Positions 1 through 64,000 of a stretch of 64,000 bases of DNA are shown here, one piece after another. The stretch lies in sequence record OR532817.1; one strand, 5' to 3'. Each line of letters begins with the position of its first letter. The first letter of the stretch is position 1. A program made the translations under genes and the position numbers. The notes under the pieces are model-generated. The model saw only the letters and a list, made by a program, of their open reading frames with translations. It ran no database searches and was not told the origin of the DNA.

Positions 1-497
1 GACGAGAGAATGTTCTCTCATAGAAATGCGAAGAAGCCGAGTTTATCTGTCCCTGCGTGAGTGGGCTAACATTTGAATAGGACAATACGTAGATGAATGA
101 AAAAGGTTTAAAGGGAAGTATTTGATTCCCTGTAGTATAGTTAATGAGTTAGTACTGATTTAGATGTAATCATTGAGTAGTACTACTGTCGCAAAGGGAA
201 ACCTTTGGCTTCCATGGGGAGTGATGACAGAAGGGCATTATCCTCCATATAGAGTTACTGCTAATAACTCCGTAAGTTGGGTTGTGGCAAACCTCCTAAA
301 ATAAGTAATAACAGTACTACTGCTTGATGGATTTGTTACCCGTAGGTAGTACTGATTTTAATTTAAAGAATACCCTCCGCCAAGAAAGGTGCATGTAACT
401 TGAACATGTGAACTACGGGAACAGTACTGAACCATTCAGTACTGATTCCTCTCCAAATTTTGGATACAATAATGCTAGGCTTCAGTTAGTACTGAGT

Positions 498-612
498 GAG
501 AATGATAATGATTCTCATTTGAATTGGATGAGAACGATTCTCATTTACTATTGCAAATGATAATAGATTGCATTTACGAATGGTTCTCATTCGCAGATGA
601 TAATGATTCTTA
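498..612. promoter_or_regulatory. Cluster of five Fur-box-like 7-1-7 repeats
   Basis: TGATAATGATTCTCA 503-517, TGAGAACGATTCTCA 529-543, TGATAATGATTCTTA 598-612; weaker copies 558-572 and 575-589; compare Fur consensus TGATAAT-n-ATTATCA. Confidence 0.7.
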
Positions 613-747
613 TTCAAAATTGATTTTTCCGATTTTTTCCATTAGTCCCCCTTCAGCGTAGGGTTAATTTTTCCCCTGCCGAATCGGTTTTATATTTTCA
701 AAATCTGGATTAATCATATCAGTACTAACCCAGATAAACAATACCCC

Positions 748-762
748 TTTACAAATCTTTAC
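748..762. promoter_or_regulatory. CpxR-type tandem box
   Basis: TTTAC-AAATC-TTTAC, the reverse complement of GTAAA-N5-GTAAA. Confidence 0.55.
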
Positions 763-788
763 AAAAAGATTCTAAATGCGAATACAAA

Positions 789-803
789 TGATAATGATTC
801 TCA
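789..803. promoter_or_regulatory. Fur-box-like site
   Basis: TGATAATGATTCTCA. Confidence 0.7.
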
Positions 804-811
804 TTTACAGT

Positions 812-860
812 ACTGAATACTTTTCCCCACGCTCTGGCGTCTCCGGTTCCTCCCGTCTAT
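812..860 (-). ncRNA. Two-hairpin sRNA-like element, copy 1
   Basis: Minus-strand TTGACT (889-894)/TATAAT (867-872); core hairpin ACGC-CAGA-GCGT then GGGG; no ORF. Confidence 0.5.
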
Positions 861-962
861 ATAAACATTATACAGTACTGAAATATTAAGTCAATACTAT
901 TTTTTCAAAAAGATTAAAATAAAATACTTGCAATCCTGATATTATTATATTATAATGTTTAC

Positions 963-1010
963 AGTACTGAGAAAGTGCTTTTGCCCGCTAGGGTGCGGGG
1001 GAGTATGCGT
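963..1010 (+). ncRNA. Two-hairpin sRNA-like element, copy 2
   Basis: TTGCAA (928)-17-TATAAT (951); AGTACT-GAGAA-AGTGCT; GCCC-GCTA-GGGT-GCGG. Confidence 0.55.
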
Positions 1011-1014
1011 TAAA

Positions 1015-1029
1015 TGAGAATGATAATCA
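1015..1029. promoter_or_regulatory. Fur-box-like site between convergent sRNA copies 2 and 3
   Basis: TGAGAATGATAATCA. Confidence 0.7.
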
Positions 1030-1039
1030 TTTACAGTAC

Positions 1040-1080
1040 TGGACGGATTTTCCCACCCTCGGGGGTCTCTTTTTGTCTAT
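1040..1080 (-). ncRNA. Two-hairpin sRNA-like element, copy 3
   Basis: Minus-strand TTGATA (1109-1114)/TATAAT (1087-1092); ACCC-CCGA-GGGT-GGGA. Confidence 0.5.
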
Positions 1081-1119
1081 GTGGTAATTATACAGTACTG
1101 GAATACTATATCAAGTCTC

Positions 1120-1134
1120 TTTACAAATCTTTAC
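1120..1134. promoter_or_regulatory. CpxR-type tandem box
   Basis: TTTACAAATCTTTAC. Confidence 0.55.
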
Positions 1135-1228
1135 AATCCACCCGGGGAGATTTATCTTTACAATAAAAGTACTTGCATAATTCTTTCAGTACTGCTATTA
1201 TATATTCATACCAAACAGGAGAACTACC

Positions 1229-1399
1229 ATGAAATACGCGTACTCTTATTTTATTGTAAACGGTGAACGTTTGACCATCGGCCAGGCAGCGGTAAAGCAT
1301 GAAATCATTTGCGATGATCTGGCAAAGATGCTACCAGGTGAAACGCAAGAGTTTTACAAGGGCTTTCAGAAAGTCACTGTAACACGTTGTGAAGATTGA
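1229..1399 (+). CDS. Hypothetical protein (56 aa, not in ORF track)
   Basis: Promoter at 1173, RBS CAGGAG, MKYAYSYFIVNGE...RCED*. Confidence 0.75.
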   Translation: MKYAYSYFIVNGERLTIGQAAVKHEIICDDLAKMLPGETQEFYKGFQKVTVTRCED

Positions 1400-1464
1400 T
1401 CCAGTATTAGGGGTAGGAATACCCCTAAAACGTCCTGTAACGCATTATAAGAGGTTTTTATAAT

Positions 1465-1692
1465 ATGGCTATAGAAGTTAACGCTGGGGATATAAAGGCG
1501 GCTGTACTGCGTACCCTGAAAGCATACGGCAGAAAGCTGAATGATCGCAACGTTCCCTATTATTTCCTTGCTGCTACTCATAAAATGGCAATCGCTGAGG
1601 CTCGCGGGTGGCTGAATGATCGCAGTACTGTAAAGAGTACCAGAACAAGAAACGCAATTGAGCGATGGATAAAAGAATTAAATCATTTCTAA
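1465..1692 (+). CDS. Hypothetical protein
   Basis: 75-aa ORF with plausible composition; weak RBS. Confidence 0.6.
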   Translation: MAIEVNAGDIKAAVLRTLKAYGRKLNDRNVPYYFLAATHKMAIAEARGWLNDRSTVKSTRTRNAIERWIKELNHF

Positions 1693-1764
1693 TAGTTCAG
1701 TTATGGAATCAGTACTGATTCCCTGTTTAGTACTGAAATTATAAGGGGAGTTAATTAATTCCCC

Positions 1765-1779
1765 TTTACAAATCTTTAC
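1765..1779. promoter_or_regulatory. CpxR-type tandem box
   Basis: TTTACAAATCTTTAC, 10 bp upstream of the -35 of sRNA copy 4. Confidence 0.6.
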
Positions 1780-1823
1780 AAAAGAATGGTTGACATAGTA
1801 TCCCAGTACTGGTATTATGTATT

Positions 1824-1872
1824 CATAGACAGAACAAGTCTTTGGCCCACCGGGTGCGGAGGAGTATCTATT
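1824..1872 (+). ncRNA. Two-hairpin sRNA-like element, copy 4
   Basis: TTGACA (1790)-17-TATTAT; AGAC-AGAACAA-GTCT; GCCC-ACC-GGGT-GCGGAGGAGTATCTAT. Confidence 0.65.
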
Positions 1873-1880
1873 AGATTGAA

Positions 1881-1901
1881 TGATAATGATAATGATTCTC
1901 A
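1881..1901. promoter_or_regulatory. Overlapping Fur-box-like sites between convergent sRNA copies 4 and 5
   Basis: TGATAATGATAATGATTCTCA. Confidence 0.75.
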
Positions 1902-1914
1902 TTTACTGTACTGA

Positions 1915-1965
1915 ATATATTTCCGCACCCTTTTGGGCTTTTCGATTACTTTCTACTTGTTAATA
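1915..1965 (-). ncRNA. Two-hairpin sRNA-like element, copy 5
   Basis: Minus-strand TTGCAT...TATACT; GCCC-AAAA-GGGT-GCGGAA. Confidence 0.5.
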
Positions 1966-1998
1966 AGTATACCATAATCAGTACTGAATGCAATGGTC

Positions 1999-2013
1999 TT
2001 TACAAATCTTTAC
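1999..2013. promoter_or_regulatory. CpxR-type tandem box
   Basis: TTTACAAATCTTTAC. Confidence 0.55.
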
Positions 2014-2110
2014 AAAAGAAAATAATTATAAAAAGTACTGAAAAAGTACTTGACGCAATAATGTAGTACTGGCATAATACATCCATACCAAACAGAACGG
2101 AGTAACTAAA

Positions 2111-2398
2111 ATGTTTAATGAAAATGATCATATTGTTAAAGAGTTTTCTTTCAGTAAGCCTATCCATTTAGAAAACGGTGAAACGCTGGACAATAAATTT
2201 TATGGTAGTATTATTAAGCGTTATACATCGCGGAGTAGTACTGGAATTTTGTGGGAAGTGAATAAACAGTACAATGGTAATTCGCTGGTTGTCAATGAGT
2301 GGGAAAGTTATGCAGTAGCTGAAATGGATTTTTCTAACTTTATTACTGAATCTTTGAACGATGATATCTTTTACAAGTTCACAGCGGAAAGGGTTTAA
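2111..2398 (+). CDS. Hypothetical protein
   Basis: Own promoter at 2049, RBS GGAG. Confidence 0.8.
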   Translation: MFNENDHIVKEFSFSKPIHLENGETLDNKFYGSIIKRYTSRSSTGILWEVNKQYNGNSLVVNEWESYAVAEMDFSNFITESLNDDIFYKFTAERV

Positions 2399-2518
2399 AA
2401 AGTTTTAAAGAGTACTTGACAACATAAACCAGTACTGTATAATGTATTGCATAGAAAGGAGATTCCATTATTCTGGAATCTCCGATAAAACAAACTAATC
2501 GGTGAAGGAGTAATTGCC

Positions 2519-3127
2519 ATGAATGTTATCGATACCATCTATTCTAAATCTTTTATCGAACTGAATGAAGAGCAGAAAGAAAAAGCAATTGATATTATGC
2601 GGGAAATTGAAAATCAGGACACTACCCCTTATTGGTCAATTGATCTTGTTAACCAGATGAAAGAAAAATTAGTACAATATGGAATTGATGATTCTGAAAT
2701 TTTGTGGTCTGGATTTTGTTCACAGGGAGACGGTGCAAGTATCAGCACTGAATCAATTAATACTGAGATGTTTTTACGTAAGGTAAAAGCGTGGTCTAAA
2801 TTTAAAGGCTTGCGTAAATTCATCTCCGAAGAAACTATTTCTTTGAGTGTTCGCCGGGTGAGCCATCATTACTATCATGAATATTGTGTTAGTGGTAATG
2901 TTGAAATTGCTTATTGTGAAGATGTTACCGCCAAACAAGAACAATTAGTGGACGATTTGCAAACTTTGATCACAAATACTATTCGTGATTTGTCTCGTGA
3001 ATTGTATAAAGATTTAGGGAATGAAAACGATTATCATAACAGCGATGAAGCATTGATTGAATTGATTAATGCAAATGATTATCATTTCAAAGTTAACAGT
3101 ACTGGCGACGTGTTAGGACTTGCATAA
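2519..3127 (+). CDS. Hypothetical protein, WSGFxSQGDGA motif family
   Basis: Promoter 2416, leader hairpin 2458-2483, RBS AAGGAG; motif recalled from phage/plasmid hypotheticals. Confidence 0.8.
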   Translation: MNVIDTIYSKSFIELNEEQKEKAIDIMREIENQDTTPYWSIDLVNQMKEKLVQYGIDDSEILWSGFCSQGDGASISTESINTEMFLRKVKAWSKFKGLRKFISEETISLSVRRVSHHYYHEYCVSGNVEIAYCEDVTAKQEQLVDDLQTLITNTIRDLSRELYKDLGNENDYHNSDEALIELINANDYHFKVNSTGDVLGLA

Positions 3128-3215
3128 TGACTAAATTATATATTCGTTTCTGTTTTGCCTGGTACTTGTATAATCTGCAAAATGGTTATCCAGGGAAATA
3201 GTACTGATATACTGT

Positions 3216-3247
3216 AAAACGTCCTGTAAACGATTATGGGACGTTTT
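3216..3247. repeat. AAAACGTCC-N14-GGACGTTTT inverted repeat
   Basis: Near-identical copy at 11407-11438; partial copies 1427-1457 and 16062-16092. Confidence 0.85.
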
Positions 3248-3318
3248 AAGGAATATTAGTACAATGTTAGTACTGAATGATTTAAACGCCTTACAGTGGC
3301 TTACAGGAGATTATATCA

Positions 3319-3531
3319 ATGGCTAAATGTACTATTTGTAATAAAGAAATTATTCTTTCCCCTAGTGCAGAGGAACGAGCTAAAAAGTACGGCGGAAAAG
3401 CCAGCGACTACACAAAACTCTTTACTACTCATGCGACTTGTGCTGTTAATAAAAGTTCAAATGCCAACATTGAATTAATGCGTAAAATCAATAATGATTT
3501 TATTAATTCCTGTAAAAAAGTACTTGCATAA
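3319..3531 (+). CDS. Small putative Zn-binding protein
   Basis: CxxC (CTIC) and HxxC (HATC); RBS CAGGAG. Confidence 0.75.
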   Translation: MAKCTICNKEIILSPSAEERAKKYGGKASDYTKLFTTHATCAVNKSSNANIELMRKINNDFINSCKKVLA

Positions 3532-3610
3532 AGTTTTCAGTACTGGCATAATACATCTATACCAAACAAAAAGGGAATCAGTGCTGATTCCAAGATAAGG
3601 AGTAACTGAA

Positions 3611-3925
3611 ATGAGTACTAAAGAACTGAATGTAACTACCAACACTTATAAGATGTTAGGCGGTCGGATGTTGCGTGATTATTACGCAATTGAAATCGAA
3701 GAACGCGAATTACCCGAAGATAAACACTATTGGGAAAGTGGTGTGAGTCCTCTGTTACGGGTAACAACGTCTAAGCATGTTTTCTTTACTTCTCGCATTC
3801 ATGTTAATAAGCGTGTCGAATTGACTTTCTCGTTTAGTGGAAGCTATAAAGATTATGAGATATTAAATGATCATATCGTTATCAGCAAATTTATTCAAAT
3901 GTATGGTGCGGATTCTTTACTTTAA
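3611..3925 (+). CDS. Hypothetical protein
   Basis: Promoter 3524, leader hairpin, RBS AAGGAG. Confidence 0.8.
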   Translation: MSTKELNVTTNTYKMLGGRMLRDYYAIEIEERELPEDKHYWESGVSPLLRVTTSKHVFFTSRIHVNKRVELTFSFSGSYKDYEILNDHIVISKFIQMYGADSLL

Positions 3926-4011
3926 GTACTTGACAATTCGATCCAGTACTGTATAATGTATTACACCAAAGGGGATACATAGTGTATCCCTGATATAAAG
4001 GAGTAGCGACT

Positions 4012-4371
4012 ATGCGAGCTTTTAACGTTTATAAGAATGACAAGAAAATTGACGTTGTTTATTATTCCGAAGTAATGACGGCAAAAGAAGTAACCGATTT
4101 GCTGAATAGCCGTGGTGAATACAACGGCGAAGTAAAAGCATTTCGGTCATTGAATAGTGCGAATATTCGCACAGTACTGAAAAATGCTAAAACTGTTTTA
4201 TTCAATGATGACGAATATTTTAATAAAGATGTTACGGGTATTAAAAACCTGGAAGATCTGAAAAGCCTTATTGGTATTAAAGGCAACGTATACAAAGTGG
4301 GGGAAGTCGGATCTCGCCATGAATATAAATTAGCCAATAGTGATTATAAATTTTCAATCCTGGTAATGTAA
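4012..4371 (+). CDS. Hypothetical protein
   Basis: Promoter 3930, leader hairpin, RBS AAGGAG. Confidence 0.8.
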   Translation: MRAFNVYKNDKKIDVVYYSEVMTAKEVTDLLNSRGEYNGEVKAFRSLNSANIRTVLKNAKTVLFNDDEYFNKDVTGIKNLEDLKSLIGIKGNVYKVGEVGSRHEYKLANSDYKFSILVM

Positions 4372-4372
4372 T

Positions 4373-4576
4373 ATGAAAGTTTATATTTTGGAAGTGGAAG
4401 AATGTAATTCATATTCTTACAGTGGTACACTATCACGCGTGGAGGCTGTATTTGCCAGTGAGAAAGAAGCCCACGCCGCCGGGATTTAAAAAGTAAAAGA
4501 AGGCTATGAAGGTTATAGCGTCGATGCTTATGATATTCAGGGCGATCTTTCAGTACTGTTAAAGGAATTAAAATAA
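4373..4576 (+). pseudogene. Small ORF interrupted by an in-frame TAA
   Basis: MKVYILEV...HAAGI*(4487-4489)KVKEGYEG...LKELK*; frame continues to a stop overlapping the next ATG. Confidence 0.65.
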
Positions 4577-4791
4577 TGGAATATGAATTAATATATCATA
4601 CTCGATTATATGTTATTTTCTTTGAAATAACGTTATGGGGAGTAAAGGCAACGATTTATAATAAAGACGTTGCCGACGATCAAGAATGGATCGTTGTTGC
4701 AGAAGATAAAACGCCTCATGATTCGTTAAGTACTGATTTTAAATTATGCCGTGAATTATTAAAGAGTATAAGAAAAGATAATAATATATAA
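4576..4791 (+). CDS. Hypothetical protein
   Basis: TAATG coupling, RBS AAGGA. Confidence 0.7.
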   Translation: MEYELIYHTRLYVIFFEITLWGVKATIYNKDVADDQEWIVVAEDKTPHDSLSTDFKLCRELLKSIRKDNNI

Positions 4792-4794
4792 AAC

Positions 4795-4822
4795 AAAGGG
4801 GATCAATCGATCCCCTTTTTGT
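4795..4822. terminator. Bidirectional intrinsic terminator
   Basis: AAAGGGGATC-AATC-GATCCCCTTTTTT. Confidence 0.85.
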
Positions 4823-4842
4823 TTCAGTACTGAATTAATAAT

Positions 4843-4905
4843 AGATACACTACGGCACCCTATGGGTCAGTGCCTTGTGTCCGGCTTATGTGGTTATTAT
4901 GCCAG
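4843..4905 (-). ncRNA. Two-hairpin sRNA-like element, copy 6
   Basis: Minus-strand TTGACT-17-CATAAT; GCC-GGACACAA-GGC; ACCC-ATA-GGGT-GCCGTAGTGTATCTAT; points into the 4795 terminator. Confidence 0.65.
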
Positions 4906-4934
4906 TACTGCGAACATAAGTCAATAGATGATTT

Positions 4935-4949
4935 GTAAAGAAGTGTAAA
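4935..4949. promoter_or_regulatory. CpxR-type tandem box
   Basis: GTAAA-GAAGT-GTAAA, 11 bp upstream of the minus-strand -35 of copy 6. Confidence 0.6.
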
Positions 4950-5152
4950 TGCACAGGAAGCGTTTTAAGGCGTTAATCTGTTGCTGGTGGCTGATAGTAC
5001 AGAGAAGTGTTTTAGATTGATTGTAGGCCGTTGTAGGCGTTTATAGATAGTAAAGTACTGATAATGTTTAATGATCCTGGTATGTGCAAATTATTTTAAT
5101 TTTTTTCGTATTGGGTATTGACGGATTATGTCAGTACTGGCATAATGTATCA

Positions 5153-5220
5153 CATAGAGCGACGGGCAAGACAAGTAGTCAACCTGTAAGACATACGAAA
5201 ACCAGGTGACGTTGCACTGA
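5153..5220 (+). ncRNA. Candidate three-way-junction small RNA
   Basis: TTGACG (5118)-17-CATAAT; stems GCGACG/CGTTGC, GAC/GTC, ACCTG/CAGGT; no ORF. Confidence 0.45.
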
Positions 5221-5286
5221 TTCAGTACTGAATAATACATAACATCTAAATGTTGACAGTACTAAAAAATGTAGTATAATGATTAA

Positions 5287-5460
5287 CAGAAAGAAGCAAT
5301 CCAGTAAGCATGGATTAGTGATAAACGTAGGCCGGAATCACGAAAAACTTTCAAGGAAATACCCTTGTATAAAAAGGGAAGCGTTAAGCGTAGAACGTAA
5401 ACGCGAAAATCCTAGCCTTGAACTGAAAAAGTAAACAAGGCAATTACAGAAAAAAGATTT
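5287..5460 (+). ncRNA. Candidate multi-hairpin A-rich RNA or long leader
   Basis: TTGACA (5253)/TATAAT (5275); stems AATCCA/TGGATT, GTGAT/ATCAC, CAAGG/CCTTG, CCTTG/CAAGG; no + strand ORF. Confidence 0.35.
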
Positions 5461-5552
5461 AAAAAAGTAGTTGACAAGTACTAACGAGAATGAGATAATC
5501 TCTCTCGTTGAAACAAACAAACAATCTTAATCAAAACTTAAAGGTGAATAAA

Positions 5553-6053
5553 ATGGCTAAACTGAATTCTGTTGTTGTTGCTCTGATCGCTGGTGATATC
5601 GCTGCTCTGAATGCTTCTTTCGCGTCGGTATCGATGGAAGATATGAAAACTGTTCGTAACAACTTTAACGATTTTTACTCTAAATTCAAAGCTGCAAATG
5701 AAGCGGCGGAAGCGGCGGCAAAAGAGCGTAAAGCACAGATCGAAACCGAAACGAAAGAACTGGTAGACGCCCTGGTAACTGCTGGCCTGGATCTGGAAAT
5801 GGCCGCCGAAGTCGCCAGCCAGAAAATGGCGGTGAAATATCCCGAACTGGCTCCGAAGTCGGGAACTGGTAAAACCTGGTCGTTTGAAACCGTATTCGTT
5901 AACGTTGACGGTGAAAAACTGGAAATTGGCACCAAAGGCAACAAAGGCAGTATGAAAGCACTGGCGGCGGCACGCGAAGCAATTGCCGCTGGCAAATACA
6001 AAGATCGTGCTGAATGGATCGCCGCTCACGCCTGGACTGAAACCGAAGCGTAA
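5553..6053 (+). CDS. H-NS-like protein (putative)
   Basis: N-terminal coiled-coil pattern resembles H-NS (SMEDMKT...EAAEAAAKERKAQI...LVTAGLDLE vs TLETLEE...AAAAEVEERTRKL...LIADGIDPN); GKTWS vs H-NS TKTWT; strongly biased codons; promoter 5471; RBS AAGGTG. Confidence 0.5.
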   Translation: MAKLNSVVVALIAGDIAALNASFASVSMEDMKTVRNNFNDFYSKFKAANEAAEAAAKERKAQIETETKELVDALVTAGLDLEMAAEVASQKMAVKYPELAPKSGTGKTWSFETVFVNVDGEKLEIGTKGNKGSMKALAAAREAIAAGKYKDRAEWIAAHAWTETEA

Positions 6054-6075
6054 TAATTCAGTACTGTAATAATTA

Positions 6076-6105
6076 GCCTCCTGTAATTAGGAGGCTTTTT
6101 ATTTT
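6076..6105 (+). terminator. Intrinsic terminator
   Basis: GCCTCCT-GTAATT-AGGAGGC-TTTTTATTTT. Confidence 0.9.
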
Positions 6106-6189
6106 GTTCAAAAAAATATTTTAATTTATTTTTTGAACGGACTTAAAAAATCGGATATAATAATAAAGGGTGTTAATTACAGAGACCCC

Positions 6190-6300
6190 CATAGTGTTCG
6201 CTACGCTCACATAATGATCTTACTCGTTGCACTCGTAAGATCATTATCCAATCGGCCTTTGGCTATTTCTTTTTGATTTCCTACGGAAACCAAACGAAAC
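6190..6300. repeat. Serial hairpin array
   Basis: GTG-TTCGCTACGCT-CAC; ATAATGATCTTAC-TCGTTGCACTC-GTAAGATCATTAT; TTTGATTTC-CTACG-GAAACCAAA. Confidence 0.6.
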
Positions 6301-6669
6301 CACCAGCAAAGGCAGATCCCATTATTTGATTTAGTTAGTACTGCAATGAATTAGTTTAATCGCACTACAAAGCAATCAATCCCTTTTGTAATAGCTCATA
6401 GAACGCAATAAGACGCGTTTAAATGACTTCCCTATGTAATGCCATTCCTTTTTAATAAGTCCTCTTAAAACGCGTTACAGTTCGTTATACGGCGTTTAAT
6501 AATACTCATCATTTCTTTTTCAAAAAGTACTTGCATTAATGATCCAGTACTGCAATAATGTACTCACTGAAACGCAGTAAGCGAAGTAAGTAAATGCAAA
6601 TAAGTACTTGACAAAGTGTTGTAGTACTGGCATAATGAATACATCAAAACGATTAAGGAGAAACACCAA

Positions 6670-7143
6670 ATGTTAAAACTTCATAAAGTACTTGATAACG
6701 CAGTTGTAACCGACTTTTTCCTGTCTCTTAATAACGAACCGAAAACAGCGAAGGAAATTGTTTTGAGTGGTTACATTGCCAGCAAGTCAGAGATCGCACA
6801 TTTGGAAAGTGCTTTCAAGTGTGGGGATGTATTGTACAGAAAAATGCAAAATACCATCGAAGATTTGCAATATATCAATTTACGTGATATTGTAGACAAT
6901 AAATTAGATATTTCAGAAGAAGCACGCGAAAACCTGGTAAGTAAATTATGTTACCGCTGCCGAACTGCAAAATGGAATCGCATTCGTAGTATTATTACTT
7001 ACGATTTAAGTAAGATCGATTCTAAATCAATTCTTGAACGTATGTTATTAAATTTGCAAAGCAATGAATGGTTTTATACTGCTGCCCAATCTCATAGCGA
7101 AGAAATTGCATATATTCGTGATTATGTAATTTACAGCAAGTAA
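6670..7143 (+). CDS. Hypothetical protein
   Basis: Tandem promoters 6531 and 6608, RBS AAGGAG. Confidence 0.85.
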   Translation: MLKLHKVLDNAVVTDFFLSLNNEPKTAKEIVLSGYIASKSEIAHLESAFKCGDVLYRKMQNTIEDLQYINLRDIVDNKLDISEEARENLVSKLCYRCRTAKWNRIRSIITYDLSKIDSKSILERMLLNLQSNEWFYTAAQSHSEEIAYIRDYVIYSK

Positions 7144-7216
7144 TTAATAATTGATTAGCCATCAATAAAGCTGGTGGCTAATAGAATATTAATAACCTGT
7201 TAGGAGAATAATCTTT

Positions 7217-7486
7217 ATGAAAGGTATTAGTACTTTAATTGATAAAAACACTCATGTAAGACGTTCAATGATTGCCGTATCACTGGCTAAAGTTGTTGCA
7301 AGTGGTTATCTGGTTTTTGTTGTAGATGGTAAATTGCAAGAGCGTTCAATTGCATTTAGTACTAAAGAAAATTGCCGTTATATTGTATACAAGAAAGAAG
7401 CATACAAGATAGATTTACCAGCGAAACCGATCTCCGGTGGTTACAATGTTGAAAGCCTTTATGAAAGGCCACCGTATACTGCGTAG
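7217..7486 (+). CDS. Hypothetical protein
   Basis: RBS TAGGAG. Confidence 0.75.
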   Translation: MKGISTLIDKNTHVRRSMIAVSLAKVVASGYLVFVVDGKLQERSIAFSTKENCRYIVYKKEAYKIDLPAKPISGGYNVESLYERPPYTA

Positions 7487-7740
7487 AATCGATTTTGAGC
7501 GGCTTTAATGAAATATAGGGTATCAGTACTGATACCCGTTTAAAACAGTGTAGGAGTGATTCTGTGAAGCGTGAACAAGCTTTATTGACGCCTGAAGAGG
7601 CAAGACGCTATGAAATGTTTTCAAACCAGGAAACGATCAAAGCGGCACAATATAACCCGGTTGCTTGTACAGTACAAAGAAAGAATTTTGTACTAAATGA
7701 AGTAGAAAGTATTATCAAATCAAATAAGGAGTAAAACGCT

Positions 7741-8013
7741 ATGCAAAATAACCGCCCAATGATCCGCAACATGCTTTTCGTATTCCAGAAAAAAGTTAAT
7801 GTAACTTCGGTAAATGGTGAACGTAAATTAAATGCAGCATTCGCCAAATATACCCAAAGTAAAAACATCCATTACTTTTATCTTACTCTGAATGAGTTTA
7901 ATGATCTGGTAAAAGAAATGTTTGTCAGTACTGAAATTGTTGCACCTGTAAGCACTGATATCATTCTAAAAGAATGGGAAAGTTTTTACAAAAGTTCTGT
8001 TGTAATCGCTTGA
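7741..8013 (+). CDS. Hypothetical protein
   Basis: RBS AAGGAG. Confidence 0.8.
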   Translation: MQNNRPMIRNMLFVFQKKVNVTSVNGERKLNAAFAKYTQSKNIHYFYLTLNEFNDLVKEMFVSTEIVAPVSTDIILKEWESFYKSSVVIA

Positions 8014-8067
8014 CAACATAATCCAGTACTGGCATAATAACTACATAGACCACAAAGGAGAAACATA

Positions 8068-8247
8068 ATGGAAACTGTAATTGCTACTACCAAAATCAAT
8101 GGACTGGATAATGAAGTTTCATTGATCCATGACGGTAACGAATATGTTGTGTCATATGGTATCTATAAAACCTATCATGACGCTATCAATGAAGCTTTTG
8201 AGGATTATATGAAAGCAATTGAAATTGCTTATGATGATTATCGTTGA
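8068..8247 (+). CDS. Hypothetical acidic protein (59 aa, not in track)
   Basis: Promoter at about 8010, RBS AAGGAG, METVIATT...YDDYR*. Confidence 0.75.
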   Translation: METVIATTKINGLDNEVSLIHDGNEYVVSYGIYKTYHDAINEAFEDYMKAIEIAYDDYR

Positions 8248-8330
8248 AAGTACTTGCTTTAATCATTCAGTACTGTATAATGTATTACATCAAAGGGAAT
8301 GAATCATTCATTCCCACATAACCAGGAGTA

Positions 8331-8690
8331 ATGACTATGTTTGATAAAGTTTTATTTTCTGATAACACCTCTGAAACCGAGATCCCGGAAGCGGTAAAAG
8401 CTTTTGCTCAATTAGTTGCCCAGCGTCAAACTGATAATTACGACGGGCCTTATTCTTTCCTTACTGAGATTAGTAAAGGCAAAAAGTTTATTAAACTTAT
8501 TCGCCGCGAGAAGTGGAAAGATAACGGACAATTAACAGGCGGAACGGTATTTGCCTTTATTGATCCCGATGGTAACATTTACAAATCAGCGACGGCTAAA
8601 GCACCAGCTAAAGGTATTCGCGGAAATGTTAACATCAACGGCGGCAATGATGCAATCGGACGTGATGGTTATATTCGTTACTTTCGTTAA
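8331..8690 (+). CDS. Conserved phage hypothetical (FAFID..GNIYKSA..KAPAKG motif)
   Basis: Motif recalled from T4-like/cyanophage hypotheticals; promoter, leader hairpin, RBS. Confidence 0.8.
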   Translation: MTMFDKVLFSDNTSETEIPEAVKAFAQLVAQRQTDNYDGPYSFLTEISKGKKFIKLIRREKWKDNGQLTGGTVFAFIDPDGNIYKSATAKAPAKGIRGNVNINGGNDAIGRDGYIRYFR

Positions 8691-8705
8691 TTGACAAATC
8701 TTTAC
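8691..8705. promoter_or_regulatory. CpxR-type tandem box (1 mismatch)
   Basis: TTGAC-AAATC-TTTAC, 11 bp upstream of the -35 at 8717. Confidence 0.5.
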
Positions 8706-8711
8706 AAATCC

Positions 8712-8740
8712 AGGGGTTGACTTCGGTCGCCCCTTTTGTT
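8712..8740 (+). terminator. Terminator hairpin that also contains the -35 of the sRNA promoter
   Basis: AGGGGTTGAC-TTCG-GTCGCCCCT-TTTG; same design at about 10559, 14224, 16866, 19018. Confidence 0.7.
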
Positions 8741-8751
8741 ATTATATATTC

Positions 8752-8802
8752 ATACCACAGAGCAAGTGGTTTAGCCCACAGGGTGCCGAGATGTATCTAT
8801 AG
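8752..8802 (+). ncRNA. Two-hairpin sRNA-like element, copy 7
   Basis: TTGACT-17-TATTAT; CCAC-AGAGCAA-GTGG; GCCC-ACA-GGGT-GCCGAGATGTATCTATA. Confidence 0.7.
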
Positions 8803-8896
8803 TTTAATAATTTGAAGTACTGAAAAATAATTATAAAAAGTACTTGCTAGACGTGAATTCTTTTAAGAATTCACTTGTATTTGTGATTCAGTACTG
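8781..8896 (+). repeat. 116-bp near-identical direct repeat, copy A
   Basis: Matches 19085-19200; includes GTGAATTCTT-TT-AAGAATTCAC. Confidence 0.9.
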
Positions 8897-8932
8897 TATA
8901 ATGTACTTATACCAATTAAGGAGATTATCCAA

Positions 8933-9094
8933 ATGAATACACAATATGTACCGGTGATGAATATCACTATCGGAAATGGTAAAGGTATGCATCGATTCAG
9001 TACTACAAAGAGTTATACTCAGCGTACATTAGAATCATGTGCAATTACTAAATGGCAAATCAAACATTACTTCACTACGGACAAGAAAAATTGA
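8933..9094 (+). CDS. Hypothetical protein (53 aa, not in track)
   Basis: Promoter and RBS AAGGAG. Confidence 0.65.
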   Translation: MNTQYVPVMNITIGNGKGMHRFSTTKSYTQRTLESCAITKWQIKHYFTTDKKN

Positions 9095-9203
9095 TTAAAA
9101 AAGTATTGACTGCAATACTCAAGTACTGTATCATAACTGGTGTAGCGTTCGTGTTAGCAGTTGCTATAGTGTTTAGTACTGTAATTGTATTGGGGAACAT
9201 ATC

Positions 9204-9509
9204 ATGATTAAAAATATTGAAGCATTCGATAAAGCATATCTTTACACCAGTACTTTTCGGAATAGCGATGGCGATCCGGTTGAATTTAAAAATGTAGTAC
9301 TGATCCGCCCAGGGTTCGATATTATTCACATCTGGAATTCATGGAATCAGGCCGCCGGCAATCGCTATACTATTGATAAAGAAATTTCAATAGAAGAAGC
9401 GTTGAAACTCCCATCATTACCGGATCGTTTATCCCTGGCTAGTCGTGTGGAACTGGTAGGTGATACCGCACAATATATCACGCATGAGTATGAATTTAAG
9501 TACTTATAA
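9204..9509 (+). CDS. Hypothetical protein
   Basis: RBS GGGGA. Confidence 0.75.
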   Translation: MIKNIEAFDKAYLYTSTFRNSDGDPVEFKNVVLIRPGFDIIHIWNSWNQAAGNRYTIDKEISIEEALKLPSLPDRLSLASRVELVGDTAQYITHEYEFKYL

Positions 9510-9595
9510 GTGTTGACAACACGTTCCAGTACTGTATAATGTATTACATCAAAGGGGATACATAGTGTATCCCTGAATTAACAGGAGTAAACCAT

Positions 9596-9844
9596 ATGTC
9601 TAGTATCGTTATCAATGAAACCTTATTATCTGTTACCTATGACAATGACAGTGTTTTTCCGGGTAAAGATTATGGGGACGAAATTCCCGTAAAAGTTGAA
9701 CTCGATCAAAGTGTCGGTAATGCCGACGATATTAAACGCACTATGGTGGTTAAAATTGGCGATATCACTTTATTGCCCATTGATATTGATTATATCAAGT
9801 TTATGATTGATCGTGCAAATACCATTGCCGAAACCTTCAAATAA
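9596..9844 (+). CDS. Hypothetical protein
   Basis: Promoter 9513, leader hairpin, RBS CAGGAG. Confidence 0.8.
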   Translation: MSSIVINETLLSVTYDNDSVFPGKDYGDEIPVKVELDQSVGNADDIKRTMVVKIGDITLLPIDIDYIKFMIDRANTIAETFK

Positions 9845-9927
9845 GTACTTGACAACTGGTTTCAGTACTGTATAATGTTTATCAAAGGGGATACATAGTG
9901 TATCCCTGATTTAAAGGAGATTCTAAA

Positions 9928-10116
9928 ATGGCAGTAGTATACGGTTATATCAGCAACTATGATTTGACTTTCCGGGAAGTCGGTACTGAATTAGGTGCAA
10001 AGAATGCAGCAACGCGAAACGGCTCAACCCGTGTGGGATATCGCAGTAATATTAATAACATGTATATTGAAACGCATATCCGCAACGATAAAAAGGGTAA
10101 ATGGGAAAAAGTGTAA
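9928..10116 (+). CDS. Hypothetical protein
   Basis: Promoter 9849, leader hairpin, RBS AAGGAG. Confidence 0.8.
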   Translation: MAVVYGYISNYDLTFREVGTELGAKNAATRNGSTRVGYRSNINNMYIETHIRNDKKGKWEKV

Positions 10117-10126
10117 TCTAATTCCA

Positions 10127-10141
10127 TTTACAAATCTTTAC
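10127..10141. promoter_or_regulatory. CpxR-type tandem box
   Basis: TTTACAAATCTTTAC, 11 bp upstream of the -35 at 10153. Confidence 0.6.
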
Positions 10142-10187
10142 AAAACCAGTACTTGATTTAATTATTGAGTACTGGTATTATATATTC

Positions 10188-10232
10188 ATTGGCAGATAAG
10201 CCATAGCCCACAGGGTGGGGAAGTGTATCTAT
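10188..10232 (+). ncRNA. Two-hairpin sRNA-like element, copy 8
   Basis: TGGC-AGATAA-GCCA; GCCC-ACA-GGGT-GGGGAAGTGTATCTATA. Confidence 0.7.
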
Positions 10233-10354
10233 ATGATTTAAGTACTGATTTGTTTTTTATTTCAAAATAACGCTTGCATTACTTTTGGGTTAGTGTATAA
10301 TGTTTTATATCGAGAGGGGAATTGTTTTCCCCTCCACATTAAGGAAATGAAATT

Positions 10355-10537
10355 ATGTCTATCATCTTAACTGTTCGTCAATCAAACGCCCTGGCAGCAC
10401 TTAACAAATCTCTGCAAGAAGCGAGCGATTGCGGGATGTTTGATGTAGTTGATGCTACACCGTCGATCATTAACGCTTTCTGTGATGAAATGGCTTACTG
10501 TCAGGAGCAGGATGATAAGACAAAAGAAATAAAATAA
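10355..10537 (+). CDS. Hypothetical protein
   Basis: Promoter, leader hairpin, RBS AAGGA. Confidence 0.75.
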   Translation: MSIILTVRQSNALAALNKSLQEASDCGMFDVVDATPSIINAFCDEMAYCQEQDDKTKEIK

Positions 10538-10597
10538 GTACTGAAAAGTTTTCAAATAAGGGGTTGACTTCGGTCGACCCTTTTGCTATTATATATT

Positions 10598-10643
10598 CAT
10601 TGGCAGATAAGCCGCAGCCCACAGGGTGCCGAGATGTATCTAT
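10598..10643 (+). ncRNA. Two-hairpin sRNA-like element, copy 9
   Basis: TTGACT (10564)-17-TATTAT; GGC-AGATAA-GCC; GCCC-ACA-GGGT-GCCGAGATGTATCTATA. Confidence 0.7.
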
Positions 10644-10917
10644 AGTTTATTGAATTGTAGTACAGAAAAATATTTCTTGCATAATTCATTTCTTATGATA
10701 TAATAGTAATCACATAAATTAATTGGAGTGAACAAAAATGTTATTAGATTGGCTCAATACTTTATCCCCTGCTGCTGGCCGTCGCTGGGCTATCGGTTCG
10801 TCGGTTGCCATCGTTGTAGGCGTCATTGTACTTTTAGTGATGATTTTCTAAAAAGTACTTGCTTTAATGATCCAGTACTGTATAATGTACTTATACCAAA
10901 TAACAGGAGTAAAACTG

Positions 10918-11235
10918 ATGAAAGATGTAACTTTACCAGTAGTTCAAACTAACTTTGAAAACCAATTCCTGGCCGAAGTGTTCAAGATTGATAACGGCGT
11001 TGTATCAATCAATTACGGTTTCAATAGCGGCGGTTATGAAAAATTCATTTATTTCGTTACTGCCGACGGTGGATGCCTGGCAATTGATACGGTACTGAAT
11101 GAATTCAGTAAAGTAGATTTTAATGATGATAATGATCCTCAGTGGTATATCGTCGGTTATGACGTGAACTATGAAGATGAAGATCTTTATGATGATCATA
11201 CTAATCAAAAAATTGAATCCGCTTATGGGGAATAA
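10918..11235 (+). CDS. Conserved phage hypothetical (GGY...DGG..A...QW.IVG.DVNYED..L..DH...IESAYGE)
   Basis: Start moved to ATG 10918 after RBS CAGGAG; motif pattern recalled from phage hypotheticals. Confidence 0.8.
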   Translation: MKDVTLPVVQTNFENQFLAEVFKIDNGVVSINYGFNSGGYEKFIYFVTADGGCLAIDTVLNEFSKVDFNDDNDPQWYIVGYDVNYEDEDLYDDHTNQKIESAYGE

Positions 11236-11239
11236 AAAA

Positions 11240-11395
11240 ATGATCATCGTACTATCAGAGAAGGAAAAGAAATTAGTTCTTTCAGTACTGAAAGAATATC
11301 CCAGAAATATGCGGGAGCCGTTTGAAACAAATGGTGAATTCGAAGAGCATTTAAACGATATCGATTTATTGATATCCAAGATTGAATCACAATAG
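11240..11395 (+). CDS. Hypothetical protein
   Basis: Start moved to 11240 (RBS GGGGA). Confidence 0.65.
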   Translation: MIIVLSEKEKKLVLSVLKEYPRNMREPFETNGEFEEHLNDIDLLISKIESQ

Positions 11396-11554
11396 TGATG
11401 TACTGTAAAACGTCCTGTAAGCGATTATGGGACGTTTTAAGGAATAGCACTATGATTTATTCAGTACTGTGAAAAAACTCTTGTAAATTGATTCCAGTAC
11501 TGTATAATGCTTTACATGGGAAAATTATTCTCCACATTATTAGGAATAAAGAAT

Positions 11555-11782
11555 ATGTTTTATCTTGGAACTGTTAAAAAAAATTCAAATGTAATTGAAG
11601 CATCATTGATTTGTACTAACAATGAAGTGGCTGGCTATGCTTTTGCACAGGATCGATTCATGAAACATTATACCGGTGATAATTCAGTGTCATTTGATTT
11701 TGAACGTATCGGTGATGGTGTTACAATTATGAAATTTGAAGATCTCCCTGAAATCGATTTTGATTTTGTCGTTACACTGTAA
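11555..11782 (+). CDS. Hypothetical protein
   Basis: Start moved to 11555; promoter at about 11480. Confidence 0.75.
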   Translation: MFYLGTVKKNSNVIEASLICTNNEVAGYAFAQDRFMKHYTGDNSVSFDFERIGDGVTIMKFEDLPEIDFDFVVTL

Positions 11783-11881
11783 AAAAAGTACTTGCATAAT
11801 TCTTTCAGTACTGTATACTGTACTTATACCAAACAAAAGCAAATGGAATCAGTACTGATTCCCTGTAAAGGAGATAGACCA

Positions 11882-12133
11882 ATGTCAGATCGTATCACTC
11901 GCAAAATGGTAGCAGATAAAGTTGCTGGGCTGAATCTTGCTATTGACCGTCGTGGATTACCTGAAAAATATCAGGTAGTACTGGAAGATGGTAAATTCAA
12001 TATTGAATTACAGCCGTCTCATGTTTATACTAATCCAAAAGTGATACAAAAGAATTTGAGTACACGAGAAGCATATTTTTATCTGAAAGGTATGTTTCAA
12101 ATTCTTCTCGACAATGTACCACATAAAGATTAA
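11882..12133 (+). CDS. Hypothetical protein
   Basis: Start moved to 11882 (RBS AAGGAG); palindromic leader GGAATCAGTACTGATTCC. Confidence 0.8.
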   Translation: MSDRITRKMVADKVAGLNLAIDRRGLPEKYQVVLEDGKFNIELQPSHVYTNPKVIQKNLSTREAYFYLKGMFQILLDNVPHKD

Positions 12134-12135
12134 AG

Positions 12136-12166
12136 AAAAAGGGGAGACAACAAGTCTCCCTTTTTT
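12136..12166. terminator. Bidirectional intrinsic terminator
   Basis: AAAAAGGGGAGAC-AACAA-GTCTCCCTTTTTT. Confidence 0.85.
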
Positions 12167-12188
12167 GTATTCAGTACTATATATATTT

Positions 12189-12236
12189 TAGATACAATTT
12201 CGCACCCTGTGGGTTAGTAGCTTGTTCTGCTTTATG
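12189..12236 (-). ncRNA. Two-hairpin sRNA-like element, copy 10
   Basis: Minus-strand TTGACA-17-TATAAT; AGC-AGAACAA-GCT; ACCC-ACA-GGGT-GCGAAATTGTATCTA; points into the 12136 terminator. Confidence 0.7.
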
Positions 12237-12361
12237 TAGTAATTATATGATAAAGCTGGTGGCTTGTCAACACTTATTTTAAAATAAAAAGTACTGAATA
12301 GTACTTGCAAAAAGTATTCAGTACTGTATAATGTTTGTATTGAGATTAAGGAGTACTTACT

Positions 12362-12901
12362 ATGTTAATCAAAATGTATCACGGTTCTAATAATTTTGAT
12401 CATCGCCGTGGATATCTGGGCGGAAAACCTGGCAATTTTCATATGGGTTTTGGACTATATCTAACTAACTCTTATCGCTGGGCTGATAATTATGGGCGAC
12501 GTCATTATGAGTTAGATTTAGATATTTGTAGTACTGGTGCCGCACATAATGTATGGATTCCTACTAAACACTTTATGGAATTCATAAGAGTATATTGTAC
12601 TAAAAAGTTTTATACAATGTGCTGTAAAGAATTTAAAGACCGTGAATCTTTGAATGTAGAACGCGTTGAATTGCTTATTATCAATATGGAAAGGCACGTT
12701 ACGAAAATCGCTAAACCATTTGCTGAATTCGTCGCTGCCTGGGGTTGTACGCATAGCATTGAAATATCCGGTAACTATGGTGGTGTTTGTGTGCGGCTTT
12801 ATGATTTCAGTACTATAAAGAATTGTATCATAAGCCAGGAAACTCAGGATTTTTATTATCCAGATGAATTGACAAGATATCCTCAAAAAAACTTGTATTA
12901 A
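12362..12901 (+). CDS. ADP-ribosyltransferase-fold protein (putative)
   Basis: YHGS...GFGLYLT....A..YG signature of H-Y-type/PolyVal-like ARTs. Confidence 0.55.
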   Translation: MLIKMYHGSNNFDHRRGYLGGKPGNFHMGFGLYLTNSYRWADNYGRRHYELDLDICSTGAAHNVWIPTKHFMEFIRVYCTKKFYTMCCKEFKDRESLNVERVELLIINMERHVTKIAKPFAEFVAAWGCTHSIEISGNYGGVCVRLYDFSTIKNCIISQETQDFYYPDELTRYPQKNLY

Positions 12902-12953
12902 TGATTCAGTACTGATATAATGAATTAAATTAACCAGGAGGAAATATCTTAAA

Positions 12954-13082
12954 ATGAATAAACGTCAATTGATGATCGATGCATCTCGTTTCCGTTCAAA
13001 AGAAGAAAAGAGAAGTTGCATTAAATGGGTTTTGTCAACTTTCATTATTGGATTACTTATTGTTGCTTTTGTTTATAGTTAG
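12954..13082 (+). CDS. Small membrane protein (42 aa, not in track)
   Basis: RBS CAGGAGG; hydrophobic C-terminus WVLSTFIIGLLIVAFVYS. Confidence 0.7.
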   Translation: MNKRQLMIDASRFRSKEEKRSCIKWVLSTFIIGLLIVAFVYS

Positions 13083-13166
13083 TACTTGACAATATAATCC
13101 AGTACTGTATAATGTTTATCAAAGGGAATGAATTATTCATTCCCGATTAATCAAAGGAGTTTTGCC

Positions 13167-13391
13167 ATGATCTATATTATCAAAGTATCCCCGACTGTAG
13201 GCAAATCAGAAGTTGTAGCCGTTATCACTTCCCTGGAAGCGAAAAATCTTCATACCCCGTTTAATGTATGGGTGGAGGATAATTTCGGCCAATTCAGTAC
13301 TGCTGAATATATCGAACAATTCGCTGTCCCGGATACTGGCAAAATCAAAGTGGATCGTATCCTGGATTTTGATAACAGTAATTACTTTTAA
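13167..13391 (+). CDS. Hypothetical protein
   Basis: Start moved to 13167; promoter, hairpin, RBS AAGGAG. Confidence 0.8.
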   Translation: MIYIIKVSPTVGKSEVVAVITSLEAKNLHTPFNVWVEDNFGQFSTAEYIEQFAVPDTGKIKVDRILDFDNSNYF

Positions 13392-13477
13392 AAACGTTTG
13401 ACAACTGATTTAAGTACTGTATAATGTTTATCAAAGGGAATGAAATATTCATTCCCGATTAATCAAAGGGGTTTATC

Positions 13478-13624
13478 ATGAAAGAGTATATCTTTGAAGT
13501 AACTTTCACCTTTGGCCCGCACCAACTGATCCGGTCTTCTGGCTACAACCGCGAACAAGCATTCAGCAACCTTCGCCGTATGTACCCCAATGTCGTGACC
13601 TGGGTCAAGTGTGAAGAAGCATAA
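13478..13624 (+). CDS. Hypothetical protein (48 aa, not in track)
   Basis: Cassette duplicated from 13103-13160; RBS AAGGGG. Confidence 0.7.
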   Translation: MKEYIFEVTFTFGPHQLIRSSGYNREQAFSNLRRMYPNVVTWVKCEEA

Positions 13625-13704
13625 AATAATTAGTCAGTACTATTGACAACGGGTGATAGTACTGCTATAATTATTTTAACTTATACGGAATGGAGTTAAA
13701 ACAA

Positions 13705-13941
13705 ATGTTCAGTGTCAGCAAACAAGGCGACAAATTTCTGGTTCAATACCATCATTTTGATCTGGTATACACTCAGCCAGATTGTGTATTCAGTACTCAG
13801 GAAGGTGCCGAAAAGCACAAAAAAGCCTTGATCGAAAATAGCAACAGTGGTACATTAGATTTCATCCAACAGTACTGGAATGAATCTAAGCTGGTGGACG
13901 GTTATTCCAACACAGTTTATTATGTAGGTATCACTGATTAA
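13705..13941 (+). CDS. Hypothetical protein
   Basis: Promoter, RBS TGGAG. Confidence 0.75.
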   Translation: MFSVSKQGDKFLVQYHHFDLVYTQPDCVFSTQEGAEKHKKALIENSNSGTLDFIQQYWNESKLVDGYSNTVYYVGITD

Positions 13942-13956
13942 TCAGGAGTACTGTTA

Positions 13957-14040
13957 ATGTATATGCCAATTATCATACCGTTAGCAGTACTGTTAATCGC
14001 CGCCGTTATCTGCGAACAATATCATTTGTTAGGAATGTAA
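13957..14040 (+). CDS. Hydrophobic microprotein (27 aa)
   Basis: RBS CAGGAG; MYMPIIIPLAVLLIAAVIC. Confidence 0.5.
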   Translation: MYMPIIIPLAVLLIAAVICEQYHLLGM

Positions 14041-14043
14041 ACT

Positions 14044-14214
14044 ATGATTCAATGTGAATTGTCAGTACTGATCACACTGTTCTATATGTTGGGGCAAAAG
14101 AAACAAGATATTTCTGGTGATAATGCATTATTGTATCAATCATTAGACCAATGGCAACGATCTGAATTAAGCAATGCATGGGCGAAAGGCTACAACGACA
14201 GTACTGCAAAATAA
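14044..14214 (+). CDS. Hypothetical protein (56 aa)
   Basis: Follows the previous ORF; RBS AGGA. Confidence 0.55.
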   Translation: MIQCELSVLITLFYMLGQKKQDISGDNALLYQSLDQWQRSELSNAWAKGYNDSTAK

Positions 14215-14262
14215 TTTAAAAAAAGGGGTTGACTTATGTCAGCCCTTTTGTTATTATTAGTA

Positions 14263-14312
14263 CATAGCAAGAACAATGCTCAAGCCCACAGGGTGCGGAG
14301 GTGTATCTATAG
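14263..14312 (+). ncRNA. Two-hairpin sRNA-like element, copy 11
   Basis: TTGACT (14229); AGCA-AGAACAA-TGCT; GCCC-ACA-GGGT-GCGGAGGTGTATCTATA. Confidence 0.7.
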
Positions 14313-14400
14313 TTTATGTTGGTCTGAATCATTAATTTTCTTGACAATTGGTTTAGTACTGGATATAATAGCCGCCATTGAATACATGAGGATTTTAAAA

Positions 14401-14667
14401 ATGGCCTATCATACACCACATAGACACTTCATTGATAAACGCGGTATGGCTTTTAAAGCAATGAGTGACAATCGTAACACACAAATGTACTTTAAAGATA
14501 TGACGTTAGAAGAAGCAATTGAAGCCGTAAGGAATGATCGTAAGCTTTCCAAGAAAGTTGCATCAGTACTTAATGCTTTTTGGTTTGAACGTACTACCAA
14601 CAAAGAATACAAAGAAAAGATGATTGCACTTGGTAAAGTAGTACGAGAAGAAAAATTATATCTTTAA
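14401..14667 (+). CDS. Hypothetical protein
   Basis: Start moved to 14401 (RBS GAGGA, own promoter). Confidence 0.75.
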   Translation: MAYHTPHRHFIDKRGMAFKAMSDNRNTQMYFKDMTLEEAIEAVRNDRKLSKKVASVLNAFWFERTTNKEYKEKMIALGKVVREEKLYL

Positions 14668-14730
14668 GTACTTGACTATGTGATTCAGTACTGCTATTAT
14701 ATATTCATACCAATTAAGGAGATTGACCAA

Positions 14731-14838
14731 ATGAAACAAGCAAAATTTAATTCAGAAATTAAAGCAGCAAAAGCACACAAAGTACAGTTAGCAGTACTGG
14801 TTATTGTATCAATCTTTTTGCTGTGCAACATCGGCTAA
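14731..14838 (+). CDS. Small membrane protein (35 aa)
   Basis: Promoter 14672, RBS AAGGAG, hydrophobic C-terminus. Confidence 0.65.
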   Translation: MKQAKFNSEIKAAKAHKVQLAVLVIVSIFLLCNIG

Positions 14839-14918
14839 AATAATTATTACAGTACTATTGACAACACGTGATAGTACTGGTATAATTACTTTACCAAATC
14901 AAAAAGGAGTAACCAAAA

Positions 14919-15194
14919 ATGCGGATTAAACTTACCAGTGATGAGATTCATTCAGTACTTACTACCAATATGCAGGACTGGAAAAAGTACGCTGATATCG
15001 AAGAAGTCCAGGAACTCAATGATGATTTGAGTGTAGATGAAATTATCACTATTTGCTCATCTCAATTCTTTGATGATATCAATGATGAAGAGCAAGATGT
15101 ATTTGATATCATGGATAAACATTTTATTGCGTATGATGTTTTTCCGTACACTCGCCAGGCTTATATTCTTATTCACAACATTTATAACAAATAA
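14919..15194 (+). CDS. Acidic hypothetical protein
   Basis: Promoter, RBS AAGGAG; D/E-rich. Confidence 0.8.
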   Translation: MRIKLTSDEIHSVLTTNMQDWKKYADIEEVQELNDDLSVDEIITICSSQFFDDINDEEQDVFDIMDKHFIAYDVFPYTRQAYILIHNIYNK

Positions 15195-15206
15195 GGAATA
15201 ATAATC

Positions 15207-15572
15207 ATGGAAAAAGAATTTAAAATCAAATACAATATCAGTACTGATGGCGGTTTTGAAGTTCCAGAAGAAGATCAAGAACGCCTTAATGATGTTATTA
15301 TGATTGACATTTCAAATAAAATCATTCAAGGCTACCGCGAAGGTGAATTGTGTGAATCGTTGATGGATCAATTCGATGAAGTGGAAACGTTTTATCGTGG
15401 CTGGTGGAGTATCGAAGAAGTTCACAAAGTACACGAATACCGCGTATTCTGGATTAACGGCGTTAATGATATCGAAGATATCATTGTAAAAGAAAGTAGT
15501 GAATCCGCCGCCATTCAGTACTTTAAAGATCACTACCCAAACAAACGTTATCACCATTTAGAAAAAATTTAA
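15207..15572 (+). CDS. Hypothetical protein
   Basis: RBS AAGGA. Confidence 0.8.
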   Translation: MEKEFKIKYNISTDGGFEVPEEDQERLNDVIMIDISNKIIQGYREGELCESLMDQFDEVETFYRGWWSIEEVHKVHEYRVFWINGVNDIEDIIVKESSESAAIQYFKDHYPNKRYHHLEKI

Positions 15573-15659
15573 AAAGTACTTGACACCTAATATCAGTACT
15601 GATATATTAATACGCATAGGGGCAAACAACTTGCCCCACCAAACAAAAGGAACTACCAA

Positions 15660-16016
15660 ATGATTACTAAATTCTACGCTACTCGTGAACTGGCTCGGAT
15701 CGTCGCTCGTGAAGAAGGTGAAACCTTCAAAGATATGGGTAAAGATTCCCCTGCTGGTCAACGCTGGGCAGTACTGTTCCGCGAGGTCAAAGACCTGGTA
15801 GAAAACGCTAAAGCCGTTGAAATGAACGTTCCCACCAAAGAAGATAAAGATCTGACTGATGCCCTCGCCGCCGCATTCTCCGCGATGGATAAAGCCGCTG
15901 CGGTAGTACTGAAAGTGCCGGAATTCGTAACCCGCAAAGTGCATTCAGTACTACAAAATAAATTCAACGGTAAACAGGTTCAGGTGTTTACTAAACGTAA
16001 AATTCCGGTCATGTAA
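15660..16016 (+). CDS. Hypothetical protein (ATRxxAR...RWAV motif)
   Basis: Promoter 15580, leader hairpin, biased codons. Confidence 0.8.
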   Translation: MITKFYATRELARIVAREEGETFKDMGKDSPAGQRWAVLFREVKDLVENAKAVEMNVPTKEDKDLTDALAAAFSAMDKAAAVVLKVPEFVTRKVHSVLQNKFNGKQVQVFTKRKIPVM

Positions 16017-16094
16017 AATCTGACTATTACAGTACTAACAAAGGGGCTTCAATGCCCCTTTAAACGTCCTGTAAACCATTCTAAGAGGTTTTGC

Positions 16095-16343
16095 ATGAAA
16101 AAGGTACAACTACACAAAGGAGTAATGAAAGTTCATTATAATGCCCCGCAACGCATTATAGATAGAGCCATTGAACTAGCCAATCAATATCTAGCTGGTG
16201 GATTAACTCCCAGGAAGTTAAGCAACGGGAAGTTATATGTAATCAACGTTGATACTAATAATCGTATAGTAATCAAAGGTGAAAGCATATCACTGTATGA
16301 ACATCAACAGTATAACAAGAAAGTAAAAAATATTAGTAGATAA
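16095..16343 (+). CDS. ParE/RelE-like toxin-fold protein (putative)
   Basis: PRKL...VINV...RIVI...LYEHQQYN resembles the PRRL/RWRLL/LMSHE.YN pattern; probable start 16125 (RBS AAGGAG). Confidence 0.45.
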   Translation: MKKVQLHKGVMKVHYNAPQRIIDRAIELANQYLAGGLTPRKLSNGKLYVINVDTNNRIVIKGESISLYEHQQYNKKVKNISR

Positions 16344-16422
16344 GTGTTGACAACTGATTTCAGTACTACCATAATGTATACATACAAGGCAATACCACCT
16401 AATAACATAGGAGTAACTGAAA

Positions 16423-16845
16423 ATGAAAAAATCCACTAAAATTATCTTAGGTGTATTTGTTGTTCCGGCAGTAGCCTTTTTTACTTGTGCTATGATTTTT
16501 GGTGATGCTTCTCGGGTTGCCGCAAAAATCGAAAAAGAAAAACAAGTCCAGGTTGAAGTTAAGAAAGAAGAAAAGAAAAATTATAACACTGTATGGGAAG
16601 CAATTTGCCATACCAGTAATGGTAAAAGGATCTCCATCCTTACAGCGATGAATAATGGAAAATCAATCGTCGGAAATGAATATATGGAAGTTACTTCCAG
16701 TACTGGTAAAGAATTTGTAATGACGAACTATAATAACAATAATGTTGCAATTGTTACACAGGATTTTAAAGGCAATGCAGTACTGGAATATCATACGGAA
16801 TATGAAGTAATATTTGCAAAATGCACGTTTGAATGGGGTGCATAA
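16423..16845 (+). CDS. N-terminally membrane-anchored protein
   Basis: Basic start then IILGVFVVPAVAFFTCAMIF; promoter, RBS. Confidence 0.75.
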   Translation: MKKSTKIILGVFVVPAVAFFTCAMIFGDASRVAAKIEKEKQVQVEVKKEEKKNYNTVWEAICHTSNGKRISILTAMNNGKSIVGNEYMEVTSSTGKEFVMTNYNNNNVAIVTQDFKGNAVLEYHTEYEVIFAKCTFEWGA

Positions 16846-16902
16846 AAATAAACAAAAAATCAAAAAAGGGGTTGACATATGTCAGCCCCTTTGCTATTAT
16901 TA

Positions 16903-16950
16903 ATATCAAGAAAACAAGCTAACCCACAGGGTGCATAAATGTATCTATAG
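16903..16950 (+). ncRNA. Two-hairpin sRNA-like element, copy 12
   Basis: TTGACA (16872); AAAACAA; ACCC-ACA-GGGT-GCATAAATGTATCTATA; hairpin 1 weak. Confidence 0.6.
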
Positions 16951-17025
16951 TTTATTAAAGAATTTTAGTACTTGACAACGTAGTACATCAGTACTAAAAT
17001 ATCTACATACAAAGGAGATTACCAA

Positions 17026-17610
17026 ATGAACAAACATCTTAAAGTACTGAATAAATGTAAATCCAATACCGAAATGTTACTGTACTGTTACAAAAATTTA
17101 ATTAAACTCGGTAAAGGTTCATCCCGCACGGTATTTTTGTTAACAAAAAATAAAGTACTGAAAGTTGCTCATAACCATATTGGCAACCAACAGAATACGG
17201 CGGAAATCACTGCCTGGCTGTATGTTGATTATGATCGCTATTATAATAAACGTTTTTTCGCTAAAGTGTTCCCTGATATGTCGCATTTTAAAGATGTATA
17301 CATAGTACAGGAGTACTGCGACAATATCAGTACTAAAGAAGCGAAGCCATACATCGAACATTACTTGACACCTCGCACTATTGAAAATGAGCGTGCTAAA
17401 CGCTTCCACACGGCGTTAAGAGATGTAGACAATACCCTTAACTATAAAACGCTGGTGGACTTAAACATGGGCAATATAGGCCGTTCTGTAAGGGGTGCAA
17501 TCAAACTACGTGACTATGGATTATCTGAACATATTGCTGAACAGTACCGAGAAGCCCGCTTCCAATACCAGAAGCTCAAAAGTATTAGTAAAATAAGTAT
17601 TGATTTATAA
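17026..17610 (+). CDS. Ser/Thr protein kinase (phage type)
   Basis: LGKGSSRTV Gly-loop, VLK lysine, helix-C E, DLNMGN catalytic loop, DYG. Confidence 0.8.
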   Translation: MNKHLKVLNKCKSNTEMLLYCYKNLIKLGKGSSRTVFLLTKNKVLKVAHNHIGNQQNTAEITAWLYVDYDRYYNKRFFAKVFPDMSHFKDVYIVQEYCDNISTKEAKPYIEHYLTPRTIENERAKRFHTALRDVDNTLNYKTLVDLNMGNIGRSVRGAIKLRDYGLSEHIAEQYREARFQYQKLKSISKISIDL

Positions 17611-17677
17611 TTTCAGTACTGGTATAGTACTTTCACAGGGGAGATAATCTCCCCCAAATCACAAAGGAGATTTTACC

Positions 17678-18040
17678 ATGAGTACTAAACCATTCGTTAC
17701 TACCCGTTCAAATCTCACCGAAATCTATGTACACGGTGGGTATGAGGAAACGTATGTCACTGGTATTATGGTAGAATTCCATCAGGGTTATCGGTTTATG
17801 TTGGTAGATTCAGAAATCTATCATACCCAACAAGATAAACATGGTTATGTCAATAAGTACTCCACCGATGAAGTACTGAAACGCCTGGATAACAAAATTA
17901 AACAAATTCAAAAACATCTTGACAACGGCGGAAAACTTAATCATTTACTTTGGGATAGCTTAGATCCCTGCTACGGTTCGGATGCATATGGTAAAAGCCG
18001 TGACACTGCAATGAAAGTACTTAAAGATTATTTCTTTTAA
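17678..18040 (+). CDS. Hypothetical protein
   Basis: Promoter, hairpin, RBS AAGGAG. Confidence 0.8.
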   Translation: MSTKPFVTTRSNLTEIYVHGGYEETYVTGIMVEFHQGYRFMLVDSEIYHTQQDKHGYVNKYSTDEVLKRLDNKIKQIQKHLDNGGKLNHLLWDSLDPCYGSDAYGKSRDTAMKVLKDYFF

Positions 18041-18121
18041 GTATTGACAAGCAATTCCAGTACTGTATAATATATTTCACAAGGGGAACATACCGTTCCC
18101 CGATTCAAGGAGATTAACCAA

Positions 18122-18304
18122 ATGAATAAATTCACAGTATTCGAAACAATCGCAGCAAACGGTGCTCCGATGTACTATGCTGTCAAAGGTGATACAGTAC
18201 TGGTATCCGGCAACGGTTGTCAATCATTTAAACCTTCTAACGTTTCCCCGTATTATGTCAGAACTAATATGGCGTATAGTCATATGCAAAAAATTACTCA
18301 ATAA
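18122..18304 (+). CDS. Hypothetical protein
   Basis: Promoter, hairpin, RBS AAGGAG. Confidence 0.8.
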   Translation: MNKFTVFETIAANGAPMYYAVKGDTVLVSGNGCQSFKPSNVSPYYVRTNMAYSHMQKITQ

Positions 18305-18386
18305 CCTATTGACATAGGTTATCAGTACTGGCATAATGTATTTCAAGGAGGTAATAACACCTCCTACCTTCAAGGAGTAGTTGACT

Positions 18387-18623
18387 ATGAATACTAAAGA
18401 AATGCTTTGTGAGTTCGCCAGTAACAATCTTGGCAACGCCGCTTTCATTGATGGTTTTAATTACGTAGCAACTCGTGATCAAGAAGGTAAAGTATTCGTT
18501 AAAGATCGTATGGGCTTTTCTATCCAGGTTCAATCCGGTACTGCAAGCCATATCGACGGCATGAATGTATGGGCTGCTACTATCCCCGGTGATGGAACAT
18601 ATCATTTCCGTATCGTAAAATAA
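18387..18623 (+). CDS. Hypothetical protein
   Basis: Promoter, hairpin, RBS AAGGAG. Confidence 0.8.
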   Translation: MNTKEMLCEFASNNLGNAAFIDGFNYVATRDQEGKVFVKDRMGFSIQVQSGTASHIDGMNVWAATIPGDGTYHFRIVK

Positions 18624-18722
18624 TTTAAAAAGTACTGGACAATACAATCCAGTACTGTATAATGTTTTGCATACACAAGAGATTCCAGTACTGGAATCTC
18701 TAATCTAAAGGAGAATACCAAA

Positions 18723-19004
18723 ATGATTAACGGCACTCTGATTAACTATGCAAAACGCCGTGATGTAGAAATAGAAGTACTGAAAGCAGGCGAAGTTGAC
18801 GACGACGCCCAGGTATGGTTCTACACCGCAGACAATGATTGTGAACCAGTACTGATGTATCTGATTAATAATGATGGTTCTCTTACTTATCGTAGCAAAC
18901 TGATGAAGTCCCTGGAAGATATGCCAGCACATATCAATAATAAAGAAGTGCTGAAACGCGTAATCTGCTACATCTCAGACCAGCACAAAGCGGATATGAT
19001 GTAA
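18723..19004 (+). CDS. Hypothetical protein
   Basis: Promoter, 24-bp palindromic leader, RBS AAGGAG. Confidence 0.8.
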   Translation: MINGTLINYAKRRDVEIEVLKAGEVDDDAQVWFYTADNDCEPVLMYLINNDGSLTYRSKLMKSLEDMPAHINNKEVLKRVICYISDQHKADMM

Positions 19005-19054
19005 TCTTTACAAATATGGGGGTTGACTAATGTCAGCCCTATTGGTATTATATA

Positions 19055-19105
19055 TTCAATCCAGCGAACTGGTCTAACCCTCAAGGGTGCCGAGATGTAT
19101 CTATA
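19055..19105 (+). ncRNA. Two-hairpin sRNA-like element, copy 13
   Basis: TTGACT (19023); CCAG-CGAA-CTGG; ACCC-TCAA-GGGT-GCCGAGATGTATCTATA. Confidence 0.65.
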
Positions 19106-19200
19106 ATTTAATGATTTGAAGTACTGAAAAATAATTATAAAAAGTACTTGCTAGACGTGAATTCTTTTAAGAATTCACTTGTATTTGTGATTCAGTACTG
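19085..19200 (+). repeat. 116-bp near-identical direct repeat, copy B
   Basis: Matches 8781-8896. Confidence 0.9.
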
Positions 19201-19285
19201 CCATAATATATCCATACAAGGGAAACATAGTGTTTCCCGATAATCCACAGCAATAGTGCTGGTGGATGAACCAGGAGTAATAACC

Positions 19286-19582
19286 ATGCAAGACAAATCA
19301 ATTCACGTTCAAGTAGTTTCAAGCCGTGGCTATGACGATGTAGTACTGGATATCATGGTTAAAGATCTGCGGGACTATGCAATCATTGCACGTCATATCA
19401 TGGTTAACTCCATTTGTATCAGTACTGGTGCCGATATGGAAGAAAACCGCTTACATATAGAAGAACATCTATACAAAGCACGCATGAATGACAGCAGTGT
19501 ATTCATCATTGAAGGTGCCGAGGGTAAAGAGTATACTGTATACCTTCGCCAGTACCAGGAAGTAGAAAAAGAAGAAGATTAA
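19286..19582 (+). CDS. Hypothetical protein
   Basis: Start moved to 19286 (RBS CAGGAG). Confidence 0.8.
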   Translation: MQDKSIHVQVVSSRGYDDVVLDIMVKDLRDYAIIARHIMVNSICISTGADMEENRLHIEEHLYKARMNDSSVFIIEGAEGKEYTVYLRQYQEVEKEED

Positions 19583-19673
19583 TTTATAAAAAGTACTTGC
19601 TTTAATAGTTCAGTACTGTATACTGTTTATCAAGGGGAAGCAATAGTGCCTCCCCACTCATAGGAGATACACC

Positions 19674-20072
19674 ATGTTTACTATCACTTCTCGCCAGGAT
19701 GTTCTGTACGTTGCTAAAACTTTTGGTCTGGAAGCACTCGATCATATCATTCGCAACAGTACAATGAATGCGGATGCAAATGGGATTATCATTGATACTC
19801 GGGCATGGGCCGCCAATGAAGTCATTGCCATCGAGCATGTTAACGATGGTAACAATGTCTATGAAGTGGATGCATGTTTCAATGCTGTTAATGTAGCAGG
19901 TATGTATATCACTGGTATTGATGATATCACTATCATCCGCTCCGGTATGGGTAACTTCTCCATGCCTTTACGTTCAGCAATGGAAAGAAAAGAGATCAGT
20001 ACAGAACAATGTGCAAATATAATCAATGAGATTACCGCACGTAATGAAGCTGCTGCTATCCTTTACCCGTAG
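19674..20072 (+). CDS. Hypothetical protein
   Basis: Promoter, hairpin, RBS TAGGAG. Confidence 0.8.
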   Translation: MFTITSRQDVLYVAKTFGLEALDHIIRNSTMNADANGIIIDTRAWAANEVIAIEHVNDGNNVYEVDACFNAVNVAGMYITGIDDITIIRSGMGNFSMPLRSAMERKEISTEQCANIINEITARNEAAAILYP

Positions 20073-20091
20073 TAGTTCAGTACAGTACTGT

Positions 20092-20123
20092 AAGCCCATA
20101 GGATAAACCCTGTGGGCTTTTTC
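20092..20123 (+). terminator. Intrinsic terminator closing the early region
   Basis: AAGCCCATAGG-ATAAAC-CCTGTGGGCTT-TTTC. Confidence 0.85.
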
Positions 20124-20519
20124 TTTATGGGTAATATGATTGGGTAGGTTATGGTGTAAGTACTGTCAGAATTGATTACAGGAGGATAGCGTAAAAATTG
20201 ATTAATTGATTTCAGTACTGAACTGTTATTGAGAAAAAATATTAGTCAAAAAATAATTGACTTAGAAAATAATTAAACCAATACCTTATACTGTATGAAA
20301 TAGTTTCAGACTGTTATTATATATTTGACTAAGTAAAGTGGTATTAGGCTTAGCACTTTTATATAGTATTACAGTACTGAACAATTTATACTATTCTGTA
20401 CATCATTCTGTACTACACTAATTGAAATTCATGGATATAAAACCCTTGCCTCTTCAATAAAAGTGTGCTATGATGTAATTAATATGTGTGTTTCTATTAT
20501 GTGAAATTATGGGTACAAA

Positions 20520-20708
20520 ATGAAAACCAGACAGTATCACACTGAAATAAAAGAAGCTTTTTATAATGGTAATCCATTAAGAAGTATTGAATTAGTTTTG
20601 CTTCGTAATTTAGGTACATCATCACAAGAAGAGTGTGCTCAAGAATATATAAATCGTTTGATATATAATGTAAAGTACAAAGCAAAAGGCATTTTTATCA
20701 TTACTTAA
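20520..20708 (+). CDS. Family B microprotein (LGTxxQ)
   Basis: ELVLLRNLGTSSQEECAQEYINRL. Confidence 0.7.
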   Translation: MKTRQYHTEIKEAFYNGNPLRSIELVLLRNLGTSSQEECAQEYINRLIYNVKYKAKGIFIIT

Positions 20709-20780
20709 ATCGTAATACATAAAGAATTAGATGATATTTAATGCTGTACTAATATCCTTGACTCTTTTCTTTTTCTACAA

Positions 20781-21167
20781 TTGTATATAACAGGAATAGT
20801 AATGCAACCTAAATTAATAAATTTTAAAAAATTCGATTCAAGAGTTAGTAAATCATGTCAAGAGCATACAAAAAGATATTCAATTCAACCCAATACTGTT
20901 AGGGTAAAAGAAATCTATCTACTTCATGCACTGGATACTAATGTACAATACGGGTACTCATTGCAGTACATTGATGCATTAATGCAAGAAATAAAAAGAA
21001 AGTGTATATGCGTGTACATTACTGGTATGAATTATGAGAAGTTCAGATTTGCAGTAAAAGACTGGAACGATCCTCATGTGGTACTGAAAGAATGTGAAAC
21101 GATGAAAGAAGCCCTGGTGTTTATCAAGACCAACAATTATCTTTGTGTAGAAAATTTATCAATTTGA
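20781..21167 (+). CDS. Family B protein with C-terminal extension
   Basis: EIYLLHALDTNVQ...YIDAL; C-terminus resembles 24479 ORF. Confidence 0.7.
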   Translation: MYITGIVMQPKLINFKKFDSRVSKSCQEHTKRYSIQPNTVRVKEIYLLHALDTNVQYGYSLQYIDALMQEIKRKCICVYITGMNYEKFRFAVKDWNDPHVVLKECETMKEALVFIKTNNYLCVENLSI

Positions 21168-21266
21168 CTAACCTTTGTTTGCATTAAAAGTAGACAAAGG
21201 TTTTTCTTTTTGCTATGATATCAGTACTACATAATCGTATCAACTCATTGGTGAGGAATCAAAAAA

Positions 21267-21674
21267 ATGGCAAAGAAAAAGAAAAAGATTGACAGAACAT
21301 TACGGCATCCTAAGTACAGAGTTCAATATCATGATAGTGAACAGATAGAAGTAGATTTGGGAGGTGGAAGTAGGTTAAAATATGCTAACAATGCATATGT
21401 GAATAATAAATTTGTATTAACATTGTATAAAAATTTCGAGTATCATTCAAGTAATGATCTTCTTGATTATACATTTATTAGTACTGAAGAAGAATTATTT
21501 CAGCATTCTTTGCTGTGTACTGTTGATATTGATTTTTCTGTACTGGTACAGTTACAGAAAGCTTTAAAGCATCAAATGTATCAATATATTTTTCCAAATA
21601 AACTGGAAATGATTAATATGAAGAATAGATATGTTTTGGATATTACTGGTACTGGGATTGAATTAGAAGAATGA
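21267..21674 (+). CDS. Family A protein (FQ motif)
   Basis: STEEELFQHSLL. Confidence 0.75.
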   Translation: MAKKKKKIDRTLRHPKYRVQYHDSEQIEVDLGGGSRLKYANNAYVNNKFVLTLYKNFEYHSSNDLLDYTFISTEEELFQHSLLCTVDIDFSVLVQLQKALKHQMYQYIFPNKLEMINMKNRYVLDITGTGIELEE

Positions 21675-21859
21675 AAACAATATCGGAATCTGAGTACAAT
21701 CAAATAGTTTCTGAATGTATTAGAAAACGCAATGGAAATTGTAATTTTGGTAATGCAAGAGGTAGAGAAATTTTACTTATTGCATTTTTAGATACAAATT
21801 TACAAGAGAGCTATTATCAAGAATATATTAAACATTTAATTCATAGTTTACACAAATGA
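21671..21859 (+). CDS. Family B microprotein
   Basis: EILLIAFLDTNLQESYYQEYIKHL. Confidence 0.75.
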   Translation: MKTISESEYNQIVSECIRKRNGNCNFGNARGREILLIAFLDTNLQESYYQEYIKHLIHSLHK

Positions 21860-22173
21860 AAATAAAAGAACATAAAAAAGTACGTATAGAGAGAATGGGT
21901 AAATTATATACTTTTAATTACAATAATAATGTTATATTTTACAGTACTATAATGAAACATTTCTATTCTAAGCACGGAGTAGTTCCTACATTTATAGATT
22001 TACCCAGTGATGAGTTATTCCAGCAATTATGTTCTTACGATGAATCAGAATTGGGATTATCTATATCTGAATTTGAAGGATTACAGATATTGTTTAAATT
22101 CAATGAAATTCCTAATTTGTGTTATGTAAACATACAAGATGGATACAGTTATATCTATGAAGTTTTTAACTGA
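21856..22173 (+). CDS. Family A-like protein
   Basis: DLPSDELFQQL. Confidence 0.7.
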   Translation: MKIKEHKKVRIERMGKLYTFNYNNNVIFYSTIMKHFYSKHGVVPTFIDLPSDELFQQLCSYDESELGLSISEFEGLQILFKFNEIPNLCYVNIQDGYSYIYEVFN

Positions 22174-22187
22174 GGTCGCGTACAGCA

Positions 22188-22528
22188 ATGAAAACTACTA
22201 AATTTGAATACAGAATTCAAGTATTTGATGAGGATATTTTGTGGTCTTACGAATATTATAAAAATGAGTACAAGAGTGAAGCGATAGATAAGGTTCTGAG
22301 AAAAATGATACGATTAAAGTACTGAATAATCATCTAATATTAGAATTTTTATAGAGAAGATACATGCAGGTTATTGTGTATTATACATCCTTAGAGATGA
22401 CAGAGGAATATGTATTTCAATTAAGTACAGTACATGAATATATTTCTGCTATTATAATGATTATGGATTTAAAAAAAGAATTAATCGCAAGATGCGTGTT
22501 CATGTACCTGATTTCAGTACTGAATTGA
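22188..22528 (+). pseudogene. Possibly fragmented Family A member (45-aa and 54-aa ORFs)
   Basis: ORF 22364-22528 has EEYVFQLSTV; its upstream frame is closed by TAG 22352-22354; no clear RBS. Confidence 0.35.
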
Positions 22529-22621
22529 GCATTGAGATATAAAATGTCTTGACATTGGCTTTTCTTTTTGCTATTATAATTATAAACCCGTATTATCCTT
22601 TACAAAGAGTAATAAAATAAA

Positions 22622-23266
22622 ATGACTACAAGTGAATTATCTGAACTGTTTGGGATTTTATCAGTACTGATGCCTAAGATTGAAAGTAATCCACATCATT
22701 TATTGAGTCCAAAAGCACAATCTATTTTCAGTATTGAAAAGCGAATGGATCTGGAATACGAGGAACTTTGTGCTCGTTTGAAAGCTATTGCAAATGATGA
22801 GATAATTCCAAAAGAATATCTTGTTAGTATCAATGAATTGAGTTCTTACACTCGTTGTGAAATCACTCGTCCTGAATATTATGATAGTGGTACTTGTAGT
22901 TATAAACGAGTATTAACAATGAAAGAAAATTCACATGATTTTAATGTAATTAATCTTACTGATGATGGTAAAGTGAAAGAAGTTATGTATCATCCTACAT
23001 CAGAAGAAATTATGATCAACAAAGGTGGTGTTTGGGGAAGTCGACATAAAATTAAAATTCCTAATTACAAAGACTATGATGATGTTGATGCTTGTATGTT
23101 CCAGTTAAGTACTGTAAAAGATTTTAGTACTGAAGAAGAAAATATTATGAAGTTCTTTATGTTCTTACAGAAGTTTAAAAGTTCACGAAAGCGTTTGCCT
23201 AAATTTAGTACAAACATTGAACTGATTTCATTATCTAAACTGCTGGAGTTGTATGACCAAAATTGA
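22622..23266 (+). CDS. Family A protein
   Basis: DACMFQLSTV; promoter TTGACA at about 22548. Confidence 0.8.
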   Translation: MTTSELSELFGILSVLMPKIESNPHHLLSPKAQSIFSIEKRMDLEYEELCARLKAIANDEIIPKEYLVSINELSSYTRCEITRPEYYDSGTCSYKRVLTMKENSHDFNVINLTDDGKVKEVMYHPTSEEIMINKGGVWGSRHKIKIPNYKDYDDVDACMFQLSTVKDFSTEEENIMKFFMFLQKFKSSRKRLPKFSTNIELISLSKLLELYDQN

Positions 23267-23534
23267 ATACTATTCAGTGCTGAATATTCAGGAAGTATGT
23301 AATGAATTATACTTCACTCCTTATACAGAAGTATTGCGTTCTGTACTACAATCACTACAGAAGGAATTCAATGCAAAGTACAAAGGAACTCCAGTACGAA
23401 CAAAAAACAATGAATTTGTCTATGAGACTGTAATTGATCATTATATTATATCGTTCATTGATTGTGTGTTCAAAACTGATGATATTGGATGGAACAGATA
23501 TTTTGATGAAACCGTTATGATCATTGGGAAATAA
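23253..23534 (+). CDS. Family C protein (about 95 aa)
   Basis: LQKEFNAKYKG; near-duplicate of 25550. Confidence 0.8.
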   Translation: MTKIEYYSVLNIQEVCNELYFTPYTEVLRSVLQSLQKEFNAKYKGTPVRTKNNEFVYETVIDHYIISFIDCVFKTDDIGWNRYFDETVMIIGK

Positions 23535-23539
23535 AAAAA

Positions 23540-23821
23540 ATGACTAAAGATGAATATAAATCTGTTTCTATTATTAGAAAAATGTGTGATTCTTTTTACA
23601 GAAATACACAATACGGTACTGCTATGCGTTCAGTACTGAATACGTTATCAAAAGATTTTACTCATAAGTATCATGGCCGAAAGATAAAAATTAATACTAT
23701 TAATGCAGAATATTACACAAAAATTAAAAAGTACAAGATTACATTAGGTGAATGTGATTTTCGTACTAACACCGGAATCAATGGTTCATTTTTTGGTGAT
23801 TATGTGACGCTATGTGATTAA
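23540..23821 (+). CDS. Family C protein
   Basis: MTKDEY...LSKDFTHKYHG. Confidence 0.8.
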   Translation: MTKDEYKSVSIIRKMCDSFYRNTQYGTAMRSVLNTLSKDFTHKYHGRKIKINTINAEYYTKIKKYKITLGECDFRTNTGINGSFFGDYVTLCD

Positions 23822-23890
23822 AAATGTTTTTTACTTACCATGTTAGTACATCGATAAAACAACCATGATATTTAATATAAAGGAAACGTT

Positions 23891-24142
23891 ATGAAACAAA
23901 TTTTTAAAACCATCTGGAATTCACTGTTTAGTAAAAATACCAGTACTGTTGATAGTACTGTTAGTACGGTTACTACCAATACACAAAGTACATACATTCC
24001 AGTATATAGTGATGAAAATCCATTCTATACAGAAGAAGAGAAGAAACAATGGATTGAGGATGAGATTCGTTTACGCAAAGAAGAAGCAGAGCGTATGAAA
24101 CTTGAAAAAAGTAATAAGAAATGCAACCAATGCAACAAATAA
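23891..24142 (+). CDS. Hypothetical protein
   Basis: RBS AAGGA; S/T-rich then charged. Confidence 0.7.
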   Translation: MKQIFKTIWNSLFSKNTSTVDSTVSTVTTNTQSTYIPVYSDENPFYTEEEKKQWIEDEIRLRKEEAERMKLEKSNKKCNQCNK

Positions 24143-24303
24143 ATTCTGACTATTATTACAGTACTGTACAGTACAATATGTATTTAAGTTCTTTTATGAA
24201 TTTAAAAACGAGTTCAATAGACAAAGACGTATATGAAAGTATATTGGGTTGTTTGAATCATAGTATTCATAAATTATATAAATTAAAAGGTACGTTGGGA
24301 TGA
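24121..24303 (+). CDS. Family D microprotein
   Basis: C-terminal LYKLKGTLG. Confidence 0.6.
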   Translation: MQPMQQINSDYYYSTVQYNMYLSSFMNLKTSSIDKDVYESILGCLNHSIHKLYKLKGTLG

Positions 24304-24482
24304 TTGATAATTACCAGCAAATAAAAATACTATCTGAGTATTATAAAATTGATACTAATTATATAGTACGGATGCCTGTAGAGTTGGATGAATCTTTACA
24401 TAAGTGGAGATATTTTTCAGTATTAAATAATTTGAATTTTGTCATTAATAGTTTATATGAATTACAAGGTAAATTACCATGA
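24300..24482 (+). CDS. Family D microprotein
   Basis: C-terminal LYELQGKLP. Confidence 0.65.
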   Translation: MIDNYQQIKILSEYYKIDTNYIVRMPVELDESLHKWRYFSVLNNLNFVINSLYELQGKLP

Positions 24483-24826
24483 AATATAAACGATGTGATG
24501 ATGGATATCTGGCTGCCAGGTATTACAGTAAATTTGTATCTACAACTAATAAAGATGATCTGTTATTACTTATGTTAGTAGGTACAATTAAACAAGAAAT
24601 GGCGGCGGAAAGATATATCAACACGTTAATACATAAAATAGTACTTAAACACAGGCTGGTTAAAATTAGAACTATTGGTGGTTATGAACCTTATAAATTT
24701 GGTGTATTTTATCTTGACAATACTAAATTAGCTGCGGCTGATTCTATTATAATTTGTGAGTCCATTGAAAAAGCGGTTCAGTACTGTAAAAATAATAATT
24801 ATAAATTGATTGGTACAGAGGTATGA
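24479..24826 (+). CDS. Family B protein with C-terminal extension
   Basis: LLLLMLVGTIKQEMAAERYINTL. Confidence 0.75.
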   Translation: MKYKRCDDGYLAARYYSKFVSTTNKDDLLLLMLVGTIKQEMAAERYINTLIHKIVLKHRLVKIRTIGGYEPYKFGVFYLDNTKLAAADSIIICESIEKAVQYCKNNNYKLIGTEV

Positions 24827-24829
24827 ATT

Positions 24830-25072
24830 ATGATGAGTTTAAAATTTTATGACCATTTACCGAAAAGTATAAAATTCAGTAATATACAATATTATACATT
24901 AGAAGATTGGGAAATGCATTATCGAAAGATACTCGGTTTTTCTTTGGGATTTGAAGAAACTGAGTACCAGGAAATACATTATAATTATTATATTGAAATA
25001 TTAAAATGCATGATACATAAAGATTATGAAATTTTAATTTCCAGATATATAGTGACGAGTAAAAATGGATAA
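24830..25072 (+). CDS. Hypothetical protein
   Basis: RBS GAGG. Confidence 0.65.
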   Translation: MMSLKFYDHLPKSIKFSNIQYYTLEDWEMHYRKILGFSLGFEETEYQEIHYNYYIEILKCMIHKDYEILISRYIVTSKNG

Positions 25073-25232
25073 AGAAACAAAGAAGAAGTTAACAGAACTT
25101 ATTGAATCATCTATTAATGCTGAGGGTGCTTTCTTTGAACACTACGATAAGTACGATAGAAAAGGAAGAGTGTTGTGGGAGAAGCGTAATAGTACCAGGA
25201 AGGAGTTGGATGAATTTATTTCTAAATTGTGA
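25065..25232 (+). CDS. Hypothetical protein (55 aa, not in track)
   Basis: MDKETKKKL...FISKL*, overlaps neighbours. Confidence 0.6.
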   Translation: MDKETKKKLTELIESSINAEGAFFEHYDKYDRKGRVLWEKRNSTRKELDEFISKL

Positions 25233-25447
25233 GGAAATTGGTGAATAGTCCAAATGGTCGTGCATCTATATCCCAACTATATTTGTATAATCTTAAATTA
25301 TCTTATATTATAAAATCAATAAAAACTCAAAATAACTTCATTGGTTTGCCTAATTATGTAAGAGAAATGGAGATAGATTCATTTGTTAAGGATATGATAG
25401 AAATATATAAAATTCAAGGTAAGTTACCACCGTTTGATGCGTTGTAA
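25229..25447 (+). CDS. Family D microprotein
   Basis: C-terminal IYKIQGKLPP. Confidence 0.6.
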   Translation: MRKLVNSPNGRASISQLYLYNLKLSYIIKSIKTQNNFIGLPNYVREMEIDSFVKDMIEIYKIQGKLPPFDAL

Positions 25448-25549
25448 TACTATTCACTTCATCCCCACCGTGTGTCTTTTTTAAACACTTGACTTCCAGT
25501 CAAATCTGTGTTATTGTTATCATTGTAATAATAAAAATGGTACAATATA

Positions 25550-25834
25550 ATGACCAAAAGTGAATACTATTCTGTACTGAATATTCAGGAAGCGTGCAAA
25601 GGTTTATACTTTACTCCTTATACTGAAGTTATGCGTTCTGTGTTACACTCATTACAGATGGAATTTAATGCAAAGTACAAAGGGACACCCATTTCCATAA
25701 AATGTTATAATGAAGATTTTGGTGTTTTAATTAATAGTTATAGTATAACATTTATTGTTTGTTATTTTGAAACATCGGGTTCTATAGCAGTGACAAGAAA
25801 ATATTTTGATTCTGATACAAAGATTAGGAAATAA
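25550..25834 (+). CDS. Family C protein
   Basis: Near-duplicate of 23253. Confidence 0.8.
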   Translation: MTKSEYYSVLNIQEACKGLYFTPYTEVMRSVLHSLQMEFNAKYKGTPISIKCYNEDFGVLINSYSITFIVCYFETSGSIAVTRKYFDSDTKIRK

Positions 25835-25894
25835 AAATAGTGTAATCTTTTATACATCCAATAATCTTTAAAAATAACGGGTAATTACTTTATC

Positions 25895-26170
25895 ATGACT
25901 GAACAAGAATACAAATGCACAACGCATGTAATCGGAGTATTAGGTGATATTGAATCAAAGTATCGCAGTACAATGCTTACTATCTTATCAATGCTACAAA
26001 CTGATTTTAATAAAAAGTACGCACAAAGAAAGGTACAACTAACTGTAGGTTCAGGTGTTAAAACCAAAACAATCAAAGGGTATTGTATTGGATTTAGATA
26101 TGTGTATTTTACTATTACCAAAGGATATAAAAGAGATCATTTCAATGAATTCACTACTTTGTGTTCATAA
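25895..26170 (+). CDS. Family C protein
   Basis: LQTDFNKKYAQ. Confidence 0.8.
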   Translation: MTEQEYKCTTHVIGVLGDIESKYRSTMLTILSMLQTDFNKKYAQRKVQLTVGSGVKTKTIKGYCIGFRYVYFTITKGYKRDHFNEFTTLCS

Positions 26171-26179
26171 AGAGGGATT

Positions 26180-26446
26180 ATGAAAAGAGATAAACATTAT
26201 AAACAAATTGAATTCATTTATAAACTCGCACGAAATAGTGATGCTTACACTTATATTTCTTATGAATCATATCTCAAAGAAGTTGTTGTTTTGTATCTTA
26301 AAAAGTACAAATCAAAAAAGGTTGATTCTGGTACTTACATCATAGACGATGTTAAATTTTTATACGGCGAGCTTCGTGTATACCAGAGAAGAGTAAGCGA
26401 CGGTATGCTTTTGTGGGATTCTATATGGAATACAAAAATAGATTAA
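26180..26446 (+). CDS. Hypothetical protein (Family C-like)
   Basis: RBS GAGGG; YLKKYK. Confidence 0.7.
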   Translation: MKRDKHYKQIEFIYKLARNSDAYTYISYESYLKEVVVLYLKKYKSKKVDSGTYIIDDVKFLYGELRVYQRRVSDGMLLWDSIWNTKID

Positions 26447-26448
26447 TT

Positions 26449-26877
26449 ATGAAAACATTAGAAGAATTAATTAGAATAAGTAAAAATATCATTTATATTA
26501 ACAATGTATTCAGTACAGGAAAAGGTCATCTTATTGTTGATGATGTTAGATACTTTTATTCTGAGTCTGCTCATATATGGTACAGTTCATTTTATGTTCG
26601 TGATTTTGAACCCGAGTGGGATTGTATTTCTTATTCGAGGGGTTTAAGTACAGTCACAACTATTTCTTCTATGAAGGAACATACTCACACACTCGATTGT
26701 TCAGAATTTGATTTAAGTGAAGAGATGCTTTTTCAGTACAGTACAATGTATTCCAGTACCGAACTGGAAGCTATATTCGTTAAAGTGTACCTGGATAAAT
26801 TCACTGATATAGATGAATTTTGTATAAATCTCTCACAATACCCTTCGTATTGCGAAAAACTTGGATTAATACCATGA
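26449..26877 (+). CDS. Family A protein
   Basis: SEEMLFQYSTMY. Confidence 0.8.
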   Translation: MKTLEELIRISKNIIYINNVFSTGKGHLIVDDVRYFYSESAHIWYSSFYVRDFEPEWDCISYSRGLSTVTTISSMKEHTHTLDCSEFDLSEEMLFQYSTMYSSTELEAIFVKVYLDKFTDIDEFCINLSQYPSYCEKLGLIP

Positions 26878-27290
26878 GTTACAGAAGTTCATTATTTTTT
26901 GCACAAAAGGTATACTACACCGTTCAGTGCTTTTATAATTCTGAATTTGATAATACAGTACTAAAAAAGACAGGAAATGACAGTGCATTTGATTACTACG
27001 ATTATCAGAATTTATTTTTTGGTTATCCGGTCTTCAATACTACACAGATGGATTGTCATATTTCTCTTGATTTTTCTTTTATGACATTCAATTCATATAA
27101 CACAGACTATATGTCACTCGATTCTGTGGTTAGATTAAATTCTGATAACATAGTGTTAATTCATAGTAGTGAGGATTATGATTTCTTTAGTAATTCTTAT
27201 ACTGAAAATGAATTGTTTGTTTGTACTGTATTTTCGTACCTAATTCTTAACAAATGTAAACCATTCTATCTGGATTTGAGTATAATTTAA
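26874..27290 (+). CDS. Hypothetical protein, paralog of 27912
   Basis: SLFFAQKVY...FSYL..KCKPFYLDLSII. Confidence 0.75.
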   Translation: MSYRSSLFFAQKVYYTVQCFYNSEFDNTVLKKTGNDSAFDYYDYQNLFFGYPVFNTTQMDCHISLDFSFMTFNSYNTDYMSLDSVVRLNSDNIVLIHSSEDYDFFSNSYTENELFVCTVFSYLILNKCKPFYLDLSII

Positions 27291-27309
27291 AGAGGGGATT
27301 TTCATTATC

Positions 27310-27912
27310 ATGCTAGAGAATTTTTATTCAAATTTAATGAAAGCTTTCCCTACAAAAGAGGAAGTTGGATTAGGCCATGTATCAGATTTGGATTATGATA
27401 TTTACGTTGCTATGGTAATTGTTGGTCAAGCAAAAAATGTTCATGAAGTACATGAACGATTTACAAAACTAGAGAATGAAAGAAATTATACAAATGAATT
27501 GAAATCTGAACCTGAAATACAAGGTAGATTGTTTATTGTAAAAAATACAAGAACATTAGAATTAATTTTGATACCTACTAAAGAAACATTTAATGAGATA
27601 TCAAAAACCGAAGAATATCTTTTGAATAATCATGGAATTTCTTATAAATCAAAAGACTGGATTATTGATACAGTACTGTACGTTTCTCGTAAAGACAGAG
27701 GATTAACGAGAGTACATGATTTATATTCTTCTGTTCTTAAAATTGCTACACCAAATGAATTTGGAATATTCAATTCAGAACAATATGATATAATCATGAA
27801 CTGTATTAATGATAAAATATCAAGATGTTATAATCGTTGTGTATATCCAAATGGATATCATAGTAATAAAAATTTTCACTACAATTACAATGAAATATGG
27901 AATAAAGTATAA
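27310..27912 (+). CDS. Hypothetical protein
   Basis: 200-aa ORF, RBS GAGGGG. Confidence 0.8.
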   Translation: MLENFYSNLMKAFPTKEEVGLGHVSDLDYDIYVAMVIVGQAKNVHEVHERFTKLENERNYTNELKSEPEIQGRLFIVKNTRTLELILIPTKETFNEISKTEEYLLNNHGISYKSKDWIIDTVLYVSRKDRGLTRVHDLYSSVLKIATPNEFGIFNSEQYDIIMNCINDKISRCYNRCVYPNGYHSNKNFHYNYNEIWNKV

Positions 27913-28307
27913 TGAACAACAACGAATCACTTTTTCTTGCTAAAAAGATATATAACACTGCACAACTTTTTTATAATTCAAGTTTCAACTGTACTGGATT
28001 TAAGAGAAGTTTTGTGGGGCTTGATTATGAATACAAATTTTCCAATTTAATTGTTTTCAGTACTGAAAATACATATGGCTGTTTCTTTTCTTTTAAAAAA
28101 AATATTATAATTTTTGATAATGAATTCGCCGGTATAATTGAATGTGAATACGAAGATGGAACACGTAATTATCTTTCCCGTATAATGAATTTACATCAAC
28201 AGTGCCAACCTGTGAATACAAAGGATAATATGTCAGTACTGACAATTTTTTCGTACTTAGCCCAGATGAAGTGTCAACCATTCTATATGGATTTACGCAT
28301 AATTTAG
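27912..28307 (+). CDS. Hypothetical protein, paralog of 26874
   Basis: SLFLAKKIY...FSYL..KCQPFYMDLRII. Confidence 0.75.
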   Translation: MNNNESLFLAKKIYNTAQLFYNSSFNCTGFKRSFVGLDYEYKFSNLIVFSTENTYGCFFSFKKNIIIFDNEFAGIIECEYEDGTRNYLSRIMNLHQQCQPVNTKDNMSVLTIFSYLAQMKCQPFYMDLRII

Positions 28308-28319
28308 GGGGTATATTTT

Positions 28320-28616
28320 GTGTTAAAAATTCACTGTCACAACGGTATATTTTTTTGTAACACTGCAATACATAACGGAAAGTTGATTTATCATAAAAGT
28401 GAGGATTCTTTTTATTATACCCATGTGAATTCTGAAAAAATGCACAAAATTATTGATTATTCAGGATTACAAGAGGATGAACTTTTCCAGATGCATTTAG
28501 TATATGATAAAGTACTTAATTTGGATTTTTACACTTTAACATATATTCAGACCAAAATGCGAGAATTATCAAAAATTTATACTGCTGATTTTAAGATTAT
28601 AACACCTGAAATATAA
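28320..28616 (+). CDS. Family A protein
   Basis: QEDELFQMHLVY. Confidence 0.75.
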   Translation: MLKIHCHNGIFFCNTAIHNGKLIYHKSEDSFYYTHVNSEKMHKIIDYSGLQEDELFQMHLVYDKVLNLDFYTLTYIQTKMRELSKIYTADFKIITPEI

Positions 28617-28617
28617 G

Positions 28618-28953
28618 ATGAATAAAAATATAAGAACCAATAATATTATGTGGTGCACTGTATATAAACTGATTTATACTACTTATGCTCTTATACGATT
28701 AGTTAGCAAACATAATACAAAAATCGATGTTTATTTCTATAATGACGGTACCAAAGAACATTACTTAACAGAGGGTAATGATATATATGAAATTCATGAT
28801 TTATCCTCTTTGAGCACAGAAGAACATTTCCAATTACTCACAGTATGGGATTATAAAACTGATATTGATTTTGTTATTTCTGCACATAAACGCATAGAGG
28901 AACTTAAAAAGGATGAGTTTTTCAATCGTGTCGATACAGTGATTGAATATTAA
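28618..28953 (+). CDS. Family A protein
   Basis: STEEHFQLLTVW. Confidence 0.75.
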   Translation: MNKNIRTNNIMWCTVYKLIYTTYALIRLVSKHNTKIDVYFYNDGTKEHYLTEGNDIYEIHDLSSLSTEEHFQLLTVWDYKTDIDFVISAHKRIEELKKDEFFNRVDTVIEY

Positions 28954-29120
28954 AAGAGCGTACAAAAAATGATTTATGATAAAAATGTTGAGTATATAAC
29001 CCAGTTCATAGTACTATCATACACCAGATATGGCAGTTCTGGTTCCAGGTATATTGATAGTATACTTAAACAACATATTGAGTTTAATGTTATCAATAAC
29101 AAGAAAGGGTTAATATAGAA

Positions 29121-29585
29121 ATGGTTTTTGATACGAGAGAAGGTGCACTCTTTTATGCAAATCAAATATGCAATTTAGTTTTGTATTACAAAAGTAATGA
29201 AAATTTATTAGATGAATATAAATGTTTGTATTCTAAAGTCGATGATGTATTAAGAATTTCTTTAGAAATAGAACACAAAAACCCATTCCCTGAATCAATT
29301 ATTGATTTTCAAGAAAAATATATTAATTATATTCCAGGTAAAGAATGTGAATTAATTCTTTCCGATGTATTTGGTCATAGTATCAAAATCAATCCCAGTG
29401 ACCAAAATGAAGAATTCAATACCAGTACAGAAGAAGGTTATTTCCAGAAGAGTACTATATACAATTCTGATGAATTGTTCTGCATTATTCTTTTTGAAAA
29501 TATAGTACGTAAAATTCCCTTTCAATTCTATATTGATTTAGAAACAATTAATGACATAATAAAAGAGAAAAATTATGCGATATAA
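29121..29585 (+). CDS. Family A protein
   Basis: STEEGYFQKSTIY. Confidence 0.8.
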   Translation: MVFDTREGALFYANQICNLVLYYKSNENLLDEYKCLYSKVDDVLRISLEIEHKNPFPESIIDFQEKYINYIPGKECELILSDVFGHSIKINPSDQNEEFNTSTEEGYFQKSTIYNSDELFCIILFENIVRKIPFQFYIDLETINDIIKEKNYAI

Positions 29586-29913
29586 AATATATAAAACCAA
29601 CCACCTGGTTGTAGCTGAGTACCTTTGTGATAATATGTTAGATATGTTCGAAAATGAACATGATTTTGTTTTAAATTTAAGTACTAAAAAATTTAAGTTG
29701 AACTATTATGGTTCACATGAATTATCTGAACAATATTCAGTTGAATTGCAAGATTGTACTCAGATGCAGGATGATGAATTGTTTCAGTACTCTTTGATTT
29801 TTGATTTTAATTTATTAAGTTTCAAGAATATTGTATTACTTCAGAAAGAAATGCTTACCATACAAGATGATGATACTCATGATACTAAAGAAATTAATTT
29901 TATTGACTTTTGA
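29575..29913 (+). CDS. Family A protein
   Basis: MQDDELFQYSLIFD. Confidence 0.8.
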   Translation: MRYKIYKTNHLVVAEYLCDNMLDMFENEHDFVLNLSTKKFKLNYYGSHELSEQYSVELQDCTQMQDDELFQYSLIFDFNLLSFKNIVLLQKEMLTIQDDDTHDTKEINFIDF

Positions 29914-29973
29914 ATGTATATGTGATAGCATATGTTGTATGGGTGATACAAAACCATAAAAGGGGAATATATA

Positions 29974-30348
29974 GTGCAGACAAATCAAGAAATACAAATA
30001 AAATTAAAAATTAATAATTATTTTAATAAAGTTGTTAGTGCTTCGTATAATGAAGAAGTTTTGTACGAAATAAATTATTCCATGAATTGTTCATCCTTTT
30101 CATTTCGTGAGTATAATGGTATAACTTTAATTAGATCTTATGTAATTCCAGTGATTGATTATACTGAAATGCAAGATGATGAATTGTTCCAGTACTCTTT
30201 AATATACGATCTGGAACATGTTATCCCCTTTGACTCTATGGTTGAATTACAGGGTATTATGAAATCATGTACACAATTAGACCAATTGCAGGGTGGTATT
30301 GAATACACATTTAGTACAATGAATAAGAAGAATTATTATGTACAATGA
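29974..30348 (+). CDS. Family A protein
   Basis: MQDDELFQYSLIYD. Confidence 0.8.
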   Translation: MQTNQEIQIKLKINNYFNKVVSASYNEEVLYEINYSMNCSSFSFREYNGITLIRSYVIPVIDYTEMQDDELFQYSLIYDLEHVIPFDSMVELQGIMKSCTQLDQLQGGIEYTFSTMNKKNYYVQ

Positions 30349-30577
30349 ATGTATTAAATCTCACATAGAAAAAATAACTCTAATGTCTCCTGAGTATTTT
30401 ACTTTACGAAATGCAAAAATTTATCGTAAAATACAAAAAGATGTTGTTAATTATTATCTTTCATTGTACTGCAATGGAACTAAATCAAATTATATCATAA
30501 TAGATATAAGATCGATAATTGATGGTACCTTTAGTATCCAGTACAGGGTTTATCAAAGGAAATATAATGATGACTAG
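30338..30577 (+). CDS. Hypothetical protein
   Basis: Overlap-coupled ORF. Confidence 0.6.
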   Translation: MYNECIKSHIEKITLMSPEYFTLRNAKIYRKIQKDVVNYYLSLYCNGTKSNYIIIDIRSIIDGTFSIQYRVYQRKYNDD

Positions 30578-30851
30578 AGATGAATATTTTGTATTGCAAT
30601 GCATCAATTCATTTTACTACGATAATACGATTAATTACAAATACAGGGAAGTATTATTCGAGTATATTTGTGAAGCACAGGAGTACTACAGCAAAAAAAT
30701 AAAAGGTACACCATGCACAATAAAAAACATAAATGAAGATGCTATACTGGAGAATATACACTGTATTGGGTTTAAACATATATTATTCACTGTATATATG
30801 TTTAATCTAAAGAATTCAACAATAACTCGATACGAGAATATAGAATTTTGA
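30567..30851 (+). CDS. Family C protein
   Basis: MTRDEY...QEYYSKKIKG; RBS AAGGA. Confidence 0.75.
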   Translation: MMTRDEYFVLQCINSFYYDNTINYKYREVLFEYICEAQEYYSKKIKGTPCTIKNINEDAILENIHCIGFKHILFTVYMFNLKNSTITRYENIEF

Positions 30852-31075
30852 AAACAACAAAAAATATATCAAAACAGCAAAGTACTGACCTCATGTTTAA
30901 AGCTTATTTACAAGTGGAATTGGAAAGTAGTACTTCTCCAGAGTTGTCGAGTTATCGTTTATCTGAATTGTTCATGTTGTATCATTTGGGTACTACGAGT
31001 CAGAATGAAATGTCGGAGTTCTACATTTATGCACTTATTCATAAAATGAATTATACCCACAAGGTAAGTAAATGA
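30848..31075 (+). CDS. Family B microprotein
   Basis: ELFMLYHLGTTSQNEMSEFYIYAL. Confidence 0.7.
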   Translation: MKTTKNISKQQSTDLMFKAYLQVELESSTSPELSSYRLSELFMLYHLGTTSQNEMSEFYIYALIHKMNYTHKVSK

Positions 31076-31290
31076 AAACATTAACAATTCCTCAGTGGTC
31101 TAAATTATATGATTATTATCATGAAAAATACAAAACCAATTGCAAATCCAGTAAAGATGTGATAAGATGTATTGAAGTGACATTGATTGCTTCACTTGGC
31201 ACAGATAAGCAACAAAATTGTACAGATCAATATATTGCAATGTTGATTGATTATACGAAGGAATTACAACATGAGTACAAATTTATCTAG
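31072..31290 (+). CDS. Family B microprotein
   Basis: EVTLIASLGTDKQQNCTDQYIAML. Confidence 0.75.
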   Translation: MKTLTIPQWSKLYDYYHEKYKTNCKSSKDVIRCIEVTLIASLGTDKQQNCTDQYIAMLIDYTKELQHEYKFI

Positions 31291-31705
31291 TGCAGAATTA
31301 GATTTTTTGGTTCGCAAATGTGATCCTTATGTACAAAAATTACTAAAGAAATGTAAAACATATTCATACACAAATATTAAATTACAGTTCGAATTTACTA
31401 CAATAAAAATTTATTCCTGTGTGTTAATTGATTCTGATATTATACCAAAAAGAAGTTCATGTGAAATTCCTTTGGAAATCTTTTATAAGAAACATTATAA
31501 ATTATTAAAGAAGTTGAATTATATTCAGTACTACATTAATGCACATTTATATACTGAATTACAATGTATGTATAATCAGTACCTTGAAAGCATGGGGGTA
31601 TCTATTGGCGATTTTGATGGATATCCTTTAAGTACTGAACAGATTAATTTATACAAATTTGTTTTTAATTTTAATTGTTCATTTTTAAGGAATGAATTAA
31701 TATGA
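31271..31705 (+). CDS. Hypothetical protein
   Basis: Start moved to 31271 (RBS AAGGA). Confidence 0.7.
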   Translation: MSTNLSSAELDFLVRKCDPYVQKLLKKCKTYSYTNIKLQFEFTTIKIYSCVLIDSDIIPKRSSCEIPLEIFYKKHYKLLKKLNYIQYYINAHLYTELQCMYNQYLESMGVSIGDFDGYPLSTEQINLYKFVFNFNCSFLRNELI

Positions 31706-32040
31706 AAAACGAATTGCGTGGTTTATTGAGTACTCAATCGTTTCTTAAACGAATATCCACGGAAGAAATAGATTTTATCAGGAAAGAATTACTAAATCAA
31801 TTATTTGATAGTGCCATTAAAAATTTTGCAAATGATCTTACTGTAATACATAAAGATAAAATTGTATCAATTAAAATTCTAGTGTGTAATACAAATACAA
31901 ATACGTTTGAATACATTAAATCTGATTTTGTTATAAATGAATTCAGTTGTTCTTTATTCAATGCTACATGTCTTGTTGATAGTGTTGAGGGTTACAGCAG
32001 AATAACACGAGTGCATTGTAAATTTATAGTGTATGAGTAA
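31702..32040 (+). CDS. Hypothetical protein
   Basis: RBS AAGGA. Confidence 0.7.
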   Translation: MKNELRGLLSTQSFLKRISTEEIDFIRKELLNQLFDSAIKNFANDLTVIHKDKIVSIKILVCNTNTNTFEYIKSDFVINEFSCSLFNATCLVDSVEGYSRITRVHCKFIVYE

Positions 32041-32312
32041 TGCAAAAATATGAATTTGACTCAGTACATATCATCATAAGTACTTTATGGGATATGGATC
32101 CTTCTTATACAACAGTGTATTATAAAATATTCTCTTCAATACAAGATGATTTTAATAAAAAATACGCACAAAAAGAAGTACTCATAGAATCGAATAATAA
32201 AGTGATAAAAGAAAAAATATCGTACTACATTATTTCCTTTGGTGTATTGAAATTTATTTGTACAAATTCATTTAGTAGACAATACTTCGCCAACGGGTGT
32301 CAATTATTATGA
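32040..32312 (+). CDS. Family C protein
   Basis: IQDDFNKKYAQ, paralog of 25895. Confidence 0.8.
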   Translation: MQKYEFDSVHIIISTLWDMDPSYTTVYYKIFSSIQDDFNKKYAQKEVLIESNNKVIKEKISYYIISFGVLKFICTNSFSRQYFANGCQLL

Positions 32313-32608
32313 CTAAAGAAGAATATATGAAAGTTTTGTTCATTAAAGAAATTTTTGTCCAAATGGCATTGGGTACTGATTATTTGTACAAAAATGCATT
32401 CATTAACATTCTTGAAGTACTACAAGATGATTTTGATTCAAAGTATAATGGAATGAAAATAAATTACAAAACATATAATCAGGATTATATTAAAATTATC
32501 AAAAAATATACAATTAATTTAAGTTCTGTAAATTTTGAAACTGCACTTGGAATGAGGTTTAAACATTTTGATTATTATTTAATTCCAATTGGATTTAAAG
32601 ATGAATAA
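32309..32608 (+). CDS. Family C protein
   Basis: MTKEEY...LQDDFDSKYNG. Confidence 0.8.
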   Translation: MTKEEYMKVLFIKEIFVQMALGTDYLYKNAFINILEVLQDDFDSKYNGMKINYKTYNQDYIKIIKKYTINLSSVNFETALGMRFKHFDYYLIPIGFKDE

Positions 32609-32906
32609 ATTCGAATACCAATCAATACAATTAATTAAAGAGTATTCAAATTCTTTACATAGTTCTTTTATTTTAAAAAATAATAATTATTCCACTAAAA
32701 TTTGTGATATAATTAATAATTATTTTAAATGTATATCTAAAGAATTTTCTACAAAATATAAGAATAAAAATATAAAAACCGATGTAGATGTTTTTGTAAT
32801 AGTGGGTTTCATTATACAACAAGATTTATGTGTTGTAAAATCACTAGCGAATAGTACTAATTATTTCTTTAATTGCAAATCCCTTATAGAAGGTGAACTT
32901 TTGTGA
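32601..32906 (+). CDS. Family C protein
   Basis: ISKEFSTKYKN. Confidence 0.75.
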   Translation: MNKFEYQSIQLIKEYSNSLHSSFILKNNNYSTKICDIINNYFKCISKEFSTKYKNKNIKTDVDVFVIVGFIIQQDLCVVKSLANSTNYFFNCKSLIEGELL

Positions 32907-33241
32907 ATAAACCAAACATTTATCTGGAATTTGATAACAGCATAAAGCAAGTTAATATGTTGAGATCAATTTTAAGAGATTTTTATATAGAAGCATATTA
33001 CTACAAGAACTGGAATACTAAAATGTATTCTAATACATTATATTACTCATTCAATGAATATTTAGATTACATTTCCGAAGAATTCAATGAAAAATATAAT
33101 TCAATTGTACTTACCTATAATTCAAAAGAACATGTACTGAATAATATAGAAATGAGTTTGAAATTTATAACATTACATTTATCCAGTTCAGAATTACCAA
33201 CGACAATTATTATTCATCCTTCATATCTGGATAAAATATAA
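32903..33241 (+). CDS. Family C protein
   Basis: ISEEFNEKYNS. Confidence 0.75.
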   Translation: MNKPNIYLEFDNSIKQVNMLRSILRDFYIEAYYYKNWNTKMYSNTLYYSFNEYLDYISEEFNEKYNSIVLTYNSKEHVLNNIEMSLKFITLHLSSSELPTTIIIHPSYLDKI

Positions 33242-33444
33242 TGAATGATTTGGATTCACTGTTGTGGTATACTTTATCCGTTCTTTCATTTGAACGCGAT
33301 AAACACAAAGTGCAAGTATCTAAAAATCCAGATATATTACAGAAAAAGAAAGAATACGCATTGGTGTATTCTTTGGAAAAATCATTTATTTCTATGCATC
33401 TGGAATACAGAGAATACAGAACATCAAATGGTATAAAAAAATGA
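33241..33444 (+). CDS. Hypothetical protein
   Basis: Coupled ORF. Confidence 0.6.
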   Translation: MNDLDSLLWYTLSVLSFERDKHKVQVSKNPDILQKKKEYALVYSLEKSFISMHLEYREYRTSNGIKK

Positions 33445-33776
33445 AATATAAATCTATAGTACACAAAAGATTCAAGTCAATATATTATACGGAAATTTAT
33501 GTTCATAAAAAAGTAAAAGGTATTGATTTTTATATTGATAAAGTATATCTGGATTATGATGTAGTTACTAATACATTCGAATGTACAGACCTCTTTGATT
33601 CAATACCAGTACCTAACTTGGCTGAATTAAGTGAAGAAGAAGAATTTCAGTACTCACTAGTATATGAAGATATATGGGAATTGAAGTGGGATTATTATCG
33701 AATGCTGTCTTATCAAAAAGCACTTGTATCTTCGATAAAGAAACAAAATTACTTATTAATTAACCTGGAATATTAA
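33441..33776 (+). CDS. Family A protein
   Basis: SEEEEFQYSLVY. Confidence 0.8.
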   Translation: MKYKSIVHKRFKSIYYTEIYVHKKVKGIDFYIDKVYLDYDVVTNTFECTDLFDSIPVPNLAELSEEEEFQYSLVYEDIWELKWDYYRMLSYQKALVSSIKKQNYLLINLEY

Positions 33777-33777
33777 T

Positions 33778-34311
33778 ATGCAAAACAAGTACAATTATAA
33801 TGACCCAGAATTTGCTACACTCGCATATGATATAGCAAAAATGGTAAAAGATTTAAAGGAATGTGCTATTGGTACTAAGGATATCAGTACTGTAATGAAT
33901 ACCGATGTAAATTTTAAGAAAGAATTACAGGTAACTGATTCGACAAATCCTTTGGCTGCATTCAAGAATTGTGTGGTAAATTACTATGGTGTAGTACAAT
34001 GTAACATAGGATATAAATCCCACGAATGTAATATAGTAACTTTTGATGCATATGGAAATCTCCATGAACTTGATATTTATAAGGGTCAAAAATTAATCAT
34101 TAAATTCATGGATAGATACCTATTTACCAAATCATATCATTTCGAATTACCAAAAATTGATGGTGCATTCATTGATAATTATGATGCTTATATTTTTCAG
34201 TTAAGCACTACAAATGAATATTACAGTATCATTGATTTTGTACTTAGAATGAAAATGAAATTCCAGAGTAATTTGTACTTAAAAGGAAGTATCCTTGATC
34301 TGGTGTTATAA
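33778..34311 (+). CDS. Family A protein
   Basis: DAYIFQLSTT. Confidence 0.75.
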   Translation: MQNKYNYNDPEFATLAYDIAKMVKDLKECAIGTKDISTVMNTDVNFKKELQVTDSTNPLAAFKNCVVNYYGVVQCNIGYKSHECNIVTFDAYGNLHELDIYKGQKLIIKFMDRYLFTKSYHFELPKIDGAFIDNYDAYIFQLSTTNEYYSIIDFVLRMKMKFQSNLYLKGSILDLVL

Positions 34312-34316
34312 AATAT

Positions 34317-34496
34317 ATGAAAATTTTAACAAAAGAAGAAGTACAAAAACGATTAATTGTACAACAAGATTATACAACAATGCATAGATTTCTTGAGCTT
34401 CGTTTATTGAATTTTATTGGTACTAATTACCAGAAGAGTTGTGTAAATTTTTATATCAAAATGCTTCGATCTGAAATTAAACTAAAATTAAAATGA
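34317..34496 (+). CDS. Family B microprotein (59 aa, not in track)
   Basis: ELRLLNFIGTNYQKSCVNFYIKML. Confidence 0.75.
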   Translation: MKILTKEEVQKRLIVQQDYTTMHRFLELRLLNFIGTNYQKSCVNFYIKMLRSEIKLKLK

Positions 34497-34669
34497 AACA
34501 CATTAATAGTATTCAGTACCTTAAATTGTACAAAAAAGCACTTGATAATTCCAGTACAATGTTGGAGTTTAATGAAAACTTTTTCATATACGTATTGGGA
34601 ACTAACTATCAAGAAAAGTTAATTCTTCCATATTTGGAAACTCTCTGCTATTCAAAGAAGAAAAAATGA
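34493..34669 (+). CDS. Family B microprotein (58 aa, not in track)
   Basis: ENFFIYVLGTNYQEKLILPYLETL. Confidence 0.75.
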   Translation: MKHINSIQYLKLYKKALDNSSTMLEFNENFFIYVLGTNYQEKLILPYLETLCYSKKKK

Positions 34670-34857
34670 AAATGTTAACTCCAACCGAATATGACAATGT
34701 AATAAGTTTAGTATATGTTTCTTTACCACGAAAATGTAGTTCTATTAGAAAATTTGAATTGTATTTAAAAGCGGTTCTCGACACCAATTATCAGTTACAA
34801 ATTACAAATATATACATTTCCAGACTTATTCTACATATACAAGGAAAAAATATATGA
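34666..34857 (+). CDS. Family B microprotein
   Basis: ELYLKAVLDTNYQLQITNIYISRL. Confidence 0.75.
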   Translation: MKMLTPTEYDNVISLVYVSLPRKCSSIRKFELYLKAVLDTNYQLQITNIYISRLILHIQGKNI

Positions 34858-34962
34858 TTTATTTGAATCTGAACCCTCTTAATTGAGGGTTTTGTGATTG
34901 ACTTTCTCTATAATTTAATGTACAATAACAATAAATGTTAATAACATAAGGGGTATTATGTT

Positions 34963-35286
34963 TTGAAAATCACACTAGGTGAAGATAAGTATATCAAATT
35001 TTTAATCAATTTATATCAATCATTTAATTCAATACCAGGAGATACTGAATATGATAGGAATATAAAATTGATTTCTATAATTATGTTAGATACCATATGT
35101 GAACCACATATTGAGTATTTGAACAAAAAATACAAAAACAAAAGAGTAACAGACAGATTTAATCATCCATATTATATTGGATATTTCAAAAGCACCCCAC
35201 TGGCCTTCTTTGCTTATACATTTACTGTTAATTTTCATATGTTCAGTCTTAAAGATTTGTATTTAACTGAGGAGACTTTCGTGTGA
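34963..35286 (+). CDS. Family C protein
   Basis: HIEYLNKKYKN. Confidence 0.7.
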   Translation: MKITLGEDKYIKFLINLYQSFNSIPGDTEYDRNIKLISIIMLDTICEPHIEYLNKKYKNKRVTDRFNHPYYIGYFKSTPLAFFAYTFTVNFHMFSLKDLYLTEETFV

Positions 35287-35576
35287 GTATGTATGAACGA
35301 ATAGATAAAACAGTACTAAAAACTGTACAAATGATTTATCGATTGACTAATTCAAGACACAAATACACTGAAATATTCACTTATACATTTATTGAGTATC
35401 TTAATTCCAGATACGAATATTGTACTATAAATGATGATACATTCAGGGTGGTGGAATTTAAGATTGGGCTATTTGGTATTTTATGTGTGATTAATTGTGA
35501 AAGAACCGGTAGAAATGAATACATTTATACCCATGATTTAGGTGATGTAGATTTTGTTGTACAAAAAACATCATAG
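35283..35576 (+). CDS. Family C protein
   Basis: FIEYLNSRYEY. Confidence 0.7.
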   Translation: MSMYERIDKTVLKTVQMIYRLTNSRHKYTEIFTYTFIEYLNSRYEYCTINDDTFRVVEFKIGLFGILCVINCERTGRNEYIYTHDLGDVDFVVQKTS

Positions 35577-35586
35577 AGATAATATA

Positions 35587-35904
35587 ATGAAACTATCAGA
35601 AGACAAATATTATTGTACTTTAGATTTAATTACTGAATTATTTCTTGATAATAAAATACGAAAAACATATGCTTCTTATACATTGAGTAAATTGCGAGGC
35701 ATTCATTATGAAGAATATATTCAGTACTTATCTATGAAATACAAAAATTCAGTATGTGATGTTTATTCTCATGGAGAAAGTGTCATTCTTGAATTTTCAT
35801 ATGATCAATTTGGTATTTTAATTTATTGTACTAACAATTCATACGGGTTTTGTACTAGATTGGATTTTGTGGAAATATCTTCTTATGAAAAAACTGAAAA
35901 ATAG
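35587..35904 (+). CDS. Family C protein
   Basis: YIQYLSMKYKN. Confidence 0.7.
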   Translation: MKLSEDKYYCTLDLITELFLDNKIRKTYASYTLSKLRGIHYEEYIQYLSMKYKNSVCDVYSHGESVILEFSYDQFGILIYCTNNSYGFCTRLDFVEISSYEKTEK

Positions 35905-36211
35905 TATAGTACACAAAACAATAAAAATGATTAATACTTCTATCATTTATACAGATTTTGTATATTGCTCACAAACATATAAAAATTTATTTGATTTACT
36001 AATGGAACCGTATATTGAATATTTGAGAGAAAAATATATCAACAAACAAGGTTCAAGTTCTTACGGTGTTTCTATGAATTATTTTATAAACATAGTTGAA
36101 ATAAATTCAGATCACGACTGGTTAGTTATTATTAAAGGACAAAATAGCACTTTATGTTCTCAAAATTATGTATATTTCTCAATTGATGATTTTATTATAA
36201 AAGATGAATAA
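35885..36211 (+). CDS. Family C protein
   Basis: YIEYLREKYIN. Confidence 0.7.
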   Translation: MKKLKNSIVHKTIKMINTSIIYTDFVYCSQTYKNLFDLLMEPYIEYLREKYINKQGSSSYGVSMNYFINIVEINSDHDWLVIIKGQNSTLCSQNYVYFSIDDFIIKDE

Positions 36212-36500
36212 AGAAAAAACACAAAGAACGATAGATTATATAGAAGAATTACTTTTTGATGATTTGTATATGGGTAATATTATTCCACACAATGGTTCGT
36301 TTTTACATGATATAACATATGAAATATTAAAACCATTCATGGATTATCTTTATGTAAAATATACAGGAAAATTATGTTTAATTAATTCTCTTAATACCTG
36401 TTCTTATATTACTTCAGTTGAAATAAGAGTTGTTGTTGGTATTGTATTCCTAACCAATTCAGAAAATAGTTACAAAATGAAGGATATAACAATAATATGA
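36204..36500 (+). CDS. Family C protein
   Basis: FMDYLYVKYTG. Confidence 0.7.
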   Translation: MNKEKTQRTIDYIEELLFDDLYMGNIIPHNGSFLHDITYEILKPFMDYLYVKYTGKLCLINSLNTCSYITSVEIRVVVGIVFLTNSENSYKMKDITII

Positions 36501-36706
36501 AAAAGATATCAGATTTGGTATATTATGAAATTTTTTATAAGTACTTTGACAGATTAACTAATACTATTCTGGATAAACCGTACAGAAAATATGAAATTGA
36601 ATTATTGGCGTTTATAGGAACAGATCAACAACAACAATGCCAAGATGATTATATACTATCATTGATTCGATACATGAGATTTTACCAAAATGATGAAGAA
36701 TATTAA
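36497..36706 (+). CDS. Family B microprotein
   Basis: EIELLAFIGTDQQQQCQDDYILSL. Confidence 0.75.
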   Translation: MKKISDLVYYEIFYKYFDRLTNTILDKPYRKYEIELLAFIGTDQQQQCQDDYILSLIRYMRFYQNDEEY

Positions 36707-36884
36707 TATATTCGAAGCAGAAAAACTTCTAAACAAATATGAAAATGAATACAAATACAACCAATGTGATAAATTAAGAAAATCCGAAATTCATTTTTTT
36801 GCGTTACTTGGTACTAATTTTCAGGATAACGTTTATAATTTTTATTTCGGTAATTTACTTAACAAAGCGAGGAATATAAATTAA
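36690..36884 (+). CDS. Family B microprotein
   Basis: EIHFFALLGTNFQDNVYNFYFGNL. Confidence 0.75.
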   Translation: MMKNINIFEAEKLLNKYENEYKYNQCDKLRKSEIHFFALLGTNFQDNVYNFYFGNLLNKARNIN

Positions 36885-36885
36885 T

Positions 36886-37068
36886 ATGAAACAGATTACT
36901 TTAATGGATTTATCTACCAGAAGAATAGTTGCAAGAAGATCAATGACCGAATATAATGAAATTAGATATCATGAATTAAATTTGTTTGCATCACTTGGTA
37001 CTAATTTTCAGGAAAATCACAATCAGATTTATATTACTGCTTTAAAAGATTCATTAAAGGTAAAATAA
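36886..37068 (+). CDS. Family B microprotein
   Basis: ELNLFASLGTNFQENHNQIYITAL. Confidence 0.75.
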   Translation: MKQITLMDLSTRRIVARRSMTEYNEIRYHELNLFASLGTNFQENHNQIYITALKDSLKVK

Positions 37069-37194
37069 AAATAATTTTTAATTTAAACTTGACATTTGTT
37101 AATTTTGTGATATAGTATTAAAATGAAATTCAAGTACTGGATTTTGTACTGAAAATATTTTATCAAATTAAATCGACTCATTGGGGTTAATAAA

Positions 37195-37404
37195 ATGAAA
37201 TACACCGTTATTGGTATTTTGGGTTCAGATATTTGTAGTACTAACACAGCACTGGAAGCAGTACAAGTTGTATTGAAACAGATTCCTTTGAGTGAAAAAA
37301 ATGCGAAAAAGTTTGAAAATCGATTACAAAATGCAAAAGAAGGCTCCACGATTTATATTGAATATGGTGGAGCTTCATGTGCTGTTAAAGTTCACAAGAA
37401 TTAA
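37195..37404 (+). CDS. Hypothetical protein
   Basis: Promoter TTGACA at about 37089. Confidence 0.7.
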   Translation: MKYTVIGILGSDICSTNTALEAVQVVLKQIPLSEKNAKKFENRLQNAKEGSTIYIEYGGASCAVKVHKN

Positions 37405-37412
37405 GGGTTACT

Positions 37413-37685
37413 ATGAAATTAGTTAAAAATATTTTATTCTTTTTTATTTTTAGTATATGTATTACAAATAATGTATATGCCATACAAATGAATTGTGTCA
37501 ATGTACAGGACAATAAATTTTGCACAAGTACAGATGAAAATGGTAATACAGTACGTACCAACATTTATCGTTTTGGCAATATAGAAACCATCGAATCATC
37601 CGGTACTGATTCCAATGGAAACACTTTTGTTAACAAGTGTACTGTAATTAAAATGGATAATTATAGCACTATTAATTGTAATTAA
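37413..37685 (+). CDS. Exported Cys-containing small protein
   Basis: Signal-peptide-like MKLVKNILFFFIFSICITNNVYA; four Cys in the mature part. Confidence 0.7.
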   Translation: MKLVKNILFFFIFSICITNNVYAIQMNCVNVQDNKFCTSTDENGNTVRTNIYRFGNIETIESSGTDSNGNTFVNKCTVIKMDNYSTINCN

Positions 37686-37695
37686 GGTACACTAT

Positions 37696-38091
37696 ATGTC
37701 ATTTATGAAAGATAAAGAATATGCTGACATAATAATTAAAATTATAAAACATTTAAAACAACAAAATTCTGATCTAGGAACTTCAAATTTTAATGAATAT
37801 GCAAGCTTTGGATATTTGTGTTATAATTATAATGAACCAACATTGACTTATTTTTATGATAAAAAAGACAAAGATTTCGACAAGTTTTTAACTAAAATGG
37901 AAGCACTTTCATTTGATATCAGTACAGAAGAAGGTTATTTCCAGGCGTCTTTGATGTATCCAGATTCACAAATGCGAGTAATATTTTTATTTTCAGAATT
38001 GAAAAAGAATTTTAAAAATGATTCATTTGTTATTCCAATGAAGTTACTAAATGATAATTTAATATATAAAGGTTATGACTGTTATGTCTGA
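37696..38091 (+). CDS. Family A protein
   Basis: STEEGYFQASLMY. Confidence 0.8.
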   Translation: MSFMKDKEYADIIIKIIKHLKQQNSDLGTSNFNEYASFGYLCYNYNEPTLTYFYDKKDKDFDKFLTKMEALSFDISTEEGYFQASLMYPDSQMRVIFLFSELKKNFKNDSFVIPMKLLNDNLIYKGYDCYV

Positions 38092-38473
38092 ATTTGAAAA
38101 AATTATTAAACGTTGTGAAATGTATTTTTCTTTTATTACCAAAAATATAGAAAAAACAGAAAGAGAATATGTTTTAAAATGCGAATACAAAGATAATGGA
38201 TTTATCTGTTATACACCAGAAAATGATGAATGTTATTTTTATTTTCCAGATCCAGAATTTGGTTCTTCTGGTATAAAAACAGAAATACCAAATGATGTTC
38301 TAACCGAAGAAGGATATTTTCAGTACTCAACTATTTTTGATAATGAAAAATTATTCAGTATGGTGTTAATGAAATATTTTAAAGATAATTGTGATTTTAG
38401 ATTTTCGGTAGAGGCTACTGATTGTTTTTTTGATTTCCTACAACGAACAGTGTACAATGAAAATACTAACTGA
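38084..38473 (+). CDS. Family A protein
   Basis: LTEEGYFQYSTIF. Confidence 0.8.
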   Translation: MSEFEKIIKRCEMYFSFITKNIEKTEREYVLKCEYKDNGFICYTPENDECYFYFPDPEFGSSGIKTEIPNDVLTEEGYFQYSTIFDNEKLFSMVLMKYFKDNCDFRFSVEATDCFFDFLQRTVYNENTN

Positions 38474-38651
38474 TAGTGATTGCTACAGAATATGTTCTGA
38501 AGTATCTTTAAACTCAATCAATAAAAATAAAGCACAACGTGCAGAACTAATATTAGTAAGATTTATGGGTACAAACTTTGAAGGAATTGCTTTGTATAAT
38601 TATATGAATTGTTTAATGGAATATTGTAATGAGTTACATAAAAGAAAGTAG
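38457..38651 (+). CDS. Family B microprotein
   Basis: ELILVRFMGTNFEGIALYNYMNCL. Confidence 0.7.
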   Translation: MKILTDSDCYRICSEVSLNSINKNKAQRAELILVRFMGTNFEGIALYNYMNCLMEYCNELHKRK

Positions 38652-39051
38652 TTACGAAAGAGATATTTTTATGTGTTCAGAAATAATGAGAATTCATGAA
38701 CGATTTATTGGTCTTGATTCTTTGGTGTGGAGTTTCAGAGAGGATGCATATTTAATTTTCAGTCCAGGAACTAAAAATTATATACAATACCATCTTTCAT
38801 CACAAGAACAAAAAGAGTTATTTTTTAAAGGATCTGCTGTACCGAGTTCAATCGATCTGGGTTATCCTCTTAAAGAAGACATTGATTTGTGTACAGAAGA
38901 AGGCTATTTTCAGGGTTCATTAATTCTTGACAAAAAATATTTAACATTATATACTATCTTTCAGTACCTTGATAAAAATTGTAATTCTGCGTTCTCTATT
39001 GATATGGTACCTTTTTTGAAGGGGTTTAGACGAAAATATGAAAATAGTTGA
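38629..39051 (+). CDS. Family A protein
   Basis: CTEEGYFQGSLI. Confidence 0.8.
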   Translation: MSYIKESSYERDIFMCSEIMRIHERFIGLDSLVWSFREDAYLIFSPGTKNYIQYHLSSQEQKELFFKGSAVPSSIDLGYPLKEDIDLCTEEGYFQGSLILDKKYLTLYTIFQYLDKNCNSAFSIDMVPFLKGFRRKYENS

Positions 39052-39433
39052 TTATGATTACCAAAGGGATCTGGCTATATCTAATATCATTTTGGAACTC
39101 TGTGAAGATGATCCTTATTATACTGTAGTTCGAGGGTATAGTAATAATGAATACAAAAGTGATGGGTTTTTGGTTTATTCCAATGGAACACCCGTAAATG
39201 AAATTCTTGTATTTCCAATGTTCAATGAAATACTACAAAAGAACATGGTACCAAATAAACTTGTTAAATTAGTCCAAACAGATTTGTTGTCCGAAGAATC
39301 ATATTTTCAACACAGTACTTTATATGATGCATTTGAATTACATGTTATGTTTATTTTTCAGTACTTAATGAAATATAGTACACATTCAGTATCAATGCCA
39401 ATGAGATCAATCTGGAATGAATATGAAAAATAG
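39038..39433 (+). CDS. Family A protein
   Basis: LSEESYFQHSTLY. Confidence 0.8.
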   Translation: MKIVDYDYQRDLAISNIILELCEDDPYYTVVRGYSNNEYKSDGFLVYSNGTPVNEILVFPMFNEILQKNMVPNKLVKLVQTDLLSEESYFQHSTLYDAFELHVMFIFQYLMKYSTHSVSMPMRSIWNEYEK

Positions 39434-39965
39434 TTATATCTATGATGAAAAAGAAAACAAAGGTGAATTAATTCAACACATGACTATACAAGAATGTTTT
39501 GAATACGCTGATAAAGTAATTGATTTATATAATATCTTACATAATAAACCAAAAATCAAAATACTCAATTTAGCTGAACTAGAGTCAGATAAATCAAGAA
39601 AATACAAATCTTTTGAATATACAAGTAATGATAATTTAAATGATTTAGTTTATTCAGAAGATGACCATTATTTTATAGGTACTTCATTTATTGAGATTTA
39701 TTCAGGAATACGATATATTCCAGAGAGTGTTCATAAAATATTAGGTATAACATCAGGTGGTGGAACATCTAACCTCATTGATATCGGTGATGTTATCATT
39801 GAAAACACGGAAGAGGATATCTTTCAGTACAGCACAGTTTACAGTGATCACGAATTGAAGCATTTGATTATTTTAAGTGCAATTAAAAAGAATAATTGTA
39901 GAGAGTTCTTTATGGATTTGAATTATTTGGAATTTTTATTAGATTATCATTATAACTTAAATTAA
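39417..39965 (+). CDS. Family A protein
   Basis: TEEDIFQYSTVY. Confidence 0.8.
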   Translation: MNMKNSYIYDEKENKGELIQHMTIQECFEYADKVIDLYNILHNKPKIKILNLAELESDKSRKYKSFEYTSNDNLNDLVYSEDDHYFIGTSFIEIYSGIRYIPESVHKILGITSGGGTSNLIDIGDVIIENTEEDIFQYSTVYSDHELKHLIILSAIKKNNCREFFMDLNYLEFLLDYHYNLN

Positions 39966-39973
39966 AAAATATT

Positions 39974-40495
39974 ATGAAATCAATTTATACTGAAAGTATT
40001 AAAATCATTAATGACATTGATGATTTCTTTAAATATGTAAATTCAAATTCTTATTATGCACTTCATAATTTGAATATACTAATTTTTGATCATCCAGGTT
40101 CTGTTATTTCTGCATTTGAACCTAAAAATTTTTATCAAATCTGTTTAATTAGAGATAATGTCCAGGAATCAATTTTTAAGGTATCATTGAATACGAGATA
40201 TGAATACTGGAACGAATCAAAAATGTTCTATTTTGACGCGAGCAGAAATGAATTTTCAATATGTGAAAAAACAAAAATCCAAAATACTGTTGATATTTTG
40301 GAATATGATAACAATATAGAAGAGTTAGCATTCCAGTACAGTACTGAAGTACAACTGGAATTTGTTCCTGTTTGTGTATTGGCTTCGTACTTAAAGAAGA
40401 ATCACGACCCGAAATACCCATTATTTAAACTGATACTCAACGATGTTGATTTTTTATTAAAACGATTCAAGGAAATAGAAGACTATGATTGGTAA
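39974..40495 (+). CDS. Family A protein
   Basis: IEELAFQYSTEV. Confidence 0.8.
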   Translation: MKSIYTESIKIINDIDDFFKYVNSNSYYALHNLNILIFDHPGSVISAFEPKNFYQICLIRDNVQESIFKVSLNTRYEYWNESKMFYFDASRNEFSICEKTKIQNTVDILEYDNNIEELAFQYSTEVQLEFVPVCVLASYLKKNHDPKYPLFKLILNDVDFLLKRFKEIEDYDW

Positions 40496-40976
40496 TTTAA
40501 TTGATTTTAATTCGGTATTAAAATTCTCAGAGAATTTAATTAAAATTCACAAAGCATTTACTGATGGTTTCTTTTTGAAAGTACCGAATTTTTGTACTAA
40601 ACTGGAAGAAATACAAGGTGAGTATGAATATTCGGTTAATCAACCAATAAAATGTTCACAAATGTATACCAGTTTAACTGAAGAATATATTATTGATATT
40701 AATGATATATATTTTATATCTTTCAATCCTGATTCAGTACTTGAGATATACATTAATGCCGTTAGATCAAAAGTACTTAGTACAAAAGATGTAAATTCAT
40801 TTGATATATCAGAAGAGGGTTACTTCCAGGGAAGCACGATTTATGAACCAGCAATGTTAAATTCTATTTTCATTGCATCTGTTCTAAATCGAAGTGATTG
40901 TGATAAATTTTATTTTGATTTAGATTATTATGATCTTTGTGTTGAGTATATGGAAAAATATAATTATGTTCAATGA
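40485..40976 (+). CDS. Family A protein
   Basis: SEEGYFQGSTIY. Confidence 0.8.
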   Translation: MIGNLIDFNSVLKFSENLIKIHKAFTDGFFLKVPNFCTKLEEIQGEYEYSVNQPIKCSQMYTSLTEEYIIDINDIYFISFNPDSVLEIYINAVRSKVLSTKDVNSFDISEEGYFQGSTIYEPAMLNSIFIASVLNRSDCDKFYFDLDYYDLCVEYMEKYNYVQ

Positions 40977-41457
40977 ACGTATCAGAACTGCACAAGAAAT
41001 TATTCAAATTATAGTAGCAATCGAATCTACTGATAAAAAGTATGATGATTTCAAAAGTAATTTTACAGAAAAATATATTCAGGACTCGGATTTTATTCAG
41101 TACTATATTAAAGGTGAAGAAAATGTATTCTATGCAAATGAAACATATATTTGTGATTATGACAATTCTTCTAGATTTAATTACATCTGTTTTATTCCAA
41201 AATCAAATATTATAGTATTTCGCCTTTGTGATGAATTCGAAACAATATATGAATATGAACTGTTTAAAGATTTTTCAGAAGAACTGGCATTTCAGTACAG
41301 TACATTGTACAATTATGATATAATTGAAATGATGATTATGTTCTGGTATTTTAACCAGATCTACAATGGCTCTTTTTATATTAATATGAATTTATTTGAA
41401 AAAGCCAAAAAAATATATGAGAGATATCATGACTTCGAATACAAATCCATTAATTGA
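40966..41457 (+). CDS. Family A protein
   Basis: SEELAFQYSTLY. Confidence 0.8.
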   Translation: MFNERIRTAQEIIQIIVAIESTDKKYDDFKSNFTEKYIQDSDFIQYYIKGEENVFYANETYICDYDNSSRFNYICFIPKSNIIVFRLCDEFETIYEYELFKDFSEELAFQYSTLYNYDIIEMMIMFWYFNQIYNGSFYINMNLFEKAKKIYERYHDFEYKSIN

Positions 41458-42019
41458 ACAAGATAGTCAATTTTTTTACGAAAAAATAACTAATAGTATA
41501 GAATTATTAAAAAATATAGTCACTTATTTAAATCAAAATGATATGGAATATGTTGCTCATAAAACTGGCGATTTGTATTTTTATATTACAAATGAAAACC
41601 CTCGTATTATGTCATTCCACACTGGTGAATATTCTTTTATGGATTTTTATACCAGTACAGAAAAGAAAGATGGTAGAAATTCAGTAGACATATTCAATAA
41701 TAAAAAGAAAACGTGTATAGATTTTAATATACTACAAAATACTGATTCTTTTTTTCTCTCAGATTCCAGAAATGGTGCAGCGAATGTAATTGATGCGTCA
41801 AAAATAATCGAATTGCCTATAATTAAAGTTCAAACAGAAGAAGAAAGATTTCAGTACAGTACTGTGTATAATGATATTGAATTGCGTAGTATTGAATTGT
41901 ATTATAAATTTATGAAAGAACAATTGTATTTTTACGTTACATTAGATGGTGTTGAAGAAATTCAAACTGTACTTCAAACAATACATAATGATTTACCAAA
42001 ATATATAAGGAAAAAATAA
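41429..42019 (+). CDS. Family A protein
   Basis: TEEERFQYSTVY. Confidence 0.8.
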   Translation: MTSNTNPLIEQDSQFFYEKITNSIELLKNIVTYLNQNDMEYVAHKTGDLYFYITNENPRIMSFHTGEYSFMDFYTSTEKKDGRNSVDIFNNKKKTCIDFNILQNTDSFFLSDSRNGAANVIDASKIIELPIIKVQTEEERFQYSTVYNDIELRSIELYYKFMKEQLYFYVTLDGVEEIQTVLQTIHNDLPKYIRKK

Positions 42020-42516
42020 TGAATAGTGAATATAAAAAATCTAAACACATCACGGATTCGTTGGTAAAATTAATCAAATCAATACTGAATGGTGCAATCG
42101 ATGGACGACTAATCTATGATGACAGTGATGACACTATTAATGTTACATTAAAATCCAACAAAAAGAGTTATAGGAATTTATTTTCTACCGGGTGGTATTA
42201 TAGTGAGTATTTACTTGAAGACAACTCTTCATTGGGATATTCAGAAACTCATTATTTTGCTTTTGACCCAAATGATAGTTCTCTTGTTGTGACTATTCGA
42301 CAATGCAATGGTAAAAGAACAAGAGAGAAACTTAGTACAACTGGACTTAATATAGATACAGAAGAAGAGTGGTTCCAGTACAGTACTTTATATAATGATA
42401 CTGAACTATTTTCTATTATGTTATGGTGTGCATTTAAGAAAGAAAACTTCCCATCATGTTTAGTAGAATTTTCAGAATTTTTCAAATATTTGGAAGAAAC
42501 AAATGCTATTATCTGA
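42019..42516 (+). CDS. Family A protein
   Basis: TEEEWFQYSTLY. Confidence 0.8.
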   Translation: MNSEYKKSKHITDSLVKLIKSILNGAIDGRLIYDDSDDTINVTLKSNKKSYRNLFSTGWYYSEYLLEDNSSLGYSETHYFAFDPNDSSLVVTIRQCNGKRTREKLSTTGLNIDTEEEWFQYSTLYNDTELFSIMLWCAFKKENFPSCLVEFSEFFKYLEETNAII

Positions 42517-43084
42517 TATCAAATCTTTTAGTACTGAACTGGATGTAATTAAAAATATCATTATTAAGATGATTGAAATTCACAGAACTAAAAGACGATA
42601 TACGTCTTTTAGCGAAGAAGGTTTTGAACTTGAGCGTGGATTGTTTCATATTGATTTGATGATTAGTGATTATGAATGTATTTTTAGTTTAAGAAACGAT
42701 TCGTCTCAAATGAAAAATACTGGGATTGATTTATCCATTATTCCACATCATCAAATTATACTTGGTGGTTCTGGAAACGTATACATTTCACCATTCGAAT
42801 CTGGATTTAGTAGAAGTATAGCTTTACCAAAAAATGAAGGTAGTGAACCTTACATTTTAATTAACGATGATGCACTTGATGAATGGAAATTTCAGTTAAG
42901 CACATTATATGATCCAATAATAGTTGATATAATCAACCTAGAAGAAGAACTAAGAGAGAACTTAGCCTCTTTGGAGCACAACAATAATGTATATGCACCT
43001 TTGTTATTGGTTGTTGATTTAAAATGTTTAGAAAAGAAAAAACACGATTTGAATTCTATGCTAGAATTTTTAGAGAACATATAA
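42503..43084 (+). CDS. Family A protein
   Basis: LDEWKFQLSTLY. Confidence 0.8.
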   Translation: MLLSDIKSFSTELDVIKNIIIKMIEIHRTKRRYTSFSEEGFELERGLFHIDLMISDYECIFSLRNDSSQMKNTGIDLSIIPHHQIILGGSGNVYISPFESGFSRSIALPKNEGSEPYILINDDALDEWKFQLSTLYDPIIVDIINLEEELRENLASLEHNNNVYAPLLLVVDLKCLEKKKHDLNSMLEFLENI

Positions 43085-43087
43085 AAC

Positions 43088-43696
43088 ATGAAATTAGAAT
43101 ATTTCCCAAATTTAGAATACAAACATTGTATTGCTTATTCAATGTTTGTGGAAGATTTAATTAACGCATTACATGATCCAGAAATACGAAGAGAATGTAG
43201 AATTATAAGAATAGAAAATGATAGATTTTATATCAACACTGGAATTAGAAAAATAGATCTTGATATATTAAGTGTGGATACATCCGCTACACCAACCTTG
43301 ATTTCTTCCAGAGTTGGTAATTTCGAATTTTACTGGACTCACTGTTATGAATTCAATAAAGATTCTAAACATGATTTTATGATAGATGGTGATTTGTGCG
43401 AAAAAATTAAGTACTGTCATGACTACACAGAAGAAATGTTCTTTCAAAACAGCTTATTATACAAAAACTGTGATTTGTTTTATATCATATTATTCAATTA
43501 TTTAAAATGTAATTTAAATCATTCATTCTGTATGGCATCTGCACCCATCCCTGAAGATTTTTTTAAATTAATTCCAAATTTACTTTACATTGCTACAGAA
43601 AAGGGGTATTATGGTGATCTGTTAGAGTTGATGAAAAATATTCATCCAAATAACAACGATAAAAGTTCATATCTATCAGGATTTAGCAATCTATGA
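43088..43696 (+). CDS. Family A protein
   Basis: TEEMFFQNSLLY. Confidence 0.8.
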   Translation: MKLEYFPNLEYKHCIAYSMFVEDLINALHDPEIRRECRIIRIENDRFYINTGIRKIDLDILSVDTSATPTLISSRVGNFEFYWTHCYEFNKDSKHDFMIDGDLCEKIKYCHDYTEEMFFQNSLLYKNCDLFYIILFNYLKCNLNHSFCMASAPIPEDFFKLIPNLLYIATEKGYYGDLLELMKNIHPNNNDKSSYLSGFSNL

Positions 43697-44256
43697 CATA
43701 CGAAGAATACAAAAAGACAATACCAGTACTCGCTGAAATTGTTTCATTACTAAAAAATCATCTAAGTAAAAGAACCATATACAACGATAGATTCTTCACC
43801 TTACCCAAATCCAATTTTTATATAAAACAAATCAATGATGCTGATATTGACATAAGAATTTCAAAAAATAGTGATTCTATTATTCGCGTTGCAAAAGAAT
43901 CTCAGTGTTTTGATGGAGAGATTCCTATGTTACTTCGTCAGTTCGGTGATGTATATTGTTCATCCAGAAAACACCCAGGGTACATTAAAATATATTCAAG
44001 TGAAAGTGACATAGATTTACTGGATGTTGAATGCCCAGAAGAGCAATTATTTCAATATAGTACAATTCTTTCTAATATAGATCTTATCGTACTTGAACTT
44101 GAGTTAGAACTTCAAAAAGTACTTGACGAAAATGTTTACTGTGTAATTACATTATTCTATGATAATGATTACTATAGTGAATGTGCTTCATACAATGATT
44201 ATGTAAATCTACGAGATGATTTAAAAGATGAAAAAAGAACATGGGAACATTATTAA
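43693..44256 (+). CDS. Family A protein
   Basis: PEEQLFQYSTIL. Confidence 0.8.
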   Translation: MTYEEYKKTIPVLAEIVSLLKNHLSKRTIYNDRFFTLPKSNFYIKQINDADIDIRISKNSDSIIRVAKESQCFDGEIPMLLRQFGDVYCSSRKHPGYIKIYSSESDIDLLDVECPEEQLFQYSTILSNIDLIVLELELELQKVLDENVYCVITLFYDNDYYSECASYNDYVNLRDDLKDEKRTWEHY

Positions 44257-44812
44257 GAACTTAAAAGTTATTAAAGAATTAAGCACTGCTATGATTTTGT
44301 TGTACAAAAATACAGACAAAATTAATGCTGATAATTATATTCTAAGTACTACCAGATTAAATCCATACGAAAATGGAACATTGTACTTGAGAACAAAAGC
44401 ATCTCAAAATATCATTGGAATTATGAATGAATCAGTTTGCCTGGAAGAATATGCATACAAAGATGAAGAGGTACCTGGTAATTACAGGGTTATTATACGA
44501 GATTCGGCATTCTTCTTATGTAGTCCGATGAATCCATTTTTCAATAAAATATATGCTGATTTTAATTATACAAATGGTGTTGAAACTTTTCCTATTCCCA
44601 GTGAAGATACATGGGAAGAAGAGATGTTTCAACTATCATTAGTAGTACCAAATATGGTATGTTCCGAAGTACTGGAATTATATAAAGAAATACACAATAA
44701 TATTGAAAGTCATTTTTATATTTCATATGAATATGAAAATTATGATACCACATTATTAAAAGATGCATTAAATGACGTTAAAAAATTTATCAAGCACTAC
44801 ATCAACAAATGA
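44228..44812 (+). CDS. Family A protein
   Basis: WEEEMFQLSLVV. Confidence 0.8.
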   Translation: MKKEHGNIIKNLKVIKELSTAMILLYKNTDKINADNYILSTTRLNPYENGTLYLRTKASQNIIGIMNESVCLEEYAYKDEEVPGNYRVIIRDSAFFLCSPMNPFFNKIYADFNYTNGVETFPIPSEDTWEEEMFQLSLVVPNMVCSEVLELYKEIHNNIESHFYISYEYENYDTTLLKDALNDVKKFIKHYINK

Positions 44813-45350
44813 TACTGAAATGTACTTATTGTACAAAAATATTTTACTTGAATTAAAAAGATTATTGCATACTGATAATGTACGCGATAATTATCTACAT
44901 CAAGATATAAATGGTGAAATTTATTGTATAATTTCTGATGGTAAAATCGCATTATATGCTAATTCCGAAAATATAGCATTCACTTATGTTTTATTTGCTT
45001 ATTCGTTTAATTCACCAAATTACGTATCAGAAAAATATAGAGTAGAATATGATTCATATGTATACTTTGATCGTGATAATTCAACAAATGAATATATGAT
45101 TAATCACGAAACAAATAATATCATCCCATTGATTAAAGAAAATGAGTTGAGTTCAGATGAATTAGAAAGTTTATTATTCCAACATAATACACTGTATTCA
45201 GATGAAGATAAATTTTGTATTTGGATGGATTATTATATCAGAGACTACATCGAAGATGGATATTATTTCTGTGTAAACTACAACAGACTAAATGAATTCA
45301 GTACTGACATATATGAAAATATTCTATTGGAATTAAAGAAATATGATTGA
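44772..45350 (+). CDS. Family A protein
   Basis: LESLLFQHNTLY; true start may be downstream. Confidence 0.75.
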   Translation: MTLKNLSSTTSTNDTEMYLLYKNILLELKRLLHTDNVRDNYLHQDINGEIYCIISDGKIALYANSENIAFTYVLFAYSFNSPNYVSEKYRVEYDSYVYFDRDNSTNEYMINHETNNIIPLIKENELSSDELESLLFQHNTLYSDEDKFCIWMDYYIRDYIEDGYYFCVNYNRLNEFSTDIYENILLELKKYD

Positions 45351-45954
45351 ATTAAAATTTAAAATACAAGAACTAAAAGAACTGGTAATTAATTTAAAGA
45401 ATGTAAATGATAAATTCCATCTCTCAGAAAATTTCATGATTTATATTCCGGGTACCGAATCAACACTCATTCATGAAATGTCAACAAAAGGAATATATTC
45501 CAATATTACATTGAAATCAAAAGATTACAAAACTAATATCTGTTACAACACTATCTCTTTAATCAGGAGTTCAGATCCCTCTGAAGAACGTATCAGGAAA
45601 TCTAAAACAGTAGGTTCAATTTATAGTAGTTCATGTAATATATATTCTTTATCCGATAATACTAAAATGGAGATTGGTATATATGAAAACTATCATAGAA
45701 AGTGTGATACCAGTGAAAATGGAACTATTGAATTACCTGATTATGTAAAAGATTCTGATGAATTTGAAGCATTATTATTTCAATACAGTACTGAGAGTGA
45801 TATTAAGTACAACAGATTATTAAAAATGCGTATCATACAAGAAATATATGATGTACTTCAATATGAAGAAATATCAATCGATGATACTTTATTTGATTTG
45901 GATTCAAATGATTTGAAAACAATTATACAGGAATTGAAATTAAAATTATGCTAA
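45343..45954 (+). CDS. Family A protein
   Basis: FEALLFQYSTES. Confidence 0.8.
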   Translation: MIELKFKIQELKELVINLKNVNDKFHLSENFMIYIPGTESTLIHEMSTKGIYSNITLKSKDYKTNICYNTISLIRSSDPSEERIRKSKTVGSIYSSSCNIYSLSDNTKMEIGIYENYHRKCDTSENGTIELPDYVKDSDEFEALLFQYSTESDIKYNRLLKMRIIQEIYDVLQYEEISIDDTLFDLDSNDLKTIIQELKLKLC

Positions 45955-46511
45955 CATTGTCAGAAATTCTGGAATACGATAATAAAATTATCAATCTCTT
46001 GGGTGATATATCCTTTGAATTCAACAAAAAAGAAGATAAAAACAACAATAAAGCCACTATACTGAAAGTAAATGATAGTGAATTAGTTGTATTAGAAAAT
46101 AATCTTCATTTTTATTCTGTTGTACTTAAAGTGTATAATGGTATGTCAGAAACTCCGTGGTATATGGTGAAAAACACAGATGATTATGATACATTTCGTG
46201 GTATTAAACCATTCATCAACGAGTATGGTATTTTTTGTACTGCAAATGATTACGATGTATTATATGATGAATACGATCAATTCGGTACTGTTCATAACGT
46301 ATTCACAGAAGAACAATATTCCTGTATAGAAAGTACTGCTTTTCAGTTAAGTACAGAGTTTGATTTACAAGTAGTAAGAGCATTAGCAATGCAAACCAAT
46401 TTGTATTACAACAAAAGACACTATCAAATAATGTGTAATACAAAAATCCAGGATCATTTATATAATCCAAAATTAATTTTAAATCTAGAAAAATATCTGG
46501 AAACACTATGA
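45948..46511 (+). CDS. Family A protein
   Basis: IESTAFQLSTEF. Confidence 0.8.
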   Translation: MLTLSEILEYDNKIINLLGDISFEFNKKEDKNNNKATILKVNDSELVVLENNLHFYSVVLKVYNGMSETPWYMVKNTDDYDTFRGIKPFINEYGIFCTANDYDVLYDEYDQFGTVHNVFTEEQYSCIESTAFQLSTEFDLQVVRALAMQTNLYYNKRHYQIMCNTKIQDHLYNPKLILNLEKYLETL

Positions 46512-46999
46512 AAGAAATTATTGAATTAATAGAATTGATGCAGTCAAGTATAAGTTCATGTAAACTTGCAACCGGTGAACATAATTTGAATGCTGATTTT
46601 GATTTAGTAGTCAATAATCAAAAGAAATGTATTCACTTGATTAAAAAATCCAGTACTAAAGCAATCAAACATACAGCACTCATGATAGCTTCTTCACATC
46701 CTGCTAAAAAATATAATTCAAATATTGCTAATATAAGTTCACTGTACAAACCAGAAAGTACATCTTCATATATCAGTTCAATTAAAAGTGAATTAGATTT
46801 TCATAAATGCACTTTGGCTTCTTATGAAGAATTAGAATTTCAGTACAGTACGGTAATTACACGAAGTGATATTTTTATAATTCAATGCTTGTTATATTCA
46901 ATTGATTTTAAAGATATTGTGTACATGACAAATGATTTTATGAAATATAATTATATTGAAATACTCAGATCATTAAAGGACAAATTATGCCAAAATTAG
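46508..46999 (+). CDS. Family A protein
   Basis: YEELEFQYSTVI. Confidence 0.8.
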   Translation: MKEIIELIELMQSSISSCKLATGEHNLNADFDLVVNNQKKCIHLIKKSSTKAIKHTALMIASSHPAKKYNSNIANISSLYKPESTSSYISSIKSELDFHKCTLASYEELEFQYSTVITRSDIFIIQCLLYSIDFKDIVYMTNDFMKYNYIEILRSLKDKLCQN

Positions 47000-47577
47000 A
47001 TGCACAGTACTGTAATAAATTACTGAATGCATTGATTACTATACAAAAGAATATAAAAAAAGAAAAGAGTATTCAAATTTACTATAATGATAGTTATATT
47101 CTTGTACAATGCAACCCAGATGGTAATTATGTAGAGTTCAGTTTAAAGAAAGAAGATGTTCATGATTGTATTAGTATTGATTTGCATGAAGCAACACCAC
47201 ATCAAAGTTTAAAAAATATTATTAAAGCATATAAAAGAACTACTTATGCATTTGACACGTTAGTTCACAGATATAAAACATTTTATTGTATGTTTGATAC
47301 AGACGAATATGATTTCAATTTAGTAGGATTTGATGAAAACATCATTAGCATTCCTTATGATTTTGATGATGAATTATATTTTCAGTACAGTACTTTATAT
47401 AGTTTACCACCACAGAGTGATCTTGAGCTTCACAAAAGTATTCATAAAAAATGCAAAAATGAACTACCAAATAAAAGTGTAGTTAGAATTTCATATCTAT
47501 CCATCGAATTAGATCAACAAGAAATGGATGAAATTCTGGAATCTTTGTATTCATTGGTTCCTGTGTTTAAACATTAA
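46987..47577 (+). CDS. Family A protein
   Basis: DDELYFQYSTLY. Confidence 0.8.
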   Translation: MPKLDAQYCNKLLNALITIQKNIKKEKSIQIYYNDSYILVQCNPDGNYVEFSLKKEDVHDCISIDLHEATPHQSLKNIIKAYKRTTYAFDTLVHRYKTFYCMFDTDEYDFNLVGFDENIISIPYDFDDELYFQYSTLYSLPPQSDLELHKSIHKKCKNELPNKSVVRISYLSIELDQQEMDEILESLYSLVPVFKH

Positions 47578-47600
47578 AATCCCCCTTGACTGGGGTTTTT
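47576..47600 (+). terminator. Terminator overlapping a sigma70-like promoter
   Basis: AAAATCCCC-CTTGACT-GGGGTTTTTTT; TTGACT followed by TATAAT. Confidence 0.65.
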
Positions 47601-47633
47601 TTATTTGTTATAATAAAAAATAGAGAATATAAA

Positions 47634-48260
47634 ATGAAAAAAGAATCATATAACATACTTCGTGTATGTGAAAATTTAATATTGTTGTTACTGGCTTATA
47701 AGAAAAATATAAATTTAAGCAAGAAAATTCTTGATTATCATATTAATATTAATATTACTTGTAGTAATCATATTTCAATATATTTAAATATTAGTAATTT
47801 TGGTTCTATTACAACAACATCATCCAACATCATTTCATTTAATGCTGATAATATTCAACCAGTTGAATTAAATTTACCAATTGAAGATATTAAAGGTGAA
47901 ATGATTTATTTTGATGACCGATATTGTGAATATGATGTTAATAGTCCAAATTTAGTCGGAGCATATTTAAAAAAATATGATCCTGATATTGATGGATACA
48001 ATGAAACAAACTGCCATGAAGTAATGGAAAGGACGTATGATGAATGGGCTTTTCAGTACAGTACATTATATGATTTTGTTCCAGATAAAGAAGATTATTT
48101 TTACTTGAAAAATTTCATGCATAAATTGGGTAACGAATTCGATTATACATATTCAAATATTTTATTTGAATCAAAAGTGGATATTGTGAATCTAAAATCC
48201 GCAATTGATATATGTACCGAAACTGTTAAAAGGAAGATTGATGAAAACTCCGATATTTGA
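47634..48260 (+). CDS. Family A protein
   Basis: YDEWAFQYSTLY; start moved to 47634. Confidence 0.8.
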   Translation: MKKESYNILRVCENLILLLLAYKKNINLSKKILDYHININITCSNHISIYLNISNFGSITTTSSNIISFNADNIQPVELNLPIEDIKGEMIYFDDRYCEYDVNSPNLVGAYLKKYDPDIDGYNETNCHEVMERTYDEWAFQYSTLYDFVPDKEDYFYLKNFMHKLGNEFDYTYSNILFESKVDIVNLKSAIDICTETVKRKIDENSDI

Positions 48261-48756
48261 AAAATCAAAGGAATATGCACAACGCATATCTGATTGTATT
48301 GAACTTATTCAATCAATGAGAAAAACTTTCTACATAAATCACAAAGGTACTTTTAGATATCAGCATGAAACTAATGGAATTATTACCATGAGCAAAGGTA
48401 AGTCACCTTTTAGTGAGGTTATATTAACATATGTACCAGATAATATCCATATTTCATTCAATGATAGTTATCTAATAGAAATATCAAATTATATTCCAGT
48501 ACTAGATTATACAGAAGAAACCGAATTTCAATATAGTACTTTGTATAATAATGAAGAATTATTAATGCATTATATATATTCTATTCTATGGAATTTGAAC
48601 ATCAAAGGGAAAATTCATATAAACCCAAAAATAAATTTAAGAACATATACAATGGCATTGAAAAATATGTATAGTTATTTTCAGGACACAAATTATAATT
48701 TATATAAAGAACTGTGTCATAAAACATTCAAATCATCGGAAATAAACTACTTATGA
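48241..48756 (+). CDS. Family A protein
   Basis: TEETEFQYSTLY. Confidence 0.8.
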   Translation: MKTPIFEKSKEYAQRISDCIELIQSMRKTFYINHKGTFRYQHETNGIITMSKGKSPFSEVILTYVPDNIHISFNDSYLIEISNYIPVLDYTEETEFQYSTLYNNEELLMHYIYSILWNLNIKGKIHINPKINLRTYTMALKNMYSYFQDTNYNLYKELCHKTFKSSEINYL

Positions 48757-49337
48757 TTGAGAGATATGATCTTAGTACGAGAATATTAAATGAAGCACTC
48801 AAAAAAGTGCCATCAATTGTGGAAAAACATAGTAAATTATATTCTAAGTACAATAGTAATAGTACATTCAATGTTGGTATTAAAAATCAGAATTATGAAA
48901 CTAACATTGATGATAGTTCCATTGAATATGGTTCAGCAAATGGTTCTTCATGGACAATTGAATTTGACAATTCACTCCATGATTATTATAACTGGACACC
49001 AGAATATAATGAATTTAGCTTTAATACATCATCTGTTGCTTTTTTGGTTAGTAGTGAACATATGTTGTACGCTCTTTATGATTTTAATACTGAAATTTTT
49101 ATAATTGAAGACACCGATTTATCTTTTGAAGTAAATTGCATAGATTCGCTACGTGAAATGATTTTTACATTACAATTGGAGTACTCAGATATTATTGAGA
49201 CTGAATTACTATGGAGTATGCTATCACCGATGATTGAGTTTAAAAAGCTGTTGACACCTGACAAAGATGTTGCTATTATATTTGAACCATATAGACAAGA
49301 GTTTTTAGAATTAAACCCAGAGATACCAAACACATGA
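48753..49337 (+). CDS. Hypothetical protein (divergent Family A?)
   Basis: LREMIFTLQLEY. Confidence 0.75.
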   Translation: MIERYDLSTRILNEALKKVPSIVEKHSKLYSKYNSNSTFNVGIKNQNYETNIDDSSIEYGSANGSSWTIEFDNSLHDYYNWTPEYNEFSFNTSSVAFLVSSEHMLYALYDFNTEIFIIEDTDLSFEVNCIDSLREMIFTLQLEYSDIIETELLWSMLSPMIEFKKLLTPDKDVAIIFEPYRQEFLELNPEIPNT

Positions 49338-49744
49338 TTCTATATCACTGTAGTACTGTAAAAATTGACAGCTTTTATATCCCCTTTGGTGGCTTACATT
49401 TTGGTGGTATTAATAGTGCTTTAGAAGCTGCGTTACGTAAGCTGAGAAGCCCACGAAACACGTTGGATCACAAGGAGATACATATCCATAAATGTTTCGT
49501 GGAACTCGGTAAAACACAGCACAGTGAGGATTTGGGTGGTGAGGATTCGTGGAGAGCGGTGATCGATGAATGCTCACGATTAGGATTTAATTCAGTACAA
49601 TATAAGAATGTATACGAACCTGATTCAGTACCTAGCTATATGATTTGGGACGCCAGTAGAGTAAAAATCATAGAAGTGGATTGTATTCATATGGATGACG
49701 CCGAACAAATGCTGGAAGAATTTTATGATTCACATTGTTCTTAA
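49334..49744 (+). CDS. ART-PolyVal-like ADP-ribosyltransferase-fold protein (putative)
   Basis: LYH.S...GGLHFG...AA.R...D.G...F.SVQYKN.YE...SYMIWD...VKI pattern. Confidence 0.55.
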   Translation: MILYHCSTVKIDSFYIPFGGLHFGGINSALEAALRKLRSPRNTLDHKEIHIHKCFVELGKTQHSEDLGGEDSWRAVIDECSRLGFNSVQYKNVYEPDSVPSYMIWDASRVKIIEVDCIHMDDAEQMLEEFYDSHCS

Positions 49745-49764
49745 ACTAACACAGGTAACGATTC

Positions 49765-50319
49765 ATGTCAGAACCAATAGAATATTTTAAAGCATGTTCT
49801 CGTTTGGTTAATTCAATTTCAAAGGATTTTTTATCAAGAAAACCAAAAGAGTATATTGATAACGTACTTGGATATAATTTTATATTATATTATGGTTTTA
49901 GTTCATTAAGAATTTCAGTTGATGATGAAAATGAAACACCAGTACTTACAATTTTTAATGTTGATTACATCACATGCAACCCAGAAGTATTTCATGAACC
50001 ACATTGGTCTCTACATAATATAGTAGTTAACAGTGGTATTCAATGTGGTTTGGTGAAAAAAATTGACCACCGTTTTTATTCAGGTGATGAACTCATCGAT
50101 CATGAGATTGGTTTTAGTTCTAAGTTATTCTCTAATACTTTAACTGAAGAAGAATTTTTCCAGTACAGTACAGTACTGAAATTAAACACATTGGAATATT
50201 ATCTGGAATGGAATAAAACTATAATGCAAGACAATACAAATGAAAAAGTTGTTTGGCATTGGTATTATGGTGATTTCATTTCAAAAGAAGCTATTGATGA
50301 ATTATCGAAAAGAATATAA
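49765..50319 (+). CDS. Family A protein
   Basis: TEEEFFQYSTVL. Confidence 0.8.
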   Translation: MSEPIEYFKACSRLVNSISKDFLSRKPKEYIDNVLGYNFILYYGFSSLRISVDDENETPVLTIFNVDYITCNPEVFHEPHWSLHNIVVNSGIQCGLVKKIDHRFYSGDELIDHEIGFSSKLFSNTLTEEEFFQYSTVLKLNTLEYYLEWNKTIMQDNTNEKVVWHWYYGDFISKEAIDELSKRI

Positions 50320-50332
50320 TAAGGATTAAAAA

Positions 50333-50821
50333 ATGATGCTTGACATTATCGGAAATTTAGATATAGTTAATCAAATCATTCAATCAGCAATTGATGATAT
50401 TAAGAAGAAGGAGATTGAGGTACGATGGAATTTCTTATCGTCTGATATTGGATACCTTGTTGATATTAGTGAACCAACAAAGAAACAAATGGTTGTACAA
50501 ATCAATGCACTAAGTAACAGGCAATCTCTATGTAAATTTTATATTACAAAGAATGGGATAATTCTCAGATATAATAATAAATTGATGTTTGAATACAAAA
50601 ACAGTACTAAAACATTCATTACAAATCTATTTGATGAACCATTTTATATTGATGATTTAGAAAGTACTTTCTTTACTCAAAGATGTTTAAATTCGTTTGG
50701 TTCACTGGATAATATAGTATTTGATTATGATATCATGACTGAAACATTAAAGAAAACACAGGATTTATATTATGCCTACTTGGTGTTTACCCAAAAACGA
50801 GAAAATGCTAACACAGCCTGA
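50333..50821 (+). CDS. Hypothetical protein
   Basis: RBS AAGGA. Confidence 0.75.
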   Translation: MMLDIIGNLDIVNQIIQSAIDDIKKKEIEVRWNFLSSDIGYLVDISEPTKKQMVVQINALSNRQSLCKFYITKNGIILRYNNKLMFEYKNSTKTFITNLFDEPFYIDDLESTFFTQRCLNSFGSLDNIVFDYDIMTETLKKTQDLYYAYLVFTQKRENANTA

Positions 50822-51251
50822 CGATAGCGTATATAAGTGTATTGAGCATTTCGATTATTTTATTAATTCAAACAAAGAATTTATTGTGGTCGATTGTATA
50901 CCATTGTATTTCATTAAATCCGATTCAAATACAATCAAAGAATTTAATATGTACTATGGTAGTGAATTTATATCAATTAAATTAATCAATAAATATTTGA
51001 AAAATTCTTATTCAATTGAAAGTTATTACAATGGAATATTTTTACTCGGTATTAGTAATGAGTACATCAATTCAGTACTATTAAAATCAAACACAAATGA
51101 ACCAGTTTATGCTGATCGAGAAGCATTCAATGAAATCGATTTCTTCCAGTATACATGTGGTGATGCTTATATACCATTACACACCAATACGATGTGTTTA
51201 GTTAAAGATAAATTGTTGGAGATTGGAAATGATTTCAAAAAATACTATTAA
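50805..51251 (+). CDS. Family A-like protein
   Basis: NEIDFFQYTC. Confidence 0.7.
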   Translation: MLTQPDDSVYKCIEHFDYFINSNKEFIVVDCIPLYFIKSDSNTIKEFNMYYGSEFISIKLINKYLKNSYSIESYYNGIFLLGISNEYINSVLLKSNTNEPVYADREAFNEIDFFQYTCGDAYIPLHTNTMCLVKDKLLEIGNDFKKYY

Positions 51252-51720
51252 AACTGGAATGCAATGTTTGATTGATTATTTTGAAAATCCAAAATCATAC
51301 ACTGAGGTACTGAAAGGTGATCACACATTTCATTACTACGGTGATGATATTCAGATTATAGTTGGATTTCATACATTAAAACTTTGTATTATTGATAATA
51401 AAAATTCAAATTGTTTTATTTTCTCTCCAGTAAAAATGCGAGAAGATGATATTTGCACCGAATTCGGGACTATTGTTGCTGTAATTGATGATGATGGTAG
51501 AAAAACACATGTATACGATACACTATTCATTGAAAGTTCTACTTTGTTTCAATTGAGTTTAATTCATGATATTAATATTGATGGATTGGATATATTGATG
51601 TATAAGTATAGTGAATTACTTGAATTACTAGGGAAATCTAAAATTAATCACAATACTAAATACATTAAAGAAGCATGTGATAATTTATCAAAAGCTCACG
51701 TGCAATACTCTAACGAATAA
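51223..51720 (+). CDS. Family A protein
   Basis: ESSTLFQLSLIH. Confidence 0.75.
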   Translation: MEMISKNTIKTGMQCLIDYFENPKSYTEVLKGDHTFHYYGDDIQIIVGFHTLKLCIIDNKNSNCFIFSPVKMREDDICTEFGTIVAVIDDDGRKTHVYDTLFIESSTLFQLSLIHDINIDGLDILMYKYSELLELLGKSKINHNTKYIKEACDNLSKAHVQYSNE

Positions 51721-51762
51721 GACACTTCAGGAAGAAGTGCATTTTTTTGGAAAGGATGCCCC

Positions 51763-52239
51763 ATGGAAAAGACCAGCATCATCGAAAATGGTGATATTAA
51801 CGATATTTTATCTTTGAATGGATTTAAAATTCATGATATAATGTTTTCAGTGAGAGACATAATTCAGTGCTTATTTTTGTGTAGTAAAACAATGTACGAT
51901 TATTATCATAGTGATTTATGTAATATGTTTGTCATTACTATCAGTACTGAAAACTCTTTTGTATTATCTTTTCCAATGAATACCAATGAAGAATTCATTC
52001 AAGCAGTACTAAGAAATGATAATGTAACTAATGCACAAACTGAAGTTCATAGAAAGAAGAATACTTATACAATTAAAGATGATAAAATCATTATGTTTGT
52101 TAGTAAAGGTTTTATCATGGATAACTTCATTGTTAAAGAATCTTATCATGATTTTAAAATTGAACCTGATAGTTCTAAAGTTATGATTTATGCTAGTGAT
52201 ATTGAATCAATTACAGTATCTGATCCTGAACTGGAGTAA
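51763..52239 (+). CDS. Hypothetical protein
   Basis: RBS AAGGA. Confidence 0.75.
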   Translation: MEKTSIIENGDINDILSLNGFKIHDIMFSVRDIIQCLFLCSKTMYDYYHSDLCNMFVITISTENSFVLSFPMNTNEEFIQAVLRNDNVTNAQTEVHRKKNTYTIKDDKIIMFVSKGFIMDNFIVKESYHDFKIEPDSSKVMIYASDIESITVSDPELE

Positions 52240-52243
52240 TATT

Positions 52244-52384
52244 ATGTCAAAGAAAAATAAAGTAAACAACTACGTTGCAAAGTACTGTAATGAGTTCAAT
52301 AAAGCTCAAACTCACGTAGATCGTAAAAAAGAATTCAAAAAGGGTAAAATCAAACACAAAGGCGGGAGTGAATACTTCCGCTAA
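52244..52384 (+). CDS. Small basic conserved phage protein
   Basis: NYVAKY.NEFNKA..HVDRKK..K.G..KHK pattern recalled from T4-like phages; RBS TGGAG. Confidence 0.7.
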   Translation: MSKKNKVNNYVAKYCNEFNKAQTHVDRKKEFKKGKIKHKGGSEYFR

Positions 52385-52418
52385 TTTTTCGCCTAAATTT
52401 CGAGAAGAATAACATAAT

Positions 52419-53312
52419 ATGAAAGACTTTTTAAATTTCTCTGTACTATCTGTAAAAGAGCACTTTGATATAATTAAAGGAAGCTCTTTAAGCAATCCAC
52501 CATTTAATTCAATTCATAAAAAAACTTATAGAAATGCAATAATTTATGAACTAATGGACTATGATATTTGTTTTTATAAACACGACGGTGATAGTACTGA
52601 ATTTAGTATTCAGGATCATTCATTTAATCTACCGTGTTATTCATTAGTTGAATCAAGAAATTATAGTTCTTATTGTTCACATGATTATTCGTACAGAAAA
52701 GATTTATACACAAATGAATTGTCTTACAAACAATTCACATTAAATGGTATTGATTATGCAAAAAACACATTTAATGCAAGTGTAAGATATCACAGTATAT
52801 CTGATAAAATCAAATACAACCGAATTCTTACTGACTATAATTACTGCATTCGTTCATTATATAGTGATATCAATAATATAAGTGCAACTGCAATTGAATC
52901 AGAATTCTTCAACAGAAATTTTCAAATTTTAGAAAAATCTAAAATTAGTACTGGATTTGTATTCGAATCTAATTTTGATATTAGTATACCAAAAGAAAAT
53001 AATAATAAATTATTAACAAGTGTTCACGTTAATCTAAAGAAAGAAACAAAAGATAGTAACACATTATTTGAAATGAAATGGAATTATGATGATAGATTGG
53101 TATTTGAATTAGATACACCAGATGCAAGTATTATGCATTTATATAATACACTATACACATTTCAATCTGAATTGTTGTTTGGTAAAACCGATTATTATCA
53201 TTTTAAAAATTCATTAATTTATCTGGAAAAAATATTAGAGTATTATAAATCAGAATTACCCATAATCAGTATTGTGTTAGAAAATATTAAGAGGAACAAA
53301 GATGGAAACTAA
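52419..53312 (+). CDS. Hypothetical protein
   Basis: 297-aa ORF. Confidence 0.8.
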   Translation: MKDFLNFSVLSVKEHFDIIKGSSLSNPPFNSIHKKTYRNAIIYELMDYDICFYKHDGDSTEFSIQDHSFNLPCYSLVESRNYSSYCSHDYSYRKDLYTNELSYKQFTLNGIDYAKNTFNASVRYHSISDKIKYNRILTDYNYCIRSLYSDINNISATAIESEFFNRNFQILEKSKISTGFVFESNFDISIPKENNNKLLTSVHVNLKKETKDSNTLFEMKWNYDDRLVFELDTPDASIMHLYNTLYTFQSELLFGKTDYYHFKNSLIYLEKILEYYKSELPIISIVLENIKRNKDGN

Positions 53313-53610
53313 TTTTAAAATTGTATTCAAGGAATTTTTAATTCCATACCTTGGAAAGAGATTCATTCCTTATAATGCAAAGAAAGTACAACACCCAGAT
53401 GGTACTGAACTGTATTTGGTTGAAAGTACAGAACAAGATGCACTTGATTTATTCCTAATGCATATCAAGAATGCAAATTCAGACGTTTATAACAAATATT
53501 TTGAGTACTTGTATAATGAATATATTCTTGAATTCCAGGATGAAAATATGTTCAGATTAGCAATGAGTGATTATTCTGAATGGTCAAATATCGTAATTGG
53601 AACAAACTAA
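53302..53610 (+). CDS. Hypothetical protein
   Basis: RBS GAGGA. Confidence 0.75.
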   Translation: METNFKIVFKEFLIPYLGKRFIPYNAKKVQHPDGTELYLVESTEQDALDLFLMHIKNANSDVYNKYFEYLYNEYILEFQDENMFRLAMSDYSEWSNIVIGTN

Positions 53611-53631
53611 ACTACAAGAAGGATTAAAATT

Positions 53632-54018
53632 ATGCGTGATGAAAAGACAAGTAAAATTCTAAAAGCAATCGGTGGTGTTCTTATTATTGATGTAAAAGGA
53701 GAACCAAAACTTTGTGCTATGGAAGATCTAAAAAAATCAAAATTCTTTGATATTGGATCACTCTTCAATGCTATCCGAGTGCTGAATAATAAAGAAGTTG
53801 AAGATTATGGTCTTAAATGGCCTACATACCGTGATGCTTCAGGTGAAATCAGCAATTCATGGAAAACAATTCAGGAAGTACACAGTCGTTCTGATAATGA
53901 TTGGGACTTTATCGTTGCTGTCTGTGAACAACTAAATGAAGAAGTACCTGAAGTACTGGAGAAATATATTGTATTACAAAATCTGGATAGTTTTCGTAAT
54001 GGAACTTTGCAGTACTAA
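53632..54018 (+). CDS. Hypothetical protein
   Basis: RBS AAGGA. Confidence 0.8.
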   Translation: MRDEKTSKILKAIGGVLIIDVKGEPKLCAMEDLKKSKFFDIGSLFNAIRVLNNKEVEDYGLKWPTYRDASGEISNSWKTIQEVHSRSDNDWDFIVAVCEQLNEEVPEVLEKYIVLQNLDSFRNGTLQY

Positions 54019-54049
54019 TTAACAAAAAAAAACATAAAGGAATATAATA

Positions 54050-54337
54050 ATGAAAGAACAAGATATGGATATGGAATACGATTTTATTAAAATTGAAGAA
54101 GGTGAAGAGAGTGAACAAGTAAGTACACAACTTGTTGCTAATACAAAACGTTCAATGATTGCCCGCAAACCAACCAGAACGCAGGAGGAATATGAATCGT
54201 TTATTGAATCAAAATACACAGAAGTCCATTATATGCAAGATGGTACACCATATGACGTAACCGTTACAGTACTGAAACCTGAAGTTAATGATCTTGAAGG
54301 CTTAAAACAGTGCTACGCATACCAAACACGTAGTTAA
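54050..54337 (+). CDS. Acidic hypothetical protein
   Basis: RBS AAGGA; hairpin GGCAGAGA...TCTCTGCC downstream. Confidence 0.8.
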   Translation: MKEQDMDMEYDFIKIEEGEESEQVSTQLVANTKRSMIARKPTRTQEEYESFIESKYTEVHYMQDGTPYDVTVTVLKPEVNDLEGLKQCYAYQTRS

Positions 54338-54408
54338 TATATTCAAGGCAGAGATGTACTCTTCTCTGCCAATTTTTAATTTAAAACAAAATAAGGTTTA
54401 GTAGATAT

Positions 54409-55269
54409 ATGAAATTATATTTTTTATTTTCTTTTGCTGAAGATATGTATGGATTTGCAGAAGATGCAGAAAGTGATGGAATCTCATCACATACCAGGCA
54501 TCAAAAACATCCACATGAGTTTTATAATAATTTATTCATGTTTATGCAATATAAAATTTTCTCATCTGAATTTGATAATTTAGATCACCCATGGGAATTA
54601 CCTTTAATTGATATTCCAGACGAATACGTATTTCAGTTCATGTTAATGGGTCTGGAAGACTATGACTTGGTTGTTTATAACTACAGAACTAAACGCATTA
54701 TGCTTGGAACTCACGATAGTTCCATTGTATATGTTTCAAGTACTAATGAGGAGTTAGCGTCTGATGAAGGTAATTATAGAAAATCTTATGGTTATATAGA
54801 AAATGATAATGATTTTATTTTAGATTTTCGTGTATCAGAAGAAGAAAGAAGAAAAAGAGAAACTTATCAAGTGGAGTTAAAATCAGATAATGGTTATAAT
54901 GAAATTTTGGAAGTACTTAAACCATACTACCTTGATATTGTTTATAAGAAATATAAACGCCTGTTAAATCATCTTAGCGAAAAAGAACCAATTGGTTTTG
55001 AAACCAATTCATTACGTAATAGCATCATATTTCCACCTAGAGTAATGAAATATGGTGAAGTTTCTAAACACAAGATGAAACTATATCCAGATGATATTGA
55101 AGTTCTATATCATTCGTGGTTGAATAATGATGAACTATATGTAGAAAATAAAAAGTTAATGCGTATAAGTAATAATGATGATAGATTGCTACAAGCGTGG
55201 TATAATGATTCATATTCTGCATTTACTGACAGTAATTCTGAGTATTGGAAGAACACAGGACAAAACTAA
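54409..55269 (+). CDS. Hypothetical protein with internal Family A-like motif
   Basis: PDEYVFQFML. Confidence 0.75.
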   Translation: MKLYFLFSFAEDMYGFAEDAESDGISSHTRHQKHPHEFYNNLFMFMQYKIFSSEFDNLDHPWELPLIDIPDEYVFQFMLMGLEDYDLVVYNYRTKRIMLGTHDSSIVYVSSTNEELASDEGNYRKSYGYIENDNDFILDFRVSEEERRKRETYQVELKSDNGYNEILEVLKPYYLDIVYKKYKRLLNHLSEKEPIGFETNSLRNSIIFPPRVMKYGEVSKHKMKLYPDDIEVLYHSWLNNDELYVENKKLMRISNNDDRLLQAWYNDSYSAFTDSNSEYWKNTGQN

Positions 55270-55271
55270 AC

Positions 55272-55299
55272 CAAGGACGGCGTAAAACCCGTCCTTTTT
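55272..55299 (+). terminator. Intrinsic terminator
   Basis: AAGGACGG-CGTAAAAC-CCGTCCTT-TTTT. Confidence 0.85.
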
Positions 55300-55349
55300 T
55301 AATACATAAATATCTGAACGAAAAATAGATTTAAGATATAATGTTTATA

Positions 55350-55785
55350 ATTACAAGGATGTTGGATGCATAGGATGTGCATACACTAAAAACCTGATCC
55401 ACTCGAAACAAGTAGAGGGCAGATGAGTATACCAACAATACGCCGTGTAGAGGATACCCGTTTAGGCGAGTCGACACGTTAAAGGGCAAAGGTAGCACGA
55501 TTGCCTCAATCTCTCTGGAGATTGATAGGACGCGAATCCAGTTAAGTCTGGACATTAAGTGTAAAAGGGAGATTATTTTCTTTTAGATATTTTGGAAATA
55601 ATCACAGTATTGAATTGCTTGAATAGTTCGGTACTGAAGTGCAAGTATGTTTAAACTTGTGACCGTTGCATGTGACTGCGATAAGGGGAAACCGGGCAAC
55701 CCGCCTCTGCCTAATAAATTTAATTTATTAGAATTCGCAATTCAAGGAATTTCGACAGCTACGAGCTTCAAGGCTTAGCTTTTTT
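55350..55785 (+). ncRNA. Candidate large structured non-coding RNA
   Basis: TATAAT at 55337; GC-richer than flanks; no + strand ORF; many stems (see findings); U-tract near 55780. Confidence 0.55.
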
Positions 55786-55794
55786 ATTTCTCTT

Positions 55795-55960
55795 CCCCTC
55801 CCTGTGGGGGGATGAAAATATCTCGTGCAAACGCCTTCAAGTATTGAAATTCACGAAGTGAATTGAAATTACTTGTTCTGTAGTCGAACGACAGTGAGAC
55901 GTGAGAACAAGTAATTTCTGCATGTATCAACGAAGTGCAAACGGAGTTGATACATAGCAC
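55795..55960. repeat. Serial hairpin array
   Basis: AATTCAC-GAA-GTGAATT; AAATTACTTGTTCT...AGAACAAGTAATTT; TGTATCAAC-GAAGTGCAAACGGA-GTTGATACA. Confidence 0.65.
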
Positions 55961-56010
55961 TTTAAAACATTATTGAATTCAATAATTAATATTATTATGG
56001 TTTTAAAGAA

Positions 56011-56622
56011 ATGAATTTAGAAGAACAGAAAAAAATCGCTTCAAGAAAAAAAAAGAAAGGAATTGATATTAAGTACTTGGACAAGGAATTTCAAATAATT
56101 CATAATCCAAATAGTTCTTTTTGTGGTTACAGGATACGAACAGAACAAAATACTTTATCGAATATAAGTGAGTATGAAAATGGTACTGAAATAGGAATTA
56201 TTAACTTCAGACCAACTCAAACACCAACAATACTCGGAGCTAGATATAAACAATATTTTGAAGAGAGATATGCCAATGGAAACATTTATCTTCATTATAC
56301 ATTTTATAAAAGCGTACTAATTGGTGAATACAAGAAATATGATTCAGATGGGAATTTAACACTAAGAGAATTCTATGATGGAAATGGTGTTTGTACTGAA
56401 GAAATAAAAGAATTCATTGGTTTTAATGGAACAAATGAAGAATTTATTCATTACGAATTTAAAGAAGATGAAGAATTTAATATATTAATGCGATATGGTT
56501 CTCACTTCAAATTAATAAAAGAAATAAAGTTTAAAACAGAATATTTTAATTACGTATATGAAAATTGCCTCAAACGTGGCTATATACGCAATGATTTAAA
56601 TAAAAAGAAATACAAACACTGA
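56011..56622 (+). CDS. MORN-variant/YwqK-like repeat protein
   Basis: YANGNIYLHYTFYKSVLIGEYKKYDSDGNL..REFY.GNG. Confidence 0.6.
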   Translation: MNLEEQKKIASRKKKKGIDIKYLDKEFQIIHNPNSSFCGYRIRTEQNTLSNISEYENGTEIGIINFRPTQTPTILGARYKQYFEERYANGNIYLHYTFYKSVLIGEYKKYDSDGNLTLREFYDGNGVCTEEIKEFIGFNGTNEEFIHYEFKEDEEFNILMRYGSHFKLIKEIKFKTEYFNYVYENCLKRGYIRNDLNKKKYKH

Positions 56623-56645
56623 GTTCAAATAAGGAAAACGATTTC

Positions 56646-57164
56646 ATGGAAAAGAAGAAAAATAAACACGCGGTGCATTTCAGTACAAGAAAAAATGATC
56701 TATGGACAACACCAAAACCATTGTTTGATAAACTAAATGCTTTGTGGAATTTTACAGTAGATGTTGCTTGCAGTCATGAAACAGCTTTGTGTCTTAAACA
56801 CTACACACCAGAAGATGATGGTTTATCACAGGACTGGAGTAACGAAACATTTTGGTTAAATCCACCTTATAGTGATTTATCTCCTTGGTTATCAAAAAGC
56901 GTTGAAGACTATAACAGAGGTGCTACTGGTTTGATTTTGGTTCCAGCAAGAACTGATACCAGAGCTTTTCAGAATTTTGCTTCTCCTTTTTGTGATGCTA
57001 TGTGTTTTATAAAAGGAAGGCTTAAATTTGGTAATCCACTAAAACCGAATGATAAACTATCATCAGCACCATTCCCTTCTTGCATTATAGTACTGGATAA
57101 GAATCTAACACAAGCGAAAATAGATTGCCTAAAATCTTTAGGAAACACTATGGTTAACATATGA
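56646..57164 (+). CDS. dam: Phage DNA N6-adenine methyltransferase
   Basis: W.TP..LF, FTVDVA, WLNPPYS, LVPARTDT motifs of the phage Dam family. Confidence 0.9.
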   Translation: MEKKKNKHAVHFSTRKNDLWTTPKPLFDKLNALWNFTVDVACSHETALCLKHYTPEDDGLSQDWSNETFWLNPPYSDLSPWLSKSVEDYNRGATGLILVPARTDTRAFQNFASPFCDAMCFIKGRLKFGNPLKPNDKLSSAPFPSCIIVLDKNLTQAKIDCLKSLGNTMVNI

Positions 57165-57715
57165 ATAAATGTATAATTACTTTTGGTAGAATAAATCCAA
57201 TTCATTTAGGTCATGGGATTTTATTCAATAAAGTACAAGATATTAGTACTGAATTAAATGCAGATTTTCGAATTTATCTCAGTACTACACAAGATCCAAA
57301 GAAAAATCCACTTCCACCTAATCTAAAACAATATTACACTTCAAATTTTTATCCAAACATTAAAGATGTATTGAGTACTGAAAGTAATGTAACTAATATT
57401 ATGCAAGATTTGGATTCTCAGTACAGTGATATTATTTTTGTTTGTGGATCAGATCGAATAAATTCCTTTAAAAAAGCACTTGACAGTGCCAATGGAAAAT
57501 TATATAATTTCGATTCAATACAAGTAATTCAGGCTGGGATTGAAAGAGAATGTAGCAAATATAGTAGTACTGTAATGCGTTCGTATGCACTTGATGGTGA
57601 TTACAACTCATTTAGTACCTTTTTACCTGGAAAAGATGTTTATTTAAAAGAACAGCTATTTGAAGACGTACAGAGATACATGAGAGATGGGTATAATGGT
57701 AGCAAAAGGAAGTAA
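57161..57715 (+). CDS. HIGH-motif nucleotidyltransferase (cytidylyltransferase-like)
   Basis: TFGRINPIHLGH, KNPL, VCGSDR, SST.MR motifs. Confidence 0.8.
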   Translation: MNKCIITFGRINPIHLGHGILFNKVQDISTELNADFRIYLSTTQDPKKNPLPPNLKQYYTSNFYPNIKDVLSTESNVTNIMQDLDSQYSDIIFVCGSDRINSFKKALDSANGKLYNFDSIQVIQAGIERECSKYSSTVMRSYALDGDYNSFSTFLPGKDVYLKEQLFEDVQRYMRDGYNGSKRK

Positions 57716-58364
57716 AAAAGGAGATCTGGTGTATGGAATAGGTATTAATGACGTATATGGTGATTGTATAAGAACTAGTGAATTTATAATTGTTTATAGT
57801 GCATGGAAAGGTATGTTACAAAGATGCTATTCTCCTATATGGTTAGAAAAACATCCTAGTTATATTGGGACTAAAGTATGTGATGAATGGAAATATTATT
57901 CCAATTACAAGAGTTGGCATTTAAACAATTACATTGAAGGATATGAATTGGATAAAGATATTATTGATGGAAAATCTAAAATTTATTCACCATATACATG
58001 CTCGTTCGTACCTCCATTAATTAATACATGTATATTGGATGGTGGTAATACTAGCTATTCTTCTCCATATCCACTGGGTGTTTCTTATCATAAGAAAGCG
58101 AAACAAATGAAAAATGAACGTTCACGCCCATATGAAACTAATATAACTCTTTATGGTAAAAGAAAAAACTTAGGTTCATTTAAAACACCAGAAGAAGCAC
58201 ATAAAGCATGGCAATTTACAAAACGTGATTATTTATTGGAATTGATTAATAAGTACTGTAATGATGTAGTACCAGAAGTAATTCAAGGGCTTCAACGACG
58301 TGTTGATATTCTCAATTATGATATTAAAAATAGCAGAGAAACCAAATCGCTGAGTAAAGTATAA
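57696..58364 (+). CDS. HNH-type homing endonuclease with AP2-like C-terminus (putative)
   Basis: VYGIGIND, W..ML.RCY, VCDEW, LDKDII...KIYSP.TC.FVP..IN, GVSYHK, LGSFKTPEEAH.AW. Confidence 0.7.
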   Translation: MVAKGSKKGDLVYGIGINDVYGDCIRTSEFIIVYSAWKGMLQRCYSPIWLEKHPSYIGTKVCDEWKYYSNYKSWHLNNYIEGYELDKDIIDGKSKIYSPYTCSFVPPLINTCILDGGNTSYSSPYPLGVSYHKKAKQMKNERSRPYETNITLYGKRKNLGSFKTPEEAHKAWQFTKRDYLLELINKYCNDVVPEVIQGLQRRVDILNYDIKNSRETKSLSKV

Positions 58365-58417
58365 AAATATTAATACATGATTATTTAATGTATTAATATT
58401 TTTTTAGAGGGTATAAA

Positions 58418-58708
58418 ATGGTATTATTCAACATAGCAGCATTACATTGGGATAATAATGAAAAAACTGGATTTCGTCAAATCTCTGTTACTTATGAAGG
58501 TAAACAAATCATAAGTATTATCTCTAATAAAACCCTTGGGATATGGGGTTCTCGAATAGTACCTCTTGGATTCAGTTATAATAAAGATGAAGTACAAATG
58601 TTAAGTACTTTATATAAGAATATAGAGTGTATTATGAATTTTCTTGAACAAGATATAGTACTTAATCAGGATGTAGTACTTGACTTTTTGGAAAATATTA
58701 ATGTATGA
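58418..58708 (+). CDS. Hypothetical protein
   Basis: RBS GAGG. Confidence 0.75.
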   Translation: MVLFNIAALHWDNNEKTGFRQISVTYEGKQIISIISNKTLGIWGSRIVPLGFSYNKDEVQMLSTLYKNIECIMNFLEQDIVLNQDVVLDFLENINV

Positions 58709-58949
58709 TATAACTTTTGTCTTTCAAGAAGCATGGCTATCAGGCATTTATGATTTAGAAGTACTCGATGGTATTAAAATGTGGATTATAAAGAGTTCGA
58801 TCCCTTTTAGTACAGTAACAAAAAGCAAATTAAAATACGCAAGTGATGAATATTTAGATTGTACAATAAAAACAAAAAACATTAACTATAACGGAAAAAT
58901 AATTTTTCTTGGTAATGAACATTTGTTTTATATTTTTAAAGAGGAATAA
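58680..58949 (+). CDS. Hypothetical protein
   Basis: Coupled ORF; start uncertain. Confidence 0.6.
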   Translation: MTFWKILMYDITFVFQEAWLSGIYDLEVLDGIKMWIIKSSIPFSTVTKSKLKYASDEYLDCTIKTKNINYNGKIIFLGNEHLFYIFKEE

Positions 58950-58951
58950 AA

Positions 58952-59557
58952 ATGAATACTAATAGTAATACTTATTTTCGTTATCTACGTCTGGGTCTAT
59001 CTCTTCGTCCAGTACGTGGTTATTGTGATGATCTTGAAGATTTCGAATACGCGTGGGCAGTTCATTGTGAAAATGTACAATACGTACTTAATGATTTTGG
59101 TGAATTTGAAAAAGATAATGATTCAACTTCAATGATGAATGCGATTGACAATCTTGATTGTATTGCTAATTCAGATCGTCATGAAACAGTACTTGCAGTA
59201 CAGAAATATATTGAAAGTAATCTGAGCAAGCCAGTTTGGTGCATGGTAAGCACCGAAGAACAACTTGGAATTACTTTTGGTACTGAAGATGGTTATGTTG
59301 CACAATTGATTATGGATTTCAGTACTGAAGAAAAATTCATTTCTTATCGTGATAAAATTTATCAAGCACTATTACGCAGTGGTATCAGTGAAGATCAAGT
59401 ACCAGAAATTGCACCAATGAAAGATTTCTTCCTTATCCCAAGTGATGAAAAATATGATGCAATGTTTTATAAAATGAATGTACCAGGTGTTATTGTTGAA
59501 CATTTTGATGATGATAATACTGAGTGGTTGGACTTGGGTGATGACGAAGACGATTGA
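58952..59557 (+). CDS. Acidic hypothetical protein
   Basis: RBS GAGGA; D/E-rich. Confidence 0.85.
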   Translation: MNTNSNTYFRYLRLGLSLRPVRGYCDDLEDFEYAWAVHCENVQYVLNDFGEFEKDNDSTSMMNAIDNLDCIANSDRHETVLAVQKYIESNLSKPVWCMVSTEEQLGITFGTEDGYVAQLIMDFSTEEKFISYRDKIYQALLRSGISEDQVPEIAPMKDFFLIPSDEKYDAMFYKMNVPGVIVEHFDDDNTEWLDLGDDEDD

Positions 59558-59643
59558 TGATTTTTATTGCTTTATAGAAAATACAACTGCACTATTAGAG
59601 TATTTTGACAATACTCCTTATCATAAAATAATAGTGCAGGTTT

Positions 59644-59970
59644 ATGATGATCTTTTTTATGAATATGGTAACTATTTTGATTGGTTCGCACATCTTAGTA
59701 CATAACTTTTTATTACTTCTTAATAACAAAATACAAATTAACTATATTTTCAGAGATGATCCTTTATATAAAAATGAAATCTCTGATATATACAAGAATA
59801 TGACAACTGAAATCTATCATTATTACATGAATAAAAAATTCAAGTGCTATTATATCAAAGCAATTGTAAAACCAGCAAGGTTATATATATGCACTAAAAA
59901 TGATATGGTTAGTAAAGTTATAGATATCAAAGATTTAAAAGATGAGGTTCTTAGGGATGAATGGTACTGA
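59644..59970 (+). CDS. Hypothetical protein
   Basis: ORF in the coupled run; start uncertain. Confidence 0.5.
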   Translation: MMIFFMNMVTILIGSHILVHNFLLLLNNKIQINYIFRDDPLYKNEISDIYKNMTTEIYHYYMNKKFKCYYIKAIVKPARLYICTKNDMVSKVIDIKDLKDEVLRDEWY

Positions 59971-60256
59971 ATGTGTGAAAAAGAAAATAGAATTTATACA
60001 AATGACATGTAAGGCAATTTTCAATTTAGCACACAATACCAATATGCCAACCTTGTTCAAAGAAGAATTATTATTAAGTACTGAGATTATTTTTGAAGAA
60101 TATTTCAGTACTAAATTGTATTTAAAATATGGTAACTTTTACAAAATTCACGGCTTTACTATATGTAGTTCAAATGGAAGTGTCCATATTACAACTTCAT
60201 ACGGCTATTTCGAATTAACAGAAAGTACTGTGAAAAATATATATGAATATCCATAA
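59942..60256 (+). CDS. Family C-like protein
   Basis: EEYFSTKLYLKYG; start uncertain. Confidence 0.65.
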   Translation: MRFLGMNGTECVKKKIEFIQMTCKAIFNLAHNTNMPTLFKEELLLSTEIIFEEYFSTKLYLKYGNFYKIHGFTICSSNGSVHITTSYGYFELTESTVKNIYEYP

Positions 60257-60273
60257 AAAATGAGAGTAAATTA

Positions 60274-60474
60274 ATGAAAAAATGTTCGTGTTGTGGATCT
60301 ACTCAAATTGCACGTTTTCGATTAGATTCTGATTGGGCTGTTGGTTGTGGTGATTTCTACCCAGTTAATGATGATTCAGAATATACTGAAGAACAACTGA
60401 AAGATTTTGATAATAGTTGGAGACCAGATTTTGAGTTTCTATATTGTTTGAATTGTAATTCGGTACAGGAATGA
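60274..60474 (+). CDS. Zn-ribbon-like small protein
   Basis: CSCC and CLNC. Confidence 0.7.
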   Translation: MKKCSCCGSTQIARFRLDSDWAVGCGDFYPVNDDSEYTEEQLKDFDNSWRPDFEFLYCLNCNSVQE

Positions 60475-60740
60475 TTAAACCACATTATCATTGTATTCAC
60501 TACTTAGGAACGACTATTTGTAATGAATTTACGAAAAATAAACATCATCAATTCAGTACTGTAATACGTGATATATTGTTATACATTGAAAAAGAATTAA
60601 CATTATTTTATAAAAATACCGTATATACTTATTGTAATAAAAAGTACAAAATACTCAATTTATCATTTGATGATAGAGGATTTTTATATGTAATGAGTAC
60701 TGAATATTATACTCATTTGGTTCTGCATACGGATTTATAA
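60471..60740 (+). CDS. Family C protein
   Basis: IEKELTLFYKN. Confidence 0.7.
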   Translation: MIKPHYHCIHYLGTTICNEFTKNKHHQFSTVIRDILLYIEKELTLFYKNTVYTYCNKKYKILNLSFDDRGFLYVMSTEYYTHLVLHTDL

Positions 60741-61009
60741 TGAACAAACAATTATTATACTGTAAAGTGGTTTATTACTTGACTAATTCAGTACTGAATA
60801 TGAATAACACACATTTTAACTATTCACTATGTATTAGAAGTATTTTAGATAACATAGAAGATGAACTAAATGTGTTATATACTGGAAAAACATTCACAAA
60901 AAACAATATCCGACACAAATGTAATGGTATTGTTATAACATATGGGCGTATATTTGCTTTATACGGTATACGTTACACTTGCTATTTTCATAGGGCTAAA
61001 TTTAAATGA
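60740..61009 (+). CDS. Family C protein
   Basis: IEDELNVLYTG. Confidence 0.7.
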   Translation: MNKQLLYCKVVYYLTNSVLNMNNTHFNYSLCIRSILDNIEDELNVLYTGKTFTKNNIRHKCNGIVITYGRIFALYGIRYTCYFHRAKFK

Positions 61010-61623
61010 AAACAGATTATTCAAAACTAAGAACAAAACTTTATGGAATTATAGAGGGGCTATCTCTAATCGATCCAAAGTACTATGAATTGCGTCGTTT
61101 ACTTGCATTCGCCGAACAATATCATTGTAATACACGAAAAGATGGTTCTGAAGAATTCTCTCATCAATTACAAATGCTTGGATTGGCTCTTACGCTTCAT
61201 GAATCGATGTGTAAGCCGTTTGAAGTATACATGGCAATTGTATCTCATGATTTAATCGAAGACTATCCAGAAGCTTCTGAAACGCTTGAGATGTTATTCC
61301 CTGATGTAATCCAATATAGTCGCAAACTGGCTAAATTTAAAGATTCAAATACTGATGAAGATTCGTACTATGGATACTTTAATCAGCTTGCTAATTGTCA
61401 AGTATGTTCAATTGTAAAACTCGTAGATAGAGTGCACAATTTGAGTACCGCACCTGGTGTATTCAGTACTGAAAAAATTATAAGTTATTGTGATGAAACT
61501 GATAAGTATTTCTTTGATATGATAAAAAAATCCAAAGTTATGTTCAATCAACGTTCAGTATATGAAGTTCTAAAATTCATGTTGAATACCGAAGTCAGTA
61601 CTATCAGGAATTTATTAAAATGA
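61006..61623 (+). CDS. HD-domain (p)ppGpp hydrolase-like protein (SpoT/Mesh1-type)
   Basis: A..YH....RKDG..F.H, HDLIED, VKLVDRVHNL. Confidence 0.8.
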   Translation: MKTDYSKLRTKLYGIIEGLSLIDPKYYELRRLLAFAEQYHCNTRKDGSEEFSHQLQMLGLALTLHESMCKPFEVYMAIVSHDLIEDYPEASETLEMLFPDVIQYSRKLAKFKDSNTDEDSYYGYFNQLANCQVCSIVKLVDRVHNLSTAPGVFSTEKIISYCDETDKYFFDMIKKSKVMFNQRSVYEVLKFMLNTEVSTIRNLLK

Positions 61624-61826
61624 AAATAGTTTTAGAATTTGCATTTATTATTTTTGGTTTCATTTGGTTCACTGCTATTTCAATTTTTGCTGGATATCTC
61701 ATTATTAAACCGGATATGTTGATTTTCTACTGGATTTTGACTTTAATTGCATTCATCAGTGTTGTCTATTTGTCTTATAAACTGGTATATCTATATGCAG
61801 ATGAAATCAAAAAATATAACACTTAG
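61620..61826 (+). CDS. Two-TM membrane protein
   Basis: Two hydrophobic segments. Confidence 0.7.
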   Translation: MKIVLEFAFIIFGFIWFTAISIFAGYLIIKPDMLIFYWILTLIAFISVVYLSYKLVYLYADEIKKYNT

Positions 61827-61933
61827 TTGGTTTTATGTTGAAAAGATTTAAAATCGATATTGAATAAACATTTCTCCTTGTGATATAATACTATATGTAA
61901 AAGGATTTTACATAAGCACAAGGAGAGTCAAAG

Positions 61934-62662
61934 ATGATAGATAATTTAGCATTTGCATCCGAAATGGCTAATCAGTTGAACATGAGTAATTTTCAGAGTC
62001 TTACACCAGTGATGGCGGAATATGCTGTTGCTCATGCCACCTGTGGTGAACAAGTTGGATCAGCAAATTTATTAGCTGATGTATTCAGTACTGTACAAAG
62101 TACCCAATACAGTGTTAAAATGTATAGGGATAAGTTTGTACAGTTGTATATGCTTGATGTAATAAAAGAAGAACCAGAATGGACTGATTTTATTATTGAA
62201 CGTAGGATTAGTGGTGTTTCTAATCCAGATAAAGATGCAGTACAAGTATTTGATGAAATACTTCAAGATGTATATAGTAATGAACAAAAAAGTCTAAATC
62301 AATACAATGTACGTTCTACCAAGACAGTGCTCGTGGGATTTGATGAAGATGAAGAATATTACTATTTTCGTTGTACTGAAGTAGATTTTAAATACGAAAC
62401 TCCCAGTACAGTTAAAGTTAAAGAATTTACTGAAAAGAGTAAAAACTTCAAAAAACATTCTTCTAATATTAGTAATATAGTTGGTTATAATAAAGATGGT
62501 ATTGACATATATCAATGGGTACACCCAAATAACTCAACTTATACCAGATGTTTAAAGAAACGTTATAATTTAAAACAAGAAGAATCATTTTATTTTAAGA
62601 TAAAGAAGCATTCCTATCAACGACCTGATGAATCAGTGTTACTTGGTATGATTTACTTCTGA
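61934..62662 (+). CDS. Hypothetical protein
   Basis: TG-TATAAT promoter at about 61880, RBS AAGGAG. Confidence 0.85.
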   Translation: MIDNLAFASEMANQLNMSNFQSLTPVMAEYAVAHATCGEQVGSANLLADVFSTVQSTQYSVKMYRDKFVQLYMLDVIKEEPEWTDFIIERRISGVSNPDKDAVQVFDEILQDVYSNEQKSLNQYNVRSTKTVLVGFDEDEEYYYFRCTEVDFKYETPSTVKVKEFTEKSKNFKKHSSNISNIVGYNKDGIDIYQWVHPNNSTYTRCLKKRYNLKQEESFYFKIKKHSYQRPDESVLLGMIYF

Positions 62663-62715
62663 TTTTAGTCGTCCAGTACAATATAAGTACTGGACATTTT
62701 TTTAAGGTAAAAAAA

Positions 62716-62994
62716 ATGAATATATTACAAAAAGTTAATCTATTTGGAAAAGCGTATACAAATGCTTTTTATGGTATTGATAAACGTTATGAATATGCTA
62801 ATTTTTTAAATAGAGAAATTGAATTTAGTGGAATGAATAGGTTATTGTCTGGTAAACGTGTAACTATTGTTTTTAATGGTTATCAGGGATATATTAATCA
62901 AATTCGTCATCTAGATGAGAAAATTTTTGCATACGTTTATACTAATAATGGAAATTTATTGATTAATTTATCTTTTTTGGAATTGATTGAATGA
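62716..62994 (+). CDS. Hypothetical protein (Family C-like)
   Basis: RBS AAGG. Confidence 0.7.
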   Translation: MNILQKVNLFGKAYTNAFYGIDKRYEYANFLNREIEFSGMNRLLSGKRVTIVFNGYQGYINQIRHLDEKIFAYVYTNNGNLLINLSFLELIE

Positions 62995-63275
62995 AATTAA
63001 TAGACCAAGTTATTCTTTATAAGAAAGTATTTGATTATATGGAAGATTTTCTTGATGGTACACATTATGAATGTTGCATTTATGTTACATGGAAAAAGAA
63101 TGTAATGGAAATAGAAAAAGCTACCATTTCTAAAATAGTGCGTATAAAAAGCCTTGATACTATTGGTACTATTATTGAACTTAATATAGGAAGATATTTT
63201 GCATTTTTTGGTGTAAAAGTACCTGAAAACGATTTTGCTCTTATAATTTCATTAGATGATATTGAGTTTCTTTGA
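62991..63275 (+). CDS. Hypothetical protein
   Basis: ATGA coupling. Confidence 0.7.
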   Translation: MKLIDQVILYKKVFDYMEDFLDGTHYECCIYVTWKKNVMEIEKATISKIVRIKSLDTIGTIIELNIGRYFAFFGVKVPENDFALIISLDDIEFL

Positions 63276-63304
63276 GTTTTATCTATTTGGTAATATAAAA
63301 TATT

Positions 63305-63616
63305 ATGGATAAATTACACAAAGCAGTATTATTTTTAAAAGCATATAGCTATGAGTACTTACAAAGTCATGGAAAATGGAATGGTAGTTATAAGGATTTA
63401 TATTCATCTGTTTTTCTTAATGAAGTAAATCTTGTGATATCAGAAGTACAAAAATTATATGAAAGAAAACTTGTGCATACGAGATTTGGTATTGGAATTA
63501 TTATTAGTATATTTTGCTTCACATACGGTTCCTTTTTAGTCGCAATAGAAACAATAGTAGAAGGCAAACCACAAACAATAGTATTAAAATTAAGTGAGAT
63601 ATATCTGGATGAATGA
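63305..63616 (+). CDS. Hypothetical protein (Family C-like)
   Basis: EVQKLYERK. Confidence 0.7.
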   Translation: MDKLHKAVLFLKAYSYEYLQSHGKWNGSYKDLYSSVFLNEVNLVISEVQKLYERKLVHTRFGIGIIISIFCFTYGSFLVAIETIVEGKPQTIVLKLSEIYLDE

Positions 63617-63881
63617 ACATTTTAATAGAATACAATTAATCACCCAACTTCTACAAATGGTTGATGACACATTTGATGAATTAAAAAATAATCTTATGAA
63701 TAAGAAAATCAAATGTAAGGTATATATGAATGATGGTGATTATTTCGATATGCGTGAAGTTGAAGTAACTGGAATTGTTACTAATATTACTTTGTATGAA
63801 TATGATCTAACTATTACAGTGAAAATCGACGAAGGTCGTGAATATTACGTTTGTAATCAACATATTGAGGTGGTTGAATGA
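63594..63881 (+). CDS. Hypothetical protein
   Basis: Coupled ORF. Confidence 0.7.
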   Translation: MRYIWMNEHFNRIQLITQLLQMVDDTFDELKNNLMNKKIKCKVYMNDGDYFDMREVEVTGIVTNITLYEYDLTITVKIDEGREYYVCNQHIEVVE

Positions 63882-64000
63882 GTTTAGTAGAAATCTATAA
63901 TGATTTAATGAATTTAGTACAAAATAATGAAGCATTTGAATATAAAGATCAGCGTTCAATTGGCGGTGGTTTGTATAGAATCTTTTCTTATCGAATGGCC
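63878..64000 (+). CDS. rnlA: RNA ligase 1 (T4 Rnl1-like), N-terminal fragment truncated by window end
   Basis: IYNDLMNLV...F.YKD..S.GG..YRIFSY resembles the T4 Rnl1 start (LFNNLMELC...FFY.D..SASGRTYRIFSY); RBS GAGGT. Confidence 0.7.
   Translation, partial: MSLVEIYNDLMNLVQNNEAFEYKDQRSIGGGLYRIFSYRMA

Follow-up and report, generated by a model that had tools for sequence, protein, structure and literature searches.

AGTACT in RaK2-like jumbo phages: an enriched palindrome and putative recognition site of a dimeric DNA-binding protein

Organisation of the locus

The window analysed here is a stretch of 64,000 nucleotides corresponding to bases 124,001–188,000 of the genome of Klebsiella phage RCIP0023 (350 kb), a RaK2-like jumbo myovirus. 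All genes in the window are located on the same strand. Its first ~20.35 kb belong to a direct terminal repeat with the early genes (1..20385, + strand), the initial ~300 bp of which lie upstream of the window; the first-pass annotation of this DNA had not recognised these 20 kb as a terminal repeat. The repeat was mapped using phage Muenster, whose record begins at the PhageTerm-predicted repeat of 20,030 bp. Position 1 of Muenster corresponds to window position -299, and its right repeat boundary to window position ~20,353. In run X15, the contig depth halves from about 3,800 to 1,940 at the contig break 20,381/20,386. Repeat boundaries were taken from PhageTerm or the authors' annotation, in addition to the depth halving at the right boundary.

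The repeat carries a non-coding leader (1..1228, no strand assigned), in which 15 AGTACT sites occur together with diverged repeat modules and Fur-box-like 19-mers. At the right boundary, a CAGTACTG site (20373..20378, no strand assigned) is followed by short repeats containing GTAC. The densely packed small genes beyond the repeat (20401..64000, no strand assigned) contain dispersed AGTACT sites, 103 of them in coding sequences (CDS) and four in non-coding DNA. This region also encodes a Dam-family DNA N6-adenine methyltransferase (56646..57164, + strand; Pfam PF05869, E = 1.5e-27).

Enrichment of AGTACT

The window contains 260 copies of AGTACT, compared with 21.3 expected from base composition and 40.5 from an order-2 Markov model. 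The entire 350-kb genome contains 954 copies vs 118 expected (~8x). Every 10-kb bin of the genome is enriched, with 14–35 copies each vs 3.3 expected and a peak of 49–74 per bin at 120–150 kb. The genome-wide enrichment proposed in the first-pass annotation is thus real and stronger than stated there, and its count of 23 sites in window positions 1–2100 was reproduced exactly. The three most over-represented 6-mers of the window are CAGTAC, GTACTG and AGTACT. Among palindromic 6-mers, AGTACT is the sole enriched one (12x), with GAATTC next at 1.9x, while some 20 others have zero copies; the avoidance of palindromes assumed for phages holds true for most other palindromic sites. CAGTACTG is present in 88 copies vs 0.5 expected in the window, and GTAC alone is 2.5x over expectation across the genome.

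By location, 151 of the window's sites fall within annotated CDS, 104 are intergenic and five lie across a gene edge, and AGTACT is indeed frequent in coding DNA throughout, including the 103 CDS sites beyond the terminal repeat. Shuffling synonymous codons within genes gave 50.5 +/- 5.9 CDS sites (maximum 67 in 300 shuffles), leaving a ~3-fold excess with a z of about 17, and shuffling codon order gave 19.5 +/- 4.3. For 20401..64000 alone, the synonymous expectation is 35.8 +/- 5.1 vs the 103 observed. The site is enriched in each reading frame (70/27/54), and its density inside genes is 2.4 per kb. Of the 260 sites, 51 have a counterpart whose flanks are at least 70% identical, and 209 stand in a unique context. 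Ser-Thr dipeptides number 149 vs 72 expected, and 70 of the 149 are spelled AGT-ACT vs 21 expected; the signal suffices to double the proportion of Ser-Thr in phage proteins. The Markov and codon-shuffling check suggested earlier therefore leaves the observed/expected ratio well above 1, and the codon and repeat controls, together with the distorted protein composition, support selection at the level of DNA.

Early promoters of the terminal repeat

The terminal repeat holds 153/260 of the window's AGTACT sites, 100 of which are fully non-coding and five more lie across a gene edge. It is dense in consensus sigma-70 early promoters. An AGTACT box is present in the spacer of 19/21 strong early promoters, 7–8 nt upstream of the start of the -10 element, and in 11/21 a box lies 5–7 nt upstream of the start of the -35 element (one at 14). 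None of the nine strong promoter-like sites outside the terminal repeat carries a spacer AGTACT, including any within 20401..64000, and intragenic sites come without a -10 element. Promoter boxes account for 72/105 of the non-coding or edge-straddling early sites. The first-pass annotation had missed that roughly two in three non-coding sites of the repeat are early-promoter boxes in fixed sigma-70 register.

A representative two-box early promoter (2411..2443, + strand; 12/12 match) consists of AGTAC-TTGACA, a 16-nt spacer ending in AGTACTG, and TATAAT. A second two-box consensus promoter (13081..13113, + strand) likewise has a 12/12 match, both matches coming from an independent promoter scan. 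A one-box promoter (8010..8038, + strand) shows TTGACA and a spacer ending in AGTACTG, followed by G-CATAAT. Two-box pairs with a box spacing of 20 bp occur 18 times in the terminal repeat, starting at 1168, 2045, 2411, 3519, 3925, 6526, 6603, 8249, 9844, 10148, 10854, 11787, 12300, 13081, 14667, 15575, 18631 and 19592. As in an operator, a symmetric site overlaps the core promoter. AGTACT keeps the same register to -10 and -35 in different genera, and the exact two-box form is also found in two unrelated T7-like metagenomic families.

The array at the chromosome end

The densest AGTACT cluster in the 350 kb, six sites in 150 bp, ends 12 bp short of the left terminus and includes the sole 10-bp-phased triple of the genome. 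Corresponding arrays of 4–6 sites within 100–120 bp are present in RCIP0023, RaK2, Muenster, CBB and GAP32. In all five phages the array stops 12–16 bp before the terminal-repeat boundary, and those of RaK2, Muenster, CBB and GAP32 occupy the same place, adjoining a conserved junction sequence. The array is conserved in a second genus. A role in packaging, one of several interpretations offered previously, gains real support from this densest array adjoining the repeat boundary in two genera.

Symmetry, constraint and turnover

The full motif is TTC-AGTACT-GAA, a 12-bp site with two-fold symmetry rather than the 6-mer originally noted. Flank preferences mirror each other, with C at +/-1 at about 0.5 and T at positions 2 and 3. 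The base most strongly avoided is G at +/-1 (0.06, i.e., 6%), an avoidance that holds in 5/5 genomes sampled, and G at +/-3 amounts to 13%. Being palindromic, the motif has no orientation. In a 5' leader, AGTACT centres an 18-bp perfect palindrome (1705..1722, no strand assigned), and similar palindromes lie at 7518–7537, 11845–11862 and 18678–18701. An RNA-level motif was rejected, as the flanks are symmetric though every gene of the window reads in the same direction, and the stem would be too short; Rfam gave no match.

Compared with RaK2, 7/619 positions of non-coding AGTACT sites have changed (1.1%), vs 3.5% in other non-coding DNA and 4.6% in the flanks of AGTACT. The site is intact in 228/247 cases, against 86% of random hexamers. 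Within genes the difference is weak and not significant alone (2.0% vs 2.8%). At 64–69% identity, 11/55 sites are common with 121Q and 8/55 with BF, and the density is still kept. Spacing is Poisson-like at ~400 bp, also for the ~800 in-gene sites genome-wide.

Distribution among phages

The comparison with relatives that had been recommended revealed AGTACT enrichment to be common to Alcyoneus-, Asterius-, Eneladus- and Mimasvirus phages. AGTACT heads the 6-mer ranking in 121Q, BF and GAP32, and CBB contains 89 copies vs 10.2 expected. That the enrichment is kept in four genera despite positional turnover further supports selection. PA5oct and T4 show no such enrichment or even a depletion (T4: 12 vs 16.7 expected), and a search of PA5oct for an analogous palindrome found none. 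An E. coli K-12 sample is depleted, with three AGTACT in 50 kb (0.06 per kb), so that phage and E. coli sample differ ~45-fold in density. Of the earlier interpretation, selection was borne out, and this contrast makes a mark of "self" plausible. AGTACT may also serve as a simple sequence signature for spotting RaK2-like phages and their terminal repeats in metagenomic data.

A putative dimeric DNA-binding protein

The best explanation, which we put forward tentatively, is that TTC-AGTACT-GAA is recognised by a clade-specific, most likely phage-encoded, putative dimeric DNA-binding protein acting in three contexts. What the analysis establishes is the statistical excess of the site, its symmetry, its register in promoters, its association with the terminus, its distribution over the clade, and its turnover and constraint; that a protein reads AGTACT, which protein this may be and what its binding would do are inferred. 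The putative reader would be specific to enterobacterial RaK2-like jumbo phages. At early promoters it would occupy the spacer box immediately preceding -10 and, in many cases, another box adjoining -35, the 20 bp between them corresponding to two helical turns. The boxes overlap the core promoter, so that binding there would put the protein in competition with host RNA polymerase or let it remodel the enzyme. It could act as an early-gene switch, most simply by shut-off. The array before the left terminus could mark the end-forming or packaging site, while the ~800 in-gene sites may label the DNA along its length as that of the phage, for use in coating, protection, packaging or DNA entry. 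Hundreds of tight in-gene sites would be odd for a plain repressor. In the relative phAPEC6, capsid inner-body proteins are embedded in DNA (PMC7247149), which speaks for a protein reader.

A DNA-binding domain was sought with Pfam/PHROG in 33 window proteins and one encoded outside, and none was found. The search, including three Atlas look-ups, yielded a single HTH-like lead (window 1465–1692), which is confined to one genus. The HTH_37 gene of CBB has no RCIP0023 homologue. A conserved sigma-70-like factor (genome 88,997–89,893) is an implausible reader of a palindrome. An oligonucleotide with the site, such as a TTCAGTACTGAA duplex, would offer a direct experimental handle to fish out the putative reader.

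In a bolder and rather doubtful version, the motif would serve the whole clade as a "self" code. A single phage protein, carried in the virion or made early, would read ~1,000 sites and thereby distinguish phage from host DNA; it would also time early promoters, define or protect the chromosome end, and couple DNA entry or packaging with transcription control. T4 recognises its own DNA via base modification, and a "self" code would, if true, be a sequence-based substitute for it. AGTACT bears on early-gene switch-off, end formation and the telling apart of AT-rich phage DNA from that of the host, in jumbo phages that are therapy candidates against Klebsiella, E. coli and plant pathogens.

Alternative explanations

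That AGTACT is an artefact of composition, codon usage, repeats or repair/mutation bias, without function, is effectively refuted by the controls. GTAC itself is enriched, AGT, ACT and GTA are frequent codons, and the first 2 kb of the window contain repeat modules; however, the excess survives synonymous shuffling, every frame is enriched, the 209 sites in unique contexts are not repeats, and non-coding sites are kept 3-fold better than their surroundings. The hexamer is enriched in four genera and not in T4 or PA5oct, which are of similar G+C. Its one-off neighbours are not depleted (AGTATT 1.2, AATACT 0.98), and a very-short-patch-type repair drive was rejected on this basis. The same values show no deamination-type depletion, which speaks against a modification target. 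In that unlikely scenario, a phage methyltransferase marks AGTACT, and the mark is selected for self/non-self discrimination or for methylation-dependent promoter or end-cutting activity, for which the Dam sites of P1 pac offer a parallel. The candidate modifier is the Dam-family enzyme of the window, which corresponds to RaK2 ORF447 "dam" (gp447; RaK2 annotation). Two methyltransferases are described for RaK2, whose DNA is digested only by methylation-tolerant enzymes (PMC3622015), and both observations fit. Palindromic 6-mers are typical methyltransferase targets, and ~1,000 unprotected ScaI-type sites would be risky for a phage otherwise avoiding restriction sites. Yet known family members are annotated as Dam (GATC), GATC is not avoided in the phage (0.78), and modification alone gives no reason for the 8-fold enrichment or the fixed promoter register.

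Improbable, too, is an Enterobacterales-wide host factor such as SlmA, with the phages blocking cell division or titrating the factor. The AGTACT core is identical to that of the SlmA site GTGAGTACTCAC (PMC3020112), enrichment extends to phages infecting six enterobacterial host genera but not to the Pseudomonas relative, and the recurrence of the two-box promoter in unrelated T7-like families would suit a host-side reader. SlmA binding depends on G1, T2, A4 and G5, with a purine at position 3 (PMC3020112), but only 1/954 phage sites fits its pattern GTRAGYRCTYAC, and the G of its consensus at +/-1 is the most avoided base; SlmA was rejected as the reader for these reasons. T4 infects E. coli like the AGTACT-rich coliphage 121Q, yet is unenriched. 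A LexA box (CTGT-N8-ACAG) was rejected, as the promoters lack the ACAG partner, and so was a TrpR operator with CTAG-containing GTACTAGT half-sites (CTAG 0.29x, ACTAGT 0.09x). We give no better chance to an intrinsic RNA-polymerase element that strengthens promoters, with the genome-wide copies as weak polymerase-attracting sites. It would suit the constant register to -10/-35 across genera, the TG that AGTACTG supplies next to -10, and the presence of TTGACA-N10-11-AGTACTGTATAAT in 71 viral contigs of many families (IMG/VR). Control hexamers are as common or commoner there (GATACT 78, AGTAGA 110; TCATGA 10), and a generic sigma-70 spacer element was rejected since AGTACT is not over-used at that position. 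Moreover, GAP32 boxes lack the TG, intragenic sites have no -10, and contigs with only the spacer box are not enriched in AGTACT across the genome (1.18x, as in controls). Marginally less probable still is a role in replication or recombination, with AGTACT as a primase start, nicking or topoisomerase site required on each strand at intervals of a few hundred bases. Such a role would suit a palindrome, which works on either strand, as well as the uniform, Poisson-like spacing and the conservation of density but not of position, but the promoter register and the terminus array are left unexplained, and T4, with a related replisome, is not enriched. To our knowledge, known phage primases read trinucleotides, which also counts against such a role.

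Comparison with known systems

Within the literature searched, which does not extend to the GAP32 Virology paper, no description of an AGTACT code was found and no paper links AGTACT to RaK2-like phages. The stoperators of cluster A mycobacteriophages, bound by the L5 repressor, are ~30 asymmetric, orientation-linked 13-mers of a temperate-phage immunity system. Like AGTACT, they combine an early-promoter operator with many dispersed copies, transcribed regions included. They differ in that AGTACT occurs in ~950 copies in a lytic phage and is palindromic together with its flanks, whereas stoperator orientation follows transcription.

Neisseria DUS, Haemophilus USS and Chi are asymmetric cellular motifs read by uptake or RecBCD machinery. 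They resemble AGTACT as short motifs at ~1 per kb, located in genes in all frames and shaping peptides, whose density is kept despite positional turnover and which mark "own" DNA. The phage site shows the same turnover at constant density, without their strand orientation, and they in turn have no link to promoters or chromosome ends. P1 pac contains TGATCA/G hexamer repeats with Dam sites. As in the AGTACT array, helically phased hexamers lie beside the end-forming cut, possibly with a link to adenine methylation; pac repeats are confined to pac, while AGTACT is also found in promoters and genome-wide. SPO1 TF1 and phi29 p6 are abundant phage-encoded binders that coat the genome, prefer early promoters and switch early transcription. 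The proposed AGTACT reader would be similar in coating and early switching, but TF1 and p6 recognise modified DNA or bendability, not a strict hexamer, and no homologue was found in the present analysis.

SlmA-binding sites, which act in E. coli nucleoid occlusion, differ from AGTACT in their flanks at SlmA-required positions. They number 24–52 in 4.6 Mb and lie outside promoters, in contrast to ~1,000 phage sites in 350 kb that are also found in promoters (PMC3020112). Both are palindromic 12-mers with an identical A4-G5-Y6 core. SlmA sites are read by a dimer and dispersed over the chromosome, and it is their distribution that matters rather than any single site, a likeness to the arrangement proposed here for AGTACT.

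Excess of AGTACT

The window matches positions 124,001-188,000 of Klebsiella phage RCIP0023 (OR532817.1) at 100% identity. RCIP0023 belongs to the genus Alcyoneusvirus and is a RaK2-like jumbo myovirus with a genome of 350 kb; over the tested stretch, RaK2, K64-1, Muenster and KP13-7 show 95-98% identity to the window. The window contains 154 complete annotated genes, all small, unnamed and on the + strand, and RNA ligase 1 as a 155th gene, truncated at the window end.

The window has 260 copies of the palindromic hexamer AGTACT, where base composition predicts 21 and an order-2 Markov model 40. CAGTAC, GTACTG and AGTACT exceed expectation more than any other hexamer, and among palindromic hexamers the enrichment is confined to AGTACT. 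An exact count reproduced the 23 copies that the first-pass annotation had counted by eye in 1-2100. Its further claim of a genome-wide enrichment was tested on the full RCIP0023 genome, beyond the window, and holds there, with 954 copies against 118 expected. Every 10-kb bin exceeds the expected 3.3, with 14-35 copies per bin throughout and a density maximum of 49-74 per bin at 120-150 kb.

AGTAC/GTACT had also been described as frequent inside coding regions, and the window genes indeed contain 151 copies of AGTACT, compared with 50.5 ± 5.9 after synonymous codons were shuffled within each gene and 19.5 ± 4.3 after codon order was shuffled. Enrichment is seen in all three reading frames. Under codon and repeat controls the observed/expected ratio does not fall to about 1, since the excess survives the codon shuffles and 209 window sites lie in unique contexts, with 51 in repeated ones. 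The motif has reshaped phage proteins. Ser-Thr dipeptides number 149 (72 expected; Thr-Ser 50), the AGT-ACT spelling of Ser-Thr is used 70 times where codon usage predicts 21, and Val-Leu is spelled GTA-CTN 75 times (26 expected).

Some other palindromes are missing or depleted. GCGC is absent from the 350-kb RCIP0023 genome (219 expected), as is CGTACG, CTAG stands at 0.29x, and about 20 palindromic 6-mers, including CTGCAG, CAGCTG, CTTAAG and GAGCTC, have no copy in the window. This is a classic restriction-avoidance signature, with which the AGTACT excess contrasts. The E. coli Chi octamer GCTGGTGG has 16 copies on the + strand of the genome, where 0.8 are expected, and 5 on its - strand, where 0.5 are expected, and CTGGTG-type hexamers also rank among the top words in phages 121Q and BF. 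This excess could be a codon effect or could protect the phage from RecBCD.

Motif symmetry and site conservation

The flanks of AGTACT are two-fold symmetric, with C at ±1 (about 0.5), T at ±2 and ±3, and strong avoidance of G at ±1 (0.06), giving the full motif TTC-AGTACT-GAA. The perfect 12-mer is found 31 times in the RCIP0023 genome, in which CAGTACTG has 248 copies. As the flanks are symmetric even though all window genes lie on one strand, the motif points to double-stranded DNA read by a putative symmetric protein, and not to an RNA signal.

In a comparison with RaK2 (97.1% identity), 1.1% of non-coding AGTACT positions are changed, against 3.5% in other non-coding DNA and 4.6% in the sites' own flanks. 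For coding positions the values are 2.0% and 2.8%. The hexamer is intact in RaK2 at 228 of 247 sites, compared with 86% of random hexamers.

Terminal repeat and early promoters

The terminal repeat, which carries the early genes, accounts for the first 20 kb of the window, where AGTACT is dense: the Muenster repeat maps to this stretch, and sequencing depth drops independently near its right boundary. The first base of the PhageTerm-predicted 20,030-bp Muenster repeat corresponds to RCIP0023 123,701 (window -299) and its right boundary to window ~20,353. A close relative was sequenced at high depth in a public run, and in its contigs word depth falls from ~3,800 to ~1,940 where one contig breaks off (window 20,381/20,386), a step independent of the Muenster-derived boundaries.

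A sigma-70 consensus scan of the + strand of this zone gave 11 perfect promoters and about as many at 11/12. A spacer AGTACT begins 7-8 nt before the -10 hexamer in 19 of 21 strong early promoters, and is found in none of nine strong promoter-like sites beyond 20.4 kb. Eleven strong early promoters carry a second copy, overlapping the first T of the -35 element in eight of them, and 18 pairs in the window are exactly 20 bp apart. Promoter boxes account for 72 of the 105 early sites not wholly within coding sequence.

The early region has further elements. Several early promoters are closely preceded by a repeated element with CTTTACAAATCTTTACAA (732-766, 1104-1138, 1749-1783, 1983-2017 and ~10,125-10,147), which could be an upstream promoter element or the site of a second protein. 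A conserved G+C-rich hairpin of the GGGATAC...GTATCCC type follows many early promoters by about 15 nt or less, in the 5' leader ahead of the ribosome-binding site (window 3972-3990, 8295-8315, 9555-9573 and similar). Matches to the 19-bp Fur-box consensus with at most three mismatches number five where 0.19 are expected, and all of them fall in the repeat's non-coding leader (window 498-516, 790-808, 1016-1034 and 1882-1906; also RCIP0023 123,610-123,660, just upstream of the window). Most directly adjoin AGTACTG, and window 490-620 can be read as a run of Fur-like hexamers. Through these sites, gene control in a lytic phage may respond to iron, or the phage may titrate Fur.

Chromosome end

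The genome's densest AGTACT cluster is a terminus array at RCIP0023 123,603-123,689, a short way upstream of the window. It has six sites in 150 bp, three of which form the only triple with 10-bp phasing, and stops 12 bp short of the left boundary of the repeat. The same array is present in RaK2 and Muenster. In the Mimasvirus CBB, four copies lie within 120 bp before the annotated repeat boundary, the last ending 16 bp short of it; GAP32 (Mimasvirus) has a homologous arrangement, and the repeat junction sequence is kept between Alcyoneusvirus and Mimasvirus. Within ~20-80 bp after the right boundary come a CAGTACTG site and short GTAC-containing repeats.

Dispersed sites

Outside the repeat, AGTACT has a density of ~2.4 per kb and a spacing no different from Poisson (coefficient of variation 0.96-0.98, Kolmogorov-Smirnov p > 0.2). 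Intragenic sites lack a -10 element. Density is lowest in the tail-fibre/depolymerase block beyond the window (RCIP0023 224,431-247,308; 39 copies against 55 expected, P = 0.014), which also contains all four of the largest AGTACT-free gaps (2.3-2.9 kb). This fits recently exchanged or horizontally acquired DNA in which the hexamer is not yet enriched.

Other genes

The second gene of the repeat, window 1465-1692, encodes a 75-aa basic protein (pI 10.3) whose language-model neighbours are HTH families and which has HHpred matches to sigma factors according to the Muenster annotation; it is found only in Alcyoneusvirus and one Yersinia phage. The product of an early gene at 16095-16343, which is kept in GAP32, has a ParE-like toxin domain (Pfam PF24732, E = 2.4e-10); another early gene at 17026-17610 has a weak protein-kinase-domain match (E = 3e-4, below the Pfam cut-off). 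Beyond the window, a sigma-70-family factor (RCIP0023 88,997-89,893) is kept in CBB and GAP32 (33% identity). In CBB, 1.2 kb of non-coding DNA and a small HTH_37 gene precede it; RCIP0023 lacks this HTH_37 gene. Window ~39,400-52,240 is a tandem array of ~24 consecutive genes with products of 160-210 aa, which looks like one paralogous family, judged from similar sizes alone. The eight members tested gave no Pfam match, and the member at 49,334-49,744 clearly corresponds to one in the 25-30 kb region of GAP32.

Relatives and host

The comparison with relatives proposed in the first-pass annotation found the excess in four enterobacterial phages. AGTACT ranks first among hexamers in E. coli phage 121Q (38 vs 7.5 expected), in Serratia phage BF (67 vs 10.3) and in Cronobacter phage GAP32 (181 vs 10); Pectobacterium phage CBB is enriched in it as well (89 vs 10.2). 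Two-box promoters, with one AGTACT in the spacer and a second next to the -35 element, are present in the GAP32 sample. In the Pseudomonas relative PA5oct the hexamer is not enriched (2 vs 10) and no substitute palindrome was found; nor is AGTACT enriched in T4 (12 vs 16.7; GTAC 0.5x). Within a 23-kb syntenic replication block (64-69% nucleotide identity), 11 of 55 RCIP0023 sites are also found in 121Q, 8 in BF and 5 in both. It is the density of AGTACT, not its position, that is maintained across genera. A 50-kb sample of E. coli K-12 contains only 3 copies (11.6 expected), so that the hexamer is ~45 times denser in phage DNA.

Candidate readers and alternative explanations

The most economical reading is a single symmetric DNA-binding protein, conserved across the enterobacterial RaK2-like clade, that would recognise AGTACT. 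Sites overlapping the early-promoter core would form a switch, most simply for shut-off; those stacked at the end-forming site would be bound there, and those scattered through the genome would act as a self mark. That one protein reads all three is proposed tentatively, at slightly less than even odds, as both the protein and the effects of its binding are deduced from sequence patterns. No reader protein was found among 34 proteins scanned with Pfam or PHROG, 33 of them encoded in the window. A host-side reader is possible, because the exact two-box promoter recurs in two unrelated T7-like families of metagenomic IMG/VR contigs, each with one conserved promoter in which two AGTACT boxes stand around TTGACA and TATAAT; both families have a mild AGTACT excess of 1.9x. 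Methylation may also be a component, since the window encodes a predicted Dam-family methyltransferase at 56,646-57,164.

Repair drive is unlikely because the one-off neighbours of AGTACT are not depleted. The site of the host nucleoid-occlusion protein SlmA shares the core, but the phage avoids the flanks that SlmA needs, and a single one of the 954 sites has them. The sites do not match LexA or TrpR operators either. A general spacer element was rejected because TTGACA-N10-11-AGTACTGTATAAT occurs in 71 IMG/VR contigs, against 78, 110 and 10 for control hexamers. IMG/VR contigs that have only the spacer box are not enriched in AGTACT genome-wide.

Comparison with known systems

The AGTACT motif is not mentioned in any of the searched papers, among them those on RaK2, CBB, Sharanji, Muenster and phAPEC6. 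The AGTACT system resembles known dispersed-site systems, namely stoperators, uptake sequences, SlmA or Noc sites, and pac arrays. Unlike each of these, it unites their features in a lytic jumbo phage.

Follow-up and report, generated by a model that had tools for sequence, protein, structure and literature searches.

What is the function of a 20-kb block of phage DNA that is dense in small non-coding elements? The block lies at the start of the window, by which we mean the whole 64-kb stretch that was analyzed. A sequence-only reading had described it as an island set apart by its non-coding elements, had guessed that it was early DNA from a genome end, and had given it a host-sensing decoy role. 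The island is real, and it coincides with a direct terminal repeat (DTR), so the guess about early DNA at a genome end was sound. The host-sensing decoy role is mostly unproven.

A terminal repeat of a jumbo phage

The window is identical (100%) to nucleotides 124001-188000 of Klebsiella phage RCIP0023, which is classified as a jumbo phage of the genus Alcyoneusvirus (RaK2 group). In its relative Muenster, nucleotides 1-20030 are annotated, in the published record, as a PhageTerm terminal repeat of ~20 kb, with which the flagged 0.5-20.1 kb of the window coincides. The right edge of the DTR lies near 20350, as placed by homology to Muenster nucleotide 20030, and the left edge lies ~300 nt before position 1 of the window. 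Repeat arrays adjoin both edges: (ATTCAGTACT)n at the left and ATTCTGTAC repeats at the right. GC content is 35-39% in the DTR versus 26-30% downstream in the window, and the coding fraction is 63% versus 93%. The DTR holds about 44 small genes, mostly in separate cassettes.

We favor, with moderate confidence, the explanation that this ~20-kb DTR of an Alcyoneusvirus jumbo phage acts as an immediate-early takeover module that is transcribed by the host's RNA polymerase, and that it combines cassettes like the promoter-early stem-loops (PeSLs) of T4 with a new RNA family. It would have three layers: early gene cassettes, an RNA module that is restricted to the DTR, and sites for interaction with the host (Fur-like boxes and Chi sites). 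Features are listed in Table 1. We infer the early transcription starts in the RCIP0023 window, as well as the RNA ends and the protein-DNA and protein-RNA contacts.

Table 1. Features of the terminal repeat, in window coordinates.
Feature	Position	Strand	Details
DTR	1..20350	.	homology to Muenster
Fur-box-like palindromes in an array (about 5; GAGAATGATAATGATTCTC and variants)	498..615	.	conserved in six Alcyoneusvirus genomes
Conserved hairpin-containing block (..CCGCG..GGGG..TTTCCCC..AAATCTGGA..)	620..720	.	between array and first RNA units
TTTACAAATCTTTAC, reverse complement of CpxR consensus GTAAA-N5-GTAAA	748..762	+	further exact copies at 1120, 1765, 1999, 10127; one-mismatch copy at 8691
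Leftward unit	780..899	-	promoter 899-867 (TTGACT-16-TATAAT with CAGTACTG; 11/12 match); degenerate module; Fur-like box 787-808
Convergent pair 1	928..1119	.	plus promoter 928-956; minus promoter 1119-1087; central Fur-like box 1013-1034
AGTACT-decorated sigma-70 promoters (n=32)	1168..19624	+	promoter inventory with coordinates
Long-hairpin small RNA	1785..1946	+	promoter 1785-1818; module 1821-1873; Fur-like boxes 1879-1906 at apex, then GGGCUUUU
Discrete small RNA gene	4793..4929	-	promoter 4929-4896; module 4880-4839; bidirectional terminator 4795-4822 (canonical); TTTAC-N5-TTTAC at 4949-4935; fold z=-3.4
TTTAC-N5-TTTAC variant	4935..4949	-	both pentamers kept, spacer different
Chi (GCTGGTGG)	4983, 7170, 12255, 13890, 15400, 16194, 17451, 19258	+	span 4983..19265
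H-NS-like protein, N-terminal oligomerisation domain	5553..6053	+	Pfam PF22470, 27.1 bits vs cutoff 24.5
Chi (GCTGGTGG), single minus-strand site	6300	-	
Short module unit	8691..8802	+	TTGACAAATCTTTAC box; -35 inside terminator hairpin (GGGGTTGAC..CCCCTTTT); module 8748-8802
Short module unit	10127..10234	+	exact TTTACAAATCTTTAC 11 bp upstream of -35; module 10184-10234
Short module unit	10560..10645	+	terminator-embedded promoter; module 10595-10645
Discrete small RNA gene	12136..12275	-	promoter; module 12237-12186; bidirectional terminator 12140-12165; fold z=-3.1
Short module unit	14225..14312	+	module 14260-14312 overlaps annotated start of CDS 14236-14667
ParE-like toxin-domain protein	16095..16343	+	Pfam PF24732, E=2.4e-10
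Short module unit	16868..16950	+	upstream of kinase-like gene; module 16899-16950
Protein-kinase-like early protein	17026..17610	+	Pfam Pkinase E=3e-4, below curated cutoff
Short module unit	19005..19106	+	half TTTAC box; module 19054-19106
Strong terminator, end of early block	20090..20125	+	GCCCATAGG..CCTGTGGGCTTTTT; also an annotated terminator in Muenster

Early promoters and the AGTACT motif

Besides the 32 plus-strand promoters with AGTACT boxes, we found three credible ones on the minus strand. All of these lie in 867-19624, inside the DTR, and the inventory found no promoters of this type at 20-64 kb of the window. AGTAC is fused to the -35 element in 16-17 of the 32 plus-strand promoters, which puts two AGTACT exactly 20 bp apart (AGTAC-TTGACA ... 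CAGTACTG-(0-1 nt)-TATAAT). The window contains 18 pairs at exactly this spacing, all within 1168-19612. They cover both promoter hexamers, which bears out the paired sites that were reported earlier. These promoters form a family with a phage-specific extension: one AGTACT runs directly into the -35, and the other (CAGTACTG) abuts the -10 at a fixed 20 bp. If the -10 is weaker (CATAAT or TATTAT), the second box is 1 nt further away and its TG could form an extended -10.

There is about one promoter per gene in the early cassettes, and 27 of the 32 plus-strand promoters are at most 106 nt upstream of a start codon. The promoter repeats were grouped into families D1-D12. Each cassette combines a sigma-70 promoter close to consensus with a 5' hairpin and a ribosome-binding site that is strong.

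The closest known elements are the PeSLs of T4-like phages, whose definition includes a near-perfect sigma-70 consensus (PMC4122927). Like the cassettes here, PeSLs are terminator/promoter composites, found in plastic regions on either side of many small early genes with poor conservation (PMC2839356, PMC4122927). Our cassettes share the composite structure (five promoters have their -35 embedded in a terminator hairpin) and the near-consensus hexamers. In both cases conserved cassettes plausibly drive gene shuffling; here, early gene content varies among close relatives. Unlike PeSLs as described, our cassettes take up a terminal repeat of 20 kb, they have two AGTACT palindromes at fixed positions, and in many of them a conserved, structured RNA module comes next. 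Recombination probably spread the cassettes, as in T4-like phages.

AGTACT itself is found throughout the genome. It occurs 260 times in the window (14 expected). Inside coding sequence its density is 2.5-3.8 per kb, in all three frames and across the whole window, and the 347.5-kb genome of a relative has 2.7 per kb, which rules out confinement to the first 20 kb. There are ~940 sites per genome, mostly inside genes, and no octamer is more over-represented genome-wide than CAGTACTG (81-fold). Sites outside the DTR are no more conserved than control hexamers. We read AGTACT/CAGTACTG as a signature that marks whole genomes in this phage group and not, as had been suggested, as an operator dedicated to the early promoters. 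Of the elements that were said to co-occur only in the first 20 kb, the RNA family and the promoter pairs are restricted to the DTR genome-wide, but AGTACT is not.

A family of structured RNAs

The small-RNA-like repeats of the sequence-only reading were confirmed, and a covariance model, covariation, and folding strengthen the case. The module repeats only in the DTR, both in the window and in one whole relative genome (every covariance-model match). There are 72 matches to the model, from at least seven jumbo-phage lineages, with 33 distinct P1 stem sequences. All four base pairs of P1 have compensatory double changes. Covariation in P1 is 0.394 versus 0.127 in shuffles (0 of 500 shuffles were as high as observed) and at most 0.064 in slid controls, although the alignment was fitted to the model, which favors the structure. 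Leaders are more stably folded than shuffles (p=3e-6), and the discrete RNA units have canonical terminators and fold z scores of -3.1 to -4.4. Convergent pair 1 consists of two modules as an imperfect inverted repeat (its plus-strand RNA folds into P1 and a long hairpin, followed by a U-tract), and it is 68-75% identical to segments of Asteriusvirus genomes that are about 1.1 kb from their left ends. Munch-like phages carry a counterpart, with 72% identity and about 0.95 kb in from the left end, of the long-hairpin RNA at 1785-1946 (covariance-model E=8e-10; fold -40.2 kcal/mol, z=-4.4). The module has no match in Rfam, and the small structured RNAs form a family that had not been described before.

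The module has three parts: the P1 hairpin, in which the stem sequence is free to vary and the loop is rich in purines; the P2 hairpin (CCC-NNN-GGG); and a purine-rich box that is conserved and single-stranded. It would come in three forms: as discrete small RNAs of ~100 nt with a terminator at their end, as the 5' leader of a gene, and as convergent pairs whose RNA folds into a long hairpin. Covariation in P1, together with the conserved loops (GNGAAA or AGAUAA), suggests that this RNA hairpin binds a protein and does not serve only as a primer. We propose that the RNA is early and abundant, and that its partner is a conserved protein.

Another explanation is that the module acts on its own polymerase or transcript, as an antitermination site or a 5' stabilizer, and is not a trans-acting small RNA. 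Lambdoid nut (boxB) and HK022 put are promoter-proximal RNA elements, and the module always begins ~22 nt after a promoter. Its small P1 hairpin, purine-rich in the loop and free in the sequence of the stem, recalls boxB. Also, an obvious terminator is missing from most of the plus-strand short modules, for which "leader" may be a better term than "small RNA"; many directly follow a terminator-embedded promoter and precede a gene instead of a clear terminator. However, canonical terminators close several units after about 100 nt, and others form convergent pairs without a gene downstream; in either case an antiterminator would have nothing to read through. Unlike nut or put, the module lacks boxA and is present in many copies, some of them convergent or terminated after about 100 nt, and we identified no N-like protein. 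We consider the antitermination or stabilizer role to be very unlikely.

Fur-like boxes at the left end

Palindromes that resemble the Fur consensus cluster 0.8-2.2 kb from the left genome end. With up to three mismatches, GATAATGATAATCATTATC has six matches in the window (0.26 expected), all at 498-1906. The boxes that had been reported across the first 20 kb are statistically real, but they occur only within the first 2 kb; and instead of lying at the 3' ends of small RNAs, they are at the center of convergent RNA pairs, at roughly +50 to +70 relative to the inferred starts of transcription, with a separate array at 498-615. A site at +50 to +70 is not in the usual position for occluding a promoter.

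The boxes match 16-17 of the 19 consensus positions in three genera that infect different hosts. Phages of Salmonella/Klebsiella aerogenes and of Erwinia have such boxes in equivalent places, and arrays equivalent to 498-615 are present in Munch and Hallingskeid. In the whole genome of a relative, three of four matches are within 520 bp near the left end (about 1 per genome is expected by chance). The 19-mer is kept in three genera while the adjoining P1 stems diverge freely. E. coli phage fEgEco12 has no Fur-like boxes and has a different repeat array in the same slots.

As in the Fur operators of Enterobacterales, there is a 19-bp consensus and an array of overlapping hexamers (GAGAAT/GATAAT units). 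But these are predicted boxes in a phage genome, they lie within transcribed regions or in an array without promoters, and the relative that infects E. coli lacks them. We predict that the palindromes in the leftmost 2 kb are most likely bound by the host's Fur, which would make the leftmost units iron-responsive and/or titrate Fur during genome replication. Titration of Fur by multicopy Fur boxes is the basis of the FURTA assay. Fur control of the leftmost units is plausible. The different repeat in fEgEco12 fits a phage-encoded binder as well as Fur.

The left end could instead be a set of sites for a phage protein (a small terminase or an initiator) and/or T4-type R-loop origins that are primed by transcription, with a coincidental likeness to Fur boxes. 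The array, the hairpin block, the leftward promoter, and the convergent unit are retained in this order in four genera, 0.7-1.3 kb from the left end. Munch, Hallingskeid, and fEgEco12 have a hairpin block that can be recognized by eye and that keeps its relative position. A co-evolving phage protein would be expected to have a different array in fEgEco12, and repeat arrays abut both boundaries of the DTR. The module RNA is G-rich and AT-rich DNA follows it, as in R-loop origins, and the replication proteins of this phage group are T4-like (PMC5259590). On the other hand, agreement with the Fur consensus reaches 16-17 of 19 positions in three genera with different hosts; fENko-Kae01 has Fur-like palindromes far from the genome end (at 2342 and 7309); at least 10 modules per DTR are many for origins; and P1 seems to be more than a primer. 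Overall, we view this alternative as unlikely.

The TTTAC-N5-TTTAC box

This box matches the CpxR consensus at 10 of 10 specified positions, and the window has six exact copies (0.5 expected). However, five of the six are identical 15-mers, spacer included, so they are copies of one duplicated repeat, and there is no enrichment in the window if one mismatch is allowed (20 versus 14.9 expected). The box was said to lie 10-11 bp upstream of small-RNA promoters. This is true of the exact copies at 1765, 10127, and 4949(-) and of the one-mismatch copy at 8691, but the copies at 748, 1120, and 1999 lack this geometry. The box occupies the position of an UP element, where the paralogous module promoters have A-tracts. 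As for relatives, fEgEco12 has a single copy, which retains the 10-11 bp geometry at one promoter, in its orthologue of the 10127-10234 unit; the Munch-like phage has no copy, and the Hallingskeid stretch has just one, with no module next to it. These results weaken the CpxR reading. The box is most simply an upstream (UP-like) promoter element, and CpxR control is a weak prediction.

In the model that was first proposed, the first DNA to enter the cell would read envelope stress (via CpxR) and iron (via Fur), or sequester both regulators, and would make decoy RNAs until a phage protein that binds AGTACT pairs (TTCAGTACTGAA) shut the block off. Some of our results are as this model would have it: the CpxR match and its geometry at four promoters here and one in fEgEco12, the retention of both pentamers in the 4949(-) copy despite its different spacer, the conserved Fur-like boxes and the precedent for titration, and the spacing of the AGTACT pairs, which is two helical turns. 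Yet the TTTAC boxes are mostly one repeat and are absent from the Munch-like phage and away from any module in Hallingskeid, and with AGTACT mostly in genes throughout the genome, a repressor that uses it would lack specificity for the early block. This model is quite unlikely, in our estimation.

Takeover-type proteins and Chi sites

Returning to the takeover module, we counted the H-NS-like, ParE-like, and kinase-like proteins, which are of takeover type, in its favor. The gene for the H-NS-like protein is bordered by non-coding stretches of 0.6-0.8 kb and is annotated in Muenster as "putative DNA-binding protein". The kinase-like protein is common to all three genera compared, and its relatives are annotated as kinases.

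The pre-early (first-step-transfer) DNA of T5 and the host-takeover module of SPO1 are also long DTRs with many small takeover genes that are transcribed by the host's polymerase, and their strong early promoters also have a phage-specific extended consensus. They differ in that their proteins are unrelated to those described here, and we found no evidence of two-step DNA transfer in this phage. We know of no described counterpart in T5 or SPO1 for the RNA family, the Fur-like boxes, or the Chi array.

Nine of the 20 genomic Chi sites fall in the DTR, which is 6% of the genome, and there are none at 20-64 kb of the window. In phage and plasmid genomes such as P1, Chi is over-represented and orientation-biased, as it is here, and is expected to attenuate RecBCD on linear DNA. 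The array in RCIP0023 would similarly attenuate RecBCD that enters from the right end of linear DNA. Unlike in P1, the sites are confined to the terminal repeat. The DTRs of fEgEco12 and fENko-Kae01 have the same oriented clustering, so this arrangement of Chi, found in three genera, is a new observation.

The flagged region is, by homology, a long direct terminal repeat

The window is identical (100%) to nt 124001-188000 of Klebsiella phage RCIP0023 (OR532817.1), and its identity to RaK2, K64-1, Muenster, and KP13-7, all jumbo myoviruses of the genus Alcyoneusvirus, is 95-98%. Position 1 of the window corresponds to nt 311 of Muenster, and the two are collinear from there on. In Muenster, nt 1-20030 are a direct terminal repeat (DTR), as predicted by PhageTerm (sequence record and PMC8407769). 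By homology, the DTR of RCIP0023 should begin about 300 nt to the left of the window and end near position 20350. The sequence-only reading had described 498-20123 as an island that senses or decoys the host; with these bounds, the island essentially equals the DTR, so it is indeed a discrete region, homologous to and collinear with one that was shown to be terminally repeated by read-end analysis. (The RCIP0023 record was deposited circularly permuted.) Homologous DTRs of 20-21 kb are present in the E. coli phage fEgEco12 and in fENko-Kae01. A long DTR has been confirmed by restriction mapping for fEgEco12 and by read depth and PFGE for CBB.

The DTR has a higher GC content than the sequence downstream (35-39% vs. 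26-30%) and a lower coding density (63% vs. 93%), and all of the annotated genes are on the plus strand. Only about 7 of its 44 proteins are common to three genera, at 35-70% identity, and the gene lists vary among RCIP0023, RaK2, KP13-7, and Muenster. The products include a protein with an H-NS N-terminal domain, a ParE-like protein, and a kinase-like protein, which fit a role in host takeover. A tRNA scan gave no match.

The left boundary of the DTR is preceded, at 12-60 bp, by four AGTACT sites at 10-bp spacing. At the right boundary there are repeats of ATTCTGTAC(A/T)C (20395-20425 in the window and 20070-20140 in Muenster), and ..GATTGGACTATG..CCTTAGC is common to the right boundaries of three genera. 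The arrays that adjoin the two boundaries are candidate terminase or end-processing signals. The rest of the window (20400-64000) is organised in another way and forms a second block, with about 105 small genes of unknown function on the plus strand. It has the GC content and coding density given for the downstream sequence and no AGTACT-type promoters, and it ends at a gene for a T4-type RNA ligase 1.

Paired AGTACT sites mark a family of promoters

The palindrome AGTACT occurs 260 times in the window, vs. 14 expected. Eighteen pairs are spaced at exactly 20 bp, all within 1168-19612, and a promoter family is built on these pairs: AAAAGTAC-TTGACA ... CAGTACTG-(0-1 nt)-TATAAT. The plus strand has 32 promoters of this kind and the minus strand another 3 that are credible; they all fall within 867-19624, and 27 of them are at most 106 nt upstream of a start codon. 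An independent consensus scan of the first 2.3 kb agreed with this inventory. If the -10 is CATAAT or TATTAT, then the box is 1 nt farther away and its TG forms an extended -10. Across the whole genome of the relative OU509535, the DTR contains or adjoins 30 of 42 plus-strand promoter matches, as well as 22 of the 23 pairs that are spaced at exactly 20 bp, and promoters of this type are also found in the DTRs of fEgEco12 (Asteriusvirus), fENko-Kae01 (Munch-like), and the Erwinia phage Hallingskeid. The earlier claim therefore holds: the overlap of AGTACT pairs with promoters is restricted to the first 20 kb.

AGTACT alone is not an element of the early block. Within coding sequence it is found at 2.5-3.8 sites per kb across the whole window, in each of the three frames, and its density in a relative's genome of 347.5 kb is 2.7 per kb. 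Relative to base composition, no other octamer is as over-represented as CAGTACTG (246 sites vs. about 3 expected). This is an 81-fold excess, and outside the DTR it still reaches 64-fold. In its extended form, the motif reads approximately TTCAGTACTGAA. Comparing RCIP0023 to OU509535, we did not detect selection on the AGTACT sites outside the DTR (91 of 102 conserved vs. 87.7% for composition-matched hexamers, p = 0.39). Hexamer statistics from a maximal-order Markov model were uninformative because the sub-words are enriched as well.

A palindrome-binding protein could well span both promoter hexamers, with its sites two helical turns apart. This putative binder would meet about 940 further sites per genome as well, and it is probably important. 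We rejected a reading of AGTACT as the binding site of SlmA (GTGAGTACTCAC), which has G before and C after the core, because the flanking bases of AGTACT are the opposite: C precedes 48-54% of the sites and G follows 46-66% of them, and G before and C after the core are seen in at most 8%. We also rejected codon usage as the source of the enrichment, as the sites are in all frames and the count in frame 0 is far above a rough estimate from Ser-Thr codon pairs. We regard the genome-wide enrichment as real. In 5' leaders and intergenic DNA, AGTACT is often the apex of a longer perfect palindrome (such as GGAATCAGTACTGATTCC).

A structured RNA module that covaries

The DTR also contains a repeated RNA module which, according to repeat analysis and inspection, always starts about 22 nt past a sigma-70 promoter. 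The module consists of a hairpin (P1), a linker of 3-5 nt, a second hairpin (P2), UGC, a purine-rich stretch, and a conserved 3' box (UGUAUCUAU or UCCGUCY). The loop of P1 is purine-rich (AGAUAA, GNGAAA, or AGAACAA), and P2 is a nearly invariant CCC-NNN-GGG. MAFFT placed the P1 stems out of register, so we built a covariance model from 13 ungapped copies instead. At E of 0.01 or better, the model matched 72 copies in RCIP0023, OU509535, fEgEco12, 121Q, fENko-Kae01, Hallingskeid, GAP32, CBB, and uncultivated jumbo contigs. All nine copies in the window are within 1821-19106, and all eight copies in the complete genome OU509535 are inside the DTR.

The P1 pairs are retained through compensatory changes across lineages, as for a new RNA family. 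Each of the four P1 pairs has compensatory double changes (in 23-30 sequences per pair), with 90% of cells paired. The covariation score for P1, from an alignment that was fitted to the model, is 0.394, vs. 0.127 for shuffled data (0 of 500 shuffles reached it) and at most 0.064 for slid controls. A count that does not depend on the alignment gives 33 distinct P1 stems. P2 is invariant and hence uninformative for covariation. Leaders fold better than their shuffles do (p = 3e-6). In Rfam 15 there was no match at gathering thresholds (the best sub-threshold hits scored 20-24 bits vs. thresholds of 75-376). The core of the module is nearly invariant, which places it with the most constrained parts of the DTR.

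Module copies are arranged in three ways (see table). The discrete genes are predicted to yield RNAs of about 100 nt (fold z = -3.1 to -3.4). In the short units, the -35 is usually within the preceding terminator hairpin, so termination of upstream transcription and re-initiation use one element; the AGTACT-type promoter of the next gene follows within 40-60 nt. The convergent pairs are situated some 1 kb in from the left end in each genus examined, and their predicted transcripts comprise P1 and a long hairpin and then Us (for 1825-1946, -40.2 kcal/mol and z = -4.4).

Module units and associated elements (window coordinates)
Feature	Position	Strand	Remarks
Discrete module genes	4793-4929, 12136-12275	minus	bidirectional terminators at ends
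Short module units	8748, 10184, 10595, 14260, 16899, 19054	plus	
Promoters with -35 (TTGAC) in terminator hairpin	8713, 10560, 14225, 16868, 19018		hairpin GGGGTTGAC..GTCAGCCCCTTTT
Convergent module pair	928-1119		modules face each other
Convergent module pair	1785-1946		modules face each other; partner decayed
Three-codon mini-frames	8795-8806, 10638-10649, 14305-14316, 16943-16954, 19099-19110		last copy TAA, not TAG
Long palindromes with apical AGTACT	1705-1722, 7518-7537, 11845-11862, 18678-18699		

The short modules share a conserved mini-frame of three codons, NTG-TAT-CTA-TAG, 5 nt after GGGUG. The frame opens with a possible start codon in every copy, as the first base is A, G, or T. 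An annotated coding sequence (RCIP0023_00257, 14236-14667) overlaps a module and its promoter, as does Muenster gp034, and the 5' parts of both are probably over-called.

A 52-nt module query against E. coli genomes identified no pairing target, which is uninformative given the size of the database. An exact 14-mer scan of IMG/VR gave mostly chance matches; jumbo-phage contigs alone were confirmed by nhmmer or the covariance model, and the module was not confirmed in a 420-kb IMG/VR contig. We dropped mimicry of CRISPR repeats by P2 because the stem is too short.

TTTAC-N5-TTTAC boxes are more simply read as UP elements

CpxR boxes (TTTAC-N5-TTTAC) had been proposed to lie in a fixed position, 10-11 bp upstream of the module promoters. 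There are 6 exact copies of this box, vs. 0.5 expected. Five of them are the same 15-mer (TTTACAAATCTTTAC, with spacer AAATC; only the copy at 4949(-) has another spacer), so these five boxes are copies of one repeat. The CpxR consensus GTAAA-N5-GTAAA is not enriched if one mismatch is allowed. The distance of 10-11 bp from the -35 held at 1765, 10127, 4949(-), and, for a box with one mismatch, 8691, but not at 748, 1120, or 1999; other module promoters have A-tracts in the position of the box. Nor is the arrangement conserved in relatives: fEgEco12 has a single copy, with the same spacing at one orthologous unit, and the Munch-like phage lacks the box. A simpler reading is that TTTAC-N5-TTTAC, at about -45 to -60, would act as an UP element, and we consider the CpxR component of the island model to be weak. 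A stretch of Hallingskeid contains a lone TTTAC box with no adjoining module.

Fur-like boxes near the left end

With up to 3 mismatches, the 19-bp Fur consensus GATAATGATAATCATTATC has 6 matches in the window (vs. 0.26 expected), all within 498-1906. The phage's own unit, AATGATAATGATTCTCATT, has 15 matches (vs. 0.2 expected), and 11 of these are within the first 2 kb. The whole genome OU509535 has 4 matches to the Fur consensus, vs. about 1 per genome in shuffles, and 3 of the 4 are clustered in a 520-bp segment that lies 0.8-1.3 kb in from the left end. Some of the boxes form an array (498-615) with no promoter-like site over it. The others occupy the middle of the leftward unit and of the convergent units; counted from each predicted start, they are at about +50 to +70, at the apex of the long hairpin. 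Fur-like boxes thus do not overlap promoters here, as they would for repression by Fur: those in the units are downstream of the starts, and the array is without a promoter.

Munch and fENko-Kae01 have the array at about 700-800 and paired boxes at 1002/1089 and 7278/7357, and the design of array plus paired boxes is present in Hallingskeid too. In three genera, the 19-mer departs from the consensus at no more than 3 positions, beside P1 stems that vary freely, which argues for a sequence-specific binder and not RNA pairing alone. Two observations count against Fur as this binder. First, the position of the boxes is not the usual promoter-occluding one. Second, we found no Fur-like box in fEgEco12, which infects E. 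coli. Binding by Fur seems likely, although it is a prediction from sequence and we would give it about an even chance. If Fur does bind, the effect may be an iron-dependent roadblock, titration, or an architectural role. We searched the literature for Fur boxes in jumbo phages and found nothing relevant.

In fEgEco12, the slot that Fur-like boxes occupy in the Klebsiella, Salmonella, and Erwinia phages (here 720-920) instead holds about 15 GGATGG/GGACGG-CTA repeats, and a related motif is in the convergent unit (1290-1310). The complement of these repeats resembles the 3' box of the module (ATCCGTCC or ATCCGTCT).

Relation to known systems

Taken as a whole, the proposed host-sensing and decoy island stands in part: the observations behind it hold up in part, and of its components the Fur part is plausible, the CpxR part is weak, and the decoy RNAs and the shut-off protein are putative. 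The early regions in the terminal repeats of T5 and SPO1 are among the closest described systems to this DTR. So are the PeSL (promoter-early stem-loop) cassettes of T4-like phages, which combine promoters and terminators (PMC4122927). By the definition in PMC4122927, the DTR has PeSL-type elements: near-consensus sigma-70 early promoters with a stem-loop, repeated between small genes. Four features appear to be new, and our literature searches found no description of any of them: the AGTACT decoration, a DTR-restricted family of covarying RNAs, Fur-like boxes at fixed positions, and a DTR-confined array of Chi sites. Searches for CAGTACTG and for transcriptomes of RaK2-group phages also gave nothing relevant.

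A more speculative proposal, which we consider improbable, is that the DTR of the RaK2 group carries an RNA-based takeover layer, with a module that acts in trans, a form of it that is switched by Fur, and titration of Fur. The strongest early promoters would fire 10-15 copies of one module, and this RNA would be a trans-acting sponge, either for an Enterobacterales-conserved protein or for a phage protein that is conserved. Where copies converge at the far left, the long hairpin of the RNA would have a host Fur operator at its apex, and iron status would decide between an open, truncated form of the module and a closed, full-length one. The multiplying Fur boxes would titrate Fur, and iron uptake would be derepressed for the phage.

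RaK2-group jumbo phages are under development against Klebsiella, E. coli, and Salmonella, and about 80% of their genes are unannotated. Our analysis gives a regulatory map of the DTR, which is likely the immediate-early region. The consensus of the AGTACT-type promoters can be used to annotate early genes, and the covarying RNA family deserves to be entered in Rfam, with its partner worth searching for. If the predicted Fur operators are genuine, this virulent phage would be wired to the host's iron regulator, which is rare.

An oriented array of Chi sites

All 9 Chi sites (GCTGGTGG) in the window are within 4983-19258, 8 of them on the plus strand, and there are none in 20-64 kb. The DTR contains 9 of the 20 Chi sites in the genome OU509535, and the DTRs of fEgEco12 and fENko-Kae01 have 10 plus-strand and 2 minus-strand sites and 12 and 2 sites, respectively. 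Chi is thus biased in orientation as well as over-represented, with a genome-wide enrichment over base composition of about 15-fold. Sites in this orientation would act on RecBCD that enters the right end of the linear genome, and the array suggests a way in which a linear genome of 366 kb may keep its ends intact despite RecBCD. In fEgEco12 and Munch/fENko-Kae01, there is also an inverted pair of Chi sites (CCACCAGC..GCTGGTGG) about 480-590 bp from the left end.

Follow-up and report, generated by a model that had tools for sequence, protein, structure and literature searches.

The consensus site of CpxR~P, GTAAA-N5-GTAAA, tolerates spacers of 4-8 bp (PMC3158067). The CpxR box of E. coli cpxP has its two pentamers separated by 5 bp and oriented so that the coding strand reads TTTAC, and it ends 31 nt from a putative -10 (the cpxP start site being inferred); a CpxR~P box of the consensus sequence is also found at Yersinia ppiA. 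The OmpR sites F1 of ompF and C1 of ompC have a similar architecture: head-to-tail 10-bp half-sites located before the -35, in which the coding strand reads TTTAC and, 10 bp further on, GTTAC (F1) or GAAAC (C1). OmpR-regulated promoters have three contiguous 20-bp sites of this kind, spanning about -100 to -40, with second half-sites that start with G. The same zone of a strong sigma-70 promoter can hold an UP element, an A/T-rich stretch at -59 to -38 with the consensus AAAWWTWTTTTNNNAAA (PMC2412878) at -57 to -41, and UP-like elements have been reported at promoters of CBB, a RaK2-like phage (PMC5259590).

The DNA considered here, a window of 64,000 nt (OR532817.1), comes from the RaK2-like Klebsiella jumbo phage RCIP0023. 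Bases 1 to ~20,000 of the window are the terminal repeat of this phage (~20 kb, two copies per genome), which is dense with sigma-70 early promoters and encodes a family of structured small RNAs in 13 copies. Numbering these copies by position (n=13) yields the copies 4, 6, 7, 8 and 13 for which an earlier note on this sequence had proposed CpxR-type boxes. The small-RNA genes are convergent and are interleaved with tandem boxes and with Fur-box-like palindromes; the latter form a significant cluster in the same region, so that sites resembling those of host regulators are not isolated there.

Exact TTTAC-N5-TTTAC occurs six times, where 0.51 occurrences are expected and no shuffled sequence reached six: at 748, 1120, 1765, 1999 and 10127 on the plus strand and at 4935-4949 on the minus strand. 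These are the six tandems of the earlier note, and its one-mismatch site at 8691 (TTGAC, then TTTAC) and half-site at 19007 (19007-19011) are also real; a further half-site lies at 1155-1164. One-mismatch matches are not enriched as a class (20 versus 15 expected). An identical 19-mer is present at five of the six exact sites. The repeating unit, (T/C)CTTTACAAA, is 10 bp long and is present in two direct, head-to-tail copies totaling 20 bases, with AAATC as the spacer between the pentamers in five sites and ACTTC in the variant at 4932..4950. Information content drops to background level just beyond ~20 bp. The copies have unrelated flanks, so the boxes are not pieces of longer duplicates.

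In five places the box lies 10-11 bp before the -35 of a predicted small-RNA promoter and in the same orientation, precisely for the five copies that the earlier note had singled out. The representative is P1790 (1790..1818, plus strand; TTGACA, 17-nt spacer, TATTAT, extended -10), the promoter of copy 4, with the tandem at 1764..1783 (plus) ending 10 bp upstream. The gap between the last TTTAC and the -35 is also 10 bp at P4924 (minus strand, copy 6), which is served by the variant tandem at 4932..4950 (minus), and 11 bp at P8717 (copy 7; one-mismatch tandem at 8691..8708, plus), at P10153 (10153..10181, plus; TTGATT, 17-nt spacer, TATTAT; copy 8; tandem at 10126..10145, plus) and at P19023 (copy 13; half-site at 19005..19014, plus). 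The other half-site, TCTTTACAAT at 1155..1164 (plus), precedes a protein-gene promoter, with 11 bp between it and the -35 (TTGCAT, 1173). None of the exact tandems at 748, 1120 and 1999 lies 10-11 bp before a plus-strand -35. Two of them have a second geometry, exemplified by P1114 (1087..1114, minus; TTGATA, 16-nt spacer, TATAAT; copy 3): read in inverted orientation, the tandem at 1119..1137 (plus) stops 5 bp short of the -35 of this predicted minus-strand small-RNA promoter, and the tandem at 1998..2017 (plus) likewise stops 5 bp short of the -35 (TTGCAT, 1993-1988) of the predicted minus-strand promoter P1993 (copy 5). The -35 of P2050 follows the latter tandem at a distance of 36 bp. The tandem at 747..766 (plus), an identical 19-mer, has no convincing promoter adjacent to it; a weak minus-strand candidate (741-712; TTGTTT, 18-nt spacer, TATGAT) is 6 bp away. 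The two geometries differ by an offset of ~5 bp as well as by opposite orientation, which is awkward for one activation mechanism.

The occurrence of the box is restricted to the early terminal repeat, with an enrichment at small-RNA promoters: 7 of the 13 have it, compared with 1-2 of the ~31 others (p = 3e-4 to 1e-3). It is a discrete cis-element, sharply bounded, and purifying selection acts on it both within and between phage genera. Among five Alcyoneusvirus genomes (Klebsiella phages), 0 of 90 box columns vary, whereas 47 of the 480 columns in the flanks do (p = 5e-4), in a comparison for which the search pattern itself fixed 10 of the 15 columns of each site. In a search anchored on the flanks, no orthologous box turned out to be mutated, the sole change being replacement of whole modules in KP13-7. 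Between genera (E. coli phages G17 and 121Q; KP13-7 versus G17) the box is identical at 17 of 17 positions, compared with 63-77% identity of the surrounding DNA; the orthologue of the box at 10126..10145 is conserved in both G17 and 121Q. The 17-mer occurs five times in the 346-kb RaK2 genome, every time in the terminal-repeat region, and once in 121Q. E. coli genomes contain no match to the box of about 19 nt or longer.

In repeat geometry and in orientation the box matches the cpxP, ompF and ompC sites. A site for a regulator that binds head-to-tail, host CpxR or OmpR being the most likely, is our preferred reading, which we hold tentatively. With the CpxR~P sequence rule stated as GTAAA-N(4-8)-GTAAA on either strand, there are six perfect N5 sites. 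As for placement within ~100 bp upstream of a start site (the starts here being predicted), five boxes end 10-11 bp before a predicted -35 and share the cpxP orientation, two are inverted at 5 bp and one is without a clear promoter; the distance from the end of the box to the -10 is 33 nt, close to that of cpxP. The assignment to an OmpR-family regulator, which the earlier note had made, gains from the layout: two direct repeats on the coding strand, spaced by one helical turn and placed ~10 bp before the -35. Tandem sites of the OmpR/PhoB family likewise have direct repeats with a 10-11 bp periodicity, upstream of the -35 or in its place. The narrower assignment to CpxR draws on the cpxP-like repeat, spacing and orientation, but OmpR sites fit equally well: the phage 15-mer is identical to cpxP at 10 of 15 positions, to ompF F1 at 10 of 15 and to ompC C1 at 9 of 15, and CpxR is not separable from OmpR because F1 and C1 also read TTTAC-N5-xxxAC in this orientation. 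Both comparisons also have their differences. The spacer and flanking bases of the phage box are as invariant as its pentamers, which is more than the known sites of CpxR require; half of the perfect phage sites have a geometry other than that of cpxP; and OmpR promoters have three 20-bp sites with second halves that start with G, whereas the phage has a single 20-bp site with identical halves.

That a protein binds the box, which protein it is and the sign of its effect are all things that we infer. The picture that the sequence suggests is of a discrete 20-bp protein site whose two 10-bp repeats, each consisting of CTTTACAAA and one further base, follow each other head to tail at an interval of one helical turn. 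It would be superimposed on the upstream zone used by UP elements and class I activators in a subset of the early promoters of host RNA polymerase, chiefly those of the small RNAs. The binder would be a winged-helix response regulator of the host's OmpR/PhoB family, with CpxR or OmpR as the best candidates, and it would sit as a tandem dimer beside the contact zone of the α subunit, modulating promoters that are already strong. The original proposal is thus supported in part: the element is real and is found at small-RNA promoters, but it occupies the UP-element slot that nearly all early promoters of this phage group have in common, and two boxes have A/T-rich replacements in KP13-7. Activation, too, is doubtful, because the box precedes promoters with near-consensus -35 and extended -10 elements. 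Unlike activator-dependent CpxR-box promoters, promoters of this quality should not need an activator, and tuning is likelier than on/off activation. The setting, a lytic phage, is a further difference from the known CpxR sites. That the trigger would be envelope stress caused by DNA injection is speculation.

The notion that the box is merely a sharpened UP element, boosting strong early promoters by binding the α C-terminal domains without a dedicated regulator, is one that we consider somewhat unlikely. The boxes in the 10-11 bp geometry resemble UP elements in place (about -60 to -41), in their alternation of T-runs and A-runs and in their association with strong sigma-70 promoters. The mean of 42 early promoters is an A-run (-55 to -53), a T-run (-51 to -47) and an A-run (-45 to -40), with C at -46 in 12 of the 42; the upstream profile is the same in RaK2, G17, fENko-Kae01 and fHe-Yen9-03, which represent four phage genera. 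Tandems in this geometry overlay the profile, with an extra C at -56 and -51, and fit the UP consensus, in register, at 11 of 14 specified positions; the inverted geometry fits at 7 of 14 (our own count). In KP13-7, ordinary A/T-rich DNA takes the place of the boxes that RCIP0023 has at 748 and 1120, preceding in the latter case the orthologue of P1114 and in the former a plus-strand small-RNA promoter that is absent from RCIP0023. The exact 17-mer has ~100 matches in IMG/VR, mostly chance occurrences or within coding sequence, and three unrelated groups of viral contigs, for which no relatives were found among named phages, have it 10 bp before TTGAC. The reported UP-like elements of CBB point in the same direction. 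What UP function alone does not explain is the exact conservation of the tandems at 748, 1120 and 1999, none of which has a plus-strand promoter in UP register (the first has no promoter in register at all). Many A/T sequences can serve as UP elements, whereas the repeated 19-mer, with its three conserved C, is invariant in five genomes, and the identity between genera extends to every position of the 17-mer.

A different kind of binder, an early or virion protein encoded by the phage for which the box is an operator that tunes or shuts off some early promoters, is in our estimate improbable. A dedicated operator would be expected to keep all 20 bp, spacer included, as is the case. The box is restricted to the early terminal repeat, whose coding capacity includes many small unknown proteins and one H-NS-like protein. 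The spread of the tandem is also lineage-specific: abundant in Alcyoneusvirus, it has a single occurrence in Asteriusvirus and none in fENko-Kae01 and fHe-Yen9-03, the former of which retains the promoter-proximal TTTAC. An analogue is TF1 of Bacillus phage SPO1, an HU-type protein that requires hydroxymethyluracil DNA and binds early promoters in the SPO1 terminal redundancy: these, too, are specific protein sites at early promoters of the host polymerase in a terminal repeat, but they bear no sequence resemblance to the phage box, and no TF1-type protein has been identified here. Among ten open reading frames in the left part of the terminal repeat there is no candidate binder: Pfam yields no winged-helix or helix-turn-helix match, the sole matches being an H-NS N-terminal domain (5508-6050) and DUF7300. 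The 75-aa frame between boxes (1465-1689) was considered; its product is labelled sigma-like by HHpred in the Muenster record. Its protein-atlas neighbours are only weakly helix-turn-helix, its homologues are confined to Alcyoneusvirus, it models as a plain three-helix bundle for which Foldseek returned no match at E below 0.8, and it was dropped as the box binder for want of a match to a DNA-binding fold. A phage operator would, moreover, leave the 10/10 fit to a host regulator consensus as a coincidence.

That the box is a functionless leftover of promoter-cassette duplication or recombination is highly unlikely: the early region is mosaic (the public runs in which this DNA occurs are contigs of wastewater metagenome or 'RNA' libraries, and four of them show its presence and mosaic joints, those of relatives falling at promoter repeats; a mosaic junction of KP13-7 meets the left edge of the box at 10127), but the flanks of the copies share nothing, the box does not vary at all where flanks differ by ~10%, and it is identical between genera.

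Other identities were considered by eye against consensus sequences and rejected: Fis (the plus strand of the box has no G), IHF (no WATCAA core) and PhoP, ArcA, CreB and PmrA (different half-sites or 11-bp spacing); TyrR, likewise rejected, needs inverted half-sites, and the repeats of the box are direct. There is a GCTTTA-like resemblance to the T4 MotA box, but the phage box is not at -30. The repeat is not the tail of an intrinsic terminator, since a hairpin precedes only the site at 1765. TTTACA matches the -35 hexamer TTGACA at 5 of 6 positions and is matched to a weak -10 by a promoter scan at 1999 and at 1130; the other sites lack a consistent -10, and this identity was also set aside.

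RaK2-like jumbo phages are candidates for phage therapy against Klebsiella and E. coli, and their early transcription is almost unstudied; a conserved box at multi-copy small-RNA promoters in the DNA that is injected first is a concrete and cheap experimental handle on it. The question raised is whether the earliest transcripts of a lytic jumbo phage are wired to host two-component signalling or whether they merely have an unusually specific UP element; the latter would be an ordinary finding, one more example, sequence-constrained, of a known class. A more ambitious thought, to which we give little credence, is that the first-injected genome end bears perfect-consensus sites for two host regulators, the tandem CpxR/OmpR-type boxes and the Fur boxes, to serve either output coupling or a decoy function. 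Coupling would make the small-RNA output dependent on the envelope-stress and iron status of the host. As decoys, the sites would titrate CpxR~P and Fur while the terminal repeat is replicated, so that the envelope-stress response is dampened and iron-uptake genes are de-repressed.

Rfam and tRNA scans gave no match. RNAalifold, applied to 38 small-RNA copies, recovered a CCC/GGG stem alone, because the 5' hairpin of the small RNA shifts register; the structures were accordingly derived by folding each copy separately, in place of the RNAalifold consensus.

The exact tandem TTTAC-N5-TTTAC occurs six times in the window, at 748, 1120, 1765, 1999, 4935 and 10127, against 0.51 expected. These are the six boxes listed in an earlier note on this DNA; the one-mismatch version at 8691 and the half-site at 19007 (within 19005-19014) that it added are also present, and further half-sites lie at 1155 and 8699. 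As a class, one-mismatch matches are not enriched (20 vs. 15 expected), so that 8691 alone among them is meaningful, by virtue of its context. Five of the sites have a 19-mer in common; the underlying unit, (T/C)CTTTACAAA, is 10 bp long and directly repeated.

The first 20.5 kb contain 43 strong σ70-type promoters (hexamer scan), most of them with AGTAC adjoining and preceding the -35 and CAGTACTG adjoining and preceding the -10 element. Counting the small-RNA copies by position yields 13 and recovers the numbering used previously. The distance from the last TTTAC to the -35 is 10 bp at copies 4 (P1790) and 6 (P4924, minus strand), and 11 bp at copies 7 (P8717), 8 (P10153) and 13 (P19023), precisely the five copies for which a gap of 10-11 bp had been claimed. 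The constant distance and orientation hold for these five promoters but not for three of the tandems. Two of these, 1120 and 1999, have a different register that had been overlooked: on the minus strand a gap of 5 bp separates tandem 1120 from the -35 of P1114 (recovered by two independent analyses), and tandem 1999 from that of a promoter at 1993-1966 (TTGCAT, 16-nt spacer, TATACT). P1114 is predicted to drive copy 3 and the 1993-1966 promoter copy 5; at both copies the -10 lies 29 nt from the RNA core, as is typical of the family. Next to tandem 748 the only candidate promoter is a weak one (TTGTTT, 18-nt spacer, TATGAT). The box thus comes in two geometries, which differ by roughly 5 bp and face opposite ways. 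Boxes accompany 7 of the 13 small-RNA promoters and 1-2 of the ~31 others (Fisher p = 3e-4 to 1e-3), an association that may be partly inherited, because the small-RNA genes are paralogues.

The cores of these genes lie at approximately 832(-), 990(+), 1064(-), 1846(+), 1936(-), 4866(-), 8775(+), 10207(+), 10618(+), 12213(-), 14285(+), 16923(+) and 19079(+). In each copy a promoter is followed by a short 5' hairpin and an invariant CC(C/T)-NNN-GGGTG core; most copies also have a GTATCTAT-like tail. The family is kept in Alcyoneusvirus, Asteriusvirus (G17, 121Q, PBECO4), fENko-Kae01, the Yersinia fHe-Yen9 phages, GAP32, CBB and Salmonella relatives. The RaK2-like phages that share it infect Klebsiella, E. 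coli, Yersinia, Cronobacter, Pectobacterium and Salmonella. Of 38 copies taken from four phages, 28 have a 5' segment that forms a 3-5 bp stem around a 6-7 nt purine-rich loop, the stems being of many different sequences; the mean folding energy is -2.7 kcal/mol, vs. -0.8 in shuffles. RNAalifold recovers the CCC/GGG stem and nothing else, and the family has no match in Rfam. The predicted folding of the 5' hairpin supports a function at the RNA level, and the label "small-RNA promoters" is reasonable but unproven. Five of these promoters are situated inside a terminator-like hairpin (8712-8745, 10559-10592, 14224-14257, 16867-16900 and 19018-19051), in the order GGGG, TTGAC, loop, GTC, CCCC, T-run, with the -35 within the stem and the T-run within the spacer; in G17 and GAP32 the corresponding elements carry an ARNold terminator annotation.

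Sequence comparison supports selection acting on the box. Across RCIP0023, Muenster, RaK2, KP13-7 and OU509535, variable columns number 0 of 90 in the box and 47 of 480 in its flanks (p = 5e-4), a comparison in which the search pattern itself fixed 10 of 15 columns per site; a flank-anchored search for orthologues with decayed boxes found none. At the 10127 locus the upstream flank of KP13-7 is homologous to that of the E. coli phages G17 and 121Q, and the KP13-7 and G17 boxes agree at 17 of 17 positions, while the adjoining DNA is 73%, 63% and 77% identical; at 70% identity, a 17/17 match is expected by chance ~0.2% of the time. fENko-Kae01 retains the promoter-proximal TTTAC alone, with a gap of 10 bp. 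The complete RaK2 genome contains five copies of the 17-mer, every one in the terminal-repeat region, and 121Q contains one. The 17-mer is also found, identical and 10 bp before a TTGAC hexamer, in unrelated viral contigs from IMG/VR (L060/L069, L092 and L024/L097/L107); Blast of L060 and L024 turned up no related named phage. At other IMG/VR loci (L014, L016, L042, L045, L082, L017, L019), CTTTACA or TGTAAAG repeats form arrays that resemble iterons.

What might bind such an element? The E. coli cpxR-cpxP intergenic region contains TTTAC-GTTGT-TTTAC in the cpxP orientation, the same pentamers and N5 spacing as the phage box; the distance from box end to -10 is 31 nt at cpxP (putative -10 TAAACT, start site inferred) and 33 nt at P1790. 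The F1 site of ompF and the C1 site of ompC likewise begin with TTTAC, followed 10 bp on by GTTAC (F1) or GAAAC (C1), in the orientation of the phage box. Identity to the phage 15-mer is 10/15 for the cpxP box, 10/15 for F1 and 9/15 for C1, so near to equality that CpxR and OmpR are not separable by sequence alone. The half-sites of RstA and KdpE are close as well. The assignment to CpxR made earlier is thus partly supported: pentamers, spacing and orientation match the cpxP box and the distance to the -10 is similar, but the OmpR sites match about equally well. We tentatively favor the box being a specific head-to-tail regulator site, with a host OmpR-family protein as the most probable candidate.

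A somewhat less likely reading is that the box is purely an UP element. The upstream mean of 42 promoters is made up of an A-run (-55 to -53), then a T-run (-51 to -47) and a second A-run (-45 to -40), with C at -46 in 12 of the 42; an identical profile is seen in RaK2, G17, fENko-Kae01 and fHe-Yen9-03. This profile is the UP consensus AAAWWTWTTTTNNNAAA (PMC2412878), and UP-like elements have previously been noted in phage CBB (PMC5259590). In its 10-11 bp geometry the box superimposes on the profile at 11 of 14 specified positions, with additional C at -56 and -51, so that a constant distance is expected of any UP-type element. KP13-7 serves as a natural box-less control: it has another module at two places, with plain A/T-rich DNA upstream of the small-RNA promoters at the positions of 748 and 1120, which indicates that the upstream slot can be filled generically. 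(The different small-RNA module lies at 4330-4600 of the KP13-7 locus, L006.) Two features speak against a pure UP element: the C bases and spacer of the box are exactly conserved, and three tandems fall outside the UP register. That the box serves a phage-encoded binder is unlikely: none was found by Pfam on ten terminal-repeat ORFs or through homologues and a structure model of a 75-aa ORF. In the site alignment information is limited to ~20 bp and flanks are unrelated between sites, so the sites are not fragments of longer duplications; that the box is a relic is very improbable.

If a regulator does occupy the box, it would more plausibly tune the promoter, or compete or cooperate with α-CTD contacts, than switch it on. 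The promoters that carry boxes come close to the consensus and have extended -10 elements, which makes the activation envisaged in the earlier note doubtful. No description of the box was found in the literature searched.

Window positions 1-20,000 correspond to 124,001-144,000 of RCIP0023 (OR532817.1; 100% identity); identity to RaK2, K64-1, Muenster and KP13-7 (genus Alcyoneusvirus) is patchy, at 93-97%. The Muenster counterpart falls within its terminal repeat, predicted by PhageTerm at 1-20,030; box 748 corresponds to Muenster 1037, so that the window begins some 0.3 kb in from the genome's left physical end. G+C, about 36-39% up to the end of the repeat (~19,700-20,200), is 27-29% beyond it. 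Host-regulator-like sites are concentrated at the left end of the repeat. Fur-box-like palindromes with up to 3 mismatches to GATAATGATAATCATTATC number six (0.26 expected), all within 498-1906 (498-620, 790-808, 1016-1034, 1882-1906), between or beside small-RNA units with convergent promoters (P928(+)/P1114(-) and P1790(+)/P1993(-)); in fENko-Kae01 and fHe-Yen9-03, comparable boxes come after small-RNA copies. This concentration of sites motivates a reading as decoys or as a device for conditional expression, which we consider improbable.

The palindrome CAGTACTG occurs 88 times in the whole window (0.54 expected), 62 of these within 1-20,000; it is also present outside promoters and in the low-GC section. 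Over window 600-6500, contigs of close relatives from wastewater metagenomes have joints that skip 0.4-3 kb, located at repeated promoter sequences, suggesting that recombination between early promoters has shuffled cassettes. Pfam places an H-NS N-terminal domain (PF22470, E = 6e-6) in a 181-aa ORF at 5508-6050(+). In Muenster the orthologue bears the annotation "putative DNA-binding protein", together with an HHpred match to E. coli NP_417155.1, which we take to be StpA.
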